From the NCBI GenBank assembly GCA_963821935.1, contig CAWGFM010000005.1:254551-318550 (forward strand): a DNA stretch of 64,000 bases. The letters are read 5' to 3'. The stretch is from an uncultured Actinomycetes bacterium. Its GTDB lineage: Bacteria > Actinomycetota > UBA4738 > HRBIN12. Below are positions 1 through 64,000 of the stretch, piece after piece. The position numbers and the translations under genes were made by a program. The notes beneath the pieces were generated by a model. The model was not told the origin of the DNA, did not search any database, and was given only the letters and a program-made list of their open reading frames with translations. How positions within the stretch are numbered: position 1 is the first letter of the stretch; each line of letters begins with the position of its first letter.

Positions 1-3000
1 CTCCCCTCCGACCGGTCGGAGCTCGTCCTCGTGATCGACCAGTTCGAGGAGGTGTTCACCCTGGTCGAAGGAGAGGACGTCCGGACGCACTTCCTCAACA
101 GCCTCGAAGCCGCCGCCACCGACCCGCACAGCCGCCTCCGTGTCGTCGTCACGCTGCGAGCCGACTTCTACGACCGGCCACTGCTGTACCGAGGCTTCGC
201 CGAACTGTTCCGCTCTCGCGTCGAAGCGGTGATCCCACTCTCGGCCGATGAGCTCGAGCGAGCGATCACGGGACCGGCGAAGCGGGTCGACGTGACGCTG
301 GAACCGAGCCTCGTGGCCGCGATGCTCGGCGACGTCGCCGAGGAACCGGGTGCCCTCCCTTTGATGGAATACGCGCTGACCGAGCTCTTCGAACGGCGGG
401 AGGGCCGCGTCCTCACCCTCGGCGCCTACCGGGAGCTGGGGGGTGTCTCGGGAGCCCTCGGACGCAGGGCAGAGGAGCTGCACGGCGAGCTCGGCGAGGA
501 GGGCAGGGAGGCCGCTCGGCAGTTGTTCCTGCGGCTGGTCGCGCTGGGCGAGGGAACCGGGGACACCCGCCGCCCCGTGCCCAGATCGGAGCTCGCATCG
601 CTGGAGATCGATCGAACAGGCGATGGCGACGGTCATCGACACCTTCGGCGCCTCTCGTCAACTCTCCTTCGACCGGGATCCGCAGACCGGGACGCCCACG
701 GTCGAGCTGGCGCACGAAGCCATGCTCACGGCATGGCCTCGGCTCCACCGATGGATCGACGCGTCGAGGGACGACCTGCGCGCGCAGCATCGGCTGGCCG
801 CGGCGGCGCGGGACTGGAACGAGGCCGACCAGGACCCGTCCTTCCTGCTGTCCGGGTCGCGTCTCGAGCAGGCCGAGGCGTGGCAGGCGGGATCCGATCT
901 CGCCCTGACACCCGAGGAGTCGACCTACCTCGTCGCATCTGTGGCCGAACGCGACCGCAAGAGGACCGACGAGGAGGTCAGACAGGCGCGCGAGCGGGAC
1001 CTGGAGCGCCGGTCGGTCCGGCGGCTTCGGACGGTCGTCGCCGTGTTGACGGTCGCCGCGCTCGTCGCAGGTGTCCTGACGGTGTTCGCCACGAACCAGC
1101 AGGGTCGCGCGGAACAGCAGGAGCGGACCGCGATCGCTCGCGAGCTCGCGGCTGCATCCGTCGCGAACCTCGACGTCGATCCTGAGCGGAGCATCCTGTT
1201 GGCGCTCGAGGCGATCGATCGGACACGTTCCGTCGACGGCTCCGTGCTACCGGAAGCCGAGGAGGCGCTCCATCAGGCCGTCACAACTTCACGGATCGAG
1301 CTCACGTCTCAGGGCGCCGGCGGCAACGTCGACTGGAGTCCGCAGGGGACGTTCGTGACCGAAGGGCCCGAGGACACGGGGACCATCGAGCTACGGAACG
1401 CGGTGACCGGCGATACCGTTCGGACCTGGACGGGCCATGGGATCGACATGAATGACGTCCGTTTCTCAGACGACGGTTCGCTGCTCGCGACCGGCGGGGA
1501 CGACGGAGCACTGAAGGTATGGGACCGGACCACGGGCGAACCGATCTCGAGTGTCCTCGGCCGAGGACCGGCCTTGGGGCAGTCCTTCGACGCAAGCGGC
1601 TCGCTCCTCGCGGGCGTCTGGCCGGACGAGGGCACGCTCCGCGTCGTCGACCCCGTCACCGGGCGGCTGGTCCAGAAGATCGACGGACTGGACACGTTGC
1701 CGCTCGACACCGCGCTCAGCCCAGACGGGCAGCGCGTCGCGGTCGGGATGATCACCGTCGACGAGGCCGCCGTGTTCGACGTCGCGACCGGCGACGAGCT
1801 GTTCCGGTTCCCGCGTCACCACTACTCGGTGCAATCCGTCGCCTGGAGCCCGGACGGCCGGTGGATCGCGACCGCCGCCGGCGACTCAGCAGTGCGGGTG
1901 TGGGACGCCGCGACCGGGCGGCTCGAGGCGCGACTGCTGGGCCACACCGGCGTCGTGATCACGGTCGACTGGTCCGCCGACTCGCGCCGGCTCGTCTCGG
2001 GAGGGAGCGACGGCACGGCTCGGGTCTGGGAGGTGGGCACGACCGCTTCCCGCGAGATCCTGACGCTCGCCGCCCAGCAGACCAGATCGGGGACGTTCGC
2101 CGCGTTCTCGCCCGACGGGAACCACGTGATCACCGGGGACACCGGGATCACGGCGGTGAAGACGTGGGACGTGCAGCCCCTGGGCGGTGCTGAGGTACTC
2201 AACCTCCACACCGACTTCCTCGCGCCGGTCGACGTCGCCTACCTCCCCGACGGCCGGATCGTCGCGCCGATCGCCGGTGGATCCGTCGCGATCTGGAACG
2301 AAGCGAAGGAGGAGCTGCGGCTCGGACCGGGAGGGGGATCACCGGAGGCGGTCACGCGGATCGCCGTCAGCGATGACGGGAGCCGGATCGCGACGGTCCG
2401 CAACTTCAGCGATCAGGTCTCGGTCTGGGACCCGGTCACGGGGGACGCGCTCTTCGACGCGGCGACCGAACCGAGCGGCGAGATCTCGGGGATCGACTGG
2501 AGCCCGGACGGCGAGCACCTGGTCGTAGGGAACTTCGACGGGCACGTGAGTGTCGTCGACGCCGCCGGACGGACGGTCGAGGCCTTCACCGAGAAGGAGC
2601 CGACCAGCATCGAGGGCATCTCGTTCAGCCCCGACGGACGCTGGATCGCCACGGCCGTGGCCAGCCCCGAATCGCCGAACCTGTACCACGTATCGCTCTG
2701 GGACTGGCGGGCGGGCCGGGTCGAACGCACGATCGACGGGATCGGGGCGACCACCGTGGCGTTCGACCCAACGGGATCGAGGCTCGCCGTCGGATTGTTC
2801 GACGGGTTCGTCGAGGTCTTCACCGTGGCGAACCTGGAACGCGTGGATCGGTTCGCGGCGCACTCGGGCGCGGTGGGCGACCTCGTGTTCAGCCCGGACG
2901 GCGAGCGGATCGCCACGGCCGGCGAGGATGCGACCGCCCGCGTGTTCGATGCGGCGACCGGCGAACAGCAGCTCGTCCTGCGCGGTCACGAGTACCTCGT

Positions 3001-3178
3001 CACCGGCGTCGCGTTCAGCCCGGACGGAACGCGGCTCGTGTCGGCCAGTCCCGACGGCCTGGTCCGGGTGTGGACTCTCGACCTCGACGACCTGATCCGG
3101 ATCGCAGACCAGAAGCTGACGCGAGGGCTCTCCGACGACGAATGTCGCCAGTACCTGCACCTCGAGTCGTGCCCATGA
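1..3178 (+). pseudogene. STAND/NACHT-like NTPase - TM helix - WD40-repeat (~14 blades) protein; 5' end cut by window edge; reading frame switches from frame 1 to frame 2 near nt 605-625
   Basis: Frame 1 from nt 1 reads ...SELVLVIDQFEEVFTL (Walker-B-like hhhhDxFEE of STAND NTPases) and the downstream helical domain. After an atcgatcg repeat at ~610 the conserved continuation (IEQAMATVIDTFGASRQLSFDRDPQTGTPTVELAHEAMLTAWPRL) is in frame 2. A TM segment LRTVVAVLTVAALVAGVLTVFA and WD40 repeats (GH...WD patterns, e.g. LLATGGDDGALKVWD, GSDGTARVWE) follow. Confidence 0.6.
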
Positions 3179-3373
3179 GCGACGAGGGCTCCGTACACTG
3201 AAGCGTGGCTCGCAGGAGGCTCCAGATCCGTCCGCCCGGCTTGAAGCCGACCACCAAGGTCGGGACCCTGGGACCGTACCGAGGTCGCTTGGGATTGGCG
3301 TGGGTCATCGCGCCGCTGCTCGCGGGGATCCTCATCGTGGTGGCCGGCTACTTCGCGTTGTTCCGCTGACCTG

Positions 3374-4843
3374 ATGCTCGAGGCGTACTGCTGGCCGCCG
3401 AGCGTGACCCCTGGGGAACCGTCGTTCCTCCATGTCTCGACGGATACCGGTGCCTTCGACGTGGAGGTCGCTCGCGAGGGAGCGACGCGGGACGTGGTGT
3501 GGCACGCCCCATCGGTGCCCGCCGGAGAGCACGCGACACCACCCAACGCAGCGTCCGAAGGGTGCGCGTGGCCCGCCACCGTGGAGATCCCCGTCGGCCC
3601 GTGGCGGTCCGGTTACTACTCCGTGACGCTGACCGCCGGCACCGAGCGCGCCGATGCGTTCTTGGTGGTGCGGCCATCGCCCAGCGGGCCTCGGGAGCCG
3701 ATCCTGCTCGTCCTGTCCACGTCGACCTGGAACGCCTACAACGATTGGGGCGGACCGTCGCTGTACACCGGTGCCAACCGCGTCTCGTTCGAACGCCCCC
3801 TGGCACGCGGATTCCTGACGAAGCCCGAACCCGCACGGCGGAAGATGCAGACCGAGCCCGATCGGGAAGGGCGCTGGTTCTTCGAATGGGCGGAGCCGCT
3901 CGGACTCTCGGTCTGGAGCGGCGGCGCCGGCTGGTGGAACTGGGAGCGGCCGTTCCTGCGCTGGGCAGAAGAGCGAGGGTTCGGCGTCGACATCGCGATC
4001 AGCCAGGATCTGGAGCAGCACCCCGAGGCGCTCGGAGGTCACCGGCTGTACGCGAGCGTCGGTCACGACGAGTACTGGTCGTGGGGCATGCGCGACACGC
4101 TCGACGACTTCACCGACGGCGGTGGCAATGCCGCGATCTTCAGCGGGAACACGTGCTTCTGGCAGGTACGGTTCGAGGACGACCACCGGGCGATGCGCTG
4201 CTACAAGTACCTCGCCGATGAGGATCCGGTCCTCGGGACGTCGGATGAGCGGTTCCTCTCCGGCGTCTGGTCGGACCGGCGCATCGCCCGCCCGGAGACG
4301 TGGTCGATCGGGCTCACGTTCACGCACGGGGGCTATTCCCGCTATGGGCTGGGCGTGCCGCGCGGCTCAGGCGCCTACACGGTGTGGCGCCCCGAGCACT
4401 GGGCGTTCGAAGGAACCGACCTGCGATACGGGGACGAGCTGGGGCGGGCGGACTCCGTCGTCGCCTACGAGGTGGACGGCTGCGAGCTCACGACGGGGAC
4501 CGACGGGCGCCCGGTCCCCACCGGCGCCGACGGCGCGCCCGACGGCTTGCAGATCCTGGCCACCGCCCCGGCGCGCCTCTGGACGAGCGCTGAGCAGCCG
4601 AGCCGCTATGCGCACGAGCCCGGCGAGCTGGAGAACACGGCGATGGCGGTGTTCGGACCGGGCTGGCGCGATCAGGTCCATCGCGTCACCAACAACCACG
4701 CCTGCATCGGGGTGTTCACCAAGCCCGATGGCGGCGGCACGGTGTTCAATGCCGGCGTCACCGACTGGTCGTACGCGTTGGAGTCGCCCGACCCGGCGGT
4801 ATCTCGGGTGACGGCCAACGTCCTGACCCGCCTCTCGACGTAG
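3374..4843 (+). CDS. N,N-dimethylformamidase large-subunit-like family protein (function unknown)
   Basis: 489-aa intact ORF with ATG start. The central LLVLSTSTWNAYNDWGG motif resembles DmfA2-like homologs common in actinobacteria. Confidence 0.55.
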   Translation: MLEAYCWPPSVTPGEPSFLHVSTDTGAFDVEVAREGATRDVVWHAPSVPAGEHATPPNAASEGCAWPATVEIPVGPWRSGYYSVTLTAGTERADAFLVVRPSPSGPREPILLVLSTSTWNAYNDWGGPSLYTGANRVSFERPLARGFLTKPEPARRKMQTEPDREGRWFFEWAEPLGLSVWSGGAGWWNWERPFLRWAEERGFGVDIAISQDLEQHPEALGGHRLYASVGHDEYWSWGMRDTLDDFTDGGGNAAIFSGNTCFWQVRFEDDHRAMRCYKYLADEDPVLGTSDERFLSGVWSDRRIARPETWSIGLTFTHGGYSRYGLGVPRGSGAYTVWRPEHWAFEGTDLRYGDELGRADSVVAYEVDGCELTTGTDGRPVPTGADGAPDGLQILATAPARLWTSAEQPSRYAHEPGELENTAMAVFGPGWRDQVHRVTNNHACIGVFTKPDGGGTVFNAGVTDWSYALESPDPAVSRVTANVLTRLST

Positions 4844-4851
4844 CCGCCAGC

Positions 4852-6237
4852 TCAGATCCCCTCGATCGCCTGCAGGCGACCGGACTTGACGGCCTCGAGG
4901 AAGGCGGCGTGGTCGAGCTCGTTCTGATCCGCATACCGCTCGGAGAACTCGACCAACGCGCGATCGAAGACATCACTCTTGCCCAGGTAGGCGGCGATCG
5001 CGATGGCATCGCCCGTGCGCGCATGGGCCCGCGCGAGCGTCCAGCCACAAGCCGTGGCGTACGCGAGCAGACCTTCCGGTCGGATCAGCTCGGTGTCGAT
5101 CGATCCCTTCATGTCCTTGAGCTGGCGCCAGTAGAAGTGACGCGTCGTGTCGGCACCCTTGGTCCAGCCGAGGAAGATGTCGCTCGCCGCCTGCATCGCC
5201 CGCTGACCCTGCACGACCCGTTCGCCGTGGTGACGGTATCGGCTCTTCGGGATGAACTCCTCCAGCACGGAGCTCGTCGCCTCCTTGATCTGGAGGAACA
5301 GCGGATCATCGCGGTCCCGTCCTTCGAGGAGCACGATGAATCCCCGCGTGCCGACGCTCCCGACCCCCACCACCTTGCGCGCGAAGTCGACCACCTTGAA
5401 CCGCTCCAGGAGCACTCGTCGATCGGGCTGCAGCGTGGAACGGTACGAGTGGAACTGGTCGGCGATCATGGTCTGGATGTCGTCGGGGAGCAACTCGGTC
5501 GGCATGTCGCGGAGCGGCACCACGATCGGCGGTGCGCTCGCGATCTTGAATTCGCCGTCCACCTCGATGGCCAGCTTGGAAAAGGCATGCAGGCTGTCAT
5601 GCATGCGGGCTTTCTCGATGACCTTCTGGGCACCCTTGCGAACGAGACCCGACGCGCTGTCCAACAGATCCTGCGCGCTCTGGTGGGAGTACCAGACATC
5701 GAGCGTGCCCATGCCGGCGAACCCCGCCATGGCCTCCCGATAGCTCTTGACGCACGAACCGGTCGCTCCGACGATCTCTTTGGAAGTGAATCCGCGATGT
5801 CGGCCCGCGATCGTGAAGCTGGCTGCCATCCGCTTGACGTCCCACTCCCACGGGCCGGGTAGCGTTTCGTCGAAGTCGTTCAGGTCGAAGACGAGATCGC
5901 GTTCCGGAGAGGCGAACAAGCCGAAGTTGGACAGATGAGCGTCGCCGCAGATCTGCGCCGTCAACCCCGACCGCGGGGTGGGTCCGAGATCTGCAGCCAT
6001 CACACGTGCGGCGCCACGGTAGAAGGTGAACGGCGACACCATCATGCGTCCGTGCCGTACGGGAACCAGGTCGGGTTCACGGCGCGCGTTCTGCTCGGCC
6101 AACAACGCGACCGGGTCCGGGCGGTCGGGCGAGGGGGTCCAGTCCCCATGGCTGGTTCTGGACACGAGCTTGCGGGCTTTCCGGCCCTCGGCCCTTCGTG
6201 CCTCAGCCGATGGATGATCCACCTTCGTCCTCGCCAT
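4852..6237 (-). CDS. DUF2252 domain protein
   Basis: Carries the characteristic block RPDPVALLAEQN...LVPVRHGRM..SPFTFYRGAA..MAADL..TP.SG..AQICGDAHLSNFG...FDLNDFDETLPGPWEWDVKR. The start is taken at MARTKVDH; the ORF in the supplied track extends to 6279. Confidence 0.75.
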   Translation of the reverse strand: MARTKVDHPSAEARRAEGRKARKLVSRTSHGDWTPSPDRPDPVALLAEQNARREPDLVPVRHGRMMVSPFTFYRGAARVMAADLGPTPRSGLTAQICGDAHLSNFGLFASPERDLVFDLNDFDETLPGPWEWDVKRMAASFTIAGRHRGFTSKEIVGATGSCVKSYREAMAGFAGMGTLDVWYSHQSAQDLLDSASGLVRKGAQKVIEKARMHDSLHAFSKLAIEVDGEFKIASAPPIVVPLRDMPTELLPDDIQTMIADQFHSYRSTLQPDRRVLLERFKVVDFARKVVGVGSVGTRGFIVLLEGRDRDDPLFLQIKEATSSVLEEFIPKSRYRHHGERVVQGQRAMQAASDIFLGWTKGADTTRHFYWRQLKDMKGSIDTELIRPEGLLAYATACGWTLARAHARTGDAIAIAAYLGKSDVFDRALVEFSERYADQNELDHAAFLEAVKSGRLQAIEGI

Positions 6238-6321
6238 GACGCGCGCTCCTCTCAGACCTGCCCAGGAGTCTGGCACCATGGCCGCGACCCCGCATCGTCC
6301 CGACTGGACGATGCGACCGGC

Positions 6322-8584
6322 CTAGCCGGCTTTGCGCAACGGCGCGTAGGCCAGGAGCACTCTCTTGTCGCCGACGTCGGAGAAGGTGATCGTGGCCTCC
6401 GCACCGTCCCCGGAACCGCTCACGGCGAGCACGATGCCTTCGCCCCACTTCTCGTGGATCACGGTATCGCCGGGACCGACGGCTGGCGCTTCGCGCCGTG
6501 GGATGCCACCGGCCGACGGTGGCGTCCAGTCACGAGCCGGCTGCGCGTCGCCGTGGCGCGTGCCGCCGATCACACGGCCACCGCTGTCGTCCTCGCGCCG
6601 GAGCCGTCCGCCGAACGCCGCCTGTCGCGTGGAACCCTCGCCCTGCCGCAGGTCGAACAGATCCTCGGGCATCTCCCCCAGGAACCTGGAGGGCGGGTTG
6701 TACTGCGTCTGTCCGAACAGCGTGCGGCTCCATGCATGCGTGAGGTACAGCCGCTGCTGTGCGCGGGTGATGCCCACGTACGCCAGACGCCGCTCTTCCT
6801 CCAGCTGCGCGGTGTCGGTCATGGATCGGTAGTGCGGGAAGATGCCGTCCTCCAACCCCACGATCATCACCACCGGGAACTCCAGACCCTTGGCGATGTG
6901 CAGGGTCATGAGCGTCACGTTGGATGCGTCTTCGTCGTATTCGTCCTGCTCACCGACCAACGACACCTGCTCGAGGAACTGCTCGAGACCGGCGTCGGGC
7001 TCGCGGGCGATCAGCTCGGCGGCGACGCCCGAGAGCTCCTGCAGGTTCTCGATGCGACCCTGCGCATCGACGGTGCGTTCCTCCTCGAGCTGTCCGAGGT
7101 AGCCGGATTCCAGCGCTGCGAACTCCACCATGCGGGCGGGACCGGCGCCGTCGTCCAGGTGGTGGTACAGAGAGGCCAGGATCTGGTTGAACCCGGCCAC
7201 CGCGCCCTTCGCACGCGCGGCGAGCACGGGGATCTCGTCCACCCGCAGGGCGCGCCTGCACGATCGTGATGTTCTCGTCCCGAGCGAAGGATTCCACCGC
7301 CGATACGGTGGCGTCGCCGATGCCGCGCTTCGGCGTGTTCACGGCGCGCCGGAACGAGATGACGTCGGCGGGGTTCACCAGCAGCCGCAGGTAGGCGAGG
7401 ACGTCCTTGATCTCCCTGCGCTGATAGAAGCGGACGCCTCCGAACACCCGGTAGGGCGTGCCGACGCGCATCAGCACGTCCTCGAGCACGCGGGATTGCG
7501 CGTTGGTCCGATAGAACACCGCGAAGTCGGAGTAGCGGTAGCCCTCGGACTCGCGCAGTCGCTCGATCTCGTCCACGACGAAGAACGCCTCGTCGTGCTC
7601 GTCGTCGGCGCGATACCGAACGGTCAGCTCACCGTCGCCGGCCTCGGTCCACAGCGCCTTCGGCTTGCGCTGCTGGTTGTGCTCGATCAGCGCGTTCGCG
7701 ATGGCCAGGATGTTCGAGCTGGAGCGGTAGTTCTGCTCCATCAAGAAGACCTGTGCGTCGGGGTAGTCGCGCTCGAAGTCCAGGATGTTCTGGATCGTGG
7801 CGCCGCGCCAGCTGTACACACCCTGATCAGCGTCGCCCACCACGCACACGTTGCGATACTTGGCGGCGAGCTGGTTCACCAGCTGGTACTGGGCACGGTT
7901 CGTGTCCTGGTATTCGTCGACCATGAGGTAGCGGAACCGCTCCTGATAGTGAGCCAAGACCTCGGGGTGGTCGCGGAACAGCCGCACGGTCTCGCTGATC
8001 AGGTCGTCGAAGTCCAACGCGCCGGCGTTGCGCTTGCGCGTTTCGTAGGCGTCGAATACCTTCGCGACGGTCTCCTCGTAGTAGTTGGAGGTCAAGGAGG
8101 CGAACTCGTCGGGGCTCAGGACGCGTTCCTTGGCTCGGGAGATGCCGCTGGCCATCGCGCGCGGCGCGAACCGCTTCGGGTCGAGGTTGAGGTCCTTCAA
8201 GATGCCGGCGATGAGGCGCTCGGTATCGCCGTCGTCGTAGATGGTGAAACCGCTGGGCACACCGAGATGCGCGTGTTCCCGACGGAGCAGCCGGGCGCAC
8301 GTGGAGTGGAACGTCAGGATCCACATGCCCTTGGCGACCCGCTCGCCCATCAGGCCCTCGATGCGCTCGACCATCTCGCGGGCGGCCTTGTTGGTGAACG
8401 TGATCGCCAGGATCTGGCCGGGTGAGACGCCTTCTTCTCGGATCAGGAAGGCGATGCGGTGGGTGAGCGCCCGTGTCTTGCCGCTGCCGGCCCCCGCCAC
8501 GATCAGGACCGGGCCCTCCGTATGGAGGACCGCCTCGGTCTGGATGTCGTTGAGCCCCTCGATCAACGGGGAGACGGCGTTCAC
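6322..8584 (-). pseudogene. pcrA: ATP-dependent DNA helicase PcrA/UvrD, frameshift near 7245-7262
   Basis: The N-terminal 2/3 (GAGSGKT Walker A, DEYQDTN, motifs through ENITIVQA) lies in one frame from a GTG at 8584. The C-terminal 1/3 (DEIPVLAARAKGAV...TLMTLHIAKGLEFPVV...VGITRA) is in another frame ending at 6322. The junction is in a gcgcgc repeat. Confidence 0.7.
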
Positions 8585-8663
8585 AGCCTCAGTGTAGGAG
8601 TCCCCGCCGACCCCGGAGGCGGCAGGCACCCGGTTCCAATCGAAGGCGTTCGGCTCGAGTGCG

Positions 8664-9350
8664 ATGCGGAACGCCCGGCGGTACCGTGGAGGCGTGACCC
8701 AGGTGCAGACGCGCCCCGATGCGCCCGCTCCCCCGGCCCAGTGGTCGACCCGTCGCCGCGGCTGGCATCTGGTGCTGCACTGGTTCGGCGTCCTGTGCCT
8801 GATGGCGGCCACCACGTTCGGGGGCTACGTGGTGTGGCTGCTCTGGGGAACCGGACTCAGCACCCAGCAAGCCCAGAACGACCTGCGGGCCGGATTCGAG
8901 CAGGTGATCGACACGCAGGTCCCCGCCCAGGCGCCCGAGCGCATCCCGCTGGGCAACGCCTACGCCCAGCTCTTGATCCCCTCGGTCGGCATCAACTTCA
9001 TGGTGGTCCAGGGCACCGGCTACGAGGACCTGAAGGACGGTCCGGGACACTACCCGGACACCGCCGATCCGTGGGAGGACACCGGCCGCACCGGCATCGC
9101 GGGCCATCGGACCACCTACCTTCACCCCTTCTTCAACCTGGACAAGGTGCGACCGGGCGACCCCATCACGGTGCGAACCGAGTTCGGCAGCTTCGGCTAC
9201 GAGGTGGACCGGGTGTTCGTGATCCCCGAGGAGGGCTCCGGCAGGGTGCTGGACCAGACGAAGCAACCGACCCTGGTCCTCACGACCTGCAACCCGAAGT
9301 ACTTCAGCTACGAGCGACTGATCGTCACCGCTACCCGAGCGCCGGCTTAG
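8664..9350 (+). CDS. class E sortase (transpeptidase)
   Basis: N-terminal TM helix, a catalytic His (IAGHRTT), the TLxTC motif (LVLTTCNP), and length ~228 aa. Confidence 0.7.
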   Translation: MRNARRYRGGVTQVQTRPDAPAPPAQWSTRRRGWHLVLHWFGVLCLMAATTFGGYVVWLLWGTGLSTQQAQNDLRAGFEQVIDTQVPAQAPERIPLGNAYAQLLIPSVGINFMVVQGTGYEDLKDGPGHYPDTADPWEDTGRTGIAGHRTTYLHPFFNLDKVRPGDPITVRTEFGSFGYEVDRVFVIPEEGSGRVLDQTKQPTLVLTTCNPKYFSYERLIVTATRAPA

Positions 9351-10114
9351 CCTTCGCGCGCGTTCCCCGGGCCCGGGGGCCGGTCCAGGCCGATGCCGAA
9401 CCGGTCGCGATAGGCGGCCAGGAGCTCGGTGTCGCTGAGCTCGGTCTCGGTTCGCTCGCCATCCCGGGTCTCGATGAGGGTCGACCCCGAGATCGTGACC
9501 CGGCCGCTCAGCGTCGGCAGGGTGCACACCGGTGCGTGTGTGAAATGCGAGTCGGGCGATGTCTGGTGGTAGCGGCATGCAGTCGCGAAATCACCGAGCA
9601 GCCTCGGCTCCAGAGAGAACCGGTACTGGGTCCGTCCGTCTCGTCGGAGGTCACGCCACCCGTCATCGTGCTCCACGATCGTGAACGCACCCGACGGATC
9701 GGTCTGTTCGATCCCCGGCGCCAACATGAGTGGCTCGAGGAAGTTGTCGCCGAACCCGACATCGGCCAGGTACGGCTGATCGAGATCCACCCGCAGGCAG
9801 AGATGGTCGAACGCGATGCCGGGTTCGCCGTGTTCGTCGACGACGCGCGCCTCGAGCAACGTCGTGTCGAACCCGAGCGAGGTCAGGAGCGTCGCGAAGG
9901 CGCCGTTCAGCTCGTAGCAGAACCCGCCCCTGCGTCGCATCGCGACCTTCTCGACGAGCGCGTCCTCCTCGAGCACGATCGGCACACCCAGGTGGATGTC
10001 GAGGTTCTCGAACGGCACGGACCGCAGGTGCGCCACGTGCAAGCGGTGCAACCCGTCCGCGTCCACACCGGGACGCTCGGTGACGCCGATCCGATCCAGG
10101 TAGGCCGCGATCAC
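9347..10114 (-). CDS. arylamine N-acetyltransferase
   Basis: Has the RGGFCYELN catalytic-Cys motif and an N-terminal AYLDRIG...FENLDI block. A GTG start overlaps the guaA stop (GTGA). Confidence 0.7.
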
Positions 10115-11643
10115 TCCCACTCGATCGTGCCGGGCGGCTTGCTGGTGATGTCGTACGCGACCCGATTCACGCCGGGCACCTCTCGGACGATGCGCGACGC
10201 GATCGTGTCGAGCAGATCCGGTGGAAGGCGCGCCCAATCGGCCGTCATGGCGTCTTCGGACGTCACCGCGCGCACGATCACCGGGTTCTCGTAGGTGCGG
10301 CCATCGCCCATGACGCCCACGCTCTGCACGTCGGCCAGCAGTACGCAGAACGCTTGCCAGGTCTGGCGCTCCTGGCCGGCGCGCTTGATCTCCTGACGCA
10401 CGATGTGATCGGCGCCCCGCACCTTCGCCAGGTTGGCGGCGTTCACCTCGCCGACGATCCTGACGGCCAGCCCCGGGCCGGGGAACGGCTGGCGCTGGAC
10501 GATCTCCTCCGGCAGGCCCAGCTCGCTGCCCACCCGCCGGACCTCATCCTTGAACAGGTCTCGGAGCGGCTCCACGAGTGAGAAGTCCATGTCCTCGGGC
10601 AGCCCGCCCACGTTGTGGTGGCTCTTGATGTTGGCGGCGGTCGCTGACCCCGACTCGATCACATCGGGGTAGAGCGTCCCCTGCACCAGGAACCTCGCCC
10701 CGGCGTGCTCGCGCGCGACCTCCTCGAACACCCGGATGAACTCCGTGCCGATCGCCTTGCGCTTGGCCTCGGGGTCGGTGACGCCCGCGAGCACGCCCAG
10801 GAAGCGGTCGGTCGCCTTCACGTGCACCAGCGGCACGCGGAAGTGCCGCGCGAAGGTTTCTTCCACCTGGCCGGGCTCGCCCTCGCGGTTCAAGCCGTGA
10901 TCGACGAACACGCAGGTGAGCTGGTCGCCCACGGCACGGTGGACGAGGAGTGCCGCGACGCTGGAGTCGACACCACCGCTCAGCGCACAGAGCACCTGTG
11001 CCTGACCCACCTGCGCACGGATCCTGGCGACCTGGTCGTCGATGATGTTGGTGGGCGTCCAGTCCGGCAGCAACCCACACCCTTCGTAGAGGAAACGCTT
11101 CATCACGTCCTGGCCGCGTCGGGTGTGCGAAACCTCGGGATGGAACTGCACCGCGTAGAGCCCGCGCTCGGGATCTTCCATGGCCGCGATCGGGATCTGA
11201 TCGGTGCGCGCCGTGACGCGGAACCCTTTGGGCTCCAGGGTGACGGCGTCGCCGTGCGACATCCAGACCGTGTCGCTGGCCGGGAAATCCTGGAGCAACC
11301 GGGAGCCGGGCTCGACCGTCAGCGAGGTCGCGCCGTACTCACGCTGCCCGGTCGAGGCGACCTGTCCGCCCAGATCCTGCGCCATGAGCTGGTGGCCGTA
11401 GCAGATGCCCAGCACCGGCACCCCGAGGTCGTAGACGCCGGGATCCACCTGCGGTCCGTGCTCGGCATACACCGACGCCGGGCCACCGCTGAGGATGATG
11501 CCGGCCGGTCGATGCGCTGCAACCTCGGCGGCAGAGAGATCGTGGGGCACGATCTCGGAGTAGACGTGTGCCTCCCGAACACGTCGCGCGATCAGCTGGG
11601 CGTATTGCGCCCCAAGATCGACGACCAGGACCGGATGCGTCAG
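10111..11643 (-). CDS. guaA: GMP synthase (glutamine-hydrolysing); no canonical in-frame start, only CTG overlapping the guaB3 stop
   Basis: Full GATase ([28 protein letters not shown]...GIILSGGP...CYGHQ) plus ATP-PPase (SGGVDSSV) and a C-terminal dimerisation domain. The conserved N-terminal 40 codons precede the first in-frame GTG. Confidence 0.9.
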
Positions 11644-12800
11644 TGGCCCATCCCCACCCGCTGCTCCGTCTGGTAGGTCTTGCCCTCGGTCTTGATCGCC
11701 GGCGCGATCACCAGCTCCGCCTTCTGGAATTCCTTGATCGTGGCGTACCCGGTGGTGGCCATGGACGTCGCGAGTGCGCCGAACAGGTTGAGGGTTCCGT
11801 CGTTCTCGTGCGCCGGCCCCCGCAGGATCTCCTCGATCGAGGCGACCTGCTGCGTCTTGACCCGGGTCCCGCGAGGCAGGGTGGGGTGGAAGGTGGCCAT
11901 GCCCCAGTGGTAGCCGCGCCCCGGCGCCTCATCGGCGCGGGTCATGGGCGAGCCGATCATGACGGCGTCGGCGCCGCACGCGATGGCCTTGGCGATGTCG
12001 CCGCCGGTGCGCATGCCCCCGTCGGCGATGACGTGGCAGTAGCGGCCGGTCTCGTGCAGGTGCTCACGGCGGGCGGCGGCGGCGTCGGCGATGGCAGTGG
12101 CCTGGGGCACGCCCACGCCGAGCACGCCTCGCGAGGTGCACGCGTTGCCCGGGCCGACACCGACCAGCACGCCCACGGCGCCGGTGCGCATCAGGTGCAG
12201 CGCGGTCGAGTACGACGCGCACCCGCCCACGATCACGGGGATGTCGAACGCGGGGATGAACTCCTTGAGGTTGAGCGGTGCGTGCCGGCTGGAGACGTGT
12301 TCGCCGGACACGACCGTTCCCTGGATCACCAGGATGTCGAGCCCCGCGTCCAGCACCAGCTTCGCGTACTGCTCAACGCGTTGCGGGGTGATCGACGCGC
12401 AGCTCACCACGCCGCCCGCCTTGATCTCCTCGATGCGGCGGCCGATCAGCTCTTCCTGCACCGGCTCGCCGTAGAGCTCCTGCATGCGCCGCGTGGCCTT
12501 CTCATCGGAGAGCTCGGCGATCTCAGCGTAGATGGGCTCGGGGTCCTCGTAGCGGGTCCACAGTCCCTCGAGGTTCAGGCATGCGAGGCCGCCGACGCGG
12601 CCGATCTCTGTGGCCGTGGCGGGCGAGACGGCCGCGTCCATGGCGCTGGCCATCATCGGCAGCTCGAACGTATAGGCATCGATCTCCCAGCGGATGTCGA
12701 TGTCCTCGGGGTCACGGGTTCGCCGCGACGGCACGATCGCCACCTCGTCGAAGCCGTATGCCCGGCGAGCCGTCTTGCCGATGCCGATCTCGAATTCCAT
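11640..12800 (-). CDS. IMP dehydrogenase family protein (GuaB3-like, no CBS insert)
   Basis: Starts [29 protein letters not shown], has the IMPDH TIM-barrel signature GGxxSxxS-like [10 protein letters not shown] and is ~373 aa. Its position relative to guaA and a choD-like gene parallels mycobacterial guaB3. Confidence 0.8.
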
Positions 12801-12916
12801 CTCCACCTCTGCTCGCTCGTCGTCGAAGCCGGTGCCGGCAACGCAGAACGCCCACCCGGTCGCCGGATGGGCGTCACTCACTCCATGCGCGAAGGGTAAC
12901 AGACGGTCCTGCGGGC

Positions 12917-14408
12917 TCAGACCAACCGATCCGCGATCCGCTCGCCGATCACCACGGTCGGCAGGTTGGTGGTGGCCCGCACGGTGGCCGGCATCAGGGA
13001 GGCATCGGCCACCACGAGTCCCTCCACCCCTCGGACCCGGCCATCGGGGTCGGTCACGGCGTTCGGGTCACCGGCCGGGCCCATGGCGCACGTGCCGACC
13101 GGGTGCCAGTAGTGGATCACACCCGCGCGCACCTCATGCGCCAGATCGCGGGAGCCGACGGTGGGGCCGGGCTCGATCTCGCGGCCCACGAGCGATCGCA
13201 TCGCCGGGCTCGATGCGAACCCGCGAGCGAGCGTGACCCCTTCGGTCAGCGCTGCCAGGTCGTGCCCATCCTGATCGGAGAGGTAGGCGTGATCGATCCG
13301 GGGCGGGTCGTCGACGTCCGGACCTCGCAGGGTGAGCGCACCGCGTGACCGCGGCGTGAGGTAGGCGGCGAAGATGGCGGTCCGCCCATCCATAGCCGTC
13401 TCGGGGAACACGTGCAGATCGAACACGCCATCGGGGGCGCCGGTCGTGGCTGCTTTCGCGAACCCTTGCTCGTCCGGTACGGGCATGCCGGTGGCCGCGA
13501 ACGCCTGGGTCCTGGCCACCAGCTCGTCCGTCGGCTCGAAGGAAAGCTCGAACGACGGGTGATCGTGCAGGTTTCGCCCCACGCCGGCCACGTCAGCGAC
13601 GATCGGGACCCCCAGATCCCACAATTCCTGGGCCGGACCGATCCCGCTCCGCAACAGCAGCTCGGGCGACCCATAGGTGCCCCCGGCGACCACGACCAGG
13701 TCGGCCCACGCCTCGGCCGCACCCCCGGGCAGCCCGGATCGCCATGACGCCGACGGCGCGGCCGTCTTCGATCACGATCCGGTGCACCAGGACACCGCCG
13801 GCGATCTGGATGCCCGGATGCCCCCGAACCGGGTCCAGATAGGCGAAGGCCGCGTTCCATCGCACGCCTTGGGGGCTGTTCGACGGTTCCACGCAGACCG
13901 CCGGCGTGCCATCGAGCGACTCGAGGTCGTCGATCGACGGCAATCCCAGCTCGGTGCCCGCTTCGACGAAGGCCCGATGCAACGGCGCCACCTCCTCGTC
14001 GCGGAACCGCCGCACCCGCATGCGTTGTGACGCCTCCTGGAACCACGGAGCGAGATCGTCCGCCGCCCATCCCACGAGACCCCGCTCCGCCCACCCGTCG
14101 TAGTCGGCTCGATGACCCCACGACGCGGTGCAGCCATTGTGCGAAGAGCACCCACCGATGACGCGGGCTCGCTCGTACGGCAGGTCCCGTCCCTCAAGCT
14201 CCGCATCCGACCGGTACCCCCAATCGTGGCTCGTGGGGATCGTGGAGGCGTCCAACAGATCGCTGGGCCAGCAGAGACCGCCGAACGATCCGTAGTCGGG
14301 CCCAGCTTCCAGCACCAGCACGCTGCGGCCAGACTCGACCAGACGGGCGGCCACGACCGAGCCCGCCGTACCACCACCCACCACGATCGCATCCACACCG
14401 TCGGTCAT
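12917..14408 (-). pseudogene. GMC-family FAD oxidoreductase (ChoD/choline dehydrogenase-like), frameshift ~13690-13720
   Basis: The N-terminus DAIVVGGGTAGSVVAARL (FAD fold) plus a GMC N-domain are in one frame. The C-terminal GMC domain (VAGGTYGSPELLLRSGIGP...GRNLHDHP...HPVGTCAMG) is in another frame. Confidence 0.65.
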
Positions 14409-14534
14409 GGCGCCGGATTCTAGAGTTACGAACGCTGGTTCATCCCACTAGGGTGATGCATCGGGCCCAAGGCTCGTGGCCTGCGGTGATGTACAGCCCA
14501 CCCTCGAAGTCCGTTGAGCTGTCGGATGAGATCG

Positions 14535-15284
14535 CTATGTCCCCTCGGGGTGGGCGATCTCGGTGTCGAGGGCTCCCTGAGCCGCCGCGGACCCGCTACG
14601 GCCGCCACCGTAGCCACGGAGCGCGAACGCCGCGGCGACTGCGACCATCGCGCCGGTCAGCGGTCCCGCGACGTAGACCCAGTAGTGCGTGAAGTCCGCT
14701 CCGACAAGGTCAGGGCCGAACGTGCGTGCGGGGTTCATGGACGCGCCCGAGATCGGGCTCCCCCACAAGCCTGCCAAGGCGATGTAGGCGCCCACGCCCA
14801 GTGCGCCGATCACGCCGAGGTTCTGGGCGCCCGAGGCCGTCCCCAAGATGACGCTCACGAGACCCAGGGTGAGAACCGCTTCCATCAGGAACGCGTCGAA
14901 GGAGGAGTACCCCGAGGCGGGGTAGTTGGACCCGAACGTCGCGGACACGTGGATCACGGATTGCAGGAACCACGCCGCGAGCGCCGCGCCCGCCAACTGA
15001 ACCACGATGTAGCCGGGCACACGACGCCAGGGGAAATCTCCCCGGAGCGAGAACGCGAGACTCACTGCCGGATTGAGGTGTGCTCCCGAGACCTTGCCCA
15101 TGAATAGGATGATCGCCATCACCATCAGTCCGGGCGCGACCACGGCCGCGGTTCGGCTGATCGTGTTGGGGAAGGCTTGCCCCATCATCCCGCCACCTGC
15201 AGCGACGAGCACCAGGAAGAAGGTCCCGAACAGTTCGGAGAACAGTCGGCGCCACTCCTGCTTCGGATCCTGGAAGTCGGCCAT
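14535..15284 (-). CDS. aquaporin / MIP-family channel
   Basis: Two NPA boxes (HLNPAVS and SMNPAR) and six TM segments. The start is taken at MADFQDP; alternative upstream ATGs are at 15350 and 15353. Confidence 0.85.
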   Translation of the reverse strand: MADFQDPKQEWRRLFSELFGTFFLVLVAAGGGMMGQAFPNTISRTAAVVAPGLMVMAIILFMGKVSGAHLNPAVSLAFSLRGDFPWRRVPGYIVVQLAGAALAAWFLQSVIHVSATFGSNYPASGYSSFDAFLMEAVLTLGLVSVILGTASGAQNLGVIGALGVGAYIALAGLWGSPISGASMNPARTFGPDLVGADFTHYWVYVAGPLTGAMVAVAAAFALRGYGGGRSGSAAAQGALDTEIAHPEGT

Positions 15285-15751
15285 CGGTTGCACGACTTCG
15301 ACCTCGAGCCAACGCTCGAAGTGTCCCTTCTGGTTCGGTTCCTGAGCCATCATCCCCCGCCACTCGTATGAATTCGATCTCCCACCGTGGGTCCATCGTT
15401 CAGTCCGCCAGCTTGCTCCAATGCTAGCCGTTCGTGCACACCGCGCGCGGGCCTGAGAATCCCGCCAGGCTGCTACGTTGAGGAACGCGCCAAGCATGCT
15501 TCCCCACCAGCCGGTTGCCAACAAGTCGGGGCTGGCGCGAACCGCACCAGCATGAGCGATCCAGGTTGGAGGGCACAGCTATCTCGTCCGCGAAGGCGGA
15601 AGCGCTCAAGTTCGTGGAAGTTCGTTGGCAGCTATCCACAAAGGGTCACCGGCCTGGCACAGGCGACCCAAACACCCTGGTCACCGCACTGCACCCCTCC
15701 CTCGCCCAGGTCACGGCGACGCTTCATTCATCCCGCTAGGGTGATGCTGCG

Positions 15752-17137
15752 GTGACGATGCTGCTGCATCGTCGAGAACGAGAGGGGAACTCCATGCCGG
15801 AAGACGAACACGTCAGTGAGCTCGCACAGCAGAACGAAGAGCTGCGCGCTGAGGTGGAATCGCTGAAGACGTCCCGCTCCCGCGCAGGTCGATTGCGGAT
15901 CCGCCGGATCGTGACCGCGATCCTGGTCGTGCTGACCAGTATCAGCGTCGTCGCCACCACCGCCGGGGTGTGGATGAATCGCACGATCTGGAACACCGAT
16001 CGATTCGTCGCGTTGGTCGCTCCCCTCTCGGACAACCGAGCCGTCACCGATGGGCTCGCGGTGAAGCTTGCCGAGGACACCTTCCAGGCCTTGGACGTGC
16101 AGGAACGCGTCCGGCAAGCCCTGGCGTCGATCCCGCGATTGCCCGAAGGCGCCGACGCGCTGCTTGCCGGTCCCCTCACGACATCTGCCCAGAGCCTGAT
16201 CGAGGATAAGGTGAAGGAGTTCCTGGCCTCGCCCGCATTCGACCGGCTCTGGATCGAGCTGAACACGCGCGTCCACGAGAAGGTTGTGGCCTTGCTGGAC
16301 GGAAACCTGGACGAGCTGCCCAACGTCTCGATCAACGACGGACAGGTGCAACTGAACATGCTCTCGGTGCTCGCCGACATCTTGCAGGAGGTGGCGCAGG
16401 ACGGCGCCGACGCCCTGGGCCTGAGCGTGACGGTTCCCGACATCCCGCCGGACCTGGCGACTTCCGACGCGATCAGCAGGCTGGGCGCTGCCCTCGGGGT
16501 CACGTTGCCCGCGGATTTCGGCCAGCTCACGATCATGAGCGAGACGCAACTCAACGACTACCAATCGGCAGCGGGCAACCTCCAAAAGCTCTCGGGAGCC
16601 CTTTTCGTGCTCAGCTGCCTCTTGTTCGTCCTCGCGATCGCTGCTTCACCCTTCAGGCGCCGCACCCTGATCTGGCTGGGCGTCGGCGTCGCCATCGGTC
16701 TCTTCCTCGGAGGCGTCTTGATCAGACGACTCCAGCAGCGCCTGCTCGATGCCATCACCGATCCCAGCGGCGACGCTGCCGCTAGGCAGGTCTTCGAGGA
16801 GGTCCTGGCGGGACTTCGGCGGGTGGGCTTCGTGGTGTTGCTCGTGGCGGTGGTCGTGGCCTTGATCGCCTACCTCGCCGGATCACCGCCCTGGGCACAA
16901 CGGGCCCTGACGCGCGGCCGCACCCTCACGGCAGCTCGCCCCGAGGGCAGCGAATTGGAGGTGTGGCTGGCGGCCCACGCAGACGCGACCCGGATCGGCG
17001 GAGCGATCGTCGCGACGCTCATCCTCTTCGTCACGGGGATCGACTGGTTCCCGGTGGGCATCGTGCTGGCCCTGTACGGGCTGTTGCTGTGGAGCGTTGC
17101 GGCGGCGCAGAAACGGGTCGCCGCCGCGACCCCGTAG
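15752..17137 (+). CDS. hypothetical polytopic membrane protein (N-terminal coiled coil, TM, large loop, multi-TM C-terminus)
   Basis: 461-aa intact ORF with several long hydrophobic helices. No recognisable family. Confidence 0.55.
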   Translation: MTMLLHRREREGNSMPEDEHVSELAQQNEELRAEVESLKTSRSRAGRLRIRRIVTAILVVLTSISVVATTAGVWMNRTIWNTDRFVALVAPLSDNRAVTDGLAVKLAEDTFQALDVQERVRQALASIPRLPEGADALLAGPLTTSAQSLIEDKVKEFLASPAFDRLWIELNTRVHEKVVALLDGNLDELPNVSINDGQVQLNMLSVLADILQEVAQDGADALGLSVTVPDIPPDLATSDAISRLGAALGVTLPADFGQLTIMSETQLNDYQSAAGNLQKLSGALFVLSCLLFVLAIAASPFRRRTLIWLGVGVAIGLFLGGVLIRRLQQRLLDAITDPSGDAAARQVFEEVLAGLRRVGFVVLLVAVVVALIAYLAGSPPWAQRALTRGRTLTAARPEGSELEVWLAAHADATRIGGAIVATLILFVTGIDWFPVGIVLALYGLLLWSVAAAQKRVAAATP

Positions 17138-17154
17138 GGCGAAGAGAAGCGAGC

Positions 17155-17850
17155 ATGCCGGAGGGTGCGAACGCCGAGGTTGCCCACCATCTGCACGAAC
17201 GCGGTCGGCACGGTGCCGAGGGCTCAGATCCCCTCCCGAGGTCGGATCGCGTTCTGGAGATCGGCGAGGCGATCCTGCTCGCGCTGGTCGCGATCGCGAC
17301 CGCGTGGAGCGGGTATCAGGCTGCTCGGTGGGACGGACGGTCGGCCGAGCGCTACGCGGAGGCATCGAAGTACCGGGTGGAACAGGACCTCGCCGCCACG
17401 CAGGGGGGCCAGGAGCGGATCTATAACTCCGGGGTGTTCAACTCATGGATCGTGGCCACCACCACCGGCGACCAACGGGCGGCCACCATCTTGGAGCGGC
17501 GGTTCACCGACAATTATGCGGTGGCGTTCGAGGCCTGGCTGAAGACCGATCCGTTCAACGACCCGAACGCTCCCGCGGGCCCGGCGTTCATGCCGGAGTA
17601 CCGTAACGAGTTCGAGCAGCGCGCCACGACGCTGGGCGAGCAGGCATCTACGGCGTTCGAGGAGGGAGCATCCTCGCGTGAGCGCGGCGAAGACTTCGTC
17701 CGCGTCACGGTGATCATGGCCATGGTCTTGTTCCTGATCGCGATCTCCCAGCGTTTCGAGGTCAGGAAGGTCCGCATGGGCTTGATCGTCGTGGCGTTGG
17801 CGTTCCTGGTTACCGGGGTCTCGTTGCTGGTCAGCTATCCACGGCTCTGA
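17155..17850 (+). CDS. hypothetical membrane protein (TM - ~150 aa soluble domain - TM)
   Basis: ATG at 17155 lies 18 nt after the upstream stop. Hydrophobic segments are at both ends. Confidence 0.5.
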   Translation: MPEGANAEVAHHLHERGRHGAEGSDPLPRSDRVLEIGEAILLALVAIATAWSGYQAARWDGRSAERYAEASKYRVEQDLAATQGGQERIYNSGVFNSWIVATTTGDQRAATILERRFTDNYAVAFEAWLKTDPFNDPNAPAGPAFMPEYRNEFEQRATTLGEQASTAFEEGASSRERGEDFVRVTVIMAMVLFLIAISQRFEVRKVRMGLIVVALAFLVTGVSLLVSYPRL

Positions 17851-18460
17851 GACCTTCGGGCGGTTCCTGGAGCCCCTCGTCTCTGGGGTCGGTTGGTGCC
17901 GCCTTCCACCGAGCCGGTTGCCACGCGTTGATGACCTTGGCCACCGCTGTCACCAGGAACAGCTGACCGATCAGCATCTCGATCACGGCGAACGACTGGC
18001 CCGGATTGCCGGCGGGCACCAGGTTGCCGTAGCCGGTGGTGGTCAGGGTCGTGAAGCTGAAGAAGAGTGACTGGGCAACCGTCGTGTCACCCGCGGCACC
18101 CTCGAAGAACACGCTCGATCCGATCTCGGCCATCGCTTGATACGTGAAGGCGAAGAACATGCCCACGAACAGGTATGCGGCAACCGCGCCCAGCACGGTC
18201 TCCTGATCGACATCGGGCTGAGACACGAGCGACCGAAGGATCGACATCGGGGCGATGAGGTAAAGCAGCGCACTCACCGTGAACATCAGCCCCGCCAGAC
18301 GCAGCTTCGTCGACGCCAACGAGGTTGAGACCCGCGACGATCGCGGACAGCGACTAGCACGACGCTCGCAACCGCAAGCACCCCGCGCCGAGCTCCCGCG
18401 ACGCGCAGAGCGAGCCAGACGGTCGCGATCTGCACCATCAGCACCAGGGAACGCGCCCAC
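17831..18460 (-). CDS. potassium-channel-like protein (Ion_trans_2 pore), N-terminus possibly frameshifted
   Basis: Selectivity filter TLTTTGYGN is flanked by a pore helix and TM2. An overlapping frame (18286-18561) encodes extra TM helices, which suggests a shifted N-terminal part. Confidence 0.5.
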   Translation of the reverse strand: MGAFPGADGADRDRLARSARRGSSARGACGCERRASRCPRSSRVSTSLASTKLRLAGLMFTVSALLYLIAPMSILRSLVSQPDVDQETVLGAVAAYLFVGMFFAFTYQAMAEIGSSVFFEGAAGDTTVAQSLFFSFTTLTTTGYGNLVPAGNPGQSFAVIEMLIGQLFLVTAVAKVINAWQPARWKAAPTDPRDEGLQEPPEGLRAVDS

Positions 18461-18597
18461 GCCGCTGTCAAGCCGACCGACAGGGCGTACGTGAGGAGGA
18501 TCAGCACGAGAACGGATCCGAAGCTGTGCAGCGAAACGAAGGCGAGCAGGAGCCGTCGCAAGGGTCTCGGTCGATCACCTGGACCGTGCGACGTCGC

Positions 18598-19074
18598 TCA
18601 TCGTGGCGAACGACGCCTACGGAGGGTGTCGTCGGTCACTGCCACCGACAGCACATATGCAGCGTGGGTGCCCACGGCGGTCGCCAGCACGGCCGGCGGC
18701 CACTTCCACGGCGGAGGCGTCTTGCCCAGCAACGGGAACAGCGTGAACGTGGCAGTCATGAGCGTGGCTCCGAACACCAACGCTGCCCAGGGTTCGGGCA
18801 TCATGAAGCGCAGCGTGCCGTGCCAGACGCCGAACGCCGAGCCATACCCCCAACGCAGTGCCAAACCCAGTTCCTCGTCCTCCCGATCGGTGACGTTCGG
18901 CAGGTGCAGGATACCCGCAACGATCTCTCCGGGCACCAGGCTGTCGTCGTAGTCGAGCTGGCTGGTCGCGTGCCGAACCCTGCGCTCCGTGCCGTAGGCG
19001 ACACTCATGGCGGCGGTTCCGGCGAGTCCGGCGATCACACTTCGGGCGGGCCACGGGAGGTTCATGACCTTCAT
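18598..19074 (-). CDS. hypothetical membrane-associated protein
   Basis: 158-aa ORF with plausible composition and a hydrophobic C-terminal half. Confidence 0.4.
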   Translation of the reverse strand: MKVMNLPWPARSVIAGLAGTAAMSVAYGTERRVRHATSQLDYDDSLVPGEIVAGILHLPNVTDREDEELGLALRWGYGSAFGVWHGTLRFMMPEPWAALVFGATLMTATFTLFPLLGKTPPPWKWPPAVLATAVGTHAAYVLSVAVTDDTLRRRRSPR

Positions 19075-19156
19075 CCTTCCATGCGAATGAGCCGCATGGG
19101 TCGATGCACGGCCACCGCGAACCCGTGCGCACCAGTGGCGCGGCCCGCCCCAGCTG

Positions 19157-19925
19157 CTACAGGCCTGGACTGCTCTGCATCAATCCTCCATCCGCGAACA
19201 CCGTGGTCGCCGTCACATAGCTGGAGCCGTCGCCCGCCAGGAAGGCCACGACGCTCCCGATCTCGTTCGGTTCGGCCATCCGCCCCAACGGGATGGCGAC
19301 GTCCAGGGTCTTCATCTTCGCCGGGATCATCCTCGGTCGACTTGTTGATGGGCGTGTCGACCGCTCCAGGCCCGACCCCGACCACCGTGATCTGGTGCGG
19401 TGCCAACTCCACTCCCGCCGTACGGGTCAACATCCGCATCCCGCCCTTCGACAGGCAGTACGCGGTGTTGTCCGGCATCGGCCAATCCTCGTGCACCGAC
19501 GTGATGTTGATGATGCGCCCTCCGTCGCCCTGCGCGATCATCTGCTTCGCCGCCACTTGCGTCCCGAAGAACGCGCTCTTGAGGTTCACGTTCAGGACGA
19601 ACTCGTACTGCTTCTCCGTCGTATCGAGGACCGACGTGCGTGTCTCCACGCCGGCGTTGTTCACCATGATGTCGAGGCGGCCGAACGTCTTGACCGCAGC
19701 ATCCACCAAGGCCTGCAGATCCTCGAGCTTGCTGACGTCCGCATCGACCCCGATCGCCTGATCGCCGAGCGCGGCGACCTGCTTCTCCAACTCCTCGGTC
19801 GCCTCGGGGTGCGCGACGTAGTCGATCACGATGTTGGCGCCTTGCTCCGCCAACGAGAGCACGATCCCCTTCCCGATGCCGCTGTTGCCTCCGGTGACGA
19901 TCGCTACCTTCCCCTGCAGGCTCAT
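19157..19925 (-). pseudogene. SDR-family oxidoreductase (glucose 1-dehydrogenase-like), frameshift ~19310
   Basis: MSLQGKVAIVTGGNSGIGKG...NNAG...the Y/K catalytic region reads in one frame up to INKSTEDDP. The conserved C-terminus (AKMKTLDVAIPLGRMAEPNEIGSVVAFLAGDGSSYVTATTVFADGGLMQSSPGL*) is in the +1 frame. There is an extra G in cccggcg. Confidence 0.65.
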
Positions 19926-19967
19926 CATCGCTCCCTTCCGCCGACGCTTGGCTCCCTTCCGCCGAGC

Positions 19968-20640
19968 GATAGGCGAGATGGACAGCACCATCGCCATCGA
20001 CGGTCACGCGGTTCTCCGGGAGCGGAAGATCCTCGGTCGTCAGCCAGAAGTCCACGGCATGCTCGGCGACGTCGGCGAGGCTCCATCGAGGCGCGAGCAT
20101 GGTCAGCTTCGGCTCCTCGCCCTTCATCGCGGCTGCGTTGGACTTGCCAACCATCTGGATCTGGCCGATCGGGTGATCGAAGTCTGCTGTCCCGAAGTAG
20201 AAGTCATTGACCGCCAACGTCTTCTGGAAGGTCGTGTCGGTGGGCTCCTTCGAGAGGGCCACCACGGCCTTGCTGTTGTGGAACATGTAGTTCCTGCCCA
20301 CTTGGTCTGAGCCATTGGCCAAGCCGGAAGGATGCGCTTCGTTCGCCGAGTTCAGCAGCAGCTTCGCGCTGTTCGCCGCCCCGGCGGAGACGACGACGAG
20401 GTCGGCTTCGTAGGTCTCTTCGCTCCTTTGCGCGAGACGATGACGCCGGTGACCACACGACCCGCACTATCTGTTTCGAGCTTCTCACCTCGGCGCCAAC
20501 GAGCAGGGTCACGTTCTCGTGATCGAGTGCCGGGCGGACAGCCATGACTTCCGCGTCGGATTTCGCATGCACCAGACAGGGATAGCCATCACACCACGTG
20601 CAAGCGGATGCACGTGCTCGCGTTCAGGCATCCGTGCCCC
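19968..20640 (-). pseudogene. FAD-dependent (GMC-like) oxidoreductase remnant, truncated at both ends with >=2 frameshifts
   Basis: Pieces ALDHENVTLLVGAEV / ETDSAGRVVTGVIVSRKG / TYEADLVVVSAGAANSAKLLLNS...VGRNYMFHN occupy three different frames. No N-terminal FAD-binding part fits before the neighbouring gene. Confidence 0.45.
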
Positions 20641-21950
20641 CGTCCTCGTCGTCGCCATCCCAGTCGATCCGCCCTGCGCCCGTGCGGTCGAGCACCTGTG
20701 ATCCGCGCGTCTTCGAGAAGTAGTCCCAGGCCCAACTGACGAAGGCGTCGGCGCGGTGTTTCATCCCGCTCAGCAGCACGACATGCACGCCGAGCCATGC
20801 GGAGAATGCGATCGGTCCGTGGAGCTCATGGCGATGCTCACCGACTTCCGCCACGGCAGCGTTCCGACCGATCATCGCCATGATCCCCTTGTCGTGATAG
20901 TCGAAGTCGTGGCGGTCTTTCCCTGCGATATCTGCCTTGATGTTCGAGGCCGCCCATTCCCCCGATTGCTGGGCCACCGATCCCAGCTGAGGCAGGGGGT
21001 TGCCGTCGGCACCCTCGATGTTCGCGACGTCACCCACCGCGTACACCCCCGGGTGATCCACGACCGTGAGGTCGGGCTGCACGTCGATGCGCCCCCCGCG
21101 ACCGGTTGGCAGACCCGTCGTTCCCACGATCGACGCGGCATGCAGACCGCCACCCCAGATCACGCAGCGTGTGTCGATCTTCTCCCCGTCCGATAGCAGG
21201 ACATGGCCCGGATGGATCTCCTTCACGCCCGTGCCTAGGCGCAACTCGACGCCATCATGCTCGAGCGCCTTGGCAGCGTAATCGTGCGCCTTCGCGGAGA
21301 AGGCGCCGAGCACGGCGTCCCCGAGGTCGACCAAGATGACGCTGGCCGCCGAGACGTCCAGGTCGGGGTACTCAGTCGGGCAACACATCGCGGATCATCT
21401 CCGCGAGTGCGCCTGAGATCTCCGTGCCCGTTGCCCCAGCCCCGACGACCACGAAGTTCAAGGCGCCGCGATCCAGCAGCGATGGATCGCGATCGGCATC
21501 CTCGAATGCTTCCAGGACTCGTGAGCGAAGCCTCTCCGCATCGTCGAGCGAGTACAGCGGGAACGCGTGCTCTGCACCCGGCGTGCCGAAGAAGTTCGGG
21601 CGGCTTCCACCGGCCAGCACGAGGAAGTCGCCCGACAACGTCTGTCCATCATCGAGCGTCACGGCGCGGGCAGCGGGGTCGGCAGCCACGACCTCCGCCA
21701 TCTTCACATCAACGTTCGGGTGCTTCCTGAAGACCGCACGGATATCCATCGCCACATCCGAGGATGCGAGTTGCGAGGTCGCCACTTGATAGAGCAACGG
21801 CATGAACTGCTGGTAGTTGTGTCTGTCGATCACCGTGACCCGCACGTCATCGTGCTTGGCGAGTTCCCTCGCGCATCCGACGCCTGCGAACCCGGCTCCG
21901 ATGACGATCGCGTGCCGTCGTTCGTGCGGCTTCGTCTCGTTCCCCGTCAT
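20624..21950 (-). pseudogene. ndh: type II NADH:quinone oxidoreductase (NDH-2), +1 frameshift at 21385 (CCC run)
   Basis: N-terminal FAD site AIVIGAGFAGVG and C-terminal NAD site/quinone region (VYAVGDVA). AEMIRDVLP|TEYPDLDVSAASVILV is restored by deleting one C. Confidence 0.7.
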
Positions 21951-22889
21951 GGATGACTCCTCCCTTGTCGACCTCGCACGCTGATGCCCCATCGTGCGCG
22001 CCACGGATCTCCGGGGATCAGGCGTTCAACGTCGGACCCGGTCGCGAAAGCGTTGGGTGGGCAGGTCATCGGCTCGACCGCGATGCCCCCTCGTCGACGT
22101 GATTCCGGCTCCACGGTGTCGCCCGTGTACACCATGAGGTACCGGAATCGATCGTCCGCCCAGATCGTCGCGCCTCGATCGCCGTCTTGGGTGCCGATGT
22201 GCGCCCGAACGTAACCGTCGTCGTCTCGGTTCAGTCCCGTGTAGCAGGTATCCAGCCGCATCGAACCGATCCGACGTGCGCTGGTGTAGTCGAACGATGT
22301 TCCCGCGACCGATTCAGCACCGGTCGGCAACCCGCGGTCGTCGGTCACGACACGCCGCTCGGCCGGGATCGATACGACGGCGTGATCGATCGGTCTCCCG
22401 ATCGTCAGGTAAGGGTGGAAACCGATCCCGAACGGGGCGGGCGTCGCCGATGCGTTCTCCACTTGGATCGACACCTCGATCCCCTGGTCCGTGAGCCGGT
22501 ACTCGAGTCCGAGGTCTAGGAACCAGGGGTAGCCGGGTTGCGGAGCGAGCGTGTAGCCGAGCTCGATCGACATCGTCCGATCGCGCCACCACCCTCCAGG
22601 GATGCCACCGCACCAGCCCGTGGATAGCGTTCTGACGTTCCGGTTCGTCGAGGGCGGCTCGCCCCTGCATCCCCTCGAACGTGTACCGCCCCTGGTCCAG
22701 GCGGTTCGGCCACGGCGCCAGCACCTGGCCCCGCCCAGCAGGCGAGACCTCGTCCGCGCTGAAACCGTCGAGGACGTCCACATCGTCCACCGAGAAGTTC
22801 CGCAAGGTGGCTCCCACCTCGGTCACGATCGCGCGGTGAGACCCACGCGCGATCTCGTGCTGCGCGCCGGAGGGCGGTCGGTCGCCCAC
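21947..22889 (-). pseudogene. aldose 1-epimerase (galactose mutarotase-like), frameshift ~22560-22580
   Basis: The N-terminal half (VLAPWPNRLDQGRYTFEGMQGRAALDEPERQNAIHGLVRWHPW) and the C-terminal half (GFHPYL...YLMVYTGDT...GIAVEPMTCPPNAF) are in different frames. A GTG start lies 5 nt after the GH15 stop, and the stop overlaps the ndh start (ATGA). Confidence 0.65.
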
Positions 22890-22894
22890 GATGC

Positions 22895-24686
22895 TCAGCC
22901 AGTCGTTCCTGCGGCCTCCGCGTTCGCCGCCGATAACGCAACGGCGGCTGCGATCAAGGTCAGGTGCGTGAAGGCCTGAGGGAAGTTCCCGATCAGTCGT
23001 TCGTTCTTGGCGTCGTACTCCTCGGAGAAGAGACCCAGGTCGTTCCGCAACGACAAGAGCCGCTCGAACAGCTCCGTCGCCTCCTCGACCCGGCCCAGCA
23101 TCGCGAGGTCGATCACCAGCCAGAAGCTGCACGCCAAGAAGGCACCTTCGCCGGGAGGGAGTCCGTCGGCCGCATCCGCGTCGGGGATGTACCGCATCAC
23201 GAACCCGTCCTTGACGAGCTCCCGCTGGACGGCCTCCACGGTCCCCACCACCCGTGGATCCGAGGGGGGAAGGAACCCCACCTGAGGGATCAGCAGCAGC
23301 GCAGCGTCGAGTTGATCCGACCCGTAGTACTGCGTGAAGGTGTTCCGCTCGGCGTCGTAGCCCTCACGACACACTTCCTCGTGGATGTCATCTCGCATCT
23401 GCTTCAGAGCAGCGATCGATGATCGGAGTCCGGACTCCTCCGCCATCTTCACGATCGCGATCAGCGGCGACCCAGGCCATCACCTTCGAGTGCACGAAGT
23501 TGCGCCGAGGTCCTCGGACCTCCCACACACCGTCATCGGGGTCGTGCCAGTGCTCTTCGAGCCATCGCACGATCCCCCGGGCCGCTTCGATCGCGTCCAG
23601 CGACGGCTCCATCCCCAGCTGGCGCGCCCCGTAGATCGCGTCGGCGAGTTCCCCGTACACGTCAAGCTGCAGCTGCCCCGATGCCGCGTTGCCGACGCGG
23701 ACCGGCGTCGAGTTCTCGTATCCCGACAACCAATCGAGTTCGTACTCCTCGAGCCTCCGCTCGCCGGCAACGCCGTACATGATCTGCAGGTCCTCGGGAT
23801 CGCCTGCGACCGCTCGGACGACCCAGTCGCGCCATCTGGTGGCCTCGTCGACGTACCCCGCTGCCATCAATGCGTCGAGCGTCAACGCGGCGTCCCGGAT
23901 CCAGCAGAAGCGGTAGTCCCAGTTGCGGACGCCACCAAGGAACTCCGGGAGCGATGTGGTCGCGGCGGCCACGACACCCCCGGTCGGCTCATAGGTGAGC
24001 GCCTTCAACGTGATGAGCGAACGCTCGACCTCGTCGGCCCATCCACCTCGGTAGGTCGATCGCTGCGACCAGTCGCGCCACCAGGCATCCGTTTCGTCGA
24101 GAGCCTCGGACGCGTCGGTCGGGGGCGGGGGATCCTCCCACGAGGAGTACGACGTGAGGACGAAGCCGACCCGGTCGCCGACACCGACGGTGAATCCCGC
24201 GTCGTAGCCCGAGTCGTTGAGCACCATGGGCACGTCAGCGCGAAGTCGCAATGCCTCCGGACCGGCACCGGCCGCGATGTCGCTGCCCTCGCCGCGCACC
24301 CAGGGACGGGTCTTCCCGTAGTCCATCCGAGGAGCGAACCGGCTCTGCATGTCAACGGTCCCTCGCAGACCCTCGACGATGCGGACGATCCGCGGAAGCG
24401 TCTGCCTGGCCGGCATGAAGTCGATGAGGCGCGCCGCGCCGATCGCCGTTTCGAAGGTGGTCTCCAACACGAGGGATCCGTCGCGATATCGCCTGGACGA
24501 GGCGCCTCCGCCCTCGGCGGGTCCGATGATCCAGGACCCGTTCTCCTCCGTTCCGAGGAGTGAAGCGAAGCACGCTGCGGAATCGAACCGAGGCACACAG
24601 AGCCAATCGATCGATCCATCGATCCCGACCAATGCCGCTGTCTGTGTGTCACCGATCAGTGCGTAGTCCTCGATGCGAAGCGCCAT
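22895..24686 (-). pseudogene. glycoside hydrolase family 15 (glucoamylase/trehalase-like), 2-nt deletion ~23455
   Basis: The N-terminal 410 aa run MALRIEDYALIGD...HSKVMAWVA. The continuation KMAEESGLRSS...GNFPQAFTHLTLI is in another frame. The junction is at a gcgc repeat. Confidence 0.7.
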
Positions 24687-25231
24687 CAGTGTCCTCCTGC
24701 AGTGCGCATACCCAACAGTTCAACACCCTGACGCCGCGGGCGGCATCATCCCATGCGGATGACTGCCTCGATCGAGGATGCTGGACCCTCAGCGGGACAC
24801 GGTCTAGCCTCCGCCCACCGTCCGAGAACGCAGATGGGGCCACGAATGGCACGGACAGAGGGGGAGGCATCGCCGGGCTCCCGGGATGGGAAGCGCCCGG
24901 TGCGTCCCAGGCTCCTCATGGCTCCGCAGCTCGGACGTCCGGGTGTTCTCGTCGGCGAGTGACGCTCCGGCGGCCCGACGTCCCACCGACATCGTGATGC
25001 TCGCGCTGGCGCTGGTGGTCATGGCGGCGCTCTCCCTCTCGGCTCCGGGACCAGGTACGCTCGATAGGGCGATCGCCAACTTCGTCAAGGCCTTGCCAGG
25101 CCTCCTCGGCTGGCTGTGGGAGATCTCCTACGACCTGCTGTTCGGGTGGGACTCGACAGAAAGCCTAGCGCTCGGCGTGGGACCATTCCTTCGATGAGCT
25201 TCCGCGCGCGTAGGGTACGGGCATCGAACGC

Positions 25232-25771
25232 TTGCTCCGACGGATGTTGACAGCGATGTTTCATCCCATCCGGTCGATGCTCCGCAACCGCCCGTCAGCC
25301 AGCCTTTGGAGGTTGTCTGGCTCCGGAAGGGATCTCGTGTCCGCGACGACGAACGCGCTCTTCGCGGTCGATCCCGTCCCATGGGCCAGGGCGCAGATGG
25401 CGTTCTCGCTCGCGTTCCACATCATCCTCATGCCCCTGGGCGTAGCTCTTCCGCTCGTGATCGCGGGGGCGATCTCGGGAGCCGCCTCGTTGCTCCGACT
25501 CGTCCGCGGAGCCCAGCGTGGGGCCCGGCTGCTCTCGATCGGAGCTGTGGCAACCTTGGTGTTGGCGTGGGGCGTGGCGCAATGGGATTTCATGCTCCCG
25601 ACGAGCCTGACGGTGGCCCAGGCCGCAGCGCCCGACGGAACGATCAAGGCGGTGCTCTTCGCCGTCGTCCTTGCTGCCCTGCTGGTGGTACCGGGGTTCG
25701 CGCTCCTCTACATCTTGGACCAGAAGGGTGTGCTTCCGGAGGAGGGCGCGAAGGACCTGCACGACTCCTGA
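25232..25771 (+). pseudogene. possible cytochrome bd oxidase remnant: cydA N-terminal helix joined in frame to cydB C-terminal helices
   Basis: DPVPWARAQMAFSLAFHIILMPLGVALPL matches the CydA helix-1 signature (R.QFA.T..FH.LF.PLT.GL). The tail SLTVAQAAAPDGTIKAVLFAVVLAALLVVPGFALLYIL resembles the last helices of CydB. The total is only 179 aa. Confidence 0.35.
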
Positions 25772-25820
25772 GCCAGTCGGGGATGGCCACGGCTTGGACC
25801 TCGCCCGCGTGTTCGGTTCG

Positions 25821-27110
25821 TCAGCCGCTACTGAGGTTCGTTGCGGACCCGGTCGACGGCCCAGGCGGTTCGACTACAGGCGCCGGTGTGAGTCGGGCGC
25901 TGGCGACGTACGCCACCACGACGGCAACGATCACCAGCGGTGTCAGCGGGATCGCGTCGGCGGACAGGAAGACCGACGTCAGCAGGACCGAGGTGAGCGG
26001 GAGTCCCAACATGACCGTCGTCATCGCCCCGATCCCCATCGCCACCCCGGCGATCATGGGCAGCCCGGGCAGGTGCGAGAGCGCGATCCCACCAGCAGCG
26101 CCGATGAACATGCCGGGGAACGTAGGACCTCCACGGAAAGCACTCAGGGCGACGCCGTACGCAAGGCCTTTGCACACGATCAGCAACAGGAGCGCCCCCA
26201 CGGTCCATGCGGCGGCGTCCTGGACGAGCGACGGCAGCGCCGACTGTCCGGAGAACAACACTTCGCTAGGGCTCCTGTCCGAACCCTCCGAAAACACGAA
26301 CGCGGCGAGACCGATCGCGAGCCCTGCCACCGGTGTCAGCGCCAGGCGTCGACGCGCGACGATGGGCTGGAGCGTCAGTGCCAACCGCCTGATCCCGGTT
26401 CCGACGATCGCCGCCGCGAGGCCGATCCCGATCGCCCACAAGAACTCGGCCACGGTGGGCGTCGTGAACGCGGGGATGTCGGGGATCGCGAGCGCGAACG
26501 TCCCGAACCCCGTCACCCGGTCCAGGCCGATGAAGATGAGCGAGCCGACCCCTGCCGCCAGCAAGCCAGGGATCAAGACGACGCTCAGCATCGCGCCTCC
26601 CACGCCGGCTGCTTCCATGAGCAGGAACGCCCCCACGAGCGGGGAGCCCAGCAAGGTGCTGATCGCGGCGAAGCTGGCTGCCGCCGCGATCACCAAGACG
26701 GCTTGCTCCGGCGCATCCTTCTTCAGGAGCTGCACGGCGAGGACCCCGAGACCGCTGCCGATCGCGATCAACGGCGCCTCCGGCCCCAGGACGACCCCCA
26801 GACTCAGGGTCGCGAAGGCCGCGATGATGATGCCGGGCAGATCGATTGGTCGAACGGGGCCGGAAGCCTTGAATCCTTCCGCGGGCTCGTGTCCGGCGGT
26901 GCCCGGCAGCTGCTTGATCGTCAGCGCCACGAGGAACCCACTGAGGACCAGCAGAGGGATCGGCCACCATGCCGGTTCAGCCGTGAACCCGAGGTCGGCG
27001 GGCAGCGTGGTGAACAGGTACTTCTGAGCGTCGGCGACCCACTGGAGGAAGAAATAGGCGACCAATGCCACGGGAACCCCGAGCATGGCACCCATGATCA
27101 GAATCACCAC
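25821..27110 (-). CDS. ClC-family chloride channel / H+-Cl- antiporter
   Basis: Multi-TM protein with ClC motifs GPEAPLIAIGSGLG (GxEGP-like) and GGPTFPGMFIGAAGG (GxFxP). Confidence 0.8.
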   Translation of the reverse strand: MVILIMGAMLGVPVALVAYFFLQWVADAQKYLFTTLPADLGFTAEPAWWPIPLLVLSGFLVALTIKQLPGTAGHEPAEGFKASGPVRPIDLPGIIIAAFATLSLGVVLGPEAPLIAIGSGLGVLAVQLLKKDAPEQAVLVIAAAASFAAISTLLGSPLVGAFLLMEAAGVGGAMLSVVLIPGLLAAGVGSLIFIGLDRVTGFGTFALAIPDIPAFTTPTVAEFLWAIGIGLAAAIVGTGIRRLALTLQPIVARRRLALTPVAGLAIGLAAFVFSEGSDRSPSEVLFSGQSALPSLVQDAAAWTVGALLLLIVCKGLAYGVALSAFRGGPTFPGMFIGAAGGIALSHLPGLPMIAGVAMGIGAMTTVMLGLPLTSVLLTSVFLSADAIPLTPLVIVAVVVAYVASARLTPAPVVEPPGPSTGSATNLSSG

Positions 27111-27193
27111 GTAGCCCCGATCTCGGACGATGTCCGAGGGAGACTGCGCCGGGGTTCCCTGCGCGGGTTGTTCTCGTGTCGCCGTCGTGCTGG

Positions 27194-27700
27194 TCAGTCC
27201 TCGTTCGCCGCGGCGGCCGCACCGATCGCGACCAGGTCCTCGGGGTGGATCCAGCTGTCAGCCAATGGCACGCCGCCGTTCCTGCGGATCGCGTCGCGGA
27301 GCGGGATCGCCCAGCGGTGCTCGATCAGCGCGACGGCCGCCGTGGTGCCCATCGGGATCGTGTCGGCGATGGACCACATCGCCTCATCGCCGAGCAGCCC
27401 GTCCTCGGCGGCCTCGGCGCCTGCGAGGGCTCCCGCCTCGACACCCTCCTCGTCGGGTTCGACACCCAGGCCGATCAACGCGCCCGCGATCGCACCGAAC
27501 TCCATCCGTTGTTCGTCGGACAGATCACTCAGCTCGACGCCTACGATCTCACCTTCGACATCCTTGGAAACGACGACCAGGTCGACGAGGCGGACGATGT
27601 CCAGCGCCTTCAACCGCTGAAGCTCGGGCAAGATCTCGCCGTTGAAGCTGGTGCCTTCGAACCCGACCACCAAGACCTGGACCGGACCGAACTCATCCAT
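27194..27700 (-). CDS. DUF1269-like membrane-associated protein
   Basis: N-terminal VQVLVVGFEG...ELQRLKALDIVRLVDLVVVSKD matches the DUF1269 N-domain pattern, followed by a Gly/Ala-rich hydrophobic C-terminus. Confidence 0.5.
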   Translation of the reverse strand: MDEFGPVQVLVVGFEGTSFNGEILPELQRLKALDIVRLVDLVVVSKDVEGEIVGVELSDLSDEQRMEFGAIAGALIGLGVEPDEEGVEAGALAGAEAAEDGLLGDEAMWSIADTIPMGTTAAVALIEHRWAIPLRDAIRRNGGVPLADSWIHPEDLVAIGAAAAANED

Positions 27701-27989
27701 TGAGGACCTTCGCTTTCTGTGCGGCGAACTCCTCGTCGGTCAGCACGCCTTGATCGTGGAGCTGGCCGAGTTGCTTGAGCTCGTCGATCGATGCCTGCGA
27801 CATGCCCCCCGCGGCTGGTGCCGGCGGGGGCGGCGGTGCGGCCGCCTGCTGGGAGGAACCTTCGCTCGCGGTATCCTGCTCAGCCTCGTTATTCGCCCTG
27901 TTCGCGCTGCTCTTGCCCGCGTGGTACACCGCCGCGCCGCCGGCTGCCATCGCGGCCCCCCGAAGCAGGGGGCGCCTCCTACGCCTCAT
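27693..27989 (-). CDS. SHOCT-domain protein
   Basis: C-terminal IDELKQLGQLHDQGVLTDEEFAAQKAKVL is a SHOCT motif. Also has an N-terminal hydrophobic segment and a Pro-rich linker. Confidence 0.6.
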   Translation of the reverse strand: MRRRRRPLLRGAAMAAGGAAVYHAGKSSANRANNEAEQDTASEGSSQQAAAPPPPPAPAAGGMSQASIDELKQLGQLHDQGVLTDEEFAAQKAKVLNG

Positions 27990-28044
27990 GATCGATCACT
28001 CTCCTCGTGTCGTTGCGAGATGGTGCGTGCGACCCTCTGCGGAC

Positions 28045-28542
28045 CTAGGAGGCGGCACCCTCGCCGTGGAGCTCCTTCTGGATCTCGGCGGTGGTCTCGT
28101 CGGACAGCGACGTCTTGATGACCTCGCCCCCGAACTTCGACAGGGCGGCGACCGCCTTGTCGGCCGTGACCTTCTCGAAGACGATGAACAGCGCCGACGT
28201 TCCCGGCTGCAGCTTCTCGCGCACCTGGTCCTGGAAGCCCTTGTCGATACCACCCTTCTCGATCTTGCCCATGAGCGCGCCGAACGCCGCACCGAACGCC
28301 ATGCCGAAGAACGGCACGAAGAACAGGATGCCGAACAGGAATCCCCAGAACATGCCCCACGTCGCGCCCGCGCCCACCGCATGCTGATTCGTGTGGGTGT
28401 GGAACGTTCCGTCCGCGTCGCGAACGATCGCCGCCACAGCATCGGCCTGGATGATCAGATCCTGTTGGAGGTTCTGCACCTCCGCCATCGCCTGTTCGGC
28501 GGTGGTGGTGTCCTCGTACGCGATCGCGATCAGATCTGCCAT
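28045..28542 (-). CDS. DUF1269 domain membrane protein
   Basis: Starts MADLIAIAYED...ADAVAAIVRDADGTFH, with a glycine-zipper TM segment GMFWGFLFGILFFVPFFGMAFGAAFGALMG. Confidence 0.65.
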   Translation of the reverse strand: MADLIAIAYEDTTTAEQAMAEVQNLQQDLIIQADAVAAIVRDADGTFHTHTNQHAVGAGATWGMFWGFLFGILFFVPFFGMAFGAAFGALMGKIEKGGIDKGFQDQVREKLQPGTSALFIVFEKVTADKAVAALSKFGGEVIKTSLSDETTAEIQKELHGEGAAS

Positions 28543-28711
28543 GTGATCCCTCCCTCTCGTGCGTGATTGAAGCCGCCCAGATCGGACTGCCAACCGTATC
28601 TTGCAACACTTTCACCGCTGGCGTCTCGGACCACATCATCCCGACAGGGTGAATCTCCCCCTCGCCCACGACCTTCGCCGTTCATCTGGGTCCGATAGGG
28701 TTCCGGGCATC

Positions 28712-30885
28712 ATGGCGAGAACGCAGTCGGTCAGCGTCCAGGGGAACGGACGCCCGCGGAGCCGGCCATCCGACCTTCACGATGACCTCTTCGCACCTCC
28801 CGTTCCCCGGGCAGATGCCATCCCACGCCCGACCCTCGTCGGGACGCTCACCGCCACGTCTTGTCCGCTGGTGGTGGTCTCGGCACCGGCGGGCTATGGC
28901 AAGACCACGTTGCTGGCGCAGATGGCGCGAGCTCGACACCCGTCCGATGGCATGGATGCGATGCACGGACCACGGCAGCGATGCGCGGTCGGTCCTGATT
29001 CACGTCCATGACGCACTCGCACGATGCCCCGACTTCGGGCGACAGCAGCCGGTGTTGCTGATCGTGGACGACGCCCACTTGATCGAGGGGAAACGAACCC
29101 TCGATGCCTCCTCGGCGTGCCCGACGATCTACCTCCGGGATCCACGATGATGATCGCGACCCGTCACGAGCTCGGGAGGCCCCGCGGCCCGGATGCGTTC
29201 CCAGGGCCGCATCCACGAGGTCGGAACCGCCTCGTTGGCGATGGATGTCGGTGAGACCGCCCGCTTGGTCCGTGCCTTCGGCCTCGATGCATCCGAGGAG
29301 GAGGTGGCGGCGCTGACCGATCGGACCGAGGGTTGGCCCGCGGCCTTGTCGCTCGCGATGGTCTCCGCCGTCGACGACGACCGTACCGCCGGGACTCGAG
29401 GCCTTCGGAGGAGCCAGCCGTTTCATGGCCGACTACCTACGCACAGAGTTCTTCGAGCGCAACGCCGATCAGATCCCGTTCCTCACACGAACCTCGATCG
29501 TGCGCACGATGAACGGGCCGCTGTGCGACGCGGTGCTGGGCACCACCGGGTCGGGGGAGATCCTCGCGGGCCTCGCACGCACCAACGGTCTGGTCCTGCC
29601 CACGGCCGATCCTGGATCGTTCCGCTACCACGAGCTGTACCGGGGATTCCTCCTCGCCGAACTCGACGTGCGCGAACCAGAGCTTGTCGCGCCGTTGCAC
29701 GCCAAGGCCGCACGGTGGTTCAGGGAGCAGGGCGAGCACGAGGAGGCCGTGGGGCACGCGTTCGCCGCGCACGAGCCCGACCTGGCTGCCGACAGCATCG
29801 GTCGGTGTGGCCTCGCCGTGTTCTGGCGCGGAGGGATGGCGACGGTTCGAGGGTGGCTCACGCAGCTCGATGAGGACACGTTGCTGCGCTGGCCCTCCTT
29901 GGCGATCGAGGGAGCATTGGTCCACTCGCTGATGGGCTTGCCGGCCGAAGCGGACCGCTGGTTCGACCTGGCGGAACGAGGGATCCCCAACGATCCTCCC
30001 CCGGATGGGAGCGCATCGGTCGAGGCATCTCTGGCCCGCCTTCGATCCATGACGTGCCGAGACGGAATCGAGCAGATGCAGCGAGACGCCTCGATCGCGT
30101 GCGAAGCCGAAGCCGACTGGAGCGTCTGGAGAGCCTCCTCACTGCTCGGCGTGGGGGTCGCACACGCACTGAGCGGCGATCTCATCGCCGCCGAACGCGT
30201 GTGGCACGAAGCCGTCGATATCGGTCGTGAGGTAGGCGCGATCCCAGGGCTGACGCTCACGCTCTCCGAGCTGGCCCGTGCGGCCGTGAGCAGAGGCGCC
30301 TGGGCGACAGCGGCCGAGCTCTCCGATTCGGCGGCGTCGTTGATCCTCGGTTCCGGCTTGTCCGACTACGCCACGAGCGCCTTGACCTACGCGATGCAAG
30401 CGCGCGTCGCGCTGCATCAGGGACTGCCCCAGCAGGCGACCGAGCACCTGGAACGCACGGTCGGACTCCTGCCGTTGCTCACGTACGCGCTGCCCTGGTA
30501 CGCCGTGCAGGTTCGGCTCGAGCTCGGCTGGGCGTTGTTGGGGCTGGCACGCCCGGAGGAAGCCGAGTCACGGCTCGCCGAGATCGACGGCGTCGTGTGG
30601 AAACGGCCCGGACTGGGCTCGCTGCTCCCCGAGATCGACCACCTCCGTCAGGCGATCGTCGCCGGGGCCGCCGACGCGGTGGCGGCATCCGGTTTGACAC
30701 CCGCGGAGCTTCGCCTCATGCCCCTGCTCCCAACGCATCTTTCGTTCGAAGAGATCGGCTCGCACCTGTTCGTTTCCAGGAGCACGGTGAAGACTCAGGC
30801 GATCTCGATCTACCGAAAGCTCGGAGTCTCCTCGCGCGGTGAGGCGGTGGAGCAGGCACGCTCCATGCACCTGCTCGACCCATGA
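28712..30885 (+). pseudogene. LuxR/MalT-type (LAL) transcriptional regulator with at least four frameshifts in the NTPase domain
   Basis: Walker A VVVSAPAGYGKTTLLAQ is in frame 2 and Walker B LLIVDDAHLIE in frame 0. PPGSTMMIATRHEL is in frame 2 and TEGWPAALSLA in frame 0. MADYLRTEFFE...the TPR-like region and the C-terminal LuxR HTH (LSFEEIGSHLFVSRSTVKTQAISIYRKLGV) are in frame 1. Confidence 0.7.
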
Positions 30886-30998
30886 CCCTCCCAGATTTTG
30901 GCCTTTCATCCCCCGGGGATGATGCCTCTCTCACACGGACGCGCTCTGATGGAGCGAGTCGATAGGCCGAGCGATCACAGGGCAGATGGGCGGGCACG

Positions 30999-31382
30999 AT
31001 GGCTGGGCACGAAGACGCTCTCCGGAAGCTGACGGTCAACGACGAATCCGCGATGGAGAACGAGCTCGGCCTGCGGATGGCTCTATCCCCAGAGCATCCG
31101 CTGGATCTCAAGACCGGTGCGCTCGTTCGGTTGAGTGCCCTGGTGGCGATCGGAGCGGCGCCTCCCTCGTTCCAATGGGCTGGGGCGGCCGCGGTGAGGT
31201 CTGGTGCCACGCCTGACGAAGTGGTTTCAATGCTCTGCGCGATCGCGCCGATCGTCGGGCTGGCGCGAGTCGTCGCTGCGGCTCCCGAGATCGCGCTGGC
31301 CATCGGCTACGACACGGACGTCGCGCTCGAAACCCTCGTGGGCGATGCTCAGCCCCCCGGATCCTGGGCGCCCGTTCGATAG
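30999..31382 (+). CDS. carboxymuconolactone decarboxylase (AhpD-like) family protein
   Basis: 127-aa ORF with CMD-fold helical pattern including LVRLSALVAIGAAPPSFQWAGAAAVRSGATPDEVVSML. Confidence 0.6.
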   Translation: MAGHEDALRKLTVNDESAMENELGLRMALSPEHPLDLKTGALVRLSALVAIGAAPPSFQWAGAAAVRSGATPDEVVSMLCAIAPIVGLARVVAAAPEIALAIGYDTDVALETLVGDAQPPGSWAPVR

Positions 31383-31465
31383 GCCGCGACGACGTCTCCG
31401 GTTCAGTCGGCACGACGCGATCGTCCCCGGCCACCCGCAAGGCACCATCCCGGTGGGGGGAACCC

Positions 31466-32092
31466 TCAGTGCTCCTTCGTGACCCTTCCAGCGTCGTCGA
31501 TACGAAGGTCCGTCATGCCCGAATGCTGCCGATCTCCGGTGACGAGCACCGTGGGATCGTCGATGCGCCCTAGCTCCTTCAGACGACCGAGCACGAACGC
31601 CAACGACTCTTCCGGCGACTGCGTCTCCGTGTCGACCCTGATCTCCGGATCCTCAGGTACCTCGTACGGGTCGTCGACACCCGTGAACCCGGTGATCTCG
31701 CCGGCCAGGGCCTTCTTGTAGAGGCCCTTCGGGTCGCGGTTCGCAGCGATCTCGTCCACGGTGGCGTGCACGTAGACCTCGACGAACTCGCCGATCTGGG
31801 CGCGTACGGCGTCGCGGGTTTCCTTGTAGGGACTGATCGGGCAGCAGATCGTGGCGACGCCGTTCCGAGTCAACAGGTTCGCAACGAATCCGATCCGCAG
31901 GATGTTGGTGTCGCGATCCTCTTTGGAGAACCCGAGACCCTTGGATAGGTTCTTGCGGACCTCGTCTCCGTCCAGGATCTCCGTCTTCATGTCTCGCGCC
32001 TTGAACTCATGGAAGAGCATCTCGGCGATCGTGGACTTGCCCGATCCCGAGAGCCCGGTGAACCACACGGTGAAGCCTGTTTCGGTGCTCAT
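31466..32092 (-). CDS. cysC: adenylyl-sulfate (APS) kinase
   Basis: P-loop FTGLSGSGKST and the APS-kinase fold throughout. The start codon directly abuts the upstream stop. Confidence 0.85.
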   Translation of the reverse strand: MSTETGFTVWFTGLSGSGKSTIAEMLFHEFKARDMKTEILDGDEVRKNLSKGLGFSKEDRDTNILRIGFVANLLTRNGVATICCPISPYKETRDAVRAQIGEFVEVYVHATVDEIAANRDPKGLYKKALAGEITGFTGVDDPYEVPEDPEIRVDTETQSPEESLAFVLGRLKELGRIDDPTVLVTGDRQHSGMTDLRIDDAGRVTKEH

Positions 32093-33490
32093 CTAGAGGA
32101 AACTCCTTCCGACGGCGCCTTCCAGCCCGTCGATGCCGTAGAGGGACACGATCGTGGGACCGACGTCCACCAGATTCCAGCCCTGCACCTCGCCGGCCGG
32201 CTGGCCGGGCGCGCCCTTGACGATGAAGATGCCATCGCGGTCGTGGTTGGCTCCGTCGGGGCCGGTATCGTTCTCGTAGGTGTAGATGCTGGGGTTGCCC
32301 ACCGCACCCACCGAGCGCCATTCCAGGTCGCCGAAGTAGACGATGAGGTCGGGTGCGACCCCCCGGACCTCGGGGTAGACGTCCTGTGGCTTCAGCACCG
32401 TGGTGCCCAGCGGCGTGCCGTCGGGACCGGGCGCGGCTTCGAGCCTGGCGACCAGCTCGTCGCGTGTGGTTTCGTAGTCCGCGGGCTCCACGATGCCTCG
32501 CGGCTCTCGGCCCTTCACGTTGAGGAACAGGCGCCCGTAGTAGCCGCCGTCGCCCCACGCCACCGTGCGGCTCCAGTCGATCGATGCGTCCTTGATCGGC
32601 GTCGGCTTGGTGACGGGCGCGTCCAGCTTCAGGTAGCCCTCCTGCATCAGCCAGTCGTTGAAGCACAGTCCACCCATCATGGGACGGGCGCCGTGATCGC
32701 TCATGACCATGGTGATGGCATCGTCGGGCACCAACTCGAGCAGCGAGCCGACCTGTCCGTCCAAGAACCGGTAGTAGTCCTGGAACGTGGTCTCGTACTC
32801 GTTGCCGGGCCGGTACTGGGGGTGCCGCGGATCGAAGTACTGCCAGAACACGTGGTGTAGCCGGTCCAGCGCGATGTCGCACAGCATGAAGAAGTCCCAC
32901 GGCTTGTTCTGGATGAGCCGCCGCCCAACCTGGAACCGTCGCTCGGTCATCTTGAAGACCTGATCGAGCGTGACCCCCATGCCGGCCTGCCGGAAGTTGG
33001 GGATGTCGAAGATGTAGTTGCCCTTGCCCTCGAGCTCCTCTTCGATCTCGACCTCGAGCGACTGCGGATAGGCGTATCGCTCGGCCGAGGGCGGCGTCAG
33101 GAAACAGCCCACGCGCCAGCCGGGGAACTCCTTGGGCGGGGGGAACGAGGGCGGCACGCCGATCAGCACCGAGCGCTTGCCGTGCGCGCCCAACGCGTCC
33201 CACACGGCCGGCTCCTTCACCGAGCCAGAATGGGCGATCGACAATCCGTCGTAGGTCGTGTCCTTGCGGTTTCGGAACCCGTAGATCCCCAGCTGACCGG
33301 GCACCTTCCCCGTCAGGGCGCAGGCCCAGGCAGGGACCGTGATCGGCGGTGTGATCGAGGCGAGGTTGCCGTAGGCGCCTTCACCCATCAGCTTGGCGAT
33401 GTTGGGCACTTCGCTGTGCAGGTCGCGGAACAGCAGCTGCGGCGTGGCGCAGTCGAGCCCGATCACGGCGACCCTGGGTCCTTGTTGCAT
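32093..33490 (-). CDS. alkaline-phosphatase-superfamily enzyme (type I phosphodiesterase / nucleotide pyrophosphatase family)
   Basis: N-terminal VAVIGLDCATPQLL...ITPPITVPAWACALTGKVPGQLGIYGF metal-ligand block, 465 aa. Confidence 0.7.
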   Translation of the reverse strand: MQQGPRVAVIGLDCATPQLLFRDLHSEVPNIAKLMGEGAYGNLASITPPITVPAWACALTGKVPGQLGIYGFRNRKDTTYDGLSIAHSGSVKEPAVWDALGAHGKRSVLIGVPPSFPPPKEFPGWRVGCFLTPPSAERYAYPQSLEVEIEEELEGKGNYIFDIPNFRQAGMGVTLDQVFKMTERRFQVGRRLIQNKPWDFFMLCDIALDRLHHVFWQYFDPRHPQYRPGNEYETTFQDYYRFLDGQVGSLLELVPDDAITMVMSDHGARPMMGGLCFNDWLMQEGYLKLDAPVTKPTPIKDASIDWSRTVAWGDGGYYGRLFLNVKGREPRGIVEPADYETTRDELVARLEAAPGPDGTPLGTTVLKPQDVYPEVRGVAPDLIVYFGDLEWRSVGAVGNPSIYTYENDTGPDGANHDRDGIFIVKGAPGQPAGEVQGWNLVDVGPTIVSLYGIDGLEGAVGRSFL

Positions 33491-33639
33491 GCTGCAAGAT
33501 CCTTCCGGAAGCTGGAATCACACGGGGCGGGATCGGGCGTGCGCACGCACGAACCGGACTCCCACGGTCGGCGTATCCTACCAATGCCCTCACGCGGCGC
33601 CCAACCTCGCCGCGTTCCAACCTGGGAAGATGAGCGGCC

Positions 33640-34038
33640 GTGACGCTCCTGCGACGCCTGCTGAAGATCGACGCCGCGCTGTGGACGGTGTCCAGCATGG
33701 CGGTCCTCGTCGCTCCGAGCTGGGTGGTGGACGATCTCCTGAACCAGCCCCCCTCCCCGGGGTATGGCTGGCTTCGAGCATCAGCGGTGATGGGGCTGGT
33801 GCTCGCCATGCTCATGGTCTTGGTGTCGCAGAAGCTCGACGAGCTGTGGTGGTGGGCATGGGCGTTCGCGATCCTGGAGGTCGGCACAGCCACCGTCTTC
33901 GCGCTGACGGCGCTCCTCGGACTTCCCGATGGAGCGGCGGCCTGGCCCTGGTGGGTGCTTGCCGGGGTGAACGGCGCGCTCGGTGCAGGCTTCCTGGCGG
34001 GCTTGGGCATCGCCGGCCAGGAGAAGCCGTTCGTGTGA
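33640..34038 (+). CDS. small hypothetical membrane protein (Trp-rich, 4 TM)
   Basis: 132-aa ORF, strongly hydrophobic, with no family match. Confidence 0.45.
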   Translation: MTLLRRLLKIDAALWTVSSMAVLVAPSWVVDDLLNQPPSPGYGWLRASAVMGLVLAMLMVLVSQKLDELWWWAWAFAILEVGTATVFALTALLGLPDGAAAWPWWVLAGVNGALGAGFLAGLGIAGQEKPFV

Positions 34039-34040
34039 GC

Positions 34041-35102
34041 TCAGCCTGCGTCGCCGGGACCTCGGGCCAGGCGATCCAGGGCCAGGCGCTCGGCGGCGGC
34101 TGCCGTGGTGAGCCCGTCGCGCTCGGCGTCCCCATAGATCCGTTCGAGGGTGCCCCCGATGGCGGAGAGCCGCGCACTGACCTGCGCCTCGTCCCAACCG
34201 AAACGCTCGTAGCCCGCCAGATGGATCACCCCGCCGGCGTTGATCACGAAGTCGGGCGCGTACAGGATGTCGGCATCGCGCAGCCTGGCCGCGTCCGCCA
34301 CGGTGTCGAGCTGATTGTTGGCGGCGCCGGCCACGACGGCGCACCGCAAGAGCGGGATCGTGTGCTCGGACAGGATGCCCCCACCCGCACACGGAGCGAA
34401 CACATCGCACGGTGTGCCCCAGACCTCGTCGGGGTCGATCACCTCGCTCGCGCTCGCGGCGGCCTGCGCCCTCGCGCGATCCACATCGGACACGACGACC
34501 GTGGCACCTGCCTCACGGAGCAGGCCGATCAACCGGCCACCCACCGCGCCGACCCCTTGGACGAGGACCCTGCACGCCGACAGGTCCGTCGAACCGAATG
34601 CACGTCGCACGGTGGCCACGATGCCGTGGAACACCCCCAGCGCCGTGCCGGGCGCGGGATCGCCGGACCCCCCGTGCTCGCGCGACCGGCCGAACACATA
34701 GCCCGTGCCCTGGCCCACCACATCCATGTCCGCCTGGCCGGTGTTCATGTCGGCGGCGGTGACGTAGGTGCCGCCCAACGAGTCGACCAGGTTCGCGTAC
34801 CGTCGCAGGATCGTCCGCCGCTCATCCGAACCCGGGGGCGGCACCTGTACCACGGCCAGCACCGCCTTCCCGCCTCCGAAGGGCAGGTCGGCGGCGGCCT
34901 GCTTCAGTGTCATGGCGCCGGACAATCGCAGCACATCGAGCAACGCGTCGTCGGCCGAGTCGTAGGCCCGCATCCGGGTTCCGCCCATCGCAGGGCCTAA
35001 CACCGTGGAGTGCACGCCGACGAAGAACCACGCGCCCGTGGGCTCGTCGAACCGGACGACGACCTCCTCGCCGTCCCACCTTCGAAGCAGCTCTTCGAAC
35101 AT
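34041..35102 (-). CDS. Glu/Leu/Phe/Val-type amino-acid dehydrogenase (leucine/valine dehydrogenase-like)
   Basis: Substrate-binding region GGxK (LPFGGGKAVL) and NAD fold VLVQGVGAVGGRL, 353 aa. Confidence 0.8.
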   Translation of the reverse strand: MFEELLRRWDGEEVVVRFDEPTGAWFFVGVHSTVLGPAMGGTRMRAYDSADDALLDVLRLSGAMTLKQAAADLPFGGGKAVLAVVQVPPPGSDERRTILRRYANLVDSLGGTYVTAADMNTGQADMDVVGQGTGYVFGRSREHGGSGDPAPGTALGVFHGIVATVRRAFGSTDLSACRVLVQGVGAVGGRLIGLLREAGATVVVSDVDRARAQAAASASEVIDPDEVWGTPCDVFAPCAGGGILSEHTIPLLRCAVVAGAANNQLDTVADAARLRDADILYAPDFVINAGGVIHLAGYERFGWDEAQVSARLSAIGGTLERIYGDAERDGLTTAAAAERLALDRLARGPGDAG

Positions 35103-35137
35103 CCGCGCCGCAGTCTATTGCCCTGCGGAACGCGCGT

Positions 35138-35162
35138 GGGGGCGGGCACGAGGCCCGCCCCC
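35138..35162 (-). terminator. GC-rich hairpin downstream of groEL (gggggcgggc-acgag-gcccgccccc)
   Basis: Perfect 10-bp stem with a 5-nt loop, 36 nt after the groEL stop. There is no U-tract, which is typical of high-GC actinobacterial terminators. Confidence 0.45.
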
Positions 35163-35197
35163 ATCACGAGGTGCGTGTCGTAGGAGTCTGGAACCGG

Positions 35198-36826
<1,629 letters not shown>

Positions 36827-36869
36827 TCAGGATCGTGCTTCAGGGGTGGTTGGACGGGGTGCCGGGCCG

Positions 36870-37172
36870 CTACTTGGCGACGACCGCGAGCACGTCGCGC
36901 GCGGACAGGATCAGGTAGTCCTCGCCCTTGACCTTGACCTCGGTACCGCCGTACTTGGAGTAGATGACCGTGTCGCCCTTCTTGACGTCGACCGGGATCC
37001 GCTTGGTGCCGTCCTCATCCCAACGGCCTTCCCCGACCGCCACGACGGTGCCCTCCTGGGGCTTCTCCTTCGCGGTGTCGGGGATCACCAGGCCCGATGC
37101 GGTCGTCTGGTCGCCCTCGTTGGCCTGCACGACGATCCGGTCTTCCAGTGGCTTCAGGTTGAAGTCCGCCAT
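36870..37172 (-). CDS. groES: co-chaperonin GroES
   Basis: 100 aa. Starts [16 protein letters not shown] and ends with the mobile loop. Confidence 0.97.
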
Positions 37173-37235
37173 GTCTGCTGTCCCTCCTCGCTCGATGATG
37201 TCGTCGCCGCGTGGTCCGCCGCGCGCGCCATCCGG

Positions 37236-37262
37236 TTAGCACTCACTGTGTCCGAGTGCTAA
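37236..37262 (-). promoter_or_regulatory. CIRCE element (HrcA operator) TTAGCACTC-N9-GAGTGCTAA
   Basis: Exact consensus inverted repeat ttagcactc actgtgtcc gagtgctaa, 64 nt upstream of the groES start. Confidence 0.88.
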
Positions 37263-37264
37263 CA

Positions 37265-37293
37265 GGATAGCCAGCAGAGTGCCGAAGGGTCAA
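37265..37293 (-). promoter_or_regulatory. sigma-A-like promoter for groES (TTGACC-N17-TATCCT) immediately upstream of CIRCE
   Basis: Read on the minus strand: ttgacc (37293-37288), a 17-nt spacer, then tatcct (37270-37265). Confidence 0.5.
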
Positions 37294-37310
37294 CGCGAAG
37301 AGCTGGGTGC

Positions 37311-38678
37311 CTACGACGCGCGCCAGGCGTGTACCCATCCGCCTTGGCCGCGCCGCTTCGCTTCATACATCGCGGCGTCCGCGTGCTTCATGAGTGAGCG
37401 CTCATCCTCGGCGTCGTAGGGATACACGCTGATGCCCACGCTCGCCCGGGTGCGGACCTCATGACCGGCCAGCTCGAACGGCTGCACCATGGCGCGCTCG
37501 ATCCTGGCGGCCACCTCCTCGGCGACCGACAACACGGCCTCGGCGGCGATCATGGGTGGCGCATCCACGGCGGAGCCTCGCAGTTGCACGTCCGCCACCA
37601 GCACGAGGAACTCGTCACCCCCTTGGCGTGCGACCAGGTCGGTCTCTCGCGTTGCGCCACGCAGCCGATCGGCCACCCCGCACAGCAGGAGATCTCCGAT
37701 GTCGTGACCGAGCGAATCGTTGACCTGCTTGAAACCGTCCAGATCCATGAAGAGCAGCGCGACGGCTTGATCGGTGCGCCGGCTCCGGGCGATCGAAGCT
37801 CGCAGGGCCTCCTCGAACCGTTTGCGATTGGGCAGCCCGGTCAGGCTGTCGTGGAAGGCGAGGTACTCGACCTGTTGCTCCAGCTCTTTGCGCTCGGTGA
37901 TATCGACCATGACGCCATGCCAGTACGGGCGCATCCCGCTGGCGCTCGCCTCCGTCACCAAGTGGGCGACGTCGCGCACCCACACCCAATCCCCCGACAC
38001 CTGATGCTTGATCCGATACTCGGCCACGTAGTCCTCACCGGAACGCGCGGTCTCGGCGGCGAGCTCGTCGAGCGCCTCGCGGTCATCGGGGTGGATCATC
38101 TCCCGCCAGCTCGTCAGATCGTCGTCGCGGACCCACTCCTCGCGCGAGTACCCCAAGAGGGTTTCGATCTGCGGGCTGACGTAGACCTCCGTGTAGCCCA
38201 GCGGGTGGTCGTCGTCGGTGTACTCGATGTAGGTGACGACGGGGATGTTGTCCAAGTGCGAGCGCAGCCAGGACTCAGTCTCCGTGCGCTCGATCTCACG
38301 CTGGGCGATGCCGACGGCCCCGGCGAAGATCGCGGCGCACGCGCGGAGCGCGTCCCGCTCCCGCCGGTTCCAGTCGTCCGGCCAGAATCGGAGCGTCGCC
38401 TCCGGCACGCCACCCACCACGACCGGCACCACCAGCGGATCTCCGACAGCCTCCGCCCCCCACGAGGTGGGTCCCAGCAATGCCCGATCGCCGGAGGAGA
38501 CCAGTTCCACCCGACTGGCGCCGCTGGCCTCACCGACGATCGACAGCGCCGGCTGCAGGGCCGTGTCCACGATCCTGGCCCCGGTGAGCGCGGACGCCAT
38601 CCTCGTGTATGCGTCTACGATCGCGTGGGCGCGGTCGTGGGTCTCGGGGGCCGATGATGGCTCAGTGCGTTGGTTCAC
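37311..38678 (-). CDS. sensor-domain (GAF/PAS) diguanylate cyclase, GGDEF
   Basis: C-terminal GGDEF domain with an intact RxGGDEF (ARQGGDEFLV) and a PAS-like middle region. Confidence 0.85.
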   Translation of the reverse strand: MNQRTEPSSAPETHDRAHAIVDAYTRMASALTGARIVDTALQPALSIVGEASGASRVELVSSGDRALLGPTSWGAEAVGDPLVVPVVVGGVPEATLRFWPDDWNRRERDALRACAAIFAGAVGIAQREIERTETESWLRSHLDNIPVVTYIEYTDDDHPLGYTEVYVSPQIETLLGYSREEWVRDDDLTSWREMIHPDDREALDELAAETARSGEDYVAEYRIKHQVSGDWVWVRDVAHLVTEASASGMRPYWHGVMVDITERKELEQQVEYLAFHDSLTGLPNRKRFEEALRASIARSRRTDQAVALLFMDLDGFKQVNDSLGHDIGDLLLCGVADRLRGATRETDLVARQGGDEFLVLVADVQLRGSAVDAPPMIAAEAVLSVAEEVAARIERAMVQPFELAGHEVRTRASVGISVYPYDAEDERSLMKHADAAMYEAKRRGQGGWVHAWRAS

Positions 38679-38885
38679 CCGATGGTCATCGGCACCTTCC
38701 GGGGTGAACCGGAGTGGTCAGCTCTCGGGCGCCTTCACGACCACGACGGGGCAGGGTGCCGAATGCAGGTCGTCTATGTACCGACCCCCCGAGTCCGGAC
38801 TGCTCGCCGCGGTGCCGCCGAAGGGTGGCACGGAGGGCCCATCGGAGCAAGCCAGACCGCCGGCGTCGCAGGGCGGAACGGTCGC

Positions 38886-39830
38886 TCAGACGCCCTTCAG
38901 GAATGCGACCGTCTCGGCGAGGCCGTCTTCCAGGTGCGTCCAGGGCTTCCAGGCGATCGCACCCGGGGCCTTGGAGATATCCAACGCGATGCGGCGGAGC
39001 TCACCGGGTGGCAATGTGCCGAACTCCGGTTCGCGGTCGTAGCCGATGAGGTCGGCGATCAACCGGTAGACGTGATTGACGCTCGATTCCAGGCCCGTGC
39101 CGATGTTGATGAGCTTGCCCGAGCCGCGATCTGACGCTTGGACGAACGCGTGCACGACGTCGTCGATGAACACGTAGTCGCGGGTCTGGTTCCCGTCACC
39201 GAAGATGGTCACGGGCTCGCCCGCAAGCATCTTCTGGGCGAAGATCGCGATCACCCCCGCCTCGCCGTGGGGGTCCTGGCGTGGCCCGTACACGTTGCCC
39301 AGCGCCAGCGCCGAGTAGTCCAGGCCGCGGAAGCGCTGGTAGAACCCCAGGTAGTCGGTGACGATCTTCTTGGAGATGCCGTACGGGCTCGACGGGTGCG
39401 AGCCCTGGGCGGTCGCTTCCTTGGCGGGCAGACGCTTGGGCTCCCCGTAGATCGTGCCGCCGCTCGCCGCGTAGATCACCTTGCGCGCCTCGACCCGCGC
39501 CGCGGCCTCCAGCACGTTCAGGGTACCCATCACGTTGATCGAGGCGTCGAGCACCGGGTCGACCAGCGACGGGCGCACGCCGGATTGGGCCGCGAGGTGA
39601 TAGACGACCTCCGGCCGATGCCGCTCGAACAGAGGCAGCAGCCCATCGGCGCGCACGTCCATGTTGAAGAACGTGAATTCCTTGCCGTAGCCTCGCGCGT
39701 CCACCAGGTTCGCGATGCGACCCGTGGTGAGGTCGTCCACGCTGATCACGCGGTGCCCCTCTGCGAGAAGTCTGTCGGCGAGGTGCGAGCCGATGAACCC
39801 GGCACCCCCGGTCACCAGGACCGTGCTCAC
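38886..39830 (-). CDS. NAD-dependent epimerase/dehydratase (UDP-glucose 4-epimerase-like)
   Basis: VLVTGGAGFIGSHL Rossmann motif and the YxxxK (YGISKK) motif. A GTG start overlaps the tsaD stop (GTGA). Confidence 0.8.
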   Translation of the reverse strand: MSTVLVTGGAGFIGSHLADRLLAEGHRVISVDDLTTGRIANLVDARGYGKEFTFFNMDVRADGLLPLFERHRPEVVYHLAAQSGVRPSLVDPVLDASINVMGTLNVLEAAARVEARKVIYAASGGTIYGEPKRLPAKEATAQGSHPSSPYGISKKIVTDYLGFYQRFRGLDYSALALGNVYGPRQDPHGEAGVIAIFAQKMLAGEPVTIFGDGNQTRDYVFIDDVVHAFVQASDRGSGKLINIGTGLESSVNHVYRLIADLIGYDREPEFGTLPPGELRRIALDISKAPGAIAWKPWTHLEDGLAETVAFLKGV

Positions 39831-40834
39831 GTCGCCAACCTTAGCTGCGGGTCGGCGGGGGTGTCGAGCGCCGTTCGATCCCCAGCCTGCCAGCGGGCAG
39901 CGCCCAGGCAGGCAACCATCGCGGCGTTGTCGGTACACAGCGGGAGCGACGGGGCGAGGACCCGGATCCCTGCCGCTGCTCCCGCCCCGGCCAGTCGCTC
40001 ACGCAGGCGGGTGTTGGCGATCACCCCGCCACCGAGCAACACGGTCGGCGCTCCCACGTCTTTCGCCGCCGCCATGGTCTTCGACACCTGCACGTCGACG
40101 ATGGCCTCTTGGAAGCTGGCGGCGATGTCGGGCAGATGCAGGTCGTTGCCGGCAGCGCGTTCCTGTTTGACGTAGCGGAGCACCGCCGTCTTCAACCCGC
40201 TCATGGAGAAGTCGTAGTCACCCGAGTCCTCCATGGCTCGCGGGAACCGGATCGCTTGGGGGTCGCCGGCACCGGACATGGCATCGAGCGCGGGACCTCC
40301 CGGGAAGCCCAAGCCCATGAGGCGAGCCACCTTGTCGAACGCCTCGCCGGCGGCGTCGTCCAACGTCTGGCCCATGACCTCGTGCTGCAGCATGTGCGGC
40401 ACATGGACCAACATCGTGTGACCTCCCGACACGATGAGCACCACGTAGGGAGGCTCGGGTGGGCCGTGCTCCAGGAAGTTGGCCCAATAGTGCGCCTCCA
40501 GATGATGCACACCGACCAGGTCGGCGCCGGTGGCAAGGGCCACCCCTTTGGCCGCCGCCATGCCCACGAGGAGCGCGCCCACCAATCCAGGCCCCACGGT
40601 GACCGCCACGCAGCCGACGTCGGAGAAGCCGATACCCGCCTCGCTGAGCGCCTCCTCCATCAGCGGGTTGAGCGCTTCCACGTGCGCGCGAGCGGCCACC
40701 TCAGGCACGACGCCACCGAAGCGTTCGTGCAGGTGGACCTGGGAGGCGATGAGGTTCGCGCGCAGCTCGAAGCCGTCTTCGACCACGGCGACGGCGGTCT
40801 CGTCGCACGACGTCTCGATGCCCAACGTGATCAC
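39827..40834 (-). CDS. tsaD: tRNA N6-threonylcarbamoyladenosine synthase TsaD
   Basis: GIETSCDETAVAVV...HHLEAH...metal site. A GTG start overlaps the rimI stop. Confidence 0.9.
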   Translation of the reverse strand: MITLGIETSCDETAVAVVEDGFELRANLIASQVHLHERFGGVVPEVAARAHVEALNPLMEEALSEAGIGFSDVGCVAVTVGPGLVGALLVGMAAAKGVALATGADLVGVHHLEAHYWANFLEHGPPEPPYVVLIVSGGHTMLVHVPHMLQHEVMGQTLDDAAGEAFDKVARLMGLGFPGGPALDAMSGAGDPQAIRFPRAMEDSGDYDFSMSGLKTAVLRYVKQERAAGNDLHLPDIAASFQEAIVDVQVSKTMAAAKDVGAPTVLLGGGVIANTRLRERLAGAGAAAGIRVLAPSLPLCTDNAAMVACLGAARWQAGDRTALDTPADPQLRLAT

Positions 40835-41325
40835 GAAGGGCGCACCATCTCCGGCAGGCTGGTCGCGATCGAGGCCAGGCGACGCCGATAGGCCTCGGTT
40901 CGCACGTCGTTGGTCCACATGATGAGCGCATCCTCGTTGAGCTCTTGGTAGTAGTTGCGGCGGATACCCACCGGGTGGAATCCGAACCGTCCGTAGAGGC
41001 GTTGGGCGCCCCAATTGGTAACGCGCACCTCAAGACTCACCGCGCGTCCGCCCAGCTCGATGGCACCGCCGATCAGCTCGTGCAGCAGCCGCGTCCCGAG
41101 CTTGTGGCGCTGTTGCTGGGGGTCGACCGCGATGTTGGTGACATGGGCCTCATCGCCGTAGCAGATCAGCCCGCCGTAGGCCACGATGACCTTGTCGATC
41201 CGCGCGACCAGGTAGCACCGATTGTTGGGCTCGGTCATCTCGGCCACGAACAGGTTCGGGCTCCACGGTCGGGCGTAGACCTGCTTCTCGATGGCCATGA
41301 CGCCGCGCAGATGGCGACGCCGCAT
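40831..41325 (-). CDS. rimI: ribosomal-protein-alanine N-acetyltransferase RimI
   Basis: GNAT fold (RxxGxG/A-like LGTRLLHEL). Located between tsaB and tsaD as in other actinobacteria. The start could alternatively be at 41382. Confidence 0.75.
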   Translation of the reverse strand: MRRRHLRGVMAIEKQVYARPWSPNLFVAEMTEPNNRCYLVARIDKVIVAYGGLICYGDEAHVTNIAVDPQQQRHKLGTRLLHELIGGAIELGGRAVSLEVRVTNWGAQRLYGRFGFHPVGIRRNYYQELNEDALIMWTNDVRTEAYRRRLASIATSLPEMVRPS

Positions 41326-41341
41326 GCGGCCCACCTCGACC

Positions 41342-42043
41342 CTAGGCGCCGCGTGTTCGCTGATCCCACGCGATCTCAGCATCTGACTTCCTCAGGTACA
41401 CCGGGACGACGTCGAAGAGGGCATCGTGTTCCTCGCGCAGGAATCGCGGCACCGCGAGCTCGACCAAGGACGCGGCGTCGGGGTGCGCCATCGTGGATGA
41501 CGCGAGCTCGACCCGGCTTCCCAGTTCCTGCAGCACATGTCGATACAGCATGGCACCGTTGCCCACCGCCAACACCTCGCCGGCGACGGCCTGCAGCTCG
41601 GCGGCGAGCCGGTCGGGGGTCACGACCATCTGATCGGTCTCGCGCACCACGCCGCCCGGAACCGCTCGGTAGATCGCGAAGAAAACCTCACCACGACGTC
41701 CGTCGATCACCGCAGCGATCCGCTTGTGCGTCGTCCGCACCGCGTAGGCCAGGGCATCGAGGCTCGTGATGCCCACGAGCGGCACGTGCAGCACCTGTGC
41801 CAGGGTCTTGGCCGTTTGGACCCCGACCCGGAGCCCGGTGAACAATCCCGGACCGACGCCGACGGCGATCCCCCCCACCTGCTTGAGCTGGAGGTCGCTC
41901 CAGACCAGCAGTTGTTCGAGTACGGGGGTCACCGACTCCTGCCGCGCCTTGCCGGCGATCGCCACCCTGCCCACGATCTCGTTCTCCGTGCCGATCGCAA
42001 CGCTGGTCTGCGGCGTCGAGGTCTCGATCCCCACGACGATCAC
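41342..42043 (-). CDS. tsaB: tRNA threonylcarbamoyladenosine biosynthesis protein TsaB
   Basis: VIVVGIETSTPQTSVAIG...GVGPGLFTGLRVG. A GTG start overlaps the tsaE stop. Confidence 0.85.
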   Translation of the reverse strand: MIVVGIETSTPQTSVAIGTENEIVGRVAIAGKARQESVTPVLEQLLVWSDLQLKQVGGIAVGVGPGLFTGLRVGVQTAKTLAQVLHVPLVGITSLDALAYAVRTTHKRIAAVIDGRRGEVFFAIYRAVPGGVVRETDQMVVTPDRLAAELQAVAGEVLAVGNGAMLYRHVLQELGSRVELASSTMAHPDAASLVELAVPRFLREEHDALFDVVPVYLRKSDAEIAWDQRTRGA

Positions 42044-42537
42044 TGGCCGCTGCTCCAGGGAGCGAGGGCGACCTCGAGCTCGGGCCAACGCTCCGCCCAC
42101 GCGGCACCGACCGACGACACCGTGATCCTGCGGATCTCCGATCGTCCCGCGGGGTCCTGAGGGTTCAGCTCGATCCGGAGTCGGTTGTCGGGCAACAGGG
42201 ACTCGATGGCATCGCCCCATTCGACCAGCAGCACCCCATCACCTCCTCCCACCTCCTCGAGCGCGAGATCGACGACGTCCTGCATGCGATCGAGGCGGTA
42301 CACGTCCACATGCGCGACATCGAGGATGCCCGTGTATTCCTTCACCAGGGTGAACGTGGGCGAGGCGACCGTTCCCTCGACGCCCAGGCCCCGGGCCACC
42401 CCTTGGACCAGCGTGGTCTTGCCAGCTCCCAGCTCTCCCGTGAGCACCACCGCGTCGCGAGCTCGCAGCACCGCCGAGAGTGCCTCGCCCACCTCGCGGG
42501 TGTCCTCCGCCGTCTCCGCATGGATGGTGATGTCCAC
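42040..42537 (-). CDS. tsaE: tRNA threonylcarbamoyladenosine biosynthesis ATPase TsaE
   Basis: P-loop GELGAGKTT and SPTFTL motif, 165 aa. Confidence 0.85.
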   Translation of the reverse strand: MDITIHAETAEDTREVGEALSAVLRARDAVVLTGELGAGKTTLVQGVARGLGVEGTVASPTFTLVKEYTGILDVAHVDVYRLDRMQDVVDLALEEVGGGDGVLLVEWGDAIESLLPDNRLRIELNPQDPAGRSEIRRITVSSVGAAWAERWPELEVALAPWSSGQ

Positions 42538-42539
42538 GG

Positions 42540-43181
42540 TCAGAACAGCTCCAGCTGTTCGTCACGGTCCGAGGCTGGCACATCATCGGCCACCGGGGCC
42601 GGCTCGGGGGCCGCGCGCGCATCGTCCAAGGCTCTCCGGACCAGCTCGAGATCCTGCTGCAACAGTGCGAACTGGTTCGATTTCTCTCCGCCCCCATGCA
42701 GGATCGCGGCCGGATGGAACGTGGGGATCACTGTGCGACCATGCCAGTCGTGGATCTGTCCGCGCAGGCGGGTGATGCCCGTCGAGGTGTTCAGCACGAA
42801 CTTCGTCGCGAAGTTGCCCAGCGTCACGATCACCGACGGCTGGATATGAGAGATCTGTTCGATCAGCCATGGCGTGCACGCTTCGATCTCGTCCGGTTGG
42901 GGATCGCGGTTGCCGGGGGGCCGGCACTTGATGACGTTGGCGATGTAGACGTCCTCGCGCCTGAGACCGATCCCTGCAAGCATGCGGGTCAGCAGCTGCC
43001 CCGCTGCTCCGACGAACGGTTCCCCTTGCTTGTCCTCGTGGAACCCGGGGCCCTCGCCGATGAACAGCAGGTCGGCGTCGGCATCGCCGACACCGAACAC
43101 CACCTGGGTGCGACCCTGTGCCAGCCGGCACTTGGTGCACGTTGCCGCGTCGGCCGCGACCATCGCGAGCGTCCTGGTCAT
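42540..43181 (-). CDS. uracil-DNA glycosylase, family 4 (Fe-S type)
   Basis: Motifs GEGPG, FVG, HPAAIL and the Cys ligands C..C...C near the N-terminus. Confidence 0.85.
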
Positions 43182-44233
43182 GTGGCGGTCTTCCTCCTCG
43201 TCCTCGACCTGGAGGACGAACGCATCGGCGGCTGCAGCACGGTGGTCGCGAACAGGCGTATCTCCCGATCCAGCTCCACCGGGCGTTCGAGCATCGGCAT
43301 GTGCCCAGTGCCGGCCATGACCACGAGCCGCGCATCGGGGAGCTCATCCACGAGCTGGATCGCCGATGCGGGCGGCGTGACCCGGTCGTACTCACCCACG
43401 ACCACCAGCGCGGGGACCTTCGCCCGCGGCAGCGCATGCTGCAGGTCGATCTCCATCAACTCGGCGAGCCCGTCGGTCCACACGTCCGAACTGGCCCGCT
43501 GCGCCAACCGCACCACGTGGTCCACCAGATGCGCGGGAGCGTCGGGCCCGAACTGCGTCAGGCGAACCGCCGCCGCCCGGATATCACCCGGGCTGGCCAT
43601 GACCGCCCTGCGGAATCCGTCGACCCGCCCCATCACGGTGGACAGGGTGGCAGGACGGCGGCGCAACAGGCCGGTGAGCGAGCCCATGGCGCCGCGCAAC
43701 AGGTCCTCCGAGGACGTCCCGACCAGGATCAACCCCGCCACGCGCGGCCCGAACAGCTCCGGACGTTGCTCGGCCATGGCGATCGCCGCGATGCCTCCCA
43801 GGCTATGGCCGACCACCAGGCAGGGGCTCGCCGGCGCCACGACGTCGAGCACGGCGGCCACATCGCGGCCCATGGCGCGAACCGAGAGGTCACCGTGGGC
43901 AGGCGGACCGCTGCGTCCGTGCCCGCGATGATCCATCAGCACGCACCGATAGTCGGCCGCCAGATCGACCCATTGCTCGTGCCAGGTCGTCATGTCCAAG
44001 CTGAACCCGTGCACGAAGAGCAGGACCGGAGCGTCGGGATCGCCGGCGGCGCGCACGGCGATGCGGGTGCCGTCGAACGATTCGATCTGACCGAGATCGT
44101 CGGGCGGCAGATCCCACAGGTCGGCTTCCAGGTGGTGTTCGGTCCTCCGGCGGATGACCGTCCGGGTCACCGCACCGGCCGCCACGACGCCGGCGGCGAC
44201 CCCTGCGCCGATCGCAGCGACGCGCCTCCTCAC
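43178..44233 (-). CDS. alpha/beta-fold hydrolase
   Basis: Oxyanion hole HGF and nucleophile elbow GHSLGG, 351 aa. Confidence 0.75.
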
Positions 44234-45348
44234 GGCACGTACCGACGGGGGACGCGGGCACCGACACGGCTCACGATCTCGTACGCGATCGTGCCGGCGT
44301 GCTCGGCCAGCTGCTGCGCCGAAACGGCAGCATCCGCCTGTGATCCCACGAGCACGACCTCGTCACCCTGCGAGGGTTCGAGATCGCCGCAGTCGGCCAT
44401 CAACTGATCCATGGTGACGTTGCCAGCCACTAGGCACCGGCGTCCGCCGATCAGGACATGGCCGGTCGATGACAGCGAGCGTGGATAGCCATCGGCGTAC
44501 CCAACCGGCACGGTCGCGATCCATGAGTCCTGGCCCAGCTCATATCGTTGGCCGTAGCTGATCCGCTCTCCGGCGACCAGCCACCTCGACCCCGTGACCA
44601 CCGATCGCCAGGCCAGGGCCGGTCGGAGCCCCAGGGACGTGCCGACGCCGGGCGCGGGCTCGACGCCGTAGAGCCCGATGCCCACCCGCACCATGTCGAG
44701 CTGTGCCTCGGGATGCAAGATGGACCCCGCCGTGTTGGCCGCGTGGAGGACGGCCGGATCGTGACCGGCCTCACGCACGGCCTCCACCATGTCGAGGAAC
44801 CGATCCAGCTGGGTCTTCGTGACCGCCGGATCGTCTTCCGACCGCGCGAAGTGGGTCCACACGCCACCAAGTCCGAACCCAGCCCTCGCGACCAGGTCCA
44901 CGAACGCCGGTGCATCTTCGGGGGGCCAGACCCCCGCACGGTGCATGCCGGTGTCCACCTTGACGTGCACGTGTATCGAGGGTGCCGACCCTTTCGCGGC
45001 AGCCTCCAGCCGCTCCAACCCCGCAAGGGTGGAGAGCACCGGGGTGAGCCGGGCGCCGAGGGCAACCCGCTCCGAGCCCGCGGGCAGTTCCGACAGCACC
45101 AGGATCGGAGCGTCGATGCCGTCAGCTCGCAGGGCCAGCCCCTCTTCGACGAGCGCCACGCCGAGCCAGGTCGCCCCCGCGTCCAGACACGTGCGCGCCA
45201 CGCGATCGGCACCGTGACCGTACGCATCGGCCTTCACCACGGCCATGAGCTCGGAGCCGTGCGGTCTCAGCACGCGAACGTTGTGCGCGATCGCGTCGAG
45301 GTCGACCTCGACGTGTGTGGCCCGGAAGGTTCCGGGATCGCGGGTCAT
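44230..45348 (-). CDS. alr: alanine racemase
   Basis: PLP-site AVVKADAYGHG and the characteristic C-terminal beta domain. Confidence 0.9.
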   Translation of the reverse strand: MTRDPGTFRATHVEVDLDAIAHNVRVLRPHGSELMAVVKADAYGHGADRVARTCLDAGATWLGVALVEEGLALRADGIDAPILVLSELPAGSERVALGARLTPVLSTLAGLERLEAAAKGSAPSIHVHVKVDTGMHRAGVWPPEDAPAFVDLVARAGFGLGGVWTHFARSEDDPAVTKTQLDRFLDMVEAVREAGHDPAVLHAANTAGSILHPEAQLDMVRVGIGLYGVEPAPGVGTSLGLRPALAWRSVVTGSRWLVAGERISYGQRYELGQDSWIATVPVGYADGYPRSLSSTGHVLIGGRRCLVAGNVTMDQLMADCGDLEPSQGDEVVLVGSQADAAVSAQQLAEHAGTIAYEIVSRVGARVPRRYVP

Positions 45349-46874
45349 CGGTGGGCCACCCCGTCGATCGCCTCGGGAAGGTGCGACGCGATGTCGCTCG
45401 CCATGGTCCCCTCGCCGAGCGTCCGACCCGCCAGGTACCCCGCGAGCCCATGGACGTGGGCACCGGCGGAGGCCGCCTCGGCGGGGTCGAGCCCGCGTGC
45501 GAGCAGACCCGCGATCGCACCCGTCAGGACGTCGCCGGAACCGGCAGTCGCCAGCACGGGGCTCCCGGTCAGGTTGATCCGCACCTGACCCTCGGGTGTC
45601 GCGATCAGCGTCCGAGGCCCTTTCAGCAGCGTCACCGCTCCGGTGTCCGCCGCCAGCCGTCGTGCCACGCCGACGCGGTCCCGCACCACCGCGCTCGAGC
45701 TCAGCCCGGTCAGTCGTTCGAACTCTCCCTGGTGGGGAGTGAGGACGGCATCGGCCTTCCGGTCCACGATGTCACCGGCCGTTCCGGCGAACGCGGTGAG
45801 GCCGTCGGCGTCCAGCACCACCGGCACGGGGCTCTCGCGGACGAGCGCCCGCACGAAGCCGGCCGTCTCCGCATGCTGCGTGAGACCCGGCCCCAGAGCG
45901 AGTGCATCCGCTCGTTCGAGGGCAGCGAGCGCCGGCCCCAGGGCCTCGTCGGCGACGGTGCCCAGGTCGGTGTCGGGCAGCTCCAGGAACACGGCCTCCG
46001 TGAGCGTTGCCTGGACCGCGGGGAGCACGGCGGCCGGCACGGCCACCACGACCAATCCGGCCCCGACCCGGGAGGCAGCGCGGGCGATCAGCGACGGCGC
46101 TCCGGTCATGTCCCGAGATCCGGCGACGACCACCACGACACCCGAGGCGCGCTTGTGTGCCTCGAGCGCGCGGTGCGGCATCACGGCGGCCACATCCGCG
46201 GGCTCGAGGAGGACGACGTCCGCCGGGAACGCCTCGGCGGCGAAGCCGATGTCGACAACGCGGACCGTGCCCGCATGCTCTGCCCCGGGGAACAGGACTG
46301 CCCCGAGCTTGGCCGCACCGAAGGTGACGGTGACGTCGGCCCACACGGCCTCGCCGCCCACCGTTCCCGTGGCTCCATCGACCCCTGACGGGATATCCAC
46401 CGCCACCACCGGGACCGGCGATGCGTTCAACGATCGGATCGCGGCGGCCCATCCGTCCGTGGGCTCACCGTGGAAGCCGGTCCCGAAGAGTGCGTCGATC
46501 GCGACGTCGGCGCGGGCGAGCTCACGGTCCAGGGACAGGGCCTCGAACGGTGCGGGCGATAGGTACACCTCACGCAGCCGCGCGCCGTTCGTGGACGCTG
46601 GCTCGCGGGCCACATCGATCGTCTCCATCGTGACGACGTGCACCCGCATCCCTCGCCGCGCTAGGTGCCTCGCGGCGACGAACCCGTCCCCTCCGTTGTT
46701 GCCTGTGCCGCAGACGACCACGGCTCGACGTCCGTAGGCGCCACCGCCGACCTCCACGGCGGCTCGTGCGACGGCGGCCCCGGCGCGCTCCATCAACGTC
46801 GCGGCCACCACCCCGGATGCCTGGGTCCGACGGTCCAGCTCCATGGCCTGCTGTGGACCGAGGACCGGCTTCAA
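45345..46874 (-). CDS. nnr: bifunctional NAD(P)H-hydrate epimerase/dehydratase (YjeF N- and C-domains)
   Basis: N-domain VVCGTGNNGGDG and C-domain VVAGSRDMTGAPSL...GSGDVLTG. Confidence 0.85.
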   Translation of the reverse strand: MKPVLGPQQAMELDRRTQASGVVAATLMERAGAAVARAAVEVGGGAYGRRAVVVCGTGNNGGDGFVAARHLARRGMRVHVVTMETIDVAREPASTNGARLREVYLSPAPFEALSLDRELARADVAIDALFGTGFHGEPTDGWAAAIRSLNASPVPVVAVDIPSGVDGATGTVGGEAVWADVTVTFGAAKLGAVLFPGAEHAGTVRVVDIGFAAEAFPADVVLLEPADVAAVMPHRALEAHKRASGVVVVVAGSRDMTGAPSLIARAASRVGAGLVVVAVPAAVLPAVQATLTEAVFLELPDTDLGTVADEALGPALAALERADALALGPGLTQHAETAGFVRALVRESPVPVVLDADGLTAFAGTAGDIVDRKADAVLTPHQGEFERLTGLSSSAVVRDRVGVARRLAADTGAVTLLKGPRTLIATPEGQVRINLTGSPVLATAGSGDVLTGAIAGLLARGLDPAEAASAGAHVHGLAGYLAGRTLGEGTMASDIASHLPEAIDGVAHR

Positions 46875-47257
46875 CGGGATCGATCCTCACGCACGGCGAT
46901 CGCGAACGACACGGCGTTGGTCCTCTCATGCGTGAATGTGATCAGGACCTTCGACACGCCCAGGGCGTCGGCCCGGCGTTTGGCGTTGCCCGCCAGCTCG
47001 ATCGCAGGGGCTCCGCTCGGGTGGCGCGCCACGCTGATGTCGTGCCACCGCTTGCCGCGGTACCCGCCCAGCGCCTTGATCGTCGCTTCCCGCGCTGCGA
47101 ATCTGCCCGCGTAGGATTCGGCGGGCCGAGCTTTCCCGTCGCAGTACGCGATCTCTGCCGGCGTGAACACCCGGTCTCGCATGGTGGGGTGCCGAGTCAA
47201 CGCACGCTCCATTCGAGCGATCTCGCAGATGTCGACGCCGAGCCCGACGATCTCCAC
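46871..47257 (-). CDS. acpS: holo-[acyl-carrier-protein] synthase
   Basis: 128 aa, starts MEIVGLGVDICEIARM...FAAREA.KA. Confidence 0.9.
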   Translation of the reverse strand: MEIVGLGVDICEIARMERALTRHPTMRDRVFTPAEIAYCDGKARPAESYAGRFAAREATIKALGGYRGKRWHDISVARHPSGAPAIELAGNAKRRADALGVSKVLITFTHERTNAVSFAIAVREDRSR

Positions 47258-47327
47258 CCCGCTAGCTTAGAGGCCGTGGCCGCCGGGAGCCGTTGGGCCT
47301 TGGCCGGCCGATGCTCGGTACGAACGC

Positions 47328-49160
47328 CTACTCGACCGTGACGCTCTTGGCGAGGTTGCGGGGCTGGTCGACATCGCAGCCTCGGAGCGTGGCGACGTGG
47401 TAGGCCAGCAGCTGCAGGGGCACCGTGACGATCACCGGCGACAGGAGCTCGGGCGTCGCGGGCACCTCCAGCACATGATCGGCGAACCCGGCGATCTGTT
47501 CATCGCCCTCGGTCGCCACCGCGATCACGACCGCGCCCCGAGCACGCACCTCCTGGATGTTCGAGAGCATCTTCGGATAGATGTGGCATCGGGTCGCCAC
47601 CGCGACCACGGGGACGCCGTCTTCGATCAACGCGATCGTGCCGTGCTTGAGCTCGCCAGCGGCCTGCCCTTCGGCGTGGATGTAGCTGAGCTCCTTCATC
47701 TTGAGCGCGCCCTCCAGCGCAGCTGGGTAGCCCGTATGCCGCCCGATGTACACGATGTCGCGCGCGTTCTGATACCGCTCCGCCAGCTCGCGGACCTGCC
47801 GATCGAGGGCGATCGCTCGGCTCACCTGCTCGGGCAACCGATCCAGGTCGGCCATGATCTCCGCGATCTCCTCGGGGAACTTCGTGCCGCGCACCTGCGC
47901 GAGGTAGAGGGCCATCAGGTACTGCGACACCATCTGGGTGGCGAAGGTCTTGGTGGCGGCCACGCAGATCTCGGGGCCCGCGTGCGTGTAGAGGACACCA
48001 TCAGCTTCGCGAGCCAGCGAGGATCCCACGGTGTTGGTGATGGCGATGACCTGCGAACCCTGCCGGCGTGCGTGCCTGGCCGCCTCCAAGGTGTCGATCG
48101 TCTCGCCAGACTGGCTCACCGCCACGGTGAGGGTGTCCGGTCCCAGCACCGGGTCGCGGTAACGGAACTCACTGGCGATCTCGATCTCCACCGGCAGGCG
48201 GGTCCAGTGCTCGATCGCGTACTTGGCGACCAGGCCCGAATGGAACGCCGTCCCGCAGGCCACCACGAACACCTTGGTCACCTCGCGCAGGACGTCGTCG
48301 CTGATGTGCAGCTCATCGAGCGCGAGCCGGCCACCCACCACACGGCCGACCAGGGTGTCGCGGATCGCGTCCGGCTGCTCGTCGATCTCCTTGCGCATGA
48401 AGGTGTCGTAGCCGCCCTTCTGCGCACGCGCGACGTCCCAGTCCACGGTGATCGGCGACGGCGACAGCGGAGCGCCCTCGAAGTCCGTGAACGTGGCGCC
48501 GTCGCGACGAACCTCGACCATCATCCCTTCGTCCACCGGGACCACGGTCCTGGTCCGGTCGAGGAGCGCGGGGATGTCGGAGGCCAGGAGCGTTTCGCCA
48601 TCGCCGAGCCCGACCACCAACGGTGACGACACCTTCACGCCCACCAGCAGGTCGGGCTCGTCGATGGCGCACACGACCAGTGAGTACGCGCCTTCGAGCT
48701 CACCGACGGCGGATCGCACGGCGTCGGTGAGGGTGGTACCCGCGCGGGAAAGCTTGGATTCGATCAGGTGAGCGATGCATTCCGTGTCGGTCTCCGAGAC
48801 CAGGGTGTGGCCTTCCTTGTCCAGCCGATCGCGCAGACCTTGGAAGTTCTCGATGATGCCGTTGTGGATCACGGCGATCCGTCCTCGACAATCCAGGTGC
48901 GGGTGGGCGTTGCGATCCGTGGGAGAACCGTGGGTCGCCCAGCGGGTGTGTCCCATGCCGACCCGCCCTCCGGGGCTGCCTTCGGTGACCAGGGCTGCCT
49001 CGAGCTCCGAGAGCTTCCCGGCTCGCTTGAGGACCGCGAGACCGTCACCCATCACGGCGATGCCCGCGGAGTCATAACCCCGATACTCGAGCCTCCGGAG
49101 ACCTTCGATGACGATCGGAAGCGCCTCGTCGGGGCCAACGTAGCCGACGATGCCACACAT
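47328..49160 (-). CDS. glmS: glutamine--fructose-6-phosphate aminotransferase
   Basis: Starts MCGIVGYVG (Ntn Cys), has two SIS domains and ends ...VTVE. Confidence 0.95.
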   Translation of the reverse strand: MCGIVGYVGPDEALPIVIEGLRRLEYRGYDSAGIAVMGDGLAVLKRAGKLSELEAALVTEGSPGGRVGMGHTRWATHGSPTDRNAHPHLDCRGRIAVIHNGIIENFQGLRDRLDKEGHTLVSETDTECIAHLIESKLSRAGTTLTDAVRSAVGELEGAYSLVVCAIDEPDLLVGVKVSSPLVVGLGDGETLLASDIPALLDRTRTVVPVDEGMMVEVRRDGATFTDFEGAPLSPSPITVDWDVARAQKGGYDTFMRKEIDEQPDAIRDTLVGRVVGGRLALDELHISDDVLREVTKVFVVACGTAFHSGLVAKYAIEHWTRLPVEIEIASEFRYRDPVLGPDTLTVAVSQSGETIDTLEAARHARRQGSQVIAITNTVGSSLAREADGVLYTHAGPEICVAATKTFATQMVSQYLMALYLAQVRGTKFPEEIAEIMADLDRLPEQVSRAIALDRQVRELAERYQNARDIVYIGRHTGYPAALEGALKMKELSYIHAEGQAAGELKHGTIALIEDGVPVVAVATRCHIYPKMLSNIQEVRARGAVVIAVATEGDEQIAGFADHVLEVPATPELLSPVIVTVPLQLLAYHVATLRGCDVDQPRNLAKSVTVE

Positions 49161-49208
49161 ACAGGAAGACCCTAACAGCGGGTCGTCACGAGGCGGTCGA
49201 ACGTCGCT

Positions 49209-50543
49209 TCAGGAGCCGCCCAACGACCCGCGGACGGCGCCCGCGATCGACTCAGCGTGCTCGCTCGCCAGGTCCTCGGTCTGAGCTTCGACCATCACGC
49301 GTACCAGCGGCTCGGTGCCCGACGCGCGCACCAAGACACGCCCTTCCTCGCCCAACGCTCCTTCCGAGGCCTCCACCGCCTCCCAGACCGAGACGGCTTC
49401 GGCCAAGCCGTCACGGTCCCGAACCTCGATGTTGATGAGCCGCTGCGGGTACCGGGTCATGATGGCTGCCAGGTCCTTGATCGTTCGGCCGGTCCGGGCC
49501 GCCAACGACAGGAAGCGCACCGCCGTCAACAGACCGTCGCCCGTCGAGGCGTGCTGCCGGAAGATCACGTGACCCGACTGCTCACCGCCCAGCACCGCTC
49601 CGGTCCGGAGCATCTCTTCCAGCACGGATCGGTCGCCGACCCTGGAGGAGACGACATCGATGCCCGCCAACCGCATCGCGTGATGGAAGCCCAGGTTGGC
49701 CATCACCGTGGTCACGACGGTGCTGCCGGACTCCGTGTCCTGCTCTTTGAGAGCGACCGCGCACGCCGCCAGTACCTGATCACCGTCGACGATGAACCCC
49801 GAGGCGTCGGCGAACAAGGCCCGATCCGCGTCACCGTCGAGCGAGACACCGGCATCGGCCCCGCGCCGCACGACCTCGGCCGCCACGACCTCGGGGTAGA
49901 GCGCTCCGCAGGCCTCGTTGATGTTCGCGCCGTCCGGTTCGGCGTTGATCGCGTGGACCACGGCGCCGAGACGGCGGAACAGCTCGGGCGCCGCGTCCGA
50001 GGCGGCGCCGTTCGCGCAGTCGACCACCACAGCCAGGCCATCGAGCGGCGCCTCGGCAGCGTCCATCAGATGCGCCAGGTATCGCTCGTGCTGGTCACCG
50101 ATCGTGAGGATCCGTCCGCTCGGCTCGGCCGGCGCCGAGGGATCGCGCACGGCGACTTCGATCTCATCCTCGATCACGTCGGCCAGCTTCATGCCGTGAG
50201 CGTCGAAGAACTTGATGCCGTTGTACTCGGGGGGGTTGTGGGAGGCAGAGATCACCGCTCCTGACGAGGCCTGCATGTCGATCGTCATGAATGCGATCGC
50301 AGGGGTGGGCACCACACCGGCGATCACGGCGTCACCGCCGGCTATGCGGATGCCCTCCACCAACGCGTCCTCGAGCCATTCCCCGGAGGCACGGGGATCC
50401 CGGCCCACCACCACCGTCGGGTGTGGATGTCCGTGACGCCCCAGCACGAGGACGGCGGCCCGACCGAGCCCGAAGGCCAGCTCCCTGGTCAGCTCGGATC
50501 CCGCGAGTCCACGAACCCCGTCGGTGCCGAACAAGCGTGCCAT
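49209..50543 (-). CDS. glmM: phosphoglucosamine mutase
   Basis: Starts MARLFGTDGVRG and has the active-site ISASHNP. Confidence 0.95.
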   Translation of the reverse strand: MARLFGTDGVRGLAGSELTRELAFGLGRAAVLVLGRHGHPHPTVVVGRDPRASGEWLEDALVEGIRIAGGDAVIAGVVPTPAIAFMTIDMQASSGAVISASHNPPEYNGIKFFDAHGMKLADVIEDEIEVAVRDPSAPAEPSGRILTIGDQHERYLAHLMDAAEAPLDGLAVVVDCANGAASDAAPELFRRLGAVVHAINAEPDGANINEACGALYPEVVAAEVVRRGADAGVSLDGDADRALFADASGFIVDGDQVLAACAVALKEQDTESGSTVVTTVMANLGFHHAMRLAGIDVVSSRVGDRSVLEEMLRTGAVLGGEQSGHVIFRQHASTGDGLLTAVRFLSLAARTGRTIKDLAAIMTRYPQRLINIEVRDRDGLAEAVSVWEAVEASEGALGEEGRVLVRASGTEPLVRVMVEAQTEDLASEHAESIAGAVRGSLGGS

Positions 50544-50613
50544 CAGCCGTGAAGGCTACTCCACCCCGCGGAAGCCGTACGCACGTTCGGGTCGGACATG
50601 CGAACATGCACGC

Positions 50614-50892
50614 ATGAGCAAAGAAGGACCGGTCCAGGTCTACGCGAGTGCCGACACCACCGACGGCCTGTTGATGCAGGGCAGGCTCGAGACCGAAGGC
50701 ATCCCGGTGATGTTGAAGGGCGAGTCCGAGGGCCCCTATCGCATGGGCCCCACGTACCTCTGGGTGGCCGCCGAGCACGAAGTCGATGCGCGCGCGATCG
50801 TCGAGGCGGTTCGAGCGGGCGCCTACGCCCTGGCCGACGATGCCGACGTCACGAGGTTCGAGACCGAGGACGAGGACGCGACCTCGCGCTGA
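50614..50892 (+). CDS. DUF2007-like small protein (putative signal-transducing protein fold)
   Basis: Reads VQVYASADTTDGLLMQGRLETEGIPVMLKGE...LWVAAEHEVDARAIVEA. ATG at 50614, opposite strand to its neighbours. Confidence 0.45.
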   Translation: MSKEGPVQVYASADTTDGLLMQGRLETEGIPVMLKGESEGPYRMGPTYLWVAAEHEVDARAIVEAVRAGAYALADDADVTRFETEDEDATSR

Positions 50893-50904
50893 GCAACCGG
50901 CGGC

Positions 50905-52107
50905 TCACGATCGATCTCCGCCCGTGCGCTTGCGCTCCCTGATGCGCTCGACCCCTTTGTAGTTGGCGAGTGCCGAGAGCTCATGCTCGATCTGCACCAG
51001 GTCCGCCTGGTCGCGCATGACCTGATCGATCGGCTTGTAGGCATCGGGATGCTCGTCCAGCAAGGCATGCGCGTCCGATGCCTGCCACGAACGACCGGCC
51101 ATCTGGTCCTCGAGCGACTCGACGGACAACGTGGTGCGAGCCTTGGTCCGACTCATCCGACGCCCGGCACCGTGGGAGGACGACCGATACGAGGCATCGT
51201 TGCCCAGGCCGCGCACCACGTAGGAACGTTGCCCCATGCTGCCCGGGATCAAGCCGCGCGAGCCCACGCCGGCGTGGATGGCGCCCTTCCGGGTGATCCA
51301 TAGCCGGCGGCCATCGAACTCTTCGAGCTCCGTGTAGTTGTGGTGGCAGTTCACCTCGTCGGTCGGCGTCAGCTCCCGCCCCAGCATCACCTCGAGCTGC
51401 CGGTGGGTGGCGACCAGCATGAGCCGTCGGTTCTCGCCCGCGTAGGCCTGGGACCACGCCAGGTCTCGGATGTAGGCGTCGAACTCCGGGCTCCCCTGCT
51501 GGAGCCAGGCCAACTCGGGATCCTCCAGCTGCGTGCCGAGTCCGGCGTGCAGTCGCTTCGCCGTCTTGGTGTGCAAGGTCGCCAGCTTGTTGCCTCCACC
51601 ACGAGAGCCGGAGTGCAGCAGGATCCAGACCCAACCGTCCTGGTCGCCGGCCAGCTCGATGAAATGGTTGCCAGAACCCAGCGTGCCGAGCTGGATGGCT
51701 GCCCGCTCGTGGTCGGCAAGCGTCGGCGGCGGCGGGTGCTTCGCGAGCCAGGCCCTCGCCTCGTCCGATGCCTCGCCGTGCCAACGTCCGAGCCCGGCCG
51801 GGACGGCCCGGCGCATGCGGTCCACCCAAGCGTCCAGCCCCGCGTCAGGAAGCTGGTCGGCGCGGATCCGAAGGCGCCGCGCCGCCATGCCACACCCGAT
51901 GTCGACCCCGACGGCCGATGGGATGACGGCAGTCTCGGTGGGGATCACCGACCCGATCGTGGCGCCCATGCCCAGATGGGCGTCCGGCATCAGGGCGATG
52001 GGACCGGCCAGGATGGGCAGCCGCGCGGTTCGCGCCGCCTGCTCGGCGGTCACGTCGTCCAATTCGCTTGCCCAGCTCAGCACGCCGGGCGCGATCTCTC
52101 GGGGCAT
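50905..52107 (-). CDS. rtcB: RNA-splicing ligase RtcB (3'-phosphate/5'-OH RNA ligase)
   Basis: Metal- and GMP-binding motifs DAHLGMGATIGS, GSGNHF, HNYTE and SSSHGAGR, and the histidine for guanylylation. 400 aa. Confidence 0.9.
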   Translation of the reverse strand: MPREIAPGVLSWASELDDVTAEQAARTARLPILAGPIALMPDAHLGMGATIGSVIPTETAVIPSAVGVDIGCGMAARRLRIRADQLPDAGLDAWVDRMRRAVPAGLGRWHGEASDEARAWLAKHPPPPTLADHERAAIQLGTLGSGNHFIELAGDQDGWVWILLHSGSRGGGNKLATLHTKTAKRLHAGLGTQLEDPELAWLQQGSPEFDAYIRDLAWSQAYAGENRRLMLVATHRQLEVMLGRELTPTDEVNCHHNYTELEEFDGRRLWITRKGAIHAGVGSRGLIPGSMGQRSYVVRGLGNDASYRSSSHGAGRRMSRTKARTTLSVESLEDQMAGRSWQASDAHALLDEHPDAYKPIDQVMRDQADLVQIEHELSALANYKGVERIRERKRTGGDRS

Positions 52108-52166
52108 GGGGTCCGACCTCCTTGATATGCGTCTTCGAGCCCGCAGGCCCGGAGTGCTTCAGGAGA

Positions 52167-52562
52167 TCAGCGCTTCGAGTACTGCGGGGCCTTCCTGGCC
52201 TTCTTGAGGCCGTACTTGCGACGTTCCTTCTCACGCGCATCGCGCGTGAGGTAGCCCTCGGCTTTGAGCTGGGCCCGCAGACCGGGATCCAGCTCGATGA
52301 GGGCTCGGGCGATGCCCAACCGGATCGCTCCCGCCTGCCCGCTGATGCCACCGCCCTTGATCGTGGCCACGACGTCGAAATCCTTCTCGCGGCCGACCAC
52401 CCGCAGGGGTGATTGCGCGACCATGCGATGGACGCGCGTCGGGAAATAGTCCTCCAGATCGCGGCCGTTGACGTCGAACTCACCGGTGCCGGGCACCAGG
52501 CGCACGCGGGCCACCGCTTCCTTGCGGCGTCCTGTGATGATCGTTGCTGGGGTCAGGGCCAC
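52167..52562 (-). CDS. rpsI: 30S ribosomal protein S9
   Basis: 131 aa, ending ...[12 protein letters not shown]. Confidence 0.96.
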
Positions 52563-52566
52563 GAAC

Positions 52567-53382
52567 TTACTCCTCGGAGGTCGTCTCGGACGCCGGCGTG
52601 CTCGACGTCTCCTCGTTCTCGGTTGTCTTCGCCGCGGCAGGCTTCTTCGCGGCAGGCTTCTTGGTCGTCGTGGGCTTCTTCGTGGTCTTCTTGGCTGCGC
52701 TCGTCTTCTTGGCTGCGCTCGTCTTCTTCGCTGTTGGCTTCTTCGCGGTCGTCTTCTTGGCCGTTGGCTTCTTCTTGGCTGTGGTCTTCTTGGCCGTCGA
52801 CTTCTTCTTGGCTGCGGTCTTGTCGGCCGTGGTCTCCTCCGTGGGACCTTCGGGCTCCGCGGGCTCCGGCTCGGTAGTCGGCTCGTCCCTCACCAGACGC
52901 CGGCTCGTCCCTTTGACGGCGGGCGAGGGCAAGCCCTCCCACATCGGGGGCTGGCCGAAGGTGTAGTCGACCGGCTGTTGGGCTCCGTGCGGGTGCTGTG
53001 CGCCGGCGACGACGTGCAGCTTCTTGATCATGGTTCGGCCCAGACGGTTCTTGGGCAGCATGCCCCGGACGGCCTTCTCCACGGCGAACACCGGCCGGGT
53101 CGCGAGCAGCTCGTCGTAGCGGATCCCGGTGATGCCGCCTGGGTAGCCGGAATGCCGGTAGGCGACCTTCTTCAGCTCCTTGCCGCCGGTCAGCTCCACC
53201 TTGTCTGCATTGATCACGATCACGTGATCGCCGGTGTCCATGTGCGGCGCGAAGATGGGCTTGTGCTTGCCCCGCAGCAGCGCCGCGACTTCAGACGCGA
53301 CGCGACCCAGCACCCGTCCACTGGCGTCGACGACGTACCAACGCCGCTCGATGTGCTCAGGCTTCGGAGAGTAGGTCTTCAT
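52567..53382 (-). CDS. rplM: 50S ribosomal protein L13 with ~125-aa Lys/Ala/Thr-rich repetitive C-terminal extension
   Basis: N-terminal 146 aa is canonical L13 ([20 protein letters not shown]...[11 protein letters not shown]). The same frame then continues through (T/S)AKK(T/K) repeats to a stop 4 nt before rpsI. Confidence 0.9.
52620..52830 (-). repeat. tandem ~12-15-nt DNA repeats (ggcttcttcgcg / gtcttcttggc variants) encoding the (AKKT)n tail of L13
   Basis: Visible periodic cttcttggc/cttcttcgc units on the plus strand through this interval. Confidence 0.7.
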
Positions 53383-53473
53383 GAGGGTCTTCCGTACGTG
53401 GATATCGGCCAGGAGCCTGGCCGACGCACCAGACTACCTGCGGCGCTCCGGACGCGTCAAAGGCGGGACCTGC

Positions 53474-54217
53474 TCAGGGACGTTCTCGGGCGCCGTACAC
53501 CACTCGCTCCAGGGTCAGACCGTGGGCCGGCGCGATCTGCCGGGCTCGTGACCGGTCGCGAGCGCGCAGGATGGACGGGATCGCGTCCGGATCGAGGATG
53601 CCCTCGCCGACCGCGACCATCGTCCCGGTCAGTGCGCGCACCATCTGATGCAGGAAGGCGTTGGCGCGGAACCCGATCTCGATGCGATCGCTCACCTTCA
53701 CCACGGTGATGCGCTGGAGGTCGCGGACTGTTGACCTGCCCGCCCCCGGGTGCCGGCAGAACGAGGTGAAGTCATGCGAGCCGACCAGGTGAGCGGCGGC
53801 GGCGCGCATCCGTCGCAGATCCAAGGTGCCCGGGTGGTGCCACGCGAATCTGGCCTCGAAAGGATCGGGCACCGCCCCCACCTGCGTCCGATAGCGGTAG
53901 ATGCGCGCGCTCGCCGAGAACCGTGCGTCGAAGCCATCGGGAGCACGGCGAACGGCGAGCGCCACGACCTCGGGCCCGAGCCGGCCGTTGATCGCATCTC
54001 GGAGCGTCTCGACAGCGCGAGCGGACCCCGTGACGACCGATGCCACCTGTCCCCGGGCGTGCACACCGGCGTCCGTACGGCCGGCGACCGAGAGCTTGAC
54101 CGGCTCCCCGGTCACGTCGGCGAGAACGGCCGAGAGCTCGCCCTCGATCGTTCGGATGGACGGATCGCGTTGAGCCGCCCACCCTCGGAAGCCCGTGCCG
54201 TCGTAGGCCAGCTGCAA
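53474..54217 (-). CDS. truA: tRNA pseudouridine(38-40) synthase
   Basis: Starts MQLAYDGTGFRGWAAQ and has the catalytic-Asp region RTDAGVHA. Confidence 0.9.
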   Translation of the reverse strand: MQLAYDGTGFRGWAAQRDPSIRTIEGELSAVLADVTGEPVKLSVAGRTDAGVHARGQVASVVTGSARAVETLRDAINGRLGPEVVALAVRRAPDGFDARFSASARIYRYRTQVGAVPDPFEARFAWHHPGTLDLRRMRAAAAHLVGSHDFTSFCRHPGAGRSTVRDLQRITVVKVSDRIEIGFRANAFLHQMVRALTGTMVAVGEGILDPDAIPSILRARDRSRARQIAPAHGLTLERVVYGARERP

Positions 54218-54234
54218 CCGGAGCGTGCGAAGGC

Positions 54235-54594
54235 TCAGCCTCGTTCGACCAACTCGATACGGGCCATCGGGGCCGCATCACCCTTGCGCGGCCCGAGCTT
54301 CAGGATCCGCGTGTAGCCGCCGTTCCGCTCCTCGAACCGAGGACCGATCTCGTGAAAGAGGTTGGCCACCACGTCGCGATCCGGGATGTCCTTGAGCACC
54401 TCGCGCCGCGCGGCCAGGTCGCCTCGCTTGGCCTTGGTGATGAGCTTCTCCGCGTACGGTCGCAACGCCTTGGCCTTGGCCTCGGTCGTCTCGATCGACT
54501 CGTGCGTGAAGAGCTGCGCCGCCATGGTGGACAGCAGCAGACGCTGATGGCCGGGGTTGGAGCCGAGGCGGGGACCCTTCCTGGGCTTGGGCAC
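54235..54594 (-). CDS. rplQ: 50S ribosomal protein L17
   Basis: 119 aa, starts [21 protein letters not shown]. Confidence 0.96.
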
Positions 54595-54597
54595 CGG

Positions 54598-55527
54598 CTA
54601 CTCCTCCCGGAGTCCAAGGCCCAGCTCCTCGAGCTTGGCCTTCACCTCGTCGATCGACTTCTGTCCGAAGTTGCGGATGTCCATCAGCTCGGACTCGCTC
54701 TTGAGCACCAGGTCGCCGACGGCGTTGATGCCCTCACGCTTGAGGCAGTTGTAGGAGCGGACCGACAGGTTGAGCTCCTCGATCGTGATGGCGTAGTCGC
54801 CCGGGACCTCTTCGTCCTCGGCGGGGCCTACCGTCACGCTGGCGGCCTCCGCGAGCTCGCTGAACAGCTGCACCAGCTCCAGCATGGTGCCGCCGGCCGA
54901 GGCCACGGCCTCGCGCGGGGTGACGGAGCCGTCGGTCTCGACGTCCAGGATCAAGCGATCGCGGTCGGTCATCTGTTCCACGCGCGTGTTCTCCACGGCG
55001 TAGCTGACCTTGCGCACGGGCGAGAAGATCGAGTCGACCGGGATGACACCGATCGGGTCGCGGGGCTTCTTGTTCTTGTCGGCCATGCGGTAGCCGACGC
55101 CGCGTTCGACCGTCATCTCCATCTCGAGCGAGGCTCCCTTGCCCAGCGTGGCGATGTGAAGCTCGGGGTTCAAGATCTCGACGCCCGCGGGCGGTGCGAC
55201 GTCGCCGGCGGTGACCTCGCCGGGGCCCTTGGCCTTCAGGTAAACCGTGGTCGGTTCCTCCAGGTCGGATCGAACGACCAGCTCCTTGAGGTTCAAGATG
55301 ATGTCCGTGACGTCTTCGGTGACCTTGGGGATGGTGGAGAACTCGTGCAGCACCCCGTCGATGCGGACCGACGAGATGGCCGCGCCCGGGATGGACGACA
55401 GCAAGGTCCGGCGAAGCGAGTTGCCCACGGTGTAGCCGAACCCGGGTTCCAGCGGCTCGATGGCGAACTTGGAGCGGGTCGGTGAAACGATGTCCTCAGC
55501 GATCTGAGGCCTGGCGACGATGAACAC
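54598..55527 (-). CDS. rpoA: DNA-directed RNA polymerase subunit alpha
   Basis: N-terminal domain [17 protein letters not shown] and a C-terminal domain with helix-hairpin-helix ([13 protein letters not shown]). Confidence 0.96.
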
Positions 55528-55576
55528 GTACTTCCCTCCTTCGGCGGGGGATCAACCACTGCTACCCCGCCATCTG

Positions 55577-55657
55577 CGCCGGGGACGAGCCCCGGCCTAC
55601 ATTCCTCTGGAGCGCGCTAGACGCGGCTTCTCTTCTTGCGCCGCGCTAGACGCGGCG
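55577..55657 (-). repeat. intergenic rpsK-rpoA hairpin cluster: gccgggg-acgag-ccccggc plus two copies of gcgcgctagacgcggc (one overlapping the rpsK stop)
   Basis: Palindromes seen directly. This is the position where rpsD normally sits in actinobacterial alpha operons. Confidence 0.4.
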
Positions 55658-56038
55658 ACGCTTCCGGGGGCGGCAGCCGTTGTGCGGCACCGGCGTCACG
55701 TCTTGGATCACCGAGACCTCGAGACCTGCCGCAGCCAGCGAACGGATCGCGGTCTCGCGGCCCGAACCCGGGCCCTTGACGAAGACGTCGACCTTCTGCA
55801 AGCCGTGCTCCTGCGCTTGGCGCGCCGCCTTCTCTGCGGCGAGCTGCGCTGCGAACGGTGTGGACTTGCGCGATCCCTTGAAGCCCACGTTCCCGGCGCT
55901 GGCCCAGCTGAGCGTGTTGCCCTGCAGGTCGGTGATGGTGACGATGGTGTTGTTGAACGTCGACTTGATATGCGCTTGACCGTGCACGACGTGCTTCTTC
56001 TCGCGCCGTTTCGTCTTCTTGGCTTTCGGTTTGGCCAT
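55646..56038 (-). CDS. rpsK: 30S ribosomal protein S11
   Basis: 130 aa from [15 protein letters not shown]. Confidence 0.96.
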
Positions 56039-56093
56039 GCTGTGGAGCTCCTGACGTGTGCCGTGGTCTGGTCGTCGCACCGGTCCGGTGCGG

Positions 56094-56477
56094 CTACTTC
56101 TTGAGGGCCGCCTTCTTCTTGCCGGCGATGGCCTTCTTGGGCCCCTTGCGGGTCCGGGCGTTGGTGTGGGTGCGCTGGCCGCGGACCGGCAGGCCCCGGC
56201 GATGCCGGACCCCGGCGTAGCAGCCGATCTCGATCTTGCGCTTGATGTCCTGGGCGACTTCACGCCGAAGGTCACCTTCGACCTTCAGGTTCTGGTCGAT
56301 GAACGCGCGGACGCGTACCACCTCTTCCTCGGACAGGTCACGGACCTTGGTGGCCCCGTCGACGTTGGCCCCGATCACGATGGCACCGGCCGTGGTGTGG
56401 CCCACGCCGTAGATGTAGGTCAGCCCGATATCGAGCCGCTTGTCGCGGGGAAGATCGACGCCTGCGATGCGAGCCAC
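56094..56477 (-). CDS. rpsM: 30S ribosomal protein S13
   Basis: 127 aa, starts [14 protein letters not shown]. Confidence 0.96.
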
Positions 56478-56505
56478 TACGTATCCTCTCTGTCGTTCGC
56501 GAGCG

Positions 56506-56619
56506 CTAGCCTTGACGCTGCTTGTGGCGCGGATTGGTGCAGATGACCAGGATCTTGCCTCGCCGGCGGATGACCCGGCACCGGTCGCAGATCCTCTTGA
56601 CGCTGGGGCGGACCTTCAT
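56506..56619 (-). CDS. rpmJ: 50S ribosomal protein L36 (zinc-binding form)
   Basis: Manually translated 37-aa [40 protein letters not shown]. Not in the supplied ORF track because it is shorter than 60 aa. Confidence 0.9.
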
Positions 56620-56635
56620 CTGCACATCTTCCGAT

Positions 56636-56854
56636 CTACTTGTACCGGTAGACCACACGGCCTCGCGTGAGGTCGTACGGCGAGAGCTCGACCAGGACCC
56701 GGTCCCCCGGCAGGATCCGGATGTAGTGCATCCGCATCTTTCCCGAGATGTGGGCCAGCACCACGTGGTCGTTCTCCAGCTTCACCCGGAACATGGCGTT
56801 CGGCAACGGCTCGACGACCGTTCCCTCGACCTCTATGGCGTCTTTCTTCGGCAC
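56636..56854 (-). CDS. infA: translation initiation factor IF-1
   Basis: GTG start giving (M)[27 protein letters not shown]...YRYK. Confidence 0.9.
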
Positions 56855-56968
56855 GCTCCAGCTGATTCCTTCGAACGGGTTCCGCCCGGCCCAGGCGCGC
56901 ACGACGCAAGCCGGAGGCAGGGCGAACGGTCAGTATAGGCCCGCTGCAGAGCCAGCGTCCACGGAGGG

Positions 56969-57730
56969 TCACGCGCGGTGGGTCAGGATCTCGGGGCCAT
57001 CGTCGGTGATGGCCACCGTGTGCTCGAAGTGGGCTGCGATCGAACCGTCCGCCGTCACGACGGTCCAGCCGTCGGCGAGGAGGCGCGTCTCCTCGCCCGC
57101 GGCCGTCAACATGGGCTCGATCGCGATCACCAGACCGGGGCGAAGGTCGGGGCCGCGGCCGGGGCTGCCGAAGTTCGAGATGAACGGGTCCTCGTGCATG
57201 GATCGGCCGATGCCGTGACCTCCGTACTCACGGATGATGCCGAACCCTGCCGGCGCCGCGACGCTCTCGATCGCGTGCCCGATGTCGGATAACCGCCCGC
57301 CGGGACGGGCAGCCGCGATCCCTGCGTACAGACACTCCTCGGTCGTCTTCACCAACCTCGAGGCCTCCTCCGACGGCGGGTCACCGCCCACGAACACCGT
57401 CACCGCGGAATCGCCATGGAACCCGTCCCAGATAGCCCCGAAGTCCAGCGACAAGACCTGGCCCTCGGACAGCATCCGGGTGCGCGAGGGGATGCCGTGG
57501 ACGATCTCGTCGTCGATCGATGCGCAGATCGTGGCGGGGTAGGTGCCCTTGTACCCCTTGAAGGACGGCAGCGCGCCCTCGTCGCTGATGTAGGACTCCG
57601 CCACCTGGTCGAGGTCGGCCGTGGAGATGCCGGGTCGGACGGCTGCCAGGACGGCGTCGATCGCTCCGGCCACGATGCGACCCGCCTCGCGCATCGTCTG
57701 CAGCTCTCGAGGCGATTTCCGGATGATCAT
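56969..57730 (-). CDS. map: type I methionine aminopeptidase
   Basis: Starts MIIRKSPRELQTMREAG and has metal ligands D.D.H.E.E. The start overlaps the adk stop (ATGA). Confidence 0.93.
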   Translation of the reverse strand: MIIRKSPRELQTMREAGRIVAGAIDAVLAAVRPGISTADLDQVAESYISDEGALPSFKGYKGTYPATICASIDDEIVHGIPSRTRMLSEGQVLSLDFGAIWDGFHGDSAVTVFVGGDPPSEEASRLVKTTEECLYAGIAAARPGGRLSDIGHAIESVAAPAGFGIIREYGGHGIGRSMHEDPFISNFGSPGRGPDLRPGLVIAIEPMLTAAGEETRLLADGWTVVTADGSIAAHFEHTVAITDDGPEILTHRA

Positions 57731-58377
57731 GGGGCCTCCTTCAGCATGCCGATCGTCCGCTCGGCGACCACGTCGACCGCGCCCTCCGCGTCGATCTCGT
57801 GCAGGAGGCCTCGTTCCGCGTAGAAGTCCTCGAGCGGTTCGGTCTGCTCCTGGTAGACCGCCAAACGCCGGCGAACCGTGAGCTCGTCGTCGTCCGCGCG
57901 TCGTTCCAGAGCGGCGCCTTCGAGGTCGCAGACCGAGTCGCTGGCCGGCGGCTTGAACTCCATGTTGTAGGTAGTCTTGCAGACCGGGCACGTCCAGCGG
58001 TTCGAGAGCCGCCGCACAGCGACCCCGTCGGAGATCTGGAACTTCAACACCGCGGTCAAGGGCAGCTGCGCGCGCTCGAGCGCCGCCTCCAGCGCCATGG
58101 CCTGCGGCACGGTGCGCGGGAACCCGTCCAGGATGAACCCGCTCCGGGCATCCGGATCGTCGAGGCGATCGGTCACCATCCGCACCACCAGGTCATCGCT
58201 GACGAACTCGCCGCGGTCCATGACCGCTCGCGCCTGGATCCCGAGCGCCGTGCCTTCTTGGACGTGTTGACGAAGGATGTCACCCGTGGAGATCTGGGGG
58301 ATGTCGTAGCGATCCACCAAGCGCTGCGCCTGGGTTCCCTTGCCTGCCCCCGGGGGCCCGAGCAACACGAGCCGCAC
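57727..58377 (-). CDS. adk: adenylate kinase (with Zn-finger lid CxxC...)
   Basis: P-loop GPPGAGKGTQ and a lid with CPVCKT... Confidence 0.95.
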   Translation of the reverse strand: MRLVLLGPPGAGKGTQAQRLVDRYDIPQISTGDILRQHVQEGTALGIQARAVMDRGEFVSDDLVVRMVTDRLDDPDARSGFILDGFPRTVPQAMALEAALERAQLPLTAVLKFQISDGVAVRRLSNRWTCPVCKTTYNMEFKPPASDSVCDLEGAALERRADDDELTVRRRLAVYQEQTEPLEDFYAERGLLHEIDAEGAVDVVAERTIGMLKEAP

Positions 58378-58387
58378 GGCAGCCCGC

Positions 58388-59671
58388 CTACTTCAGGAAG
58401 CCCTCGTAGTGACGCATGAGCAGCTGGGACTCGATCTGCTTCATCGTCTCGAGCGCGACACCCACGGCGATCAGCACCGAGGTGCCTCCGAAGGAGAACT
58501 GTTGGAGATTCCACAGCGCCAACACCACGGTGGGCACGAGGGCGACCGCAGCCAGGAAGAGCGCACCCGGCAACGTGATGCGGACGAGGATGTCGTTGAG
58601 GTAGGTCGCTGTGGGCGCTCCCGGTCGGATGCCCGGGATGAACCCCCCCTGCTTGCGCAGGTTGTCCGCCTGCTTGGTCGGGTCGAACTGGATCGCCGTG
58701 TAGAAGTAGGCGAAGAACACGATGAGTGATGCCAGGATCACCATGTAGACGATGCTGTCCTGGCGGCTGATGTATCGGGTCACGAAGTCCTGGAACCACT
58801 GTGCGTGGATGACGCTGGCCAGCAGCGTGGGGAAGTACATCACCGAGGTTGCGAAGATGATGGGGATCACGCCGGCCTGATTGACCTTCAACGGCAGGTA
58901 GGTGCTTCCGCCCGAGGTCATCTTGCGCCCGACCACCCGCTTGGCGTACTGGATGGGGATGCGCCGCTGTCCTTGATCCATGAACACGACCGCGACGATG
59001 ATCCCCAGCACGACCACGCAGATCGTGGCGAACTGGAACGCGCCGCCCTGCCGCAGGATCGCCGTGCCCTCACCGGGCAACGAGGCGATCACGGACGTGA
59101 AGATCAGGATCGACATGCCGTTGCCCACACCGCGCTGGGTGATGAGCTCCCCCAACCACATGATCATGGCCGTGCCTGCCGTGAGTGTGAGCACGATGAG
59201 AGCCACGTTCGGCGGGGTGAACGTGCCCGGCGGGAAGATGTCGGGGATGCCGGCCTGACCCGAATGGAACAGGAACACGATGCCGGTGGACTGGAGCAAG
59301 GCCAGCACGACCGTGACGTAGCGGGTGTACTGATTGATCTTCTTGACCCCGACCTCGCCCTGTTCCTGCAGCGCCTGCAGCTTGGGGATCACGACCGTGA
59401 GCAGCTGCATGATGATCGAGCTGGTGATGTAGGGCATGATGCCCAGCCCGAAGACGGCCATGTTGCCCAAGGCGCCGCCCGAGAAGATGTTGATGAACTG
59501 GAGGAAGCCGCCTTCCCCGCCGTCGTCGAGCGCCTGCTGCACGACGCCGAAGTCGACCACCGGCACCGGCACGTGGGCACCGAACCGGTACACCCCGATG
59601 ATGAACAGGGTGAACAGGATCTTGTTGCGCAGGTCCGGGACCCGGAACGCGTTGAGGAAGGCCTTCAGCAC
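58388..59671 (-). CDS. secY: preprotein translocase subunit SecY
   Basis: 427 aa, 10 TM, ending ...LMRHYEGFLK. Confidence 0.96.
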   Translation of the reverse strand: MLKAFLNAFRVPDLRNKILFTLFIIGVYRFGAHVPVPVVDFGVVQQALDDGGEGGFLQFINIFSGGALGNMAVFGLGIMPYITSSIIMQLLTVVIPKLQALQEQGEVGVKKINQYTRYVTVVLALLQSTGIVFLFHSGQAGIPDIFPPGTFTPPNVALIVLTLTAGTAMIMWLGELITQRGVGNGMSILIFTSVIASLPGEGTAILRQGGAFQFATICVVVLGIIVAVVFMDQGQRRIPIQYAKRVVGRKMTSGGSTYLPLKVNQAGVIPIIFATSVMYFPTLLASVIHAQWFQDFVTRYISRQDSIVYMVILASLIVFFAYFYTAIQFDPTKQADNLRKQGGFIPGIRPGAPTATYLNDILVRITLPGALFLAAVALVPTVVLALWNLQQFSFGGTSVLIAVGVALETMKQIESQLLMRHYEGFLK

Positions 59672-59692
59672 GGTGGTCTATCGTACCCCGGC

Positions 59693-60130
59693 TCAGCCCA
59701 CGAGCTCGGTTCGGCCGCCTGCCTGCTCGATCTTGTCCTTGGCGGCCTGTGAGAACGCGTGCGCCTTCACCACCAGCGCGTGGTCGATGTCGCCGCGCGC
59801 CAGCACCTTGACCGGGCGGCCCTTGTGGACCAGACCATGCTCGTACAGCCCTTGGGGCGTGACCTCGCCGTCTGCGTAGTACTTGGACAGCACCTCGACG
59901 TTGACGACCGAGTACTCCACGCGACCGGGGTTGGTGAAGCCCTTCAGCTTCGGAACCCGGCGCTGCAACGGCATCTGCCCACCCTCGAACCAGGCCGGCA
60001 CGTTCTTGCGTGCGCCGGTCCCCTTGGTCCCTCGGCCGGCGGTCTTTCCACGCACCCCGGCACGGCCGCGCCCGACGCGCTTCTTGTCCTGTTTCGCGCC
60101 CTCGGCGGGCTTCAGATGATGCAGCTTCAT
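59693..60130 (-). CDS. rplO: 50S ribosomal protein L15
   Basis: Starts [22 protein letters not shown]. Confidence 0.96.
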
Positions 60131-60309
60131 GAGAGTTCCTCGACGTCGACCAGATGCGACACCTTGGCGATCATGCCGCGGATCTCGGGCCGGTCCTCCT
60201 TGATGACGGAGTCACGGATGCGGTGCAGGCCCAATCGCCGAACGGTGGCCTTCTGATCCTTCGGCCTGTCGATCACGCTGCGGACCTGCGTCACCTTGAG
60301 CTGGCTCAT
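60127..60309 (-). CDS. rpmD: 50S ribosomal protein L30
   Basis: 60 aa, starts [20 protein letters not shown] overlaps on both sides. Confidence 0.94.
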
Positions 60310-60947
60310 CGGCGGCCTCCCCGGCCGGGCTGCTGACGTTGCTGGCGTGGCTGTGCGTCGCTGTAGACCTCTTCGAGCGCCGCGGTGCGTGCCGCCTGGA
60401 GCCGAACCTCGGCGGCCGCGACCGCTTCGAGCATGGGCTTGGGAGCGACCTCGTGCACGTCGCGACCCCGCAGCGCAGCAACTTGGGCGGGCTTGCGCAG
60501 GTCCTTCAGTCCCTGCACGGCCGCCTTCACGATGTTGATCTGATTGGACGACCCCATGGACTTGGACAAGATGTCCTTGATGCCGGCGCACTCGACCAGT
60601 GCCCGCACCGGCCCGCCGGCGATGACGCCCGTTCCCGGTGCAGCCGGCTTGAGCAGGACGACGCCGGCACCGGCCTCGCCGACCACCTTGTGCGGGATGG
60701 TGGTGCCCATCATGGGCACCTCGAACATCTTCTTGCGTGCCTCTTCGACGCCCTTGGCGATCGCCGCGGGCACCTCCTTGGCTTTGCCGTAGCCCACGCC
60801 GACCCGGCCCGCGCCATCGCCGACCACGACCAGCGCGGCGAACGAGAAGCGTCGCCCGCCCTTGACCACCTTGGCGACCCGGTTGATGGAGATGACCCGC
60901 TCTTCGTAGGGGCTCTTCTCTTCGTTCCTGGCGTCATACCGTCGCAT
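60306..60947 (-). CDS. rpsE: 30S ribosomal protein S5 (with C-terminal Gln/Arg-rich extension)
   Basis: Canonical S5 core followed by a ~45-aa tail, 213 aa. Confidence 0.95.
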
Positions 60948-61297
60948 CAGATCTGCAGTCCTCCCTCACGCGCGCCGTCGGCGAGCGCCGCCACGCGACC
61001 GTGGTATAGCCGTCCACCACGATCGAAAACCGCGGCGTCGACACCCGCTTCCTTCGCGCGGCTGGCGAGCAGCTCGCCCACCGCTTTCGCGCGTGCCGTG
61101 GGGTCTGCGCCCGCCACCTCAGCATCGGACGCCTGCGCCAACGTCACGGCGCGGCTGTCGTCGATGAGCTGGGCGTAGATGTGCCGGTTGGAACGGAACA
61201 CAGCCAAACGCGGGCGCTGAGCACCGCCCGACACCTTCTTGCGCACACGCGAATGTCGACGCAGCCGAGCGTGTCGTTTGGTCTTCGCGTCCATCAC
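60947..61297 (-). CDS. rplR: 50S ribosomal protein L18
   Basis: 116 aa, starts [21 protein letters not shown]. Confidence 0.95.
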
Positions 61298-61845
61298 GCA
61301 GCACCTGTCTTCGCGGCCTTGCCGGCCTTCTTGCGCACGTATTCACCCTCGTAGCGGATGCCTTTGCCCTTGTATGGCTCCGGCTTGCGGATCTTGCGGA
61401 TCTTGGCCGCGATCTCGCCCACCGCCTGCTTGTCGTTGCCCCGCACTACGATCTGCGTGGGCGTGGGGACCTCGAACTCGATCCCGTCGGGCACCGACAC
61501 CATGACCGGGTGTGAGTACCCGGCCTGAACCTCCAGATCCTTGCCCTTCATGGCGGCGCGATAGCCCACGCCGATGATCTGCAGGGATTTCTCGTAACCC
61601 TTGGTGACACCTTCGACCATGTTGGCCACCAAGGAACGCGTGAGCCCATGGAGGCTGCGATTGAACCCCTGGTCGTCGGGACGCGAGACCAGCACGCTGC
61701 CGTCCTCGACCACCACGGTCATGTTGGGGTGGACGGTCTGGGTCAGCGAGCCGCGAGGGCCCTTGACCGTGACGACGTTGGCCGCCGCGACCGTCACCTC
61801 GACGCCGCTCGGGATCTCGATGGGTTGTTTGCCGATCCGACTCAT
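61294..61845 (-). CDS. rplF: 50S ribosomal protein L6
   Basis: Starts [17 protein letters not shown]. Confidence 0.95.
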
Positions 61846-61873
61846 CTGTTCTCTGCTCTTCTCGTTCGTGAGC

Positions 61874-62299
61874 TCACCACACGTGGGCGAGCACTTCGCC
61901 GCCCACGCCCTTGCGGGAAGCATCGCGGTCGGTCATGAGGCCCTGAGACGTCGACACGATCGCGATGCCGAGCCCGCCGAGCACTCGCGGCAGATCGTTG
62001 CGACCGACGTAGACCCGTCGCCCGGGCGTGGAGATCCGCTTGATCCCCGTGATCGTGCGCTGCCGGTTCTTCGCGTACTTCAGCCGAACGCGGAATCCTC
62101 GATGCGTGCCTTCACCCTCGACCTCGAAGCCCTGGATGTAGCCCTCGGCCTCCAAGATGCCGAGCAAGGCCTGGTTCTGCTTGGACACGGGGACGAGGAG
62201 ATCGTCCTTGTAGGCCAGGTTGGCGTTGCGGATCCGCGTGAGCAGGTCCGCGACCGGGTCCGTGACGTTGCTCGAGAACGTTCGCTGGGTGCTCACCAT
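61874..62299 (-). CDS. rpsH: 30S ribosomal protein S8
   Basis: Has ...[15 protein letters not shown]... ATG at 62299, one nt after the rpsN stop. Confidence 0.93.
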
Positions 62300-62478
62300 G
62301 AGGACTTCGTCACCCCCGGGAGCTCCCCGGCGTGGGCCAACTGCCGGAAGCAGATGCGGCAGAGCAGGAACCGCTTGTACACGGCTCGCGCCCGCCCGCA
62401 CTTCTGGCAGCGTGTGTATCCACGAACGCGGAACTTGGGCTGCTTCAGCTGCTTGTTCTTGAGTGCCTTCTTCGCCAT
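62293..62478 (-). CDS. rpsN: 30S ribosomal protein S14 type Z (zinc-ribbon form)
   Basis: 61 aa, [12 protein letters not shown]...[20 protein letters not shown]. Confidence 0.94.
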
Positions 62479-62489
62479 GTGATCCCTCG

Positions 62490-63065
62490 TCAGCCTGCCT
62501 GCGCGGCCGAGGTCTGCCCCGTGAAGGGGAAGCCCAGGGCCGACAGGAGGGCTTGACCCTCGTCGTCGGACGCGGCGGTCGTCACGATCGTGATGTCCAT
62601 GCCGCGGATCTTCGCCACCTTGTCGTAGTCGATCTCCGGGAAGATCAGCTGCTCGGTGACGCCCATCGTGTAATTGCCGTGACCGTCGAACGCCGCGGGG
62701 TTCATGCCGCGGAAGTCTCGGATCCGTGGGAGTGCGAGCGCCACGAGGCGGTCGTAGAACTCCCACATGCGATCGCCCCGCAGGGTGACCTTGGCACCGA
62801 TCGCCATCCCCTCACGCAGCTTGAAACCGGCGATCGACTGTCGGGCCTTGGTGACCACCGGCTTCTGCCCGGTGATCGTCGTCAGGTCCTCGAGGGCGGC
62901 CTCCAGCATACGACCGTCCTTGACGGCGTCACCGATGCCCATGTTGACCACGATCTTGTCCAGTCGGGGCACCTGCATGATGTTGGCCAACCCCATCTGA
63001 TCTTTGAGCGCGGGCCGGATCTCGTCGCGGAACGCCTGCTTGAGCCTGGGTGTGTAGTCGCTCAT
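62490..63065 (-). CDS. rplE: 50S ribosomal protein L5
   Basis: Starts [16 protein letters not shown]. The start overlaps the rplX stop. Confidence 0.95.
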
Positions 63066-63400
63066 AGGTCTGCCTCGCATTTCCTGCAGATGCGGACCTT
63101 CGTGCCGTCGTCCTCGATGCGGTAGCCGACCCTGGTGGGTTGGCCGCACTTGCCACACACCGGCTGCACGTTGGAGATGTCGATGAACGTCTCCACGTCG
63201 ATGATGCCGCCCTGCTGCACGGCCTGGCTCGACCCGCTGGCCCGCCCTCCTGCACGTTGGTGCTTCTTGGCGAGCGCGACGCCGTCGACCATCACACGGC
63301 CCTCGCTCGGCAACACGCGGACCACACGGCCCTCTTTGCCCCGGTCCTTGCCGCTCATGACGCGGACGTTGTCGTCTTTCCTGATGTTGACTCCGGGCAT
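63062..63400 (-). CDS. rplX: 50S ribosomal protein L24 carrying a C-terminal C4 zinc-ribbon (CGKCG...CRKC)
   Basis: KOW domain followed by [32 protein letters not shown]. Confidence 0.93.
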
Positions 63401-63769
63401 CTACAGCACCTCCGGCGCGAGCGAGATGATCTTCATGAACCGCTTCTCGCGCAGCTCCCGCGCAACGGGCCCGAAGATGCGGGTGCCACGCGGGTTCTTC
63501 TGTTCGTTGATGATCACGACCGCGTTGTCATCGAATCGGATGTAGGAACCGTCGGGACGCCGCCGCTCCTTGGCCGTGCGCACGACGACGGCGCGAACGA
63601 CCTCGCCCTTCTTCACGCCGCCACCCGGCAGGGCGTCCTTCACGGTGCCGACGATGACGTCGCCGACGCCCGCATAGCGGCGCCCGGAGCCACCGAGGAC
63701 GCGGATGCACAGGACCTCTTTGGCCCCCGTGTTGTCCGCGACCTTGCAGCGCGATTCGGACTGGATCAC
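63401..63769 (-). CDS. rplN: 50S ribosomal protein L14
   Basis: 122 aa, starts [17 protein letters not shown]. Confidence 0.96.
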
Positions 63770-63799
63770 TGCTGGCTCCTACCTGCTCTCGCGCGTCGC

Positions 63800-64000
63800 C
63801 TACTTGGCCCGCTCGATGACTTCGACAACCCGCCACCGCTTCGACTTGGACAGGGGTCGTGTCTCCATGAGCCGGACGGTATCGCCCACGTGTGCGTCGT
63901 TCGCCTCGTCGTGCGCCGCGAGCTTGGACGATCGCCGCACGGTCTTCTCGTAGAGCGGATGCTTGACCTGGCGGTCGATGCGGACCATGACGGTCTTGTC
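63800..64000 (-). CDS. rpsQ: 30S ribosomal protein S17 (5' end beyond window)
   Basis: Has ...[55 protein letters not shown]. The true N-terminus (~25 aa) lies past nt 64000. Confidence 0.9.

Follow-up and report, generated by a model that had tools for sequence, protein, structure and literature searches.

The frameshifts that split genes in the left half of the window, by which we mean the whole 64,000-nt stretch analyzed here, most probably (we put the probability at roughly 0.85) represent a consensus artefact of long-read metagenome assembly, in which merged strains rather than gene decay would have broken the reading frames. This interpretation, which draws on assembled contigs instead of read pile-ups, is favoured because the window alone carries the indels, the same genes are intact in sister assemblies, both alleles of a SNP stand in tandem at four sites, the consensus switches between haplotypes and the split genes show purifying selection; it is additionally favoured because sister contigs carry the same kind of lesion in indispensable genes. 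Three older lesions, namely the remnant of cydA-cydB, a GMC stub of 220 aa and the loss of about 4.4 kb, which took the first codons of guaA, are to be regarded as genuine, since they are common to independent assemblies.

Split genes and their counterparts in sister assemblies

Pfam scans and base-level alignment to sister contigs detected about 39 small private indels in nt 1-31,400, splitting about 11 genes. Split genes were called by Pfam on stop-to-stop ORFs, the GC3 frame plot alone being too noisy for calling shifts. The sisters are five or six independent assemblies of the same species that are 96-100% identical (samples ERZ250394xx-95xx); the sister contigs with intact genes come from four other samples. 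The affected features are as follows:

1..3178, plus strand, nSTAND1 NTPase-WD40 gene with its 5' end beyond the window; private +1 (G) at 614
6322..8629, minus strand, pcrA/uvrD-type helicase gene; +1 at 7252/7253, GC in the window, G or C in the sisters
8655..8656, unstranded, private +1 directly upstream of the sortase start; TC in the window, T or C in the sisters
12917..14408, minus strand, GMC (ChoD-like) oxidoreductase gene; +1 at 13739/40, TC in the window, T or C in the sisters
17835..18601, minus strand, K+-channel (Ion_trans_2) gene; private +1 at 18304, 18357 and 18593, in the N-terminal third
19157..19925, minus strand, SDR gene; private +1 (C) at 19321
20624..21950, minus strand, ndh (type II NADH dehydrogenase); private +1 (A) at 21374
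21947..22889, minus strand, aldose 1-epimerase gene; private +1 (A) at 22570
22895..24686, minus strand, GH15 glucoamylase/trehalase-like gene; +1 at 23455/6, TC in the window, C or T in the sisters
28712..30885, plus strand, LAL/MalT-type LuxR regulator gene; private +1 at 28928, -1 at 29109, +1 at 29174 and +1 at 29389

Pfam assigned domains of one protein to different frames: nSTAND1 occupies frame 1 as far as about position 606 and WD40 in frame 2 at 380-3178; in pcrA, UvrD-helicase and UvrD_C 3-151 share one frame, and UvrD_C 230-347 and tudor lie in another; GMC_oxred_N and GMC_oxred_C of the ChoD-like gene are in separate frames, as are the two Pyr_redox_2 halves of ndh. The preliminary description of this DNA had placed splits in left-half genes at positions that Pfam and the sister alignment confirmed almost exactly, and the break that it had listed as possible at the N terminus of the K+ channel corresponds to the three insertions given above. 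Moreover, the 3' end of the K+-channel gene holds an indel cluster at 17851-17898, and further private indels (19070, 19090, 19104 and 19137) lie in or beside a 155-aa gene, which carries a +1 at its end (19070), and the adjoining spacer.

The comparison with close relatives proposed in that description found the same genes intact in five or six sister assemblies. The base at 614 is absent in L006 and L007, and the STAND-WD40 gene is a single ORF of more than 1388 aa in L007. PcrA is unbroken at 768 aa and the SDR at 255 aa in the sisters, Ndh has 441 aa in all of them, and full-length products were found for the ChoD-like oxidoreductase (496 aa unbroken in L006 and L007), the K+ channel (255 aa in L003, L005, L006 and L007), aldose 1-epimerase (313 aa in L003, L004 and L005), GH15 (596 aa in L003 and L005) and the LAL regulator (723 aa unbroken in L002/L003 and L004). 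The sortase ORF at 8664-9350 is unbroken in the window (228 aa) and is the same in L006 and L007. Altogether, at least 17 frame-breaking sites (614, 7252, 13739, 18304, 18357, 18593, 19070, 19321, 20420, 20485, 21374, 22570, 23455, 28928, 29109, 29174 and 29389) were recorded, all private to the window; at each of them the two to five covering sister contigs, among them those of the divergent strains c103281 and c15341, were unanimous against the window, and no frameshift indicative of inherited inactivation was common to the window and any sister assembly. Among the GTDB species representatives, the exact 37-mer across the 23455 insertion had no match, and a GuaA-based scan returned other species only, at 80% identity or less.

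The sister contigs have private splits of their own, which differ from contig to contig and are thus assembly-specific. L006 splits the STAND-WD40 gene by a shift pair at 1370 and 1581, L007 an N-acetyltransferase gene, L004/L008 the genes for GH15, CLC, ELFV dehydrogenase, GMC and DUF2252, and L001 those for ELFV dehydrogenase, LAL and CLC. Additionally, rplC/rplD are split in L092 and L094, and secY, tuf, rplB, rplX, rplE and glmM in contig_222810 (L097). Splits in such essential genes (secY, tuf and r-protein genes) cannot be real.

The right half of the window presents the opposite picture:

31500..64000, unstranded, conserved housekeeping block without window-private indel

This block includes the genes for APS kinase, groES/groEL, tsaBDE, alr, glmS/glmM, rpsI/rplM, truA, rplQ, rpoA, rpsK/M, infA, map, adk, secY and the r-protein operon. 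It had been described as flawless, and alignment to the sister contigs indeed detected no window-private indel in nt 31,500-64,000: the comparison of 39,209-64,000 with contig_8050 contained zero gaps, and between 31.5 and 46.8 kb none was private to the window, the indel at 38705 belonging to L002 alone. The rightmost window-private indel, at 31433, is intergenic. Uniform sequencing error is ruled out by about 39 private indels on the left against 0 on the right, as the preliminary description had correctly argued. The left half, which it had characterized as accessory, is not purely so, as guaA, a guaB-like gene, pcrA and ndh are present there; pcrA and ndh are among the genes carrying private frameshifts. 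The 1.49-Mb source contig is clean in the other 33 kb examined, so that the error patch is unusually sharp-edged.

Tandem alleles, haplotype alternation and their proposed origin

Single-base insertions prevail among the private indels (19 of +1 as compared to about seven isolated single-base deletions), and in 13 of these 19 the inserted base is not a copy of a neighbour. It had been stated that every indel sits in a short repeat or homopolymer, which does not hold for these 13, and the private indels do not follow a natural spectrum of run slippage with deletions at least as frequent as insertions. At 7252, 8655, 13739 and 23455 the window carries both sister SNP alleles in tandem (GC, TC, TC and TC, respectively). 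In pcrA, for instance, c62298 reads GGGCGGCC, c8050 and c103281 read GGGCCGCC, and the window reads GGGCGCGCC. Tandem alleles at at least four of 19 insertions have a chance probability of about 3.5e-4. This link covers 4 of the 19 insertions only; elsewhere the sampled sisters do not include the second allele.

Alternation between haplotypes was observed in the same region. Across the 1.2 kb from 7104 to 8317, which hold 17 informative sites, the window changes at least nine times from c62298-like to c8050-like alleles or back. Around pcrA the switches occur every 10-200 nt, with some intervals of 6-9 nt, and the pcrA shift lies in the middle of this stretch. As expected of a blended consensus, the scale of switching is shorter than plausible recombination tracts; further features pointing in the same direction are that the lesions are assembly-specific, that they coincide with polymorphic sites at which the alleles are combined, and that essential genes are hit too in sister contigs.

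Strain-variable sites amount to 2-10% in the left half vs. 0.15-2.5% in the right half among the sampled sisters. The left half really is a hypervariable region at the population level and as such the substrate for the artefact; the LAL gene, for example, lies inside a strain-divergent block, with 94 of the 113 mismatches between window and L002 falling between 28 and 31 kb. An artefact simply proportional to pan-strain SNP density is ruled out, however, since the right half, in which about 330 sites vary between strains of the sampled sisters, has 0 indels, where about nine would be expected under proportionality. Since the right half is variable yet indel-free, the strains that co-occur in the source sample must be what matters.

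Following this, we propose that in the source, an uncultured soil actinobacterium with several strains of the species co-occurring in related samples, a single consensus was built from reads of at least two haplotypes, which would yield a blend switching over tens of bases. The assembler or polisher would emit both alleles consecutively at some SNP positions, giving a +1 and a broken frame, and in the most divergent stretches small indels would accumulate in clusters; between identical strains there would be nothing to blend, and the housekeeping half would appear flawless. The data are probably of Nanopore origin, processed with Flye and Medaka, and the step emitting both alleles is likewise a probable one. 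The contig names fit the Flye pattern, and in GTDB the closest genomes are long-read MAGs from MFD. The MFD project is Nanopore-only, used Flye --meta with one Medaka round and names microdiversity as a problem (PMC12313526).

The window resembles collapsed-haplotype errors of Flye --meta plus Medaka in that errors occur in one assembly where strains differ, the consensus is a mosaic, ORFs are broken by indels and conserved regions are clean; the family of data matches as well. Contrarily, the tandem-allele +1 with a palindrome bias (see below) could be linked to no documented failure mode. Known strain-variable genomic islands, the flexible genome of environmental populations, are similar to the left half in their share of variable sites, block-wise divergence and differences in gene content, but they account for the substrate of the artefact and not for the frameshifts. 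The significance of these results is mainly practical, as there is no reductive evolution in the window: a strain-variable region of a Nanopore-style MAG can mimic a "pseudogene island" beside a flawless core. Two read-free diagnostics are applicable to any MAG, namely an insertion that places both alleles of a population SNP in tandem and haplotype alternation over tens of bases. Unchecked, pseudogene counts and inferences of decay from such MAGs will include false positives, concentrated in the accessory genome that is studied ecologically.

Selection and alternative explanations

Relaxed selection, with dN/dS approaching 1, was not found in the split genes, the signature being purifying. 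Their pN/pS ranged from 0.08 to 0.37 and was 0.23 when pooled, slightly higher than the 0.15 of intact neighbours, and the differences fell mainly at third codon positions. Low values were obtained for ndh (0.08), pcrA (0.10), the SDR gene (0.11) and the GMC stub (0.11), and the highest for the ChoD-like GMC (0.37) and LAL (0.34). GH15 differed from L003 by a single +1, with 0 substitutions over its 1,791 nt.

It is unlikely, to begin with the mildest departures from a blended consensus, that some of the private frameshifts are real and very recent or that the palindrome bias arises in vivo; the same judgement applies separately to an expression of guaA by CTG reinitiation, discussed below. 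A real minority may lie, e.g., in low-polymorphism blocks (614, 21374 and 22570) and would then mark a strain that has just begun to lose a hypervariable island, and the palindrome-completing bias may be a true in vivo process, i.e., quasi-palindrome template switching or motif-directed damage, rather than a product of software.

Genuine strain-specific decay of the whole region, in which a recent relaxation of selection on a 31-kb accessory island would have left about 11 real frameshifts, comparable to the reductive evolution of M. leprae or M. ulcerans, is quite unlikely. It would be in line with the sharp contrast to the intact neighbouring block, with the old real remnants of the region (cyd fusion, GMC stub and guaA 5' deletion), with the slightly raised pN/pS of GMC and LAL and with the proportion of indels to substitutions among the private differences (about 39:287, or about 0.13), which in itself is within the range of neutral decay. 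By contrast, the absence of any frameshift common to the window and even one of the five or six sister assemblies leaves no phylogenetic nesting, and pcrA and ndh were hit despite a pN/pS of 0.08-0.10, as was GH15 with no substitution at all. When 1-bp insertions arise spontaneously, they mostly duplicate a base within a run, and the 13 non-templated single-base insertions thus belong to a class rare among spontaneous mutations. We know of no mutational process that yields two SNP alleles in tandem, as seen at four insertions, and the alternation of haplotypes over tens of bases and the look-alike lesions in secY, tuf and r-protein genes of sister contigs of the same data type likewise speak against decay. 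Pseudogenes in M. leprae and M. ulcerans also stand beside intact housekeeping genes and include a few truly truncated remnants; however, they are common to clonal relatives, with relaxed selection and natural indel spectra, whereas the frameshifts of the window are private, with pN/pS of about 0.1-0.3 and insertions that are non-templated or tandem SNP alleles. The preliminary description leaned towards genuine decay, which the private indels, intact sisters, purifying selection, tandem alleles and haplotype flips leave unsupported; the alternative it offered, a locally low-quality or chimeric assembly stretch, is supported by these observations.

Plain low-coverage long-read error, in which a low depth of the left half would have led to random basecalling or consensus indels unrelated to strain mixing, is very improbable. 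Random errors would not match known SNP sites with both alleles (P = 3.5e-4), nor would they yield haplotype alternation. Moreover, Nanopore random errors are mostly deletions linked to homopolymers, whereas +1 insertions outside homopolymers dominate here. In favour of such error, the 102-kb sister contig L097 has about 1% indels throughout, which is typical of a low-depth contig, and errors in low-coverage MAGs are noted in the MFD paper (PMC12313526). A drop in depth over 31 kb within a 1.49-Mb contig needs strain-specific coverage, so that this explanation overlaps with the merging of strains.

Five of the 13 non-duplicating insertions create perfect palindromes of at least 8 bp (TCGATCGA twice, GGCGCGCC, GCGACGTCGC and GATCGCGATC), as compared to an expectation of 4.8% (P = 2.3e-4 for a pattern that was spotted post hoc). 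This might suggest real palindrome-completing mutagenesis, with +1 insertions produced in the living cell through template switching at quasi-palindromes or at methylated motifs of the restriction type, as the source of the frameshifts at large, which is hardly credible: tandem SNP alleles already account for two of the five (7252 and 23455), every event is private to one assembly, and a mutator would act across the whole genome, yet no such insertion occurs in the right half, spacers included. Programmed ribosomal frameshifting or recoding, named as a possibility in the preliminary description, is ruled out by the uninterrupted ORFs of the relatives at every site.

Lesions shared by the sister assemblies

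The three lesions regarded as genuine are located as follows:

10111..11643, minus strand, guaA without canonical start; deletion junction, identical in L006 and L007
19885..20545, minus strand, GMC_oxred_N-only stub of 220 aa; truncation common to the sisters, the window adding private -1 at 20420 and 20485
25397..25771, plus strand, cydA-N/cydB-C fusion remnant of 124 aa; deletion product identical in all sister strains

Pfam recognized Cyt_bd_oxida_I 1-29 and Cyt_bd_oxida_II 199-300 on the one ORF of the cyd remnant, and exactly this protein is encoded on four other contigs; the 220-aa ORF of the GMC stub was found in L003, L005, L006 and L007. These two remnants had been taken to favour decay. 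That they are genuine stands, but being present in every sister in identical or near-identical form they are uninformative on the private frameshifts.

In the case of guaA, the codon listing contains no ATG, GTG or TTG before a conserved 13-residue stretch, and the sole start candidate is a CTG at 11643-11641, which overlaps the stop codon (TGA) of the IMPDH-like gene upstream. GuaA homologues have 512 aa and begin with MADPR. The corresponding region of L008 (c103281) possesses a canonical start and 4.36 kb of extra DNA with genes for TusA, DsrE and a cyclase/AAA16/TPR protein of 1173 aa; this TusA/DsrE/cyclase segment (4.4 kb) is confined to c103281. On the evidence of these codons, termination-reinitiation at the non-canonical CTG may be the sole means by which guaA, an essential gene, is expressed.

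Gene content and sister contigs

The window has a G+C content of about 67%. Stop-to-stop ORFs whose GC3 was of the coding type were scanned against Pfam, which gave the gene order of the left half; the right half is listed after it:

Left half (nt 1-31,400), start: STAND NTPase-WD40 protein, DMFA2_C protein, DUF2252
next: pcrA, sortase, N-acetyltransferase
next: guaA, IMPDH-like gene, GMC oxidoreductase
next: aquaporin, two membrane proteins
next: K+ channel, 155-aa protein, SDR
next: GMC-N stub, ndh, aldose epimerase, GH15
next: cyd remnant, CLC channel, DUF6325, SHOCT and DUF1269 proteins
last: LAL-type regulator
Right half (nt 31,500-64,000): groES/EL, tsa genes, alr, glmS/glmM, rpoA, secY, ribosomal protein operon

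The split genes reported for the left half in the preliminary description were borne out, as the Pfam domains of six proteins (STAND-WD40, PcrA, GMC, Ndh, epimerase and GH15) each fall in two reading frames. The window's GroEL has a residue-for-residue match on two metagenome contigs in ENA, each about 600 kb long and carrying a Flye-style name, and further look-ups yielded seven contigs of the same species from six ENA assemblies:

ERZ25039591:contig_62298, spanning the left half
ERZ25039565:contig_15341 and contig_87193, spanning the left half
ERZ25039576:contig_103281, spanning the left half
ERZ25039550:contig_8050, spanning the left half
ERZ25039494:contig_9155, not among the five spanning the left half
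ERZ25039469:contig_222810, not among the five spanning the left half

The closest GTDB species representatives are "MFD…bin" MAGs of the Microflora Danica long-read project, in which Nanopore reads were assembled with Flye --meta --nano-hq followed by one Medaka round and microdiversity was named as limiting factor (PMC12313526). We infer that the sister samples belong to the same project.

Frameshifts private to the window

The window was aligned to all sister loci and every indel was tabulated. Indel states seen in the window only occur at 614, 7252, 8655, 13739, 18304, 18357, 18593, 19070, 19321, 20420, 20485, 21374, 22570, 23455, 28928, 29109, 29174 and 29389; at each of these sites all covering sisters (2-5 contigs per site), including the divergent contig_103281 and contig_15341, stand against the window. 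The genuine decay favored by the preliminary description is not supported by these data, since the split genes are full length in sister assemblies (PcrA 768 aa, GMC 496, Ndh 441, epimerase 313, GH15 596, SDR 255, K-channel 255, LAL 723 and STAND-WD40 >1388 aa) and the frameshifts are private to the window. The right half is indeed flawless: the alignment to sister loci detected no window-private indel from 31.5 to 64 kb, the rightmost one being intergenic at 31433, and no gaps relative to contig_8050 over 39,209-64,000. The argument that uniform error cannot explain this asymmetry was judged sound.

We consider the frameshifts, at a probability of about 85%, to be an assembly artefact of the strain-mixture kind, while genuine strain-specific decay is very unlikely and the small remainder falls to variants of these readings. 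Using the intact ORFs of the sisters as frame, pN/pS between window and sister was 0.08 (ndh), 0.10 (pcrA), 0.11 (SDR), 0.16 (epimerase), 0.23 (K-channel), 0.34 (LAL) and 0.37 (GMC); pooled, broken genes gave 0.23 and their intact neighbours 0.15. The differences in broken genes lie mostly at third codon positions, and GH15 differs from sister locus L003 by one inserted base with 0 substitutions over 1,791 nt. From these substitution patterns the broken genes look to be under selection, and the frameshifts, if real, would all have to be extremely recent.

Lesions of this type are also present in the other assemblies, each having a different set. In L006, STAND-WD40 is broken in the interval 1370-1581, over which the frame of the window stays open, the N-acetyltransferase is split in L007, GH15, CLC, ELFV dehydrogenase, GMC and DUF2252 are split in L004 and L008 (both from contig_103281), and ELFV dehydrogenase, LAL and CLC in L001. 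Moreover, rplC/rplD are broken in L092 (2233-3526) and L094 (2150-3493), and secY (233 + 190 aa), tuf, rplB, rplX, rplE and glmM are fragmented in L097 (ERZ25039469:contig_222810), which shows 111 gap openings in 11.9 kb aligned to the window. Lesions in secY, tuf and genes for ribosomal proteins cannot have a biological origin, and therefore this assembly family demonstrably yields local patches of frameshift errors. It is clear that the public ENA/NCBI records of the sister contigs contain assembly errors; among L092, L094, L096 and L097, the genes frameshifted are secY, tuf, rplB, rplC, rplD, rplE, rplX, rpsQ and glmM, and a fused rplM-rpsI call was also noted (L096 sites 6862-7178 and 17626-18843).

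Insertion signature and probable strain mixture

Spontaneous single-base insertions are mostly duplications inside runs. Among the window-private +1 insertions, 13 of 19 do not duplicate an adjacent base, and at four sites the window carries the alleles of different sisters in tandem:

7252: sisters G or C, window GC
8655: sisters T or C, window TC
13739: sisters T or C, window TC
23455: sisters C or T, window TC

Simulation gave a chance rate of 1.8% per insertion, so that P for at least four of 19 is 3.5e-4; such a signature is the one expected of a blended consensus. The other non-duplicating insertions would fit the blended model if the second allele were that of an unsampled strain, as at 22570 (window AC, all sisters C). 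At sites informative for contig_62298 and contig_8050, the window keeps to a single one of the two for long stretches outside 7104-8317; within this patch it alternates between their alleles at least nine times across 17 sites, with the pcrA shift mid-patch. Recombination tracts of plausible length would be far coarser than this alternation, which matches consensus haplotype switching. Kilobase blocks were also observed within 7104-11667, the window having the contig_62298 haplotype at 8894-10046 and that of contig_8050 at 10336-11667, which could have arisen either by genuine recombination between co-occurring strains or from the assembler switching haplotypes on a large scale.

Additionally, in five of the 13 non-duplicating cases the inserted base turns the site into a perfect palindrome of 8-10 bp (TCGATCGA at 614 and 22570, GGCGCGCC at 7252, GCGACGTCGC at 18593 and GATCGCGATC at 23455), against an expectation of 4.8% per site (P = 2.3e-4 in a post hoc test, two of the five being already accounted for as tandem alleles). 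This bias may be due to strand symmetry of the basecaller or polisher, or to methylated motifs.

Variable sites among sister strains amount to 2-10% per 2 kb in the left half and 0.15-2.5% in the right half, and the 287 window-private substitutions lie in the same blocks as the private indels (10-22.5 kb and 28.9-31 kb). Agreement with variability is imperfect, as the right half has about 330 variable sites across all sampled strains yet no artefact; hence the deciding variable would be the particular strains combined in the source sample. The asymmetry is most probably due to the assembly of a strain mixture and not to selection on a decaying island, and is not regarded as a real biological feature. 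The case serves as a caution and offers two simple diagnostics that work without read data.

Shared lesions, the guaA junction and the ribosomal region

Three lesions are real because they are common to independent assemblies; they predate the strains and have no relation to the private frameshifts. The remnants put forward as signs of decay thus stand as part of the region's loss history, but being older and unrelated they lend no support to the private frameshifts being decay. Two of the ORFs concerned are:

25397-25771, cyd remnant ORF, 124 aa: about 29 N-terminal CydA residues fused to the last ~100 of CydB
19885-20545, stub with GMC_oxred_N only, 220 aa

Four further contigs, drawn from different samples, carry the cyd fusion ORF with 100% identity despite its hypervariable surroundings, and it may encode a conserved small membrane protein rather than being dead remains. 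The GMC stub is also found in L003, L005, L006 and L007, with a pN/pS of 0.11; of its 22 differences, 18 fall at third codon positions, so that purifying selection seems to act on the truncated protein, which may still be used. In its place, contig_103281 (L004) has a 109-aa GMC_oxred_C piece nearby.

Relative to contig_103281, which retains the segment at L008:5655-10018, a 4.36-kb deletion removed TusA, DsrE and a 1173-aa cyclase/AAA16/TPR gene together with the first six guaA codons, and the junction (…CAC TGA CGC ATC CGG TCC TG…) is the same in the window, L006 and L007, hence in three assemblies or more. Codon listing of 11631-11643 (minus strand) revealed no ATG, GTG or TTG ahead of the conserved GuaA N-terminus. 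The sole start candidate is a CTG that shares bases with the TGA ending the upstream IMPDH-like gene (CTGA) and has GGGGA about 7 nt upstream; in four sister assemblies the gene calls for guaA come out truncated, at 479 or 453 aa. Judged by its sequence context, expression of the essential guaA may rely on reinitiation from this non-canonical codon.

In the ribosomal region, a protein of about 270 aa upstream of rpsI (52567-53433, minus strand) has several small between-strain indels at 52665-52909, its products being 269-272 aa across strains, with Ribosomal_L13 and a weak HC2 match in the L097 call; it looks like L13 with a low-complexity extension showing natural length polymorphism. Furthermore, the usual gene order is rpsM-rpsK-rpsD-rpoA; the gene calls of the sisters instead place rpoA directly after rpsK, across a 119-nt spacer and with no rpsD between them (window 55527-56100, L089:4517-5957).

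Follow-up and report, generated by a model that had tools for sequence, protein, structure and literature searches.

The rplM gene in the 64-kb stretch of DNA analysed here (the window) is a genuine rplM, and its product has a normal uL13 core that continues into a translated extension of ~125 aa, predicted to be intrinsically disordered. The tail is no curiosity of one genome: a whole uncultured lineage conserves it, together with a nearly invariant motif of docking type. By analogy with other lysine-repeat proteins, we favour with moderate confidence an anchored polycationic tail that would bind rRNA, or another nucleic acid, on the solvent face of the 50S subunit.

The rplM gene and the blocks of its extension

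The features of the locus are as follows.

52567..53382 (−): rplM, full ORF, encoding the 271-aa uL13 with its C-terminal extension; TAA stop at 52567-52569
52990..53346 (−): Ribosomal_L13 domain, aa 13-131 (Pfam PF00572, E 4e-45, 153 bits)
52927..52956 (−): motif G-x-x-P-x-W-x-G-L-P, aa 143-152, which opens the extension; presumed docking or anchor motif
52885..52926 (−): variable spacer, aa 153-166
52822..52884 (−): acidic Pro-rich linker, aa 167-187 (net charge −6 over aa 163-182)
52621..52821 (−): lysine-repeat array, aa 188-254, 12 units, each with K1-3 and then 2-5 of A/T/P/S
52570..52620 (−): acidic tip, aa 255-271, 17 residues, with EE at the protein end
52570..52575 (−): GAGGAG, the final Glu-Glu codons of rplM and at once the Shine-Dalgarno (SD) sequence of rpsI, 7 nt upstream of its GTG
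52167..52562 (−): rpsI (uS9, 131 aa), GTG start (Pfam Ribosomal_S9, E 1.6e-48)

Residues 1-142 of the 271-aa protein form a normal L13 core, and the remaining 129 are an extension encoded in the same frame. The protein was assigned to uL13 by PF00572, at 153 bits against a cut-off of 23.8, and by NCBIfam TIGR01066 rplM_bact (184 bits, cut-off 93); the core aligns as far as aa 143 with a solved uL13 of 147 aa, and most of it was modelled by AF2 with a pLDDT of 73-88. The conserved gene order rpoA-rplQ-truA-rplM-rpsI places the gene where uL13 is expected in the operon. Several other ribosomal proteins are encoded in the window, and Rfam and tRNA scans of it returned no RNA elements. The departure is in length: bacterial L13 typically has about 137-148 aa and ends ~10-15 aa past HPH..Q.P, whereas here the frame continues past the canonical L13 end to ...TTSEE-TAA, giving 271 aa. 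This misfit defines the variant and leaves its membership in uL13 unaffected. The initial annotation had described an uninterrupted frame ending 4 nt before rpsI, as was found: the stop (52569-52567) is followed by the bases GTTC and then by the GTG at 52562, and rpsI is the translationally coupled partner of rplM. The exact 271-aa protein is absent from a collection of 15 billion proteins, and the nearest relative (P0001) has 269 aa and is 93% identical.

ORF, Pfam and TRF results agree on an L13 with a long Lys/Ala/Thr tail arising from degenerate tandem DNA repeats, as first proposed. The acidic linker and the acidic tip that the initial annotation quoted are both present; it skipped the 26 aa between 'DY' and the linker, which hold the most conserved part of the extension. 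The lysine-repeat array has a net charge of about +21, the tail as a whole contains 20% Lys and 17% Thr, and 12 K-units were counted in place of 'about ten'. The repeats in the DNA, described as a 12-15-nt tandem array, are real but irregular and degenerate: over 52633-52830, TRF found periods of 12, 15 and 18 nt, together with higher-order periods of 30, 33 and 48 (scores 43-129), and the youngest copies are 96-100% identical (18 nt × 2.7 copies and 15 nt × 2 copies). No other Lys-rich tract was found in any of the six frames of the window. All 26 Lys codons of the repeat part are AAG, and its other two frames have GC3 values of 0.35 and 0.61, against 0.88 for the tail in its reading frame.

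According to AF2 with a 117-sequence alignment, pLDDT is below 60 and secondary structure is absent from about aa 133 on, which is why the extension is predicted to be disordered. In the AF2 monomer, pLDDT is below 50, without secondary structure, at aa 133-144 and 152-172. The motif itself also has a pLDDT below 50, suggesting that it does not pack on the L13 core by itself and leaving conservation as the argument for an anchor.

Conservation of the extension and of its junction with rpsI

The comparison of RplM lengths among relatives that the initial annotation had proposed gave a uniform result: the best 120 database relatives all have 224-314 aa, and reversion to about 147 aa was observed in none of these 120. 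In the 117 relatives that were aligned, the cores are 63-97% identical to that of the window, and W.G[LI]P follows just past the core in 116. The conserved sequence element adjoining the core is G-x-x-P-x-W-x-G-L-P in the 117 sequences, with G143, P146, W148 and P152 invariant and G150 and L151 at least 90% conserved. Mean pairwise identity is 0.74 in the motif versus 0.36 in the remainder of the tail. Of the whole extension, it is the motif that is conserved; the repeat array turns over rapidly through in-frame indels but holds its charge. A second motif, (E)LK[TP][RKW]H, occupies the spacer position in 70 of the 117 relatives; it has degenerated in the window, ELKTRH having been lost in the window's own subclade.

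The charge pattern is shared more widely than the sequence of the tail. Net charge has a median of +17 to +20 across the family, and 68 of 72 unique metagenomic tails (about 94%) are net positive, with a median of +20. Along successive fifths of the tail the charge per residue is +0.08, +0.03, +0.34, +0.35 and +0.05, the near-neutral first two fifths being a family-wide feature. The family medians are 27% for basic residues and 0.89 for K/(K+R), and the last 8 aa carry a mean net charge of −2.4, with EE at the C-terminus in 93 of 117 sequences. The length after the motif ranges from 66 to 126 aa. Four relatives (L094, L125, L126 and L136) have the motif on net acidic tails with no Lys repeats, and one species representative (L002) has an Arg-rich tail, so the polycation is not indispensable. 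The conservation of the motif and these four acidic-tailed relatives, together with the SD overlap at EE, were missed in the initial annotation.

The expectation that repeat number would vary between strains was borne out. Between the window and one close locus (L083) the core DNA is about 99% identical and the array differs by whole-codon indels only; in-frame array indels were also seen against a second locus (L081), and in a near-identical clade ending in '...PAKTEE' the tail segments have 134-144 aa. Fast repeat turnover is also expected of a weakly constrained appendage.

The extension is inherited within an uncultured soil/sediment lineage of Actinomycetota, in which identity falls to 76% in RpoA and to about 63% in the L13 core. 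Named database relatives are labelled only 'Actinobacteria/Actinomycetota bacterium' or 'soil metagenome'. That such a tail is not standard for L13 was upheld: 76 of 80 named Actinomycetota loci encode canonical proteins of 144-148 aa, and none of the solved bacterial uL13 structures is extended at the C-terminus; those with longer chains (D. radiodurans and one M. tuberculosis construct) have their additional residues solely at the N-terminus. A scan of Actinomycetota contigs gave mostly Streptomyces, Microbacteriaceae and Streptosporangiaceae with canonical L13 and, among the matches listed, the extension only in L001 (uncultured Actinomycetes bacterium) and L002 (Actinomycetota bacterium). 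Tblastn matches running past residue 144 in Streptomyces and Streptosporangiaceae were considered as further extended proteins and rejected, as their translation gave ordinary 147-aa proteins. Among 50%-identity representatives the motif family collapses into few clusters, in a listing that is noisy with fragments, N-terminally over-called ORFs and frameshifts. L13 proteins with Lys-rich tails that lack the motif also exist (P0319 and P0385). A search of the literature found no description of a Lys-repeat tail on a bacterial L13.

The end of the tail is shared with the translation signal of the next gene. Of the 47 unique junctions of the extended family, 40 have AGGAG within the rplM coding sequence, 7 have it overlapping the stop and none has it in the intergenic spacer, where it lies in 63 of 65 canonical actinomycete loci. 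The gap between the rplM stop and the rpsI start is 0-13 nt in the extended family and mostly 17-78 nt in canonical loci. In clades with the SD sequence at TAA-GGAG, the protein ends in SE, SD, TE or TK and not in EE. The terminal Glu-Glu codons (GAGGAG) are thus fixed because of the SD sequence of rpsI. That sequence was rejected as the sole cause of the acidic tip, as the TAA-GGAG clades are still acidic-tipped (AETESD, PAETDTE). E. coli S6, which RimK extends with glutamates, has a C-terminus similar to -SEE; a role of RimK was set aside, since the SD overlap explains EE.

Comparison with known lysine-rich modules and extended ribosomal proteins

The tail had been called histone-H1-like, a description that applies to its composition only. 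Pfam PF07382 (HC2) scored 38.1 bits with the whole protein and 40.1 bits with the tail alone, against a gathering score of 40, and the protein was not assigned to that family. The NCBIfam models NF038052 (29, cut-off 135) and NF038053 (30, cut-off 80) scored far below their cut-offs, and the linker-histone winged-helix domain (Pfam Linker_histone) had no match at E<=1 in the whole protein or in the tail. No S/T-P-K-K of the H1-type (S/T)PKK occurs in the tail, whose units are (S/T)AKK or PTAKK. The similarity to H1 and Hc2 is compositional and is not homology. Bacterial H1-like proteins (Hc2 of PF07382/NF038052, the Burkholderia proteins of NF038053, and Pseudomonas AlgP; PMC9239181) share the Lys/Ala-rich tandem repeats and the weak profile matches but are stand-alone proteins associated with the nucleoid or with polyP.

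Among known modules, the actinobacterial 'lysine repeat' found in TopA and HupS comes closest to the tail. Lysine repeats were defined in the C-terminal domain of topoisomerase I and are also found in HupS/HupB, FtsK, Ku and HrdB; 22 Streptomyces proteomes hold 554 proteins with them, and the K1-2(A/T/N)3-5 repeats are needed for DNA binding by the C-terminal domain of Streptomyces TopA (PMC5714199). The uL13 array counts 12 such units with P and S included (spacers 2-5) and 3 under strict A/T/N. In both cases, degenerate tandem units of K1-2 and 3-5 small neutral residues (A and T, joined by P or S in some genera) stand at the extreme C-terminus of proteins from high-GC actinobacteria, their copy number varies among relatives, and two acidic residues end the array. 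The differences are that the host is a ribosomal protein with RNA and not DNA as its expected ligand, and that the uL13 tail is Thr-rich (17%) and preceded by the W-x-G-L-P motif and an acidic linker. Removal of the two acidic residues that end the Streptomyces TopA repeats raises the DNA affinity of the domain (PMC5714199), whereas the terminal EE of uL13 is accounted for by the overlapping SD sequence of rpsI and not by a clamp function.

Extensions of other ribosomal proteins offer partial parallels. The uS19 of Parcubacteria (PMC9297842) likewise carries a lineage-specific Ala/Lys-rich C-terminal extension on a universal ribosomal protein, which was discovered by comparative genomics, has no Pfam domain and has no function assigned; it belongs to another protein and phylum, has about 25 aa (five times shorter) and was described without an anchor motif or acidic blocks. 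The length of uL13 was reported to be essentially constant in non-CPR bacteria (PMC9297842), which makes the extended family an exception. In chloroplasts, uL13c is the same protein with an extension that contacts the 3' end of 23S rRNA and the 5' end of 4.5S rRNA, next to bL21c and uL22c, with basic residues touching the rRNA ends near the 23S 3' end (PMC5694952). This shows that the surroundings of uL13 can accommodate functional extensions. The chloroplast extension is N-terminal, alpha-helical and ordered and offsets the loss of helix H98, in contrast to the C-terminal, low-complexity and predicted disordered extension described here. Insect RpL22 and RpL23a (PMC1934995, PMC3074143) also have a lineage-restricted, Lys/Ala/Pro-rich, H1-like extension on a conserved ribosomal core, but they are other, eukaryotic proteins that are extended at the N-terminus, and the nuclear or chromatin roles proposed for them have no equivalent in bacteria.

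Possible roles of the tail

In the reading that we favour, W-x-G-L-P would anchor the tail, where it begins, to an adjoining surface element of the 50S, either rRNA or protein, on the solvent side near the 23S 3' end. The lysine-repeat block would then act as a non-specific polycation on a nucleic-acid backbone, its likeliest target being the ribosome's own rRNA surface, which it may bind during assembly and in the mature particle as the TopA/HupS repeats bind DNA. The acidic linker and tip may temper this binding. The DNA of the array itself changes quickly by in-frame duplication and deletion, with length and positive charge retained.

Less likely, if still worth some weight, is a neutral or weakly constrained tail appended to a solvent-exposed, tolerant uL13 C-terminus. 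A shift of the stop codon would have exposed GC-rich sequence, slippage would have expanded it into a Lys/Ala/Thr tail, and the product, being harmless, would have been kept, with selection confined to the opening 10 residues and to the final codons that carry the SD sequence. The tail identity of only 0.36, the frequent indels, the 66-126 aa that follow the motif, the four acidic-tailed relatives and the Arg-rich one, and the disorder predicted by AF2 are all consistent with such a history. The motif-less P0319 and P0385 further suggest that Lys-rich tails arise easily on L13, and lysine repeats are common in high-GC actinobacterial proteomes (PMC5714199). However, the tail was kept over a lineage in which RpoA falls to 76% and the L13 core to about 63% identity, no relative among the best 120 is back at about 147 aa, and positive charge, the preference for K over R and the block order (neutral/acidic, basic, acidic) recur in about 94% of unique tails. 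The tract is the sole one of its kind in a 64-kb window that encodes several other ribosomal proteins, and 125 extra residues are costly for a highly expressed protein.

An outward-acting tail appears improbable. As a polycation of the TopA, HupS or H1 type carried on the ribosome, it would tether ribosomes to nucleoid DNA, mRNA or polyphosphate, or bridge dormant ribosomes, or else free uL13 would act as a nucleoid-associated or regulatory protein. The composition fits that of DNA-binding lysine repeats (PMC5714199), the Hc2-type matches are borderline, and about 100 disordered residues, if fully extended, could reach past the particle. The H1-like AlgP associates with polyphosphate granules (PMC9239181), and E. 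coli uL13 is an extraribosomal translational repressor of rplM-rpsI (PMC10931766). Against this, uL13 is incorporated early in assembly and in stoichiometric amounts with 23S rRNA (PMC10931766), which would place most copies beside a vast excess of rRNA phosphate, and the acidic-tailed relatives speak against an essential tethering to DNA. A more elaborate version, to which we give slightly less credence, has an outward-facing tether of the TopA/HupS type for nucleic acid or polyanions, which would couple ribosomes to the nucleoid, mRNA, polyphosphate or each other; W-x-G-L-P would anchor it, and the acidic blocks would act as its switch, perhaps together with acetylation of Lys or phosphorylation of Thr. 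If true, the tether would be a ribosome-integral counterpart of a linker histone, serving for example transcription-translation proximity or the storage of dormant ribosomes.

Very improbable is a tail that serves as a platform for modification or turnover, on which acetylation, Ser/Thr phosphorylation or pupylation would tune the ribosome or mark it for degradation. It would draw on the 20% Lys and 17% Thr of a tail predicted to be disordered, on the acetylation of HupS lysine repeats, which modulates DNA affinity in Streptomyces (PMC11229371), and on pupylation as an actinobacterial lysine modification (PMC8223512); these arguments are circumstantial, and no modifying enzyme is linked to the locus. 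The reading of the extension as an assembly or annotation artefact, in which a lost stop or a frameshift fused L13 to downstream sequence, had been raised in the initial annotation and is effectively refuted. In 77 loci that were assembled independently, the frame stays open in the same way, with the same rpsI junction and no stop at the canonical position, and every array indel is in-frame. GC3 (0.87 in the core, 0.88 in the tail) and codon usage show no break between core and tail, and the SD sequence and start of rpsI fit the extended stop, leaving no intergenic region to spare. A few database representatives (P0261, P0279, P0003 and P0099) are clearly frameshifted or chimeric.

For annotation, the 224-314-aa L13 proteins of the extended family should be treated neither as fusions nor as errors. 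The dual use of the Glu-Glu codons as an SD sequence is a case in which the translation signal of a downstream gene constrains a protein terminus, and it cautions that conserved C-terminal residues need not mean a function at the protein level. The extended uL13 is a lineage-specific oddity of a known type and not a new kind of system. With its fixed anchor motif, its fast-evolving charge block and its acidic-tailed variants, the family provides a natural system for the study of tail function. A widespread soil lineage nearly doubles the essential, early-assembly uL13 with a disordered polycation, which shows that long, low-complexity appendages of the eukaryotic type can occur on bacterial ribosomes.

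Architecture of the rplM product

The rplM gene is located upstream of rpsI (uS9) on the minus strand of the window, and it encodes a protein of 271 amino acid residues that is a member of the uL13 family. Pfam Ribosomal_L13 was matched at residues 13-131 (E 4e-45), and the NCBIfam equivalog model rplM_bact was passed with 184 bits (cut-off 93). The best solved relative, a uL13 of 147 residues, was aligned through residue 143, and past the canonical C-terminus the frame remains free of stop codons for about 125 extra residues. The features of the gene and its junction are as follows.

52567-53382 (-): rplM ORF, 271 aa
aa 143-152 (-): block 1, motif G-x-x-P-x-W-x-G-L-P (10 residues), directly after the L13 core
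aa 153-166, 52885-52926 (-): block 2, spacer (14 residues)
After the spacer (-): block 3, acidic, Pro-rich linker (21 residues)
After the acidic linker (-): block 4, 12 K-units (64 residues), each of one to three Lys followed by two to five Ala, Thr, Pro or Ser
C-terminal end (-): block 5, acidic tip (17 residues)
52569-52567 (-): rplM TAA stop, followed by GTTC
52562 (-): rpsI GTG start, product S9 by Pfam match

As shown by Tandem Repeats Finder, degenerate arrays with periods of 12, 15 and 18 nt (higher-order 30, 33 and 48) cover 52633-52830, and the youngest repeat copies are 96-100% identical. The long Lys-rich repeat tail described in the initial annotation was thus confirmed by the ORF, Pfam and repeat analyses, as was the 4-nt distance to rpsI, with two corrections: the blocks are present, but 26 residues after 'DY' had been omitted, and the tandem array is present, but its period is irregular rather than 12-15 nt. 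The tail is the sole Lys-rich tract in all frames of the 64-kb window, which also encodes S5, L15, S13, S11, L17, SecY, Adk, Map, RpoA, TruA, RtcB, GlmM and GlmS.

Several features of the neighbourhood were also noted. An RtcB RNA-ligase gene (50905-52107, minus strand) directly follows rpsI and precedes glmM and glmS; this arrangement recurs at two related rplM loci (L082 and L083), and a third (L081) is without the RtcB gene there. The usual actinomycete order is S13-S11-S4-RpoA; in the window, rpsD (S4) is absent between rpsK (S11) and rpoA (55527-55646, a gap of only ~118 nt), as it is at L081 and L082. The uS5 ORF (60306-60947, minus strand, 213 aa) runs ~50 residues past Pfam S5_C, and this putative ORF end may be a second case of a ribosomal protein extended at its C-terminus, of another kind that is rich in Gln and Arg.

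Extended relatives, distribution and conservation

The GC3 of the tail (0.88) is close to that of the core (0.87), compared with 0.35 and 0.61 when the repeat part is read in its other two frames, and all 26 Lys codons of the repeat part are AAG. When L13 lengths were compared in related proteins, the best 120 matches among 5.8 billion proteins were all extended L13s of 224-314 aa. A motif-targeted scan of metagenome contigs yielded 80 further loci. The ORF is complete and the rpsI junction definable at 77 loci in total (the window, L001, L002 and L081-L083 among them), and at all of these the frame is open up to a stop abutting rpsI. In the closest relative, L083 (core DNA ~99% identical to the window; 269 versus 271 aa), the array departs from that of the window solely through indels of whole codons and a reshuffling of units. 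Given these coding statistics, extended relatives, open loci and in-frame indels, an assembly or annotation artefact, such as the fusion of a downstream ORF, is excluded for practical purposes. The expected variation in repeat number between strains was seen in L083 and also in near-identical members of the '...PAKTEE' clade, in which the HPH motif-to-stop segment spans 134-144 aa. Separately, four database 'L13' entries (P0003, 292 aa; P0099, 314 aa; P0261; P0279) resemble chimeras or frameshifts, with two fused L13 copies or tails running out of frame into rpsI, and are a warning for automatic surveys of L13 length.

Among the genome-collection matches listed, 76 of the 80 named loci (Streptomyces, Microbacteriaceae, Streptosporangiaceae and others) encode a canonical L13 of 144-148 aa ending in TQVAQ, and the extension was found only at L001 ('Actinomycetes bacterium') and L002 ('Actinomycetota bacterium'), both uncultured, which are also the nearest to the window among those matches (S9 79%, L17 77%, RpoA 76%). 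Published surveys report a constant uL13 length in non-CPR bacteria (PMC9297842), and no C-terminal extension occurs among solved bacterial uL13 structures, in agreement with the earlier remark that such a tail is not standard for L13. The gene order rpoA-rplQ-truA-rplM-rpsI is kept in the relatives, and the tailed L13 is a lineage trait rather than a one-off. The metagenome contigs with extended L13 appear, from sample labels and source names, to originate from soil and sediment.

In an alignment of 117 sequences, whose cores share 63-97% identity with the window, four motif residues never vary (G143, P146, W148 and P152) and two more, G150 and L151, reach at least 90% conservation; W.G[LI]P is present in 116 of the 117. 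Mean pairwise identity is 0.82 in the core, 0.74 in the motif and 0.36 in the rest of the tail. A second motif, (E)LK[TP][RKW]H, also given as (E)LKTRH(R/L)T, is found in 70 of 117 relatives and has degenerated in the window's subclade to GTSRRLVRD or similar (aa 153-166, 52885-52926, minus strand). The tails diverge in sequence but retain their composition: K 20.5%, A 19.6%, T 17.4%, P 10.8% and E 7.5%, with a median of 27% basic residues, a K/(K+R) of 0.89 and a net charge of +2 to +29 (median +17). The charge profile along the tail is fixed (twice near-neutral, twice strongly basic, then near-neutral), the last eight residues averaging -2.4. A net positive charge is found in 68 of 72 unique metagenomic tails (median +20); the other four (L094, L125, L126 and L136) are natural 'charge-swap' variants, with the motif and a net acidic tail (-3 to -7) without Lys repeats. 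At L002 (JBKPBM010000197.1, Actinomycetota bacterium GB_EKS_MAG_00078), the motif is followed by an Arg/Gly/Ala-rich rather than Lys-rich tail. This may be a true variant; alternatively, an AAG-rich array may have been read with a frameshift, since AAG AAG becomes AGA AGA when shifted by one base. According to the AlphaFold2 model from this alignment, the core is folded (pLDDT 73-88), and from about residue 133 on pLDDT falls below 60 and secondary structure is absent.

The terminal Glu-Glu and the rpsI Shine-Dalgarno site

Glu-Glu ends 93 of the 117 sequences. When 47 unique extended-family rplM-rpsI junctions were compared with the 65 canonical actinomycete junctions (of 66 unique) with a definable Shine-Dalgarno (SD) site, the distance separating the rplM stop from the start of rpsI was 0-13 nt versus mostly 17-78 nt. 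An AGGAG-type SD lies within the rplM coding sequence in 40/47 versus 1/65, overlaps the rplM stop (TAA-GGAG) in 7/47 versus 1/65, and falls in the intergenic spacer in 0/47 versus 63/65. In the extended family the SD is 6-10 nt upstream of the rpsI start. GAG GAG before the stop yields EE, AAG GAG TCG/ACG with the stop directly followed by GTG yields KES or KET, AAG GAG GAC yields KED, and the TAA-GGAG clades end in SE, SD, TE or TK. The terminal Glu-Glu thus coincides with the predicted rpsI SD site and, given that the C-terminal residues track the SD position, what is best conserved in the acidic tip is an mRNA signal. The tip is not solely such a signal, because the TAA-GGAG clades keep upstream acidic residues (AETESD, PAETDTE).

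Proposed function and relation to known systems

The extension gives a stoichiometric 50S protein a disordered, block-charged and presumably anchored C-terminal tail; selection acts on the motif, the length range and the positive charge of this tail, and its repeats turn over rapidly by slippage. This description of architecture, selection and turnover is held, as a whole, with high confidence. The motif is conserved but not packed on the L13 core by AlphaFold2, and we infer that it acts as a short linear motif docking on a neighbouring ribosomal element.

Previous studies have shown that uL13c of the chloroplast 50S adjoins 4.5S rRNA, which corresponds to the 23S 3'-tail, together with uL3c, bL17c, bL19c and bL32c, and that its plastid-specific basic extension binds the rRNA ends at this site, where bL21c and uL22c hold it in place (PMC5694952). 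In actinobacterial TopA, the lysine repeat K1-2(A/T/N)3-5, to which the lysine-repeat block of the L13 tail corresponds, is needed for DNA binding by the C-terminal domain, and the Streptomyces repeat ends in two acidic residues whose removal raises the domain's DNA affinity (PMC5714199). Because of the docking-type motif, the chloroplast uL13c site and the TopA match, a non-specific polycation is somewhat favoured: the motif would dock the tail start, the lysine-repeat block would bind the rRNA backbone on the 50S solvent face, either while the subunit assembles, once it is mature, or both, and the acidic linker and tip would temper this binding. A weakly constrained slippage product is a less probable but serious alternative, to which the fast repeat turnover, the four acidic tails among motif-bearing relatives and the motif-less Lys-tailed L13s elsewhere (P0319 and P0385) point. 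It is unlikely that the tail faces outward and tethers DNA, mRNA or polyP, or that it serves outside the ribosome, and a modification or degradation platform is highly improbable.

The two motif-less proteins, found in a 50%-identity representative library (P0319, 231 aa; P0385, 205 aa), carry KPKAK-type and AKKxA-type tails without W-x-G-L-P, and these are probably independent acquisitions in other lineages.

The initial annotation had called the tail histone-H1-like. Pfam HC2 scored 38.1 with the whole protein and 40.1 with the tail alone (gathering score 40), the NCBIfam Hc2 and H1-like models scored 29-30 (cut-offs 80-135), no linker-histone domain was found in Pfam scans of the whole protein and tail, and the tail has no S/TPKK motif; the protein is outside both families. 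In function, the tail is most nearly paralleled by the lysine-repeat tails that TopA and HupS carry in actinobacteria; the lysine-repeat definition is fitted only when relaxed (12 units with P and S allowed versus 3 strict). Likenesses are also seen to Parcubacteria uS19, which has an Ala/Lys-rich C-terminal region (PMC9297842), and to insect RpL22 and RpL23a, which have H1-like extensions at the N-terminus (PMC1934995, PMC3074143). Bacterial housekeeping proteins carry Lys/Ala tails recurrently, as weak NCBIfam matches to ValRS and adenylate kinase models show.

No description of bacterial L13 with a lysine-repeat tail was found in the literature searched, and tailed L13s are present in public databases labelled plain 'L13' (e.g., TMK90078.1, 240 aa). 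The tail fits known kinds, namely lysine-repeat or low-complexity tails and lineage-specific ribosomal protein extensions, to which the conserved, presumed anchor motif and the explanation of the terminal Glu-Glu by a putative SD within the ORF add two useful specifics.

Follow-up and report, generated by a model that had tools for sequence, protein, structure and literature searches.

The gene described here is very probably an ordinary rplX, encoded in its operon and seen in a single copy in the window, whose product is the known four-cysteine (C+), zinc-binding isoform of the 50S ribosomal protein uL24, the zinc binding being assigned by homology. Since this type of uL24 has already been described, the significance of the assignment beyond correct annotation is small, and the sole mildly notable point is that the lineage carrying the gene appears to be mesophilic. 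Throughout, the window denotes the whole 64,000-nucleotide (64-kb) stretch of DNA that was analyzed, in which the following features are referred to:

63401–63769, minus strand: rplN (uL14), directly upstream of rplX (ORF list; gene calls on identical public contigs)
63062–63400, minus strand: rplX, 50S ribosomal protein uL24, C+ (four-Cys) isoform, 112 aa (ORF and translation, TIGR01079, Pfam, Foldseek)
63146–63157, minus strand: first CxxC knuckle, Cys82-Gly-Lys-Cys85, codons TGT...TGC (sequence; aligns with C-P-A-C of Thermus thermophilus uL24)
63077–63088, minus strand: second CxxC knuckle, Cys105-Arg-Lys-Cys108 (sequence; aligns with C-A-K-C of T. thermophilus uL24)
62490–63065, minus strand: rplE (uL5), 191 aa (sequence; gene calls in L081–L083)
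62293–62478, minus strand: rpsN, type Z uS14, 61 aa, with C24, C27, C40 and C43 (NF005974, 107 bits against a cutoff of 77)
56506–56619, minus strand: rpmJ, bL36, 37 aa, with C11, C14, C27 and H32 (TIGR01022, 70 bits against a cutoff of 22.7)

rplX is part of the spc operon

The open reading frame comprises 112 codons with an ATG start, and its translation is the protein quoted in the original prediction. The bacterial model TIGR01079 (rplX_bact) matches residues 5–110 with 107.1 bits (cutoff 53.7), and the archaeal/eukaryotic model TIGR01080 matches in the KOW part only (residues 4–46); for the identical protein in public contigs, PF00467 (KOW) and PF17136 (ribosomal_L24) are recorded. The gene is flanked by rplN and rplE in the spc operon, within the minus-strand series rpsQ-rplN-rplX-rplE-rpsN-rpsH-rplF-rplR-rpsE-rpmD-rplO-secY-adk-map-infA-rpmJ. 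The rplX ATG, which is preceded at a distance of 8 nt by GGAGG, directly follows the stop codon of rplN, and the TGA stop codon of rplX overlaps the ATG of rplE (ATGA), which suggests that the two genes are translationally coupled. Several long contigs from public metagenomes encode an identical uL24 and share the gene order from rplB to rplO, the carriers including ENA assemblies ERZ250395xx and a contig named XZ_Gr. A scan of the whole 64-kb window with Rfam at gathering thresholds returned 0 matches, and thus no annotated ribosomal protein leader or other RNA.

This setting bears on the origin of the C+ form. That a resident rplX was swapped for the C+ allele of another phylum, for example Chloroflexota, or of a thermophile, would have a parallel in ribosomal protein S4, for which forms with and without zinc are reported to have been transferred horizontally (PMC3087516), and the window uL24 is indeed about as similar to S. 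aureus uL24 (44–47% identity) as it is to Mycobacterium uL24 (39–42%). However, we consider such a replacement very unlikely, because (i) the gene is embedded in a canonical spc operon, with no spacer after rplN and a stop codon that overlaps the rplE start; (ii) its GC3 of 0.88 is like that of the neighboring genes; (iii) the closest relatives of the protein (65–93% identity) are all from Actinomycetota metagenome-assembled genomes (MAGs); and (iv) its central loop, like the comparably long loops of mycobacterial and Streptomyces uL24, is longer than that found in Firmicutes, with phmmer placing a 7-residue gap against S. aureus uL24.

The four cysteines align with the zinc site of Thermus uL24

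The protein contains exactly four cysteine residues, C82, C85, C105 and C108, in a CxxC-x19-CxxC arrangement; the spacer of 17 residues given in the original prediction was a miscount by two. Assuming a cysteine frequency of about 0.9%, the chance expectation for this motif in a 112-residue protein is about 6e-6. Conservation of the cysteines among relatives, which had been proposed as a check, is borne out: CxxC-x18/19-CxxC is present in 119 of the 120 best homologues (73–93% identity) and at 84 of 85 related genome loci, and all four cysteines are invariant in alignment A1 (27 homologues, 71–93% identity), in which positions 83, 84 and 86 vary freely. Judged from these alignments, the four residues are kept by purifying selection and the motif is not a product of chance. 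At the sole exception among the related loci (L068, positions 6001–6303), the L24 match ends at residue 101, without a second CxxC; as this is a contig of long-read style, the short L24 may reflect a frameshift error instead of a real truncation.

When the C-terminal 49 residues were compared with PDB chain sequences using phmmer, T. thermophilus uL24, the chain sequence of which occurs in 267 PDB entries, was the top match. All four cysteines are paired without any gap in the alignment (...RICRKC in the window protein, ...RVCAKC in Thermus), so that the spacing is x19 in both. For this Thermus uL24, coordination of Zn2+ has been reported from ribosome structures (PMC10450194). The two proteins (for Thermus, PDB 4Y4Y/4zer, chain 1Y) are members of the same family with the same fold, have the CxxC-x19-CxxC motif at the same columns and share a conserved G-x-PTRV after the first knuckle; they differ in that overall identity is only about 38–40%, the central loop is longer in the window protein, and its host is apparently mesophilic whereas Thermus is thermophilic. 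The one-to-one pairing of the cysteines supports the original reading of the motif as a zinc ribbon in L24.

The novelty implied for such an L24 did not hold up, as uL24 was already treated as a C+/C- protein in a 2023 survey by Helena-Bueno et al. (NAR), which counts it with the ribosomal proteins that bind Zn2+ in Thermus and follows the two forms, C+ and C-, through 2021 bacteria (PMC10450194). The C+ form is defined there by the pattern (CXXC)-(CXXC), to which C82-x2-C85-x19-C105-x2-C108 of the window protein conforms. The survey, the sample of which consisted of cultured species with known growth optima, describes the uL24 site as 'immutable' at optimal growth temperatures of at least 80 °C and as progressively rarer below, with mention of low-temperature 'outliers' (PMC10450194). 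The window uL24 fits the definition and thus belongs to an isoform class that has already been described and structurally characterized. Its host and the 80-plus MAG relatives are uncultured and probably mesophilic, which would place them among these outliers.

L24 may have been absent from the classical 2001 list of C+/C- paralogue families. A similarly named protein is set apart from this comparison. Archaeal and eukaryotic L24e (eL24) binds zinc via a treble-clef finger and is, despite its name, unrelated and non-homologous to bacterial uL24; two papers on zinc and L24 (PMC4999995, PMC3352095) concern L24e and were set aside.

Structural model and predicted zinc site

In an AlphaFold2 model of the window uL24, built on a 27-sequence alignment, strands are present for both halves of the protein, and residues 44–68 form the long central loop at low confidence. 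Over the C-terminal domain (residues 71–112), block-mean pLDDT values are 86–91. This domain is modeled with strands at residues 78–81, 91–95 and 101–105, the first knuckle following immediately after strand 78–81 and the second lying at the end of strand 101–105, with strand 91–95 as the hairpin strand between them. As modeled, the C-terminal domain thus has the topology of a zinc ribbon, namely a two-knuckle β-hairpin. A Foldseek search of the PDB with the model gave 119 matches at E≤0.001, the best 50 of which are all uL24 chains (TMq 0.64–0.73). Thermus chains score 0.72–0.73, and the C- chains of S. aureus, M. smegmatis and Streptomyces fradiae fit to about the same degree, so that the presence or absence of a metal site leaves the uL24 fold unchanged.

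By analogy with T. thermophilus uL24, the two CxxC knuckles, located at the turns of the C-terminal β-hairpin domain, would jointly chelate one structural Zn2+, and this ion would hold the small RNA-binding domain in shape. Both the zinc binding and the stabilizing role are assigned to the window protein by homology. We see next to no likelihood that the cysteines serve otherwise, by forming disulfides, by holding another metal or a cluster, or by being functionally neutral. The metal state of the window uL24 is a prediction from sequence, and Thermus uS4 illustrates that a similar set of cysteines can hold an iron–sulfur cluster and not Zn; however, the near-absolute conservation of all four residues across 65–93% identity excludes neutrality, the four positions are homologous to those of a Thermus site described as Zn2+-binding, and the modeled topology is that of a zinc ribbon.

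Distribution of the C+ form and its probable ancestry

An HMMER scan of 1.84 billion representatives of 50%-identity clusters identified 5100 uL24-like proteins at E≤0.001. Among the best 150 of these 5100 representatives, 113 have cysteine at all four homologous columns, a figure that reflects breadth and not population frequency, as Cys–Cys matches add to the score and the ranking thus favors C+ proteins. A strict pattern search recovered 106 of the same best 150, with x18 or x19 spacing in 98 of the 106. The C+ clusters to which an organism could be assigned belong to Actinomycetota, Chloroflexota, Aquificota and Ca. Paceibacterota which, together with Thermus, amounts to five phyla, a minimum in that organism names were attached to a minority of the 30 clusters looked up.

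Within Actinomycetota, the full range of states is found. The window lineage and clusters P0121, P0122 and P0126 are fully C+; a CxxD...CxxC form occurs in P0145 (an Actinomycetota MAG), and is also seen in P0130 and P0172, clusters without an organism name; a single cysteine, in SxxD...CxxT, is left in P0150 (Acidimicrobiales); and P0166, M. tuberculosis, M. smegmatis and S. fradiae are fully C-. The uL24 proteins of the three named species (PDB 5v7q, 5o60 and 9qt5, respectively) are from the same phylum, are encoded by the same operon gene and have the same fold as the window protein, but they are C-: approximately D/S...G and S/A...N/T occupy the respective positions (VVDSDGKPTRIGYR...RISKRNG), making a metal site impossible. 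The sequence cited as a C- comparison in the original prediction (DSDGKPTRIGYR...RISKRNG) matches M. tuberculosis uL24 (PDB 5v7q).

The original prediction had called the L24 zinc ribbon 'acquired'. Identical columns and spacing across phyla, combined with partly decayed forms, fit better with an old C+ state and repeated loss, as is commonly suggested for zinc ribbons in ribosomal proteins. On this distribution, we consider it rather likely that the C+ state of the window uL24 was inherited from a C+ ancestor and that in Mycobacterium and Streptomyces it is C- that is derived. The direction of change is read from the distribution, the bacterial C-terminal domain having no clear archaeal counterpart by which to root it. 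This want of an archaeal outgroup for the ancestral state also speaks for the opposite course, in which a C- actinobacterial uL24 would have gained four cysteines in this lineage, converging on a Thermus-type site, as does the C- state of the best-studied Actinomycetota (M. tuberculosis, M. smegmatis and S. fradiae); the partly Cys-bearing forms could in principle be steps towards such a gain. Nevertheless, lineage-specific acquisition appears improbable: it would require many independent four-residue gains at the same columns, mostly with x18 or x19 spacing, in Deinococcota (Thermus), Chloroflexota, Aquificota and Ca. Paceibacterota, and several separate Actinomycetota clusters are also C+ at these columns. 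Furthermore, the lone cysteine of the Acidimicrobiales SxxD...CxxT form has no use in metal binding and is more easily understood as a leftover. Given the same four columns in several phyla and the decayed actinobacterial forms, the claim of acquisition is thus not supported, and inheritance from a C+ ancestor is the reading we prefer.

Non-canonical knuckles are found in a number of uL24 cluster representatives (P0145, P0130, P0172, P0206, P0225, P0226 and P0238), some having CxxD in place of the first CxxC and others having the second replaced by CKxxxCG (CxxxxC). These proteins may be further metal-binding isoforms outside the published (CXXC)-(CXXC) definition.

Zinc-site ribosomal proteins and the search for a C- paralogue in the window

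The classical Zur-regulated C+/C- pairs (L31, L32, L33, L36, L28, S14 and S18) resemble uL24 in that each is a small ribosomal protein with a four-ligand zinc site that occurs in cysteine-containing and cysteine-free versions. They differ in that a single genome holds both paralogues, zinc starvation leading to derepression of the C- one, whereas for uL24 one copy was seen in the 64 kb. Using tblastn, we detected no second L24-like ORF, and hence no C- paralogue, in the 64-kb window besides rplX itself, and a Zur-box-like palindrome (consensus TGAAAATNATTTTCA) had 0 matches in the window when up to 3 mismatches were allowed. Judged from these 64 kb, C+ and C- uL24 would alternate between lineages and not within one genome.

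The original prediction correctly noted that a zinc-ribbon S14 of type Z and a Cys3His L36 are encoded in the same cluster: rpsN and rpmJ match NF005974 and TIGR01022, respectively, and the ligand residues can be read in both. As these are the standard forms of this operon in Gram-positive bacteria, their co-occurrence is to be expected. As an additional zinc-binding ribosomal protein, C+ uL24 adds one to zinc-economy models of these bacteria.

A further cysteine cluster in the operon is found in adenylate kinase (57727–58377, minus strand), the lid of which (residues 130–153) reads C130-x2-C133-x16-C150, with Glu at position 153. In the zinc-binding adenylate kinases of Gram-positive bacteria, the fourth ligand is Cys or Asp. 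Judging by these residues, the lid may hold a metal site of Cys3-Glu type, or one in decay.

Host lineage and growth temperature

The related genome loci, of which there are at least 80, are all from uncultured MAGs labeled 'Actinomycetota' or 'Actinomycetes bacterium', and isolate names such as MFD... and SMAG_... suggest that these relatives are from soil and other environmental, non-thermal sources. One relative, L024 (74% identity, isolate KatS3mg013), may be from a hot-spring metagenome, a source that we take from its name alone. The window has a G+C content of 67.4%, and its genes follow the order rpsM-rpsK-rpoA-rplQ-truA-rplM-rpsI-glmM...glmS...alr...groES-groEL (several being named from N-terminal sequence only), which is the usual actinobacterial order. 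Over 53 long ORFs of the window, some of them probably spurious, the IVYWREL fraction is 0.3955 which, by the Zeldovich relation, corresponds roughly to 36 °C. The window lineage thus looks mesophilic.

Thermophily was considered as the reason for the cysteines and rejected as a likely one, given the IVYWREL estimate of about 36 °C and the soil-type metagenome names. Since the published survey links C+ uL24 mainly to thermophiles and this lineage, going by its record names, is from soil-type metagenomes, the thermostability rationale is not obviously applicable here. The at least 80 related Actinomycetota genomes with C+ uL24 would accordingly be exceptions to the use of the uL24 cysteines as a 'molecular thermometer'.

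A more far-reaching proposal, which we put forward tentatively and regard as rather unlikely, is that a large, mesophilic-looking lineage of Actinomycetota keeps C+ uL24 under strict selection with no cysteine-free back-up copy. If true, C+ uL24 would not be a marker of thermal adaptation in this group, and a protein that nucleates 50S assembly would be zinc-dependent, so that ribosome biogenesis could be tied directly to zinc supply. Alternatively, C+ uL24 could be a trace of thermophilic ancestry here.

Other genes in the window

Between rpsI and glmM, the minus strand encodes a 400-residue homologue of the RtcB RNA ligase family (50905–52107). Its scores do not reach the curated cutoff of any NCBIfam RtcB model, and its best partial match is to intein-containing variants.

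In Mycobacterium and Streptomyces, rpsD (uS4) sits between rpsK and rpoA. In the window, rpsK ends at 55646 and rpoA occupies 54598–55527, with no rpsD in the interval 55528–55645, and a tblastn search with E. coli S4 found no match anywhere in the 64-kb window; S4 must therefore be encoded elsewhere.

In bacteria, uL13 is mostly about 145 residues long. The rplM product (uL13; 52567–53382, minus strand) matches TIGR01066 over residues 6–140 and then continues into a C-terminal extension of about 125 residues, composed of repeats rich in Lys, Ala, Thr and Pro, which shows weak matches to models of histone-H1-like DNA-binding proteins.
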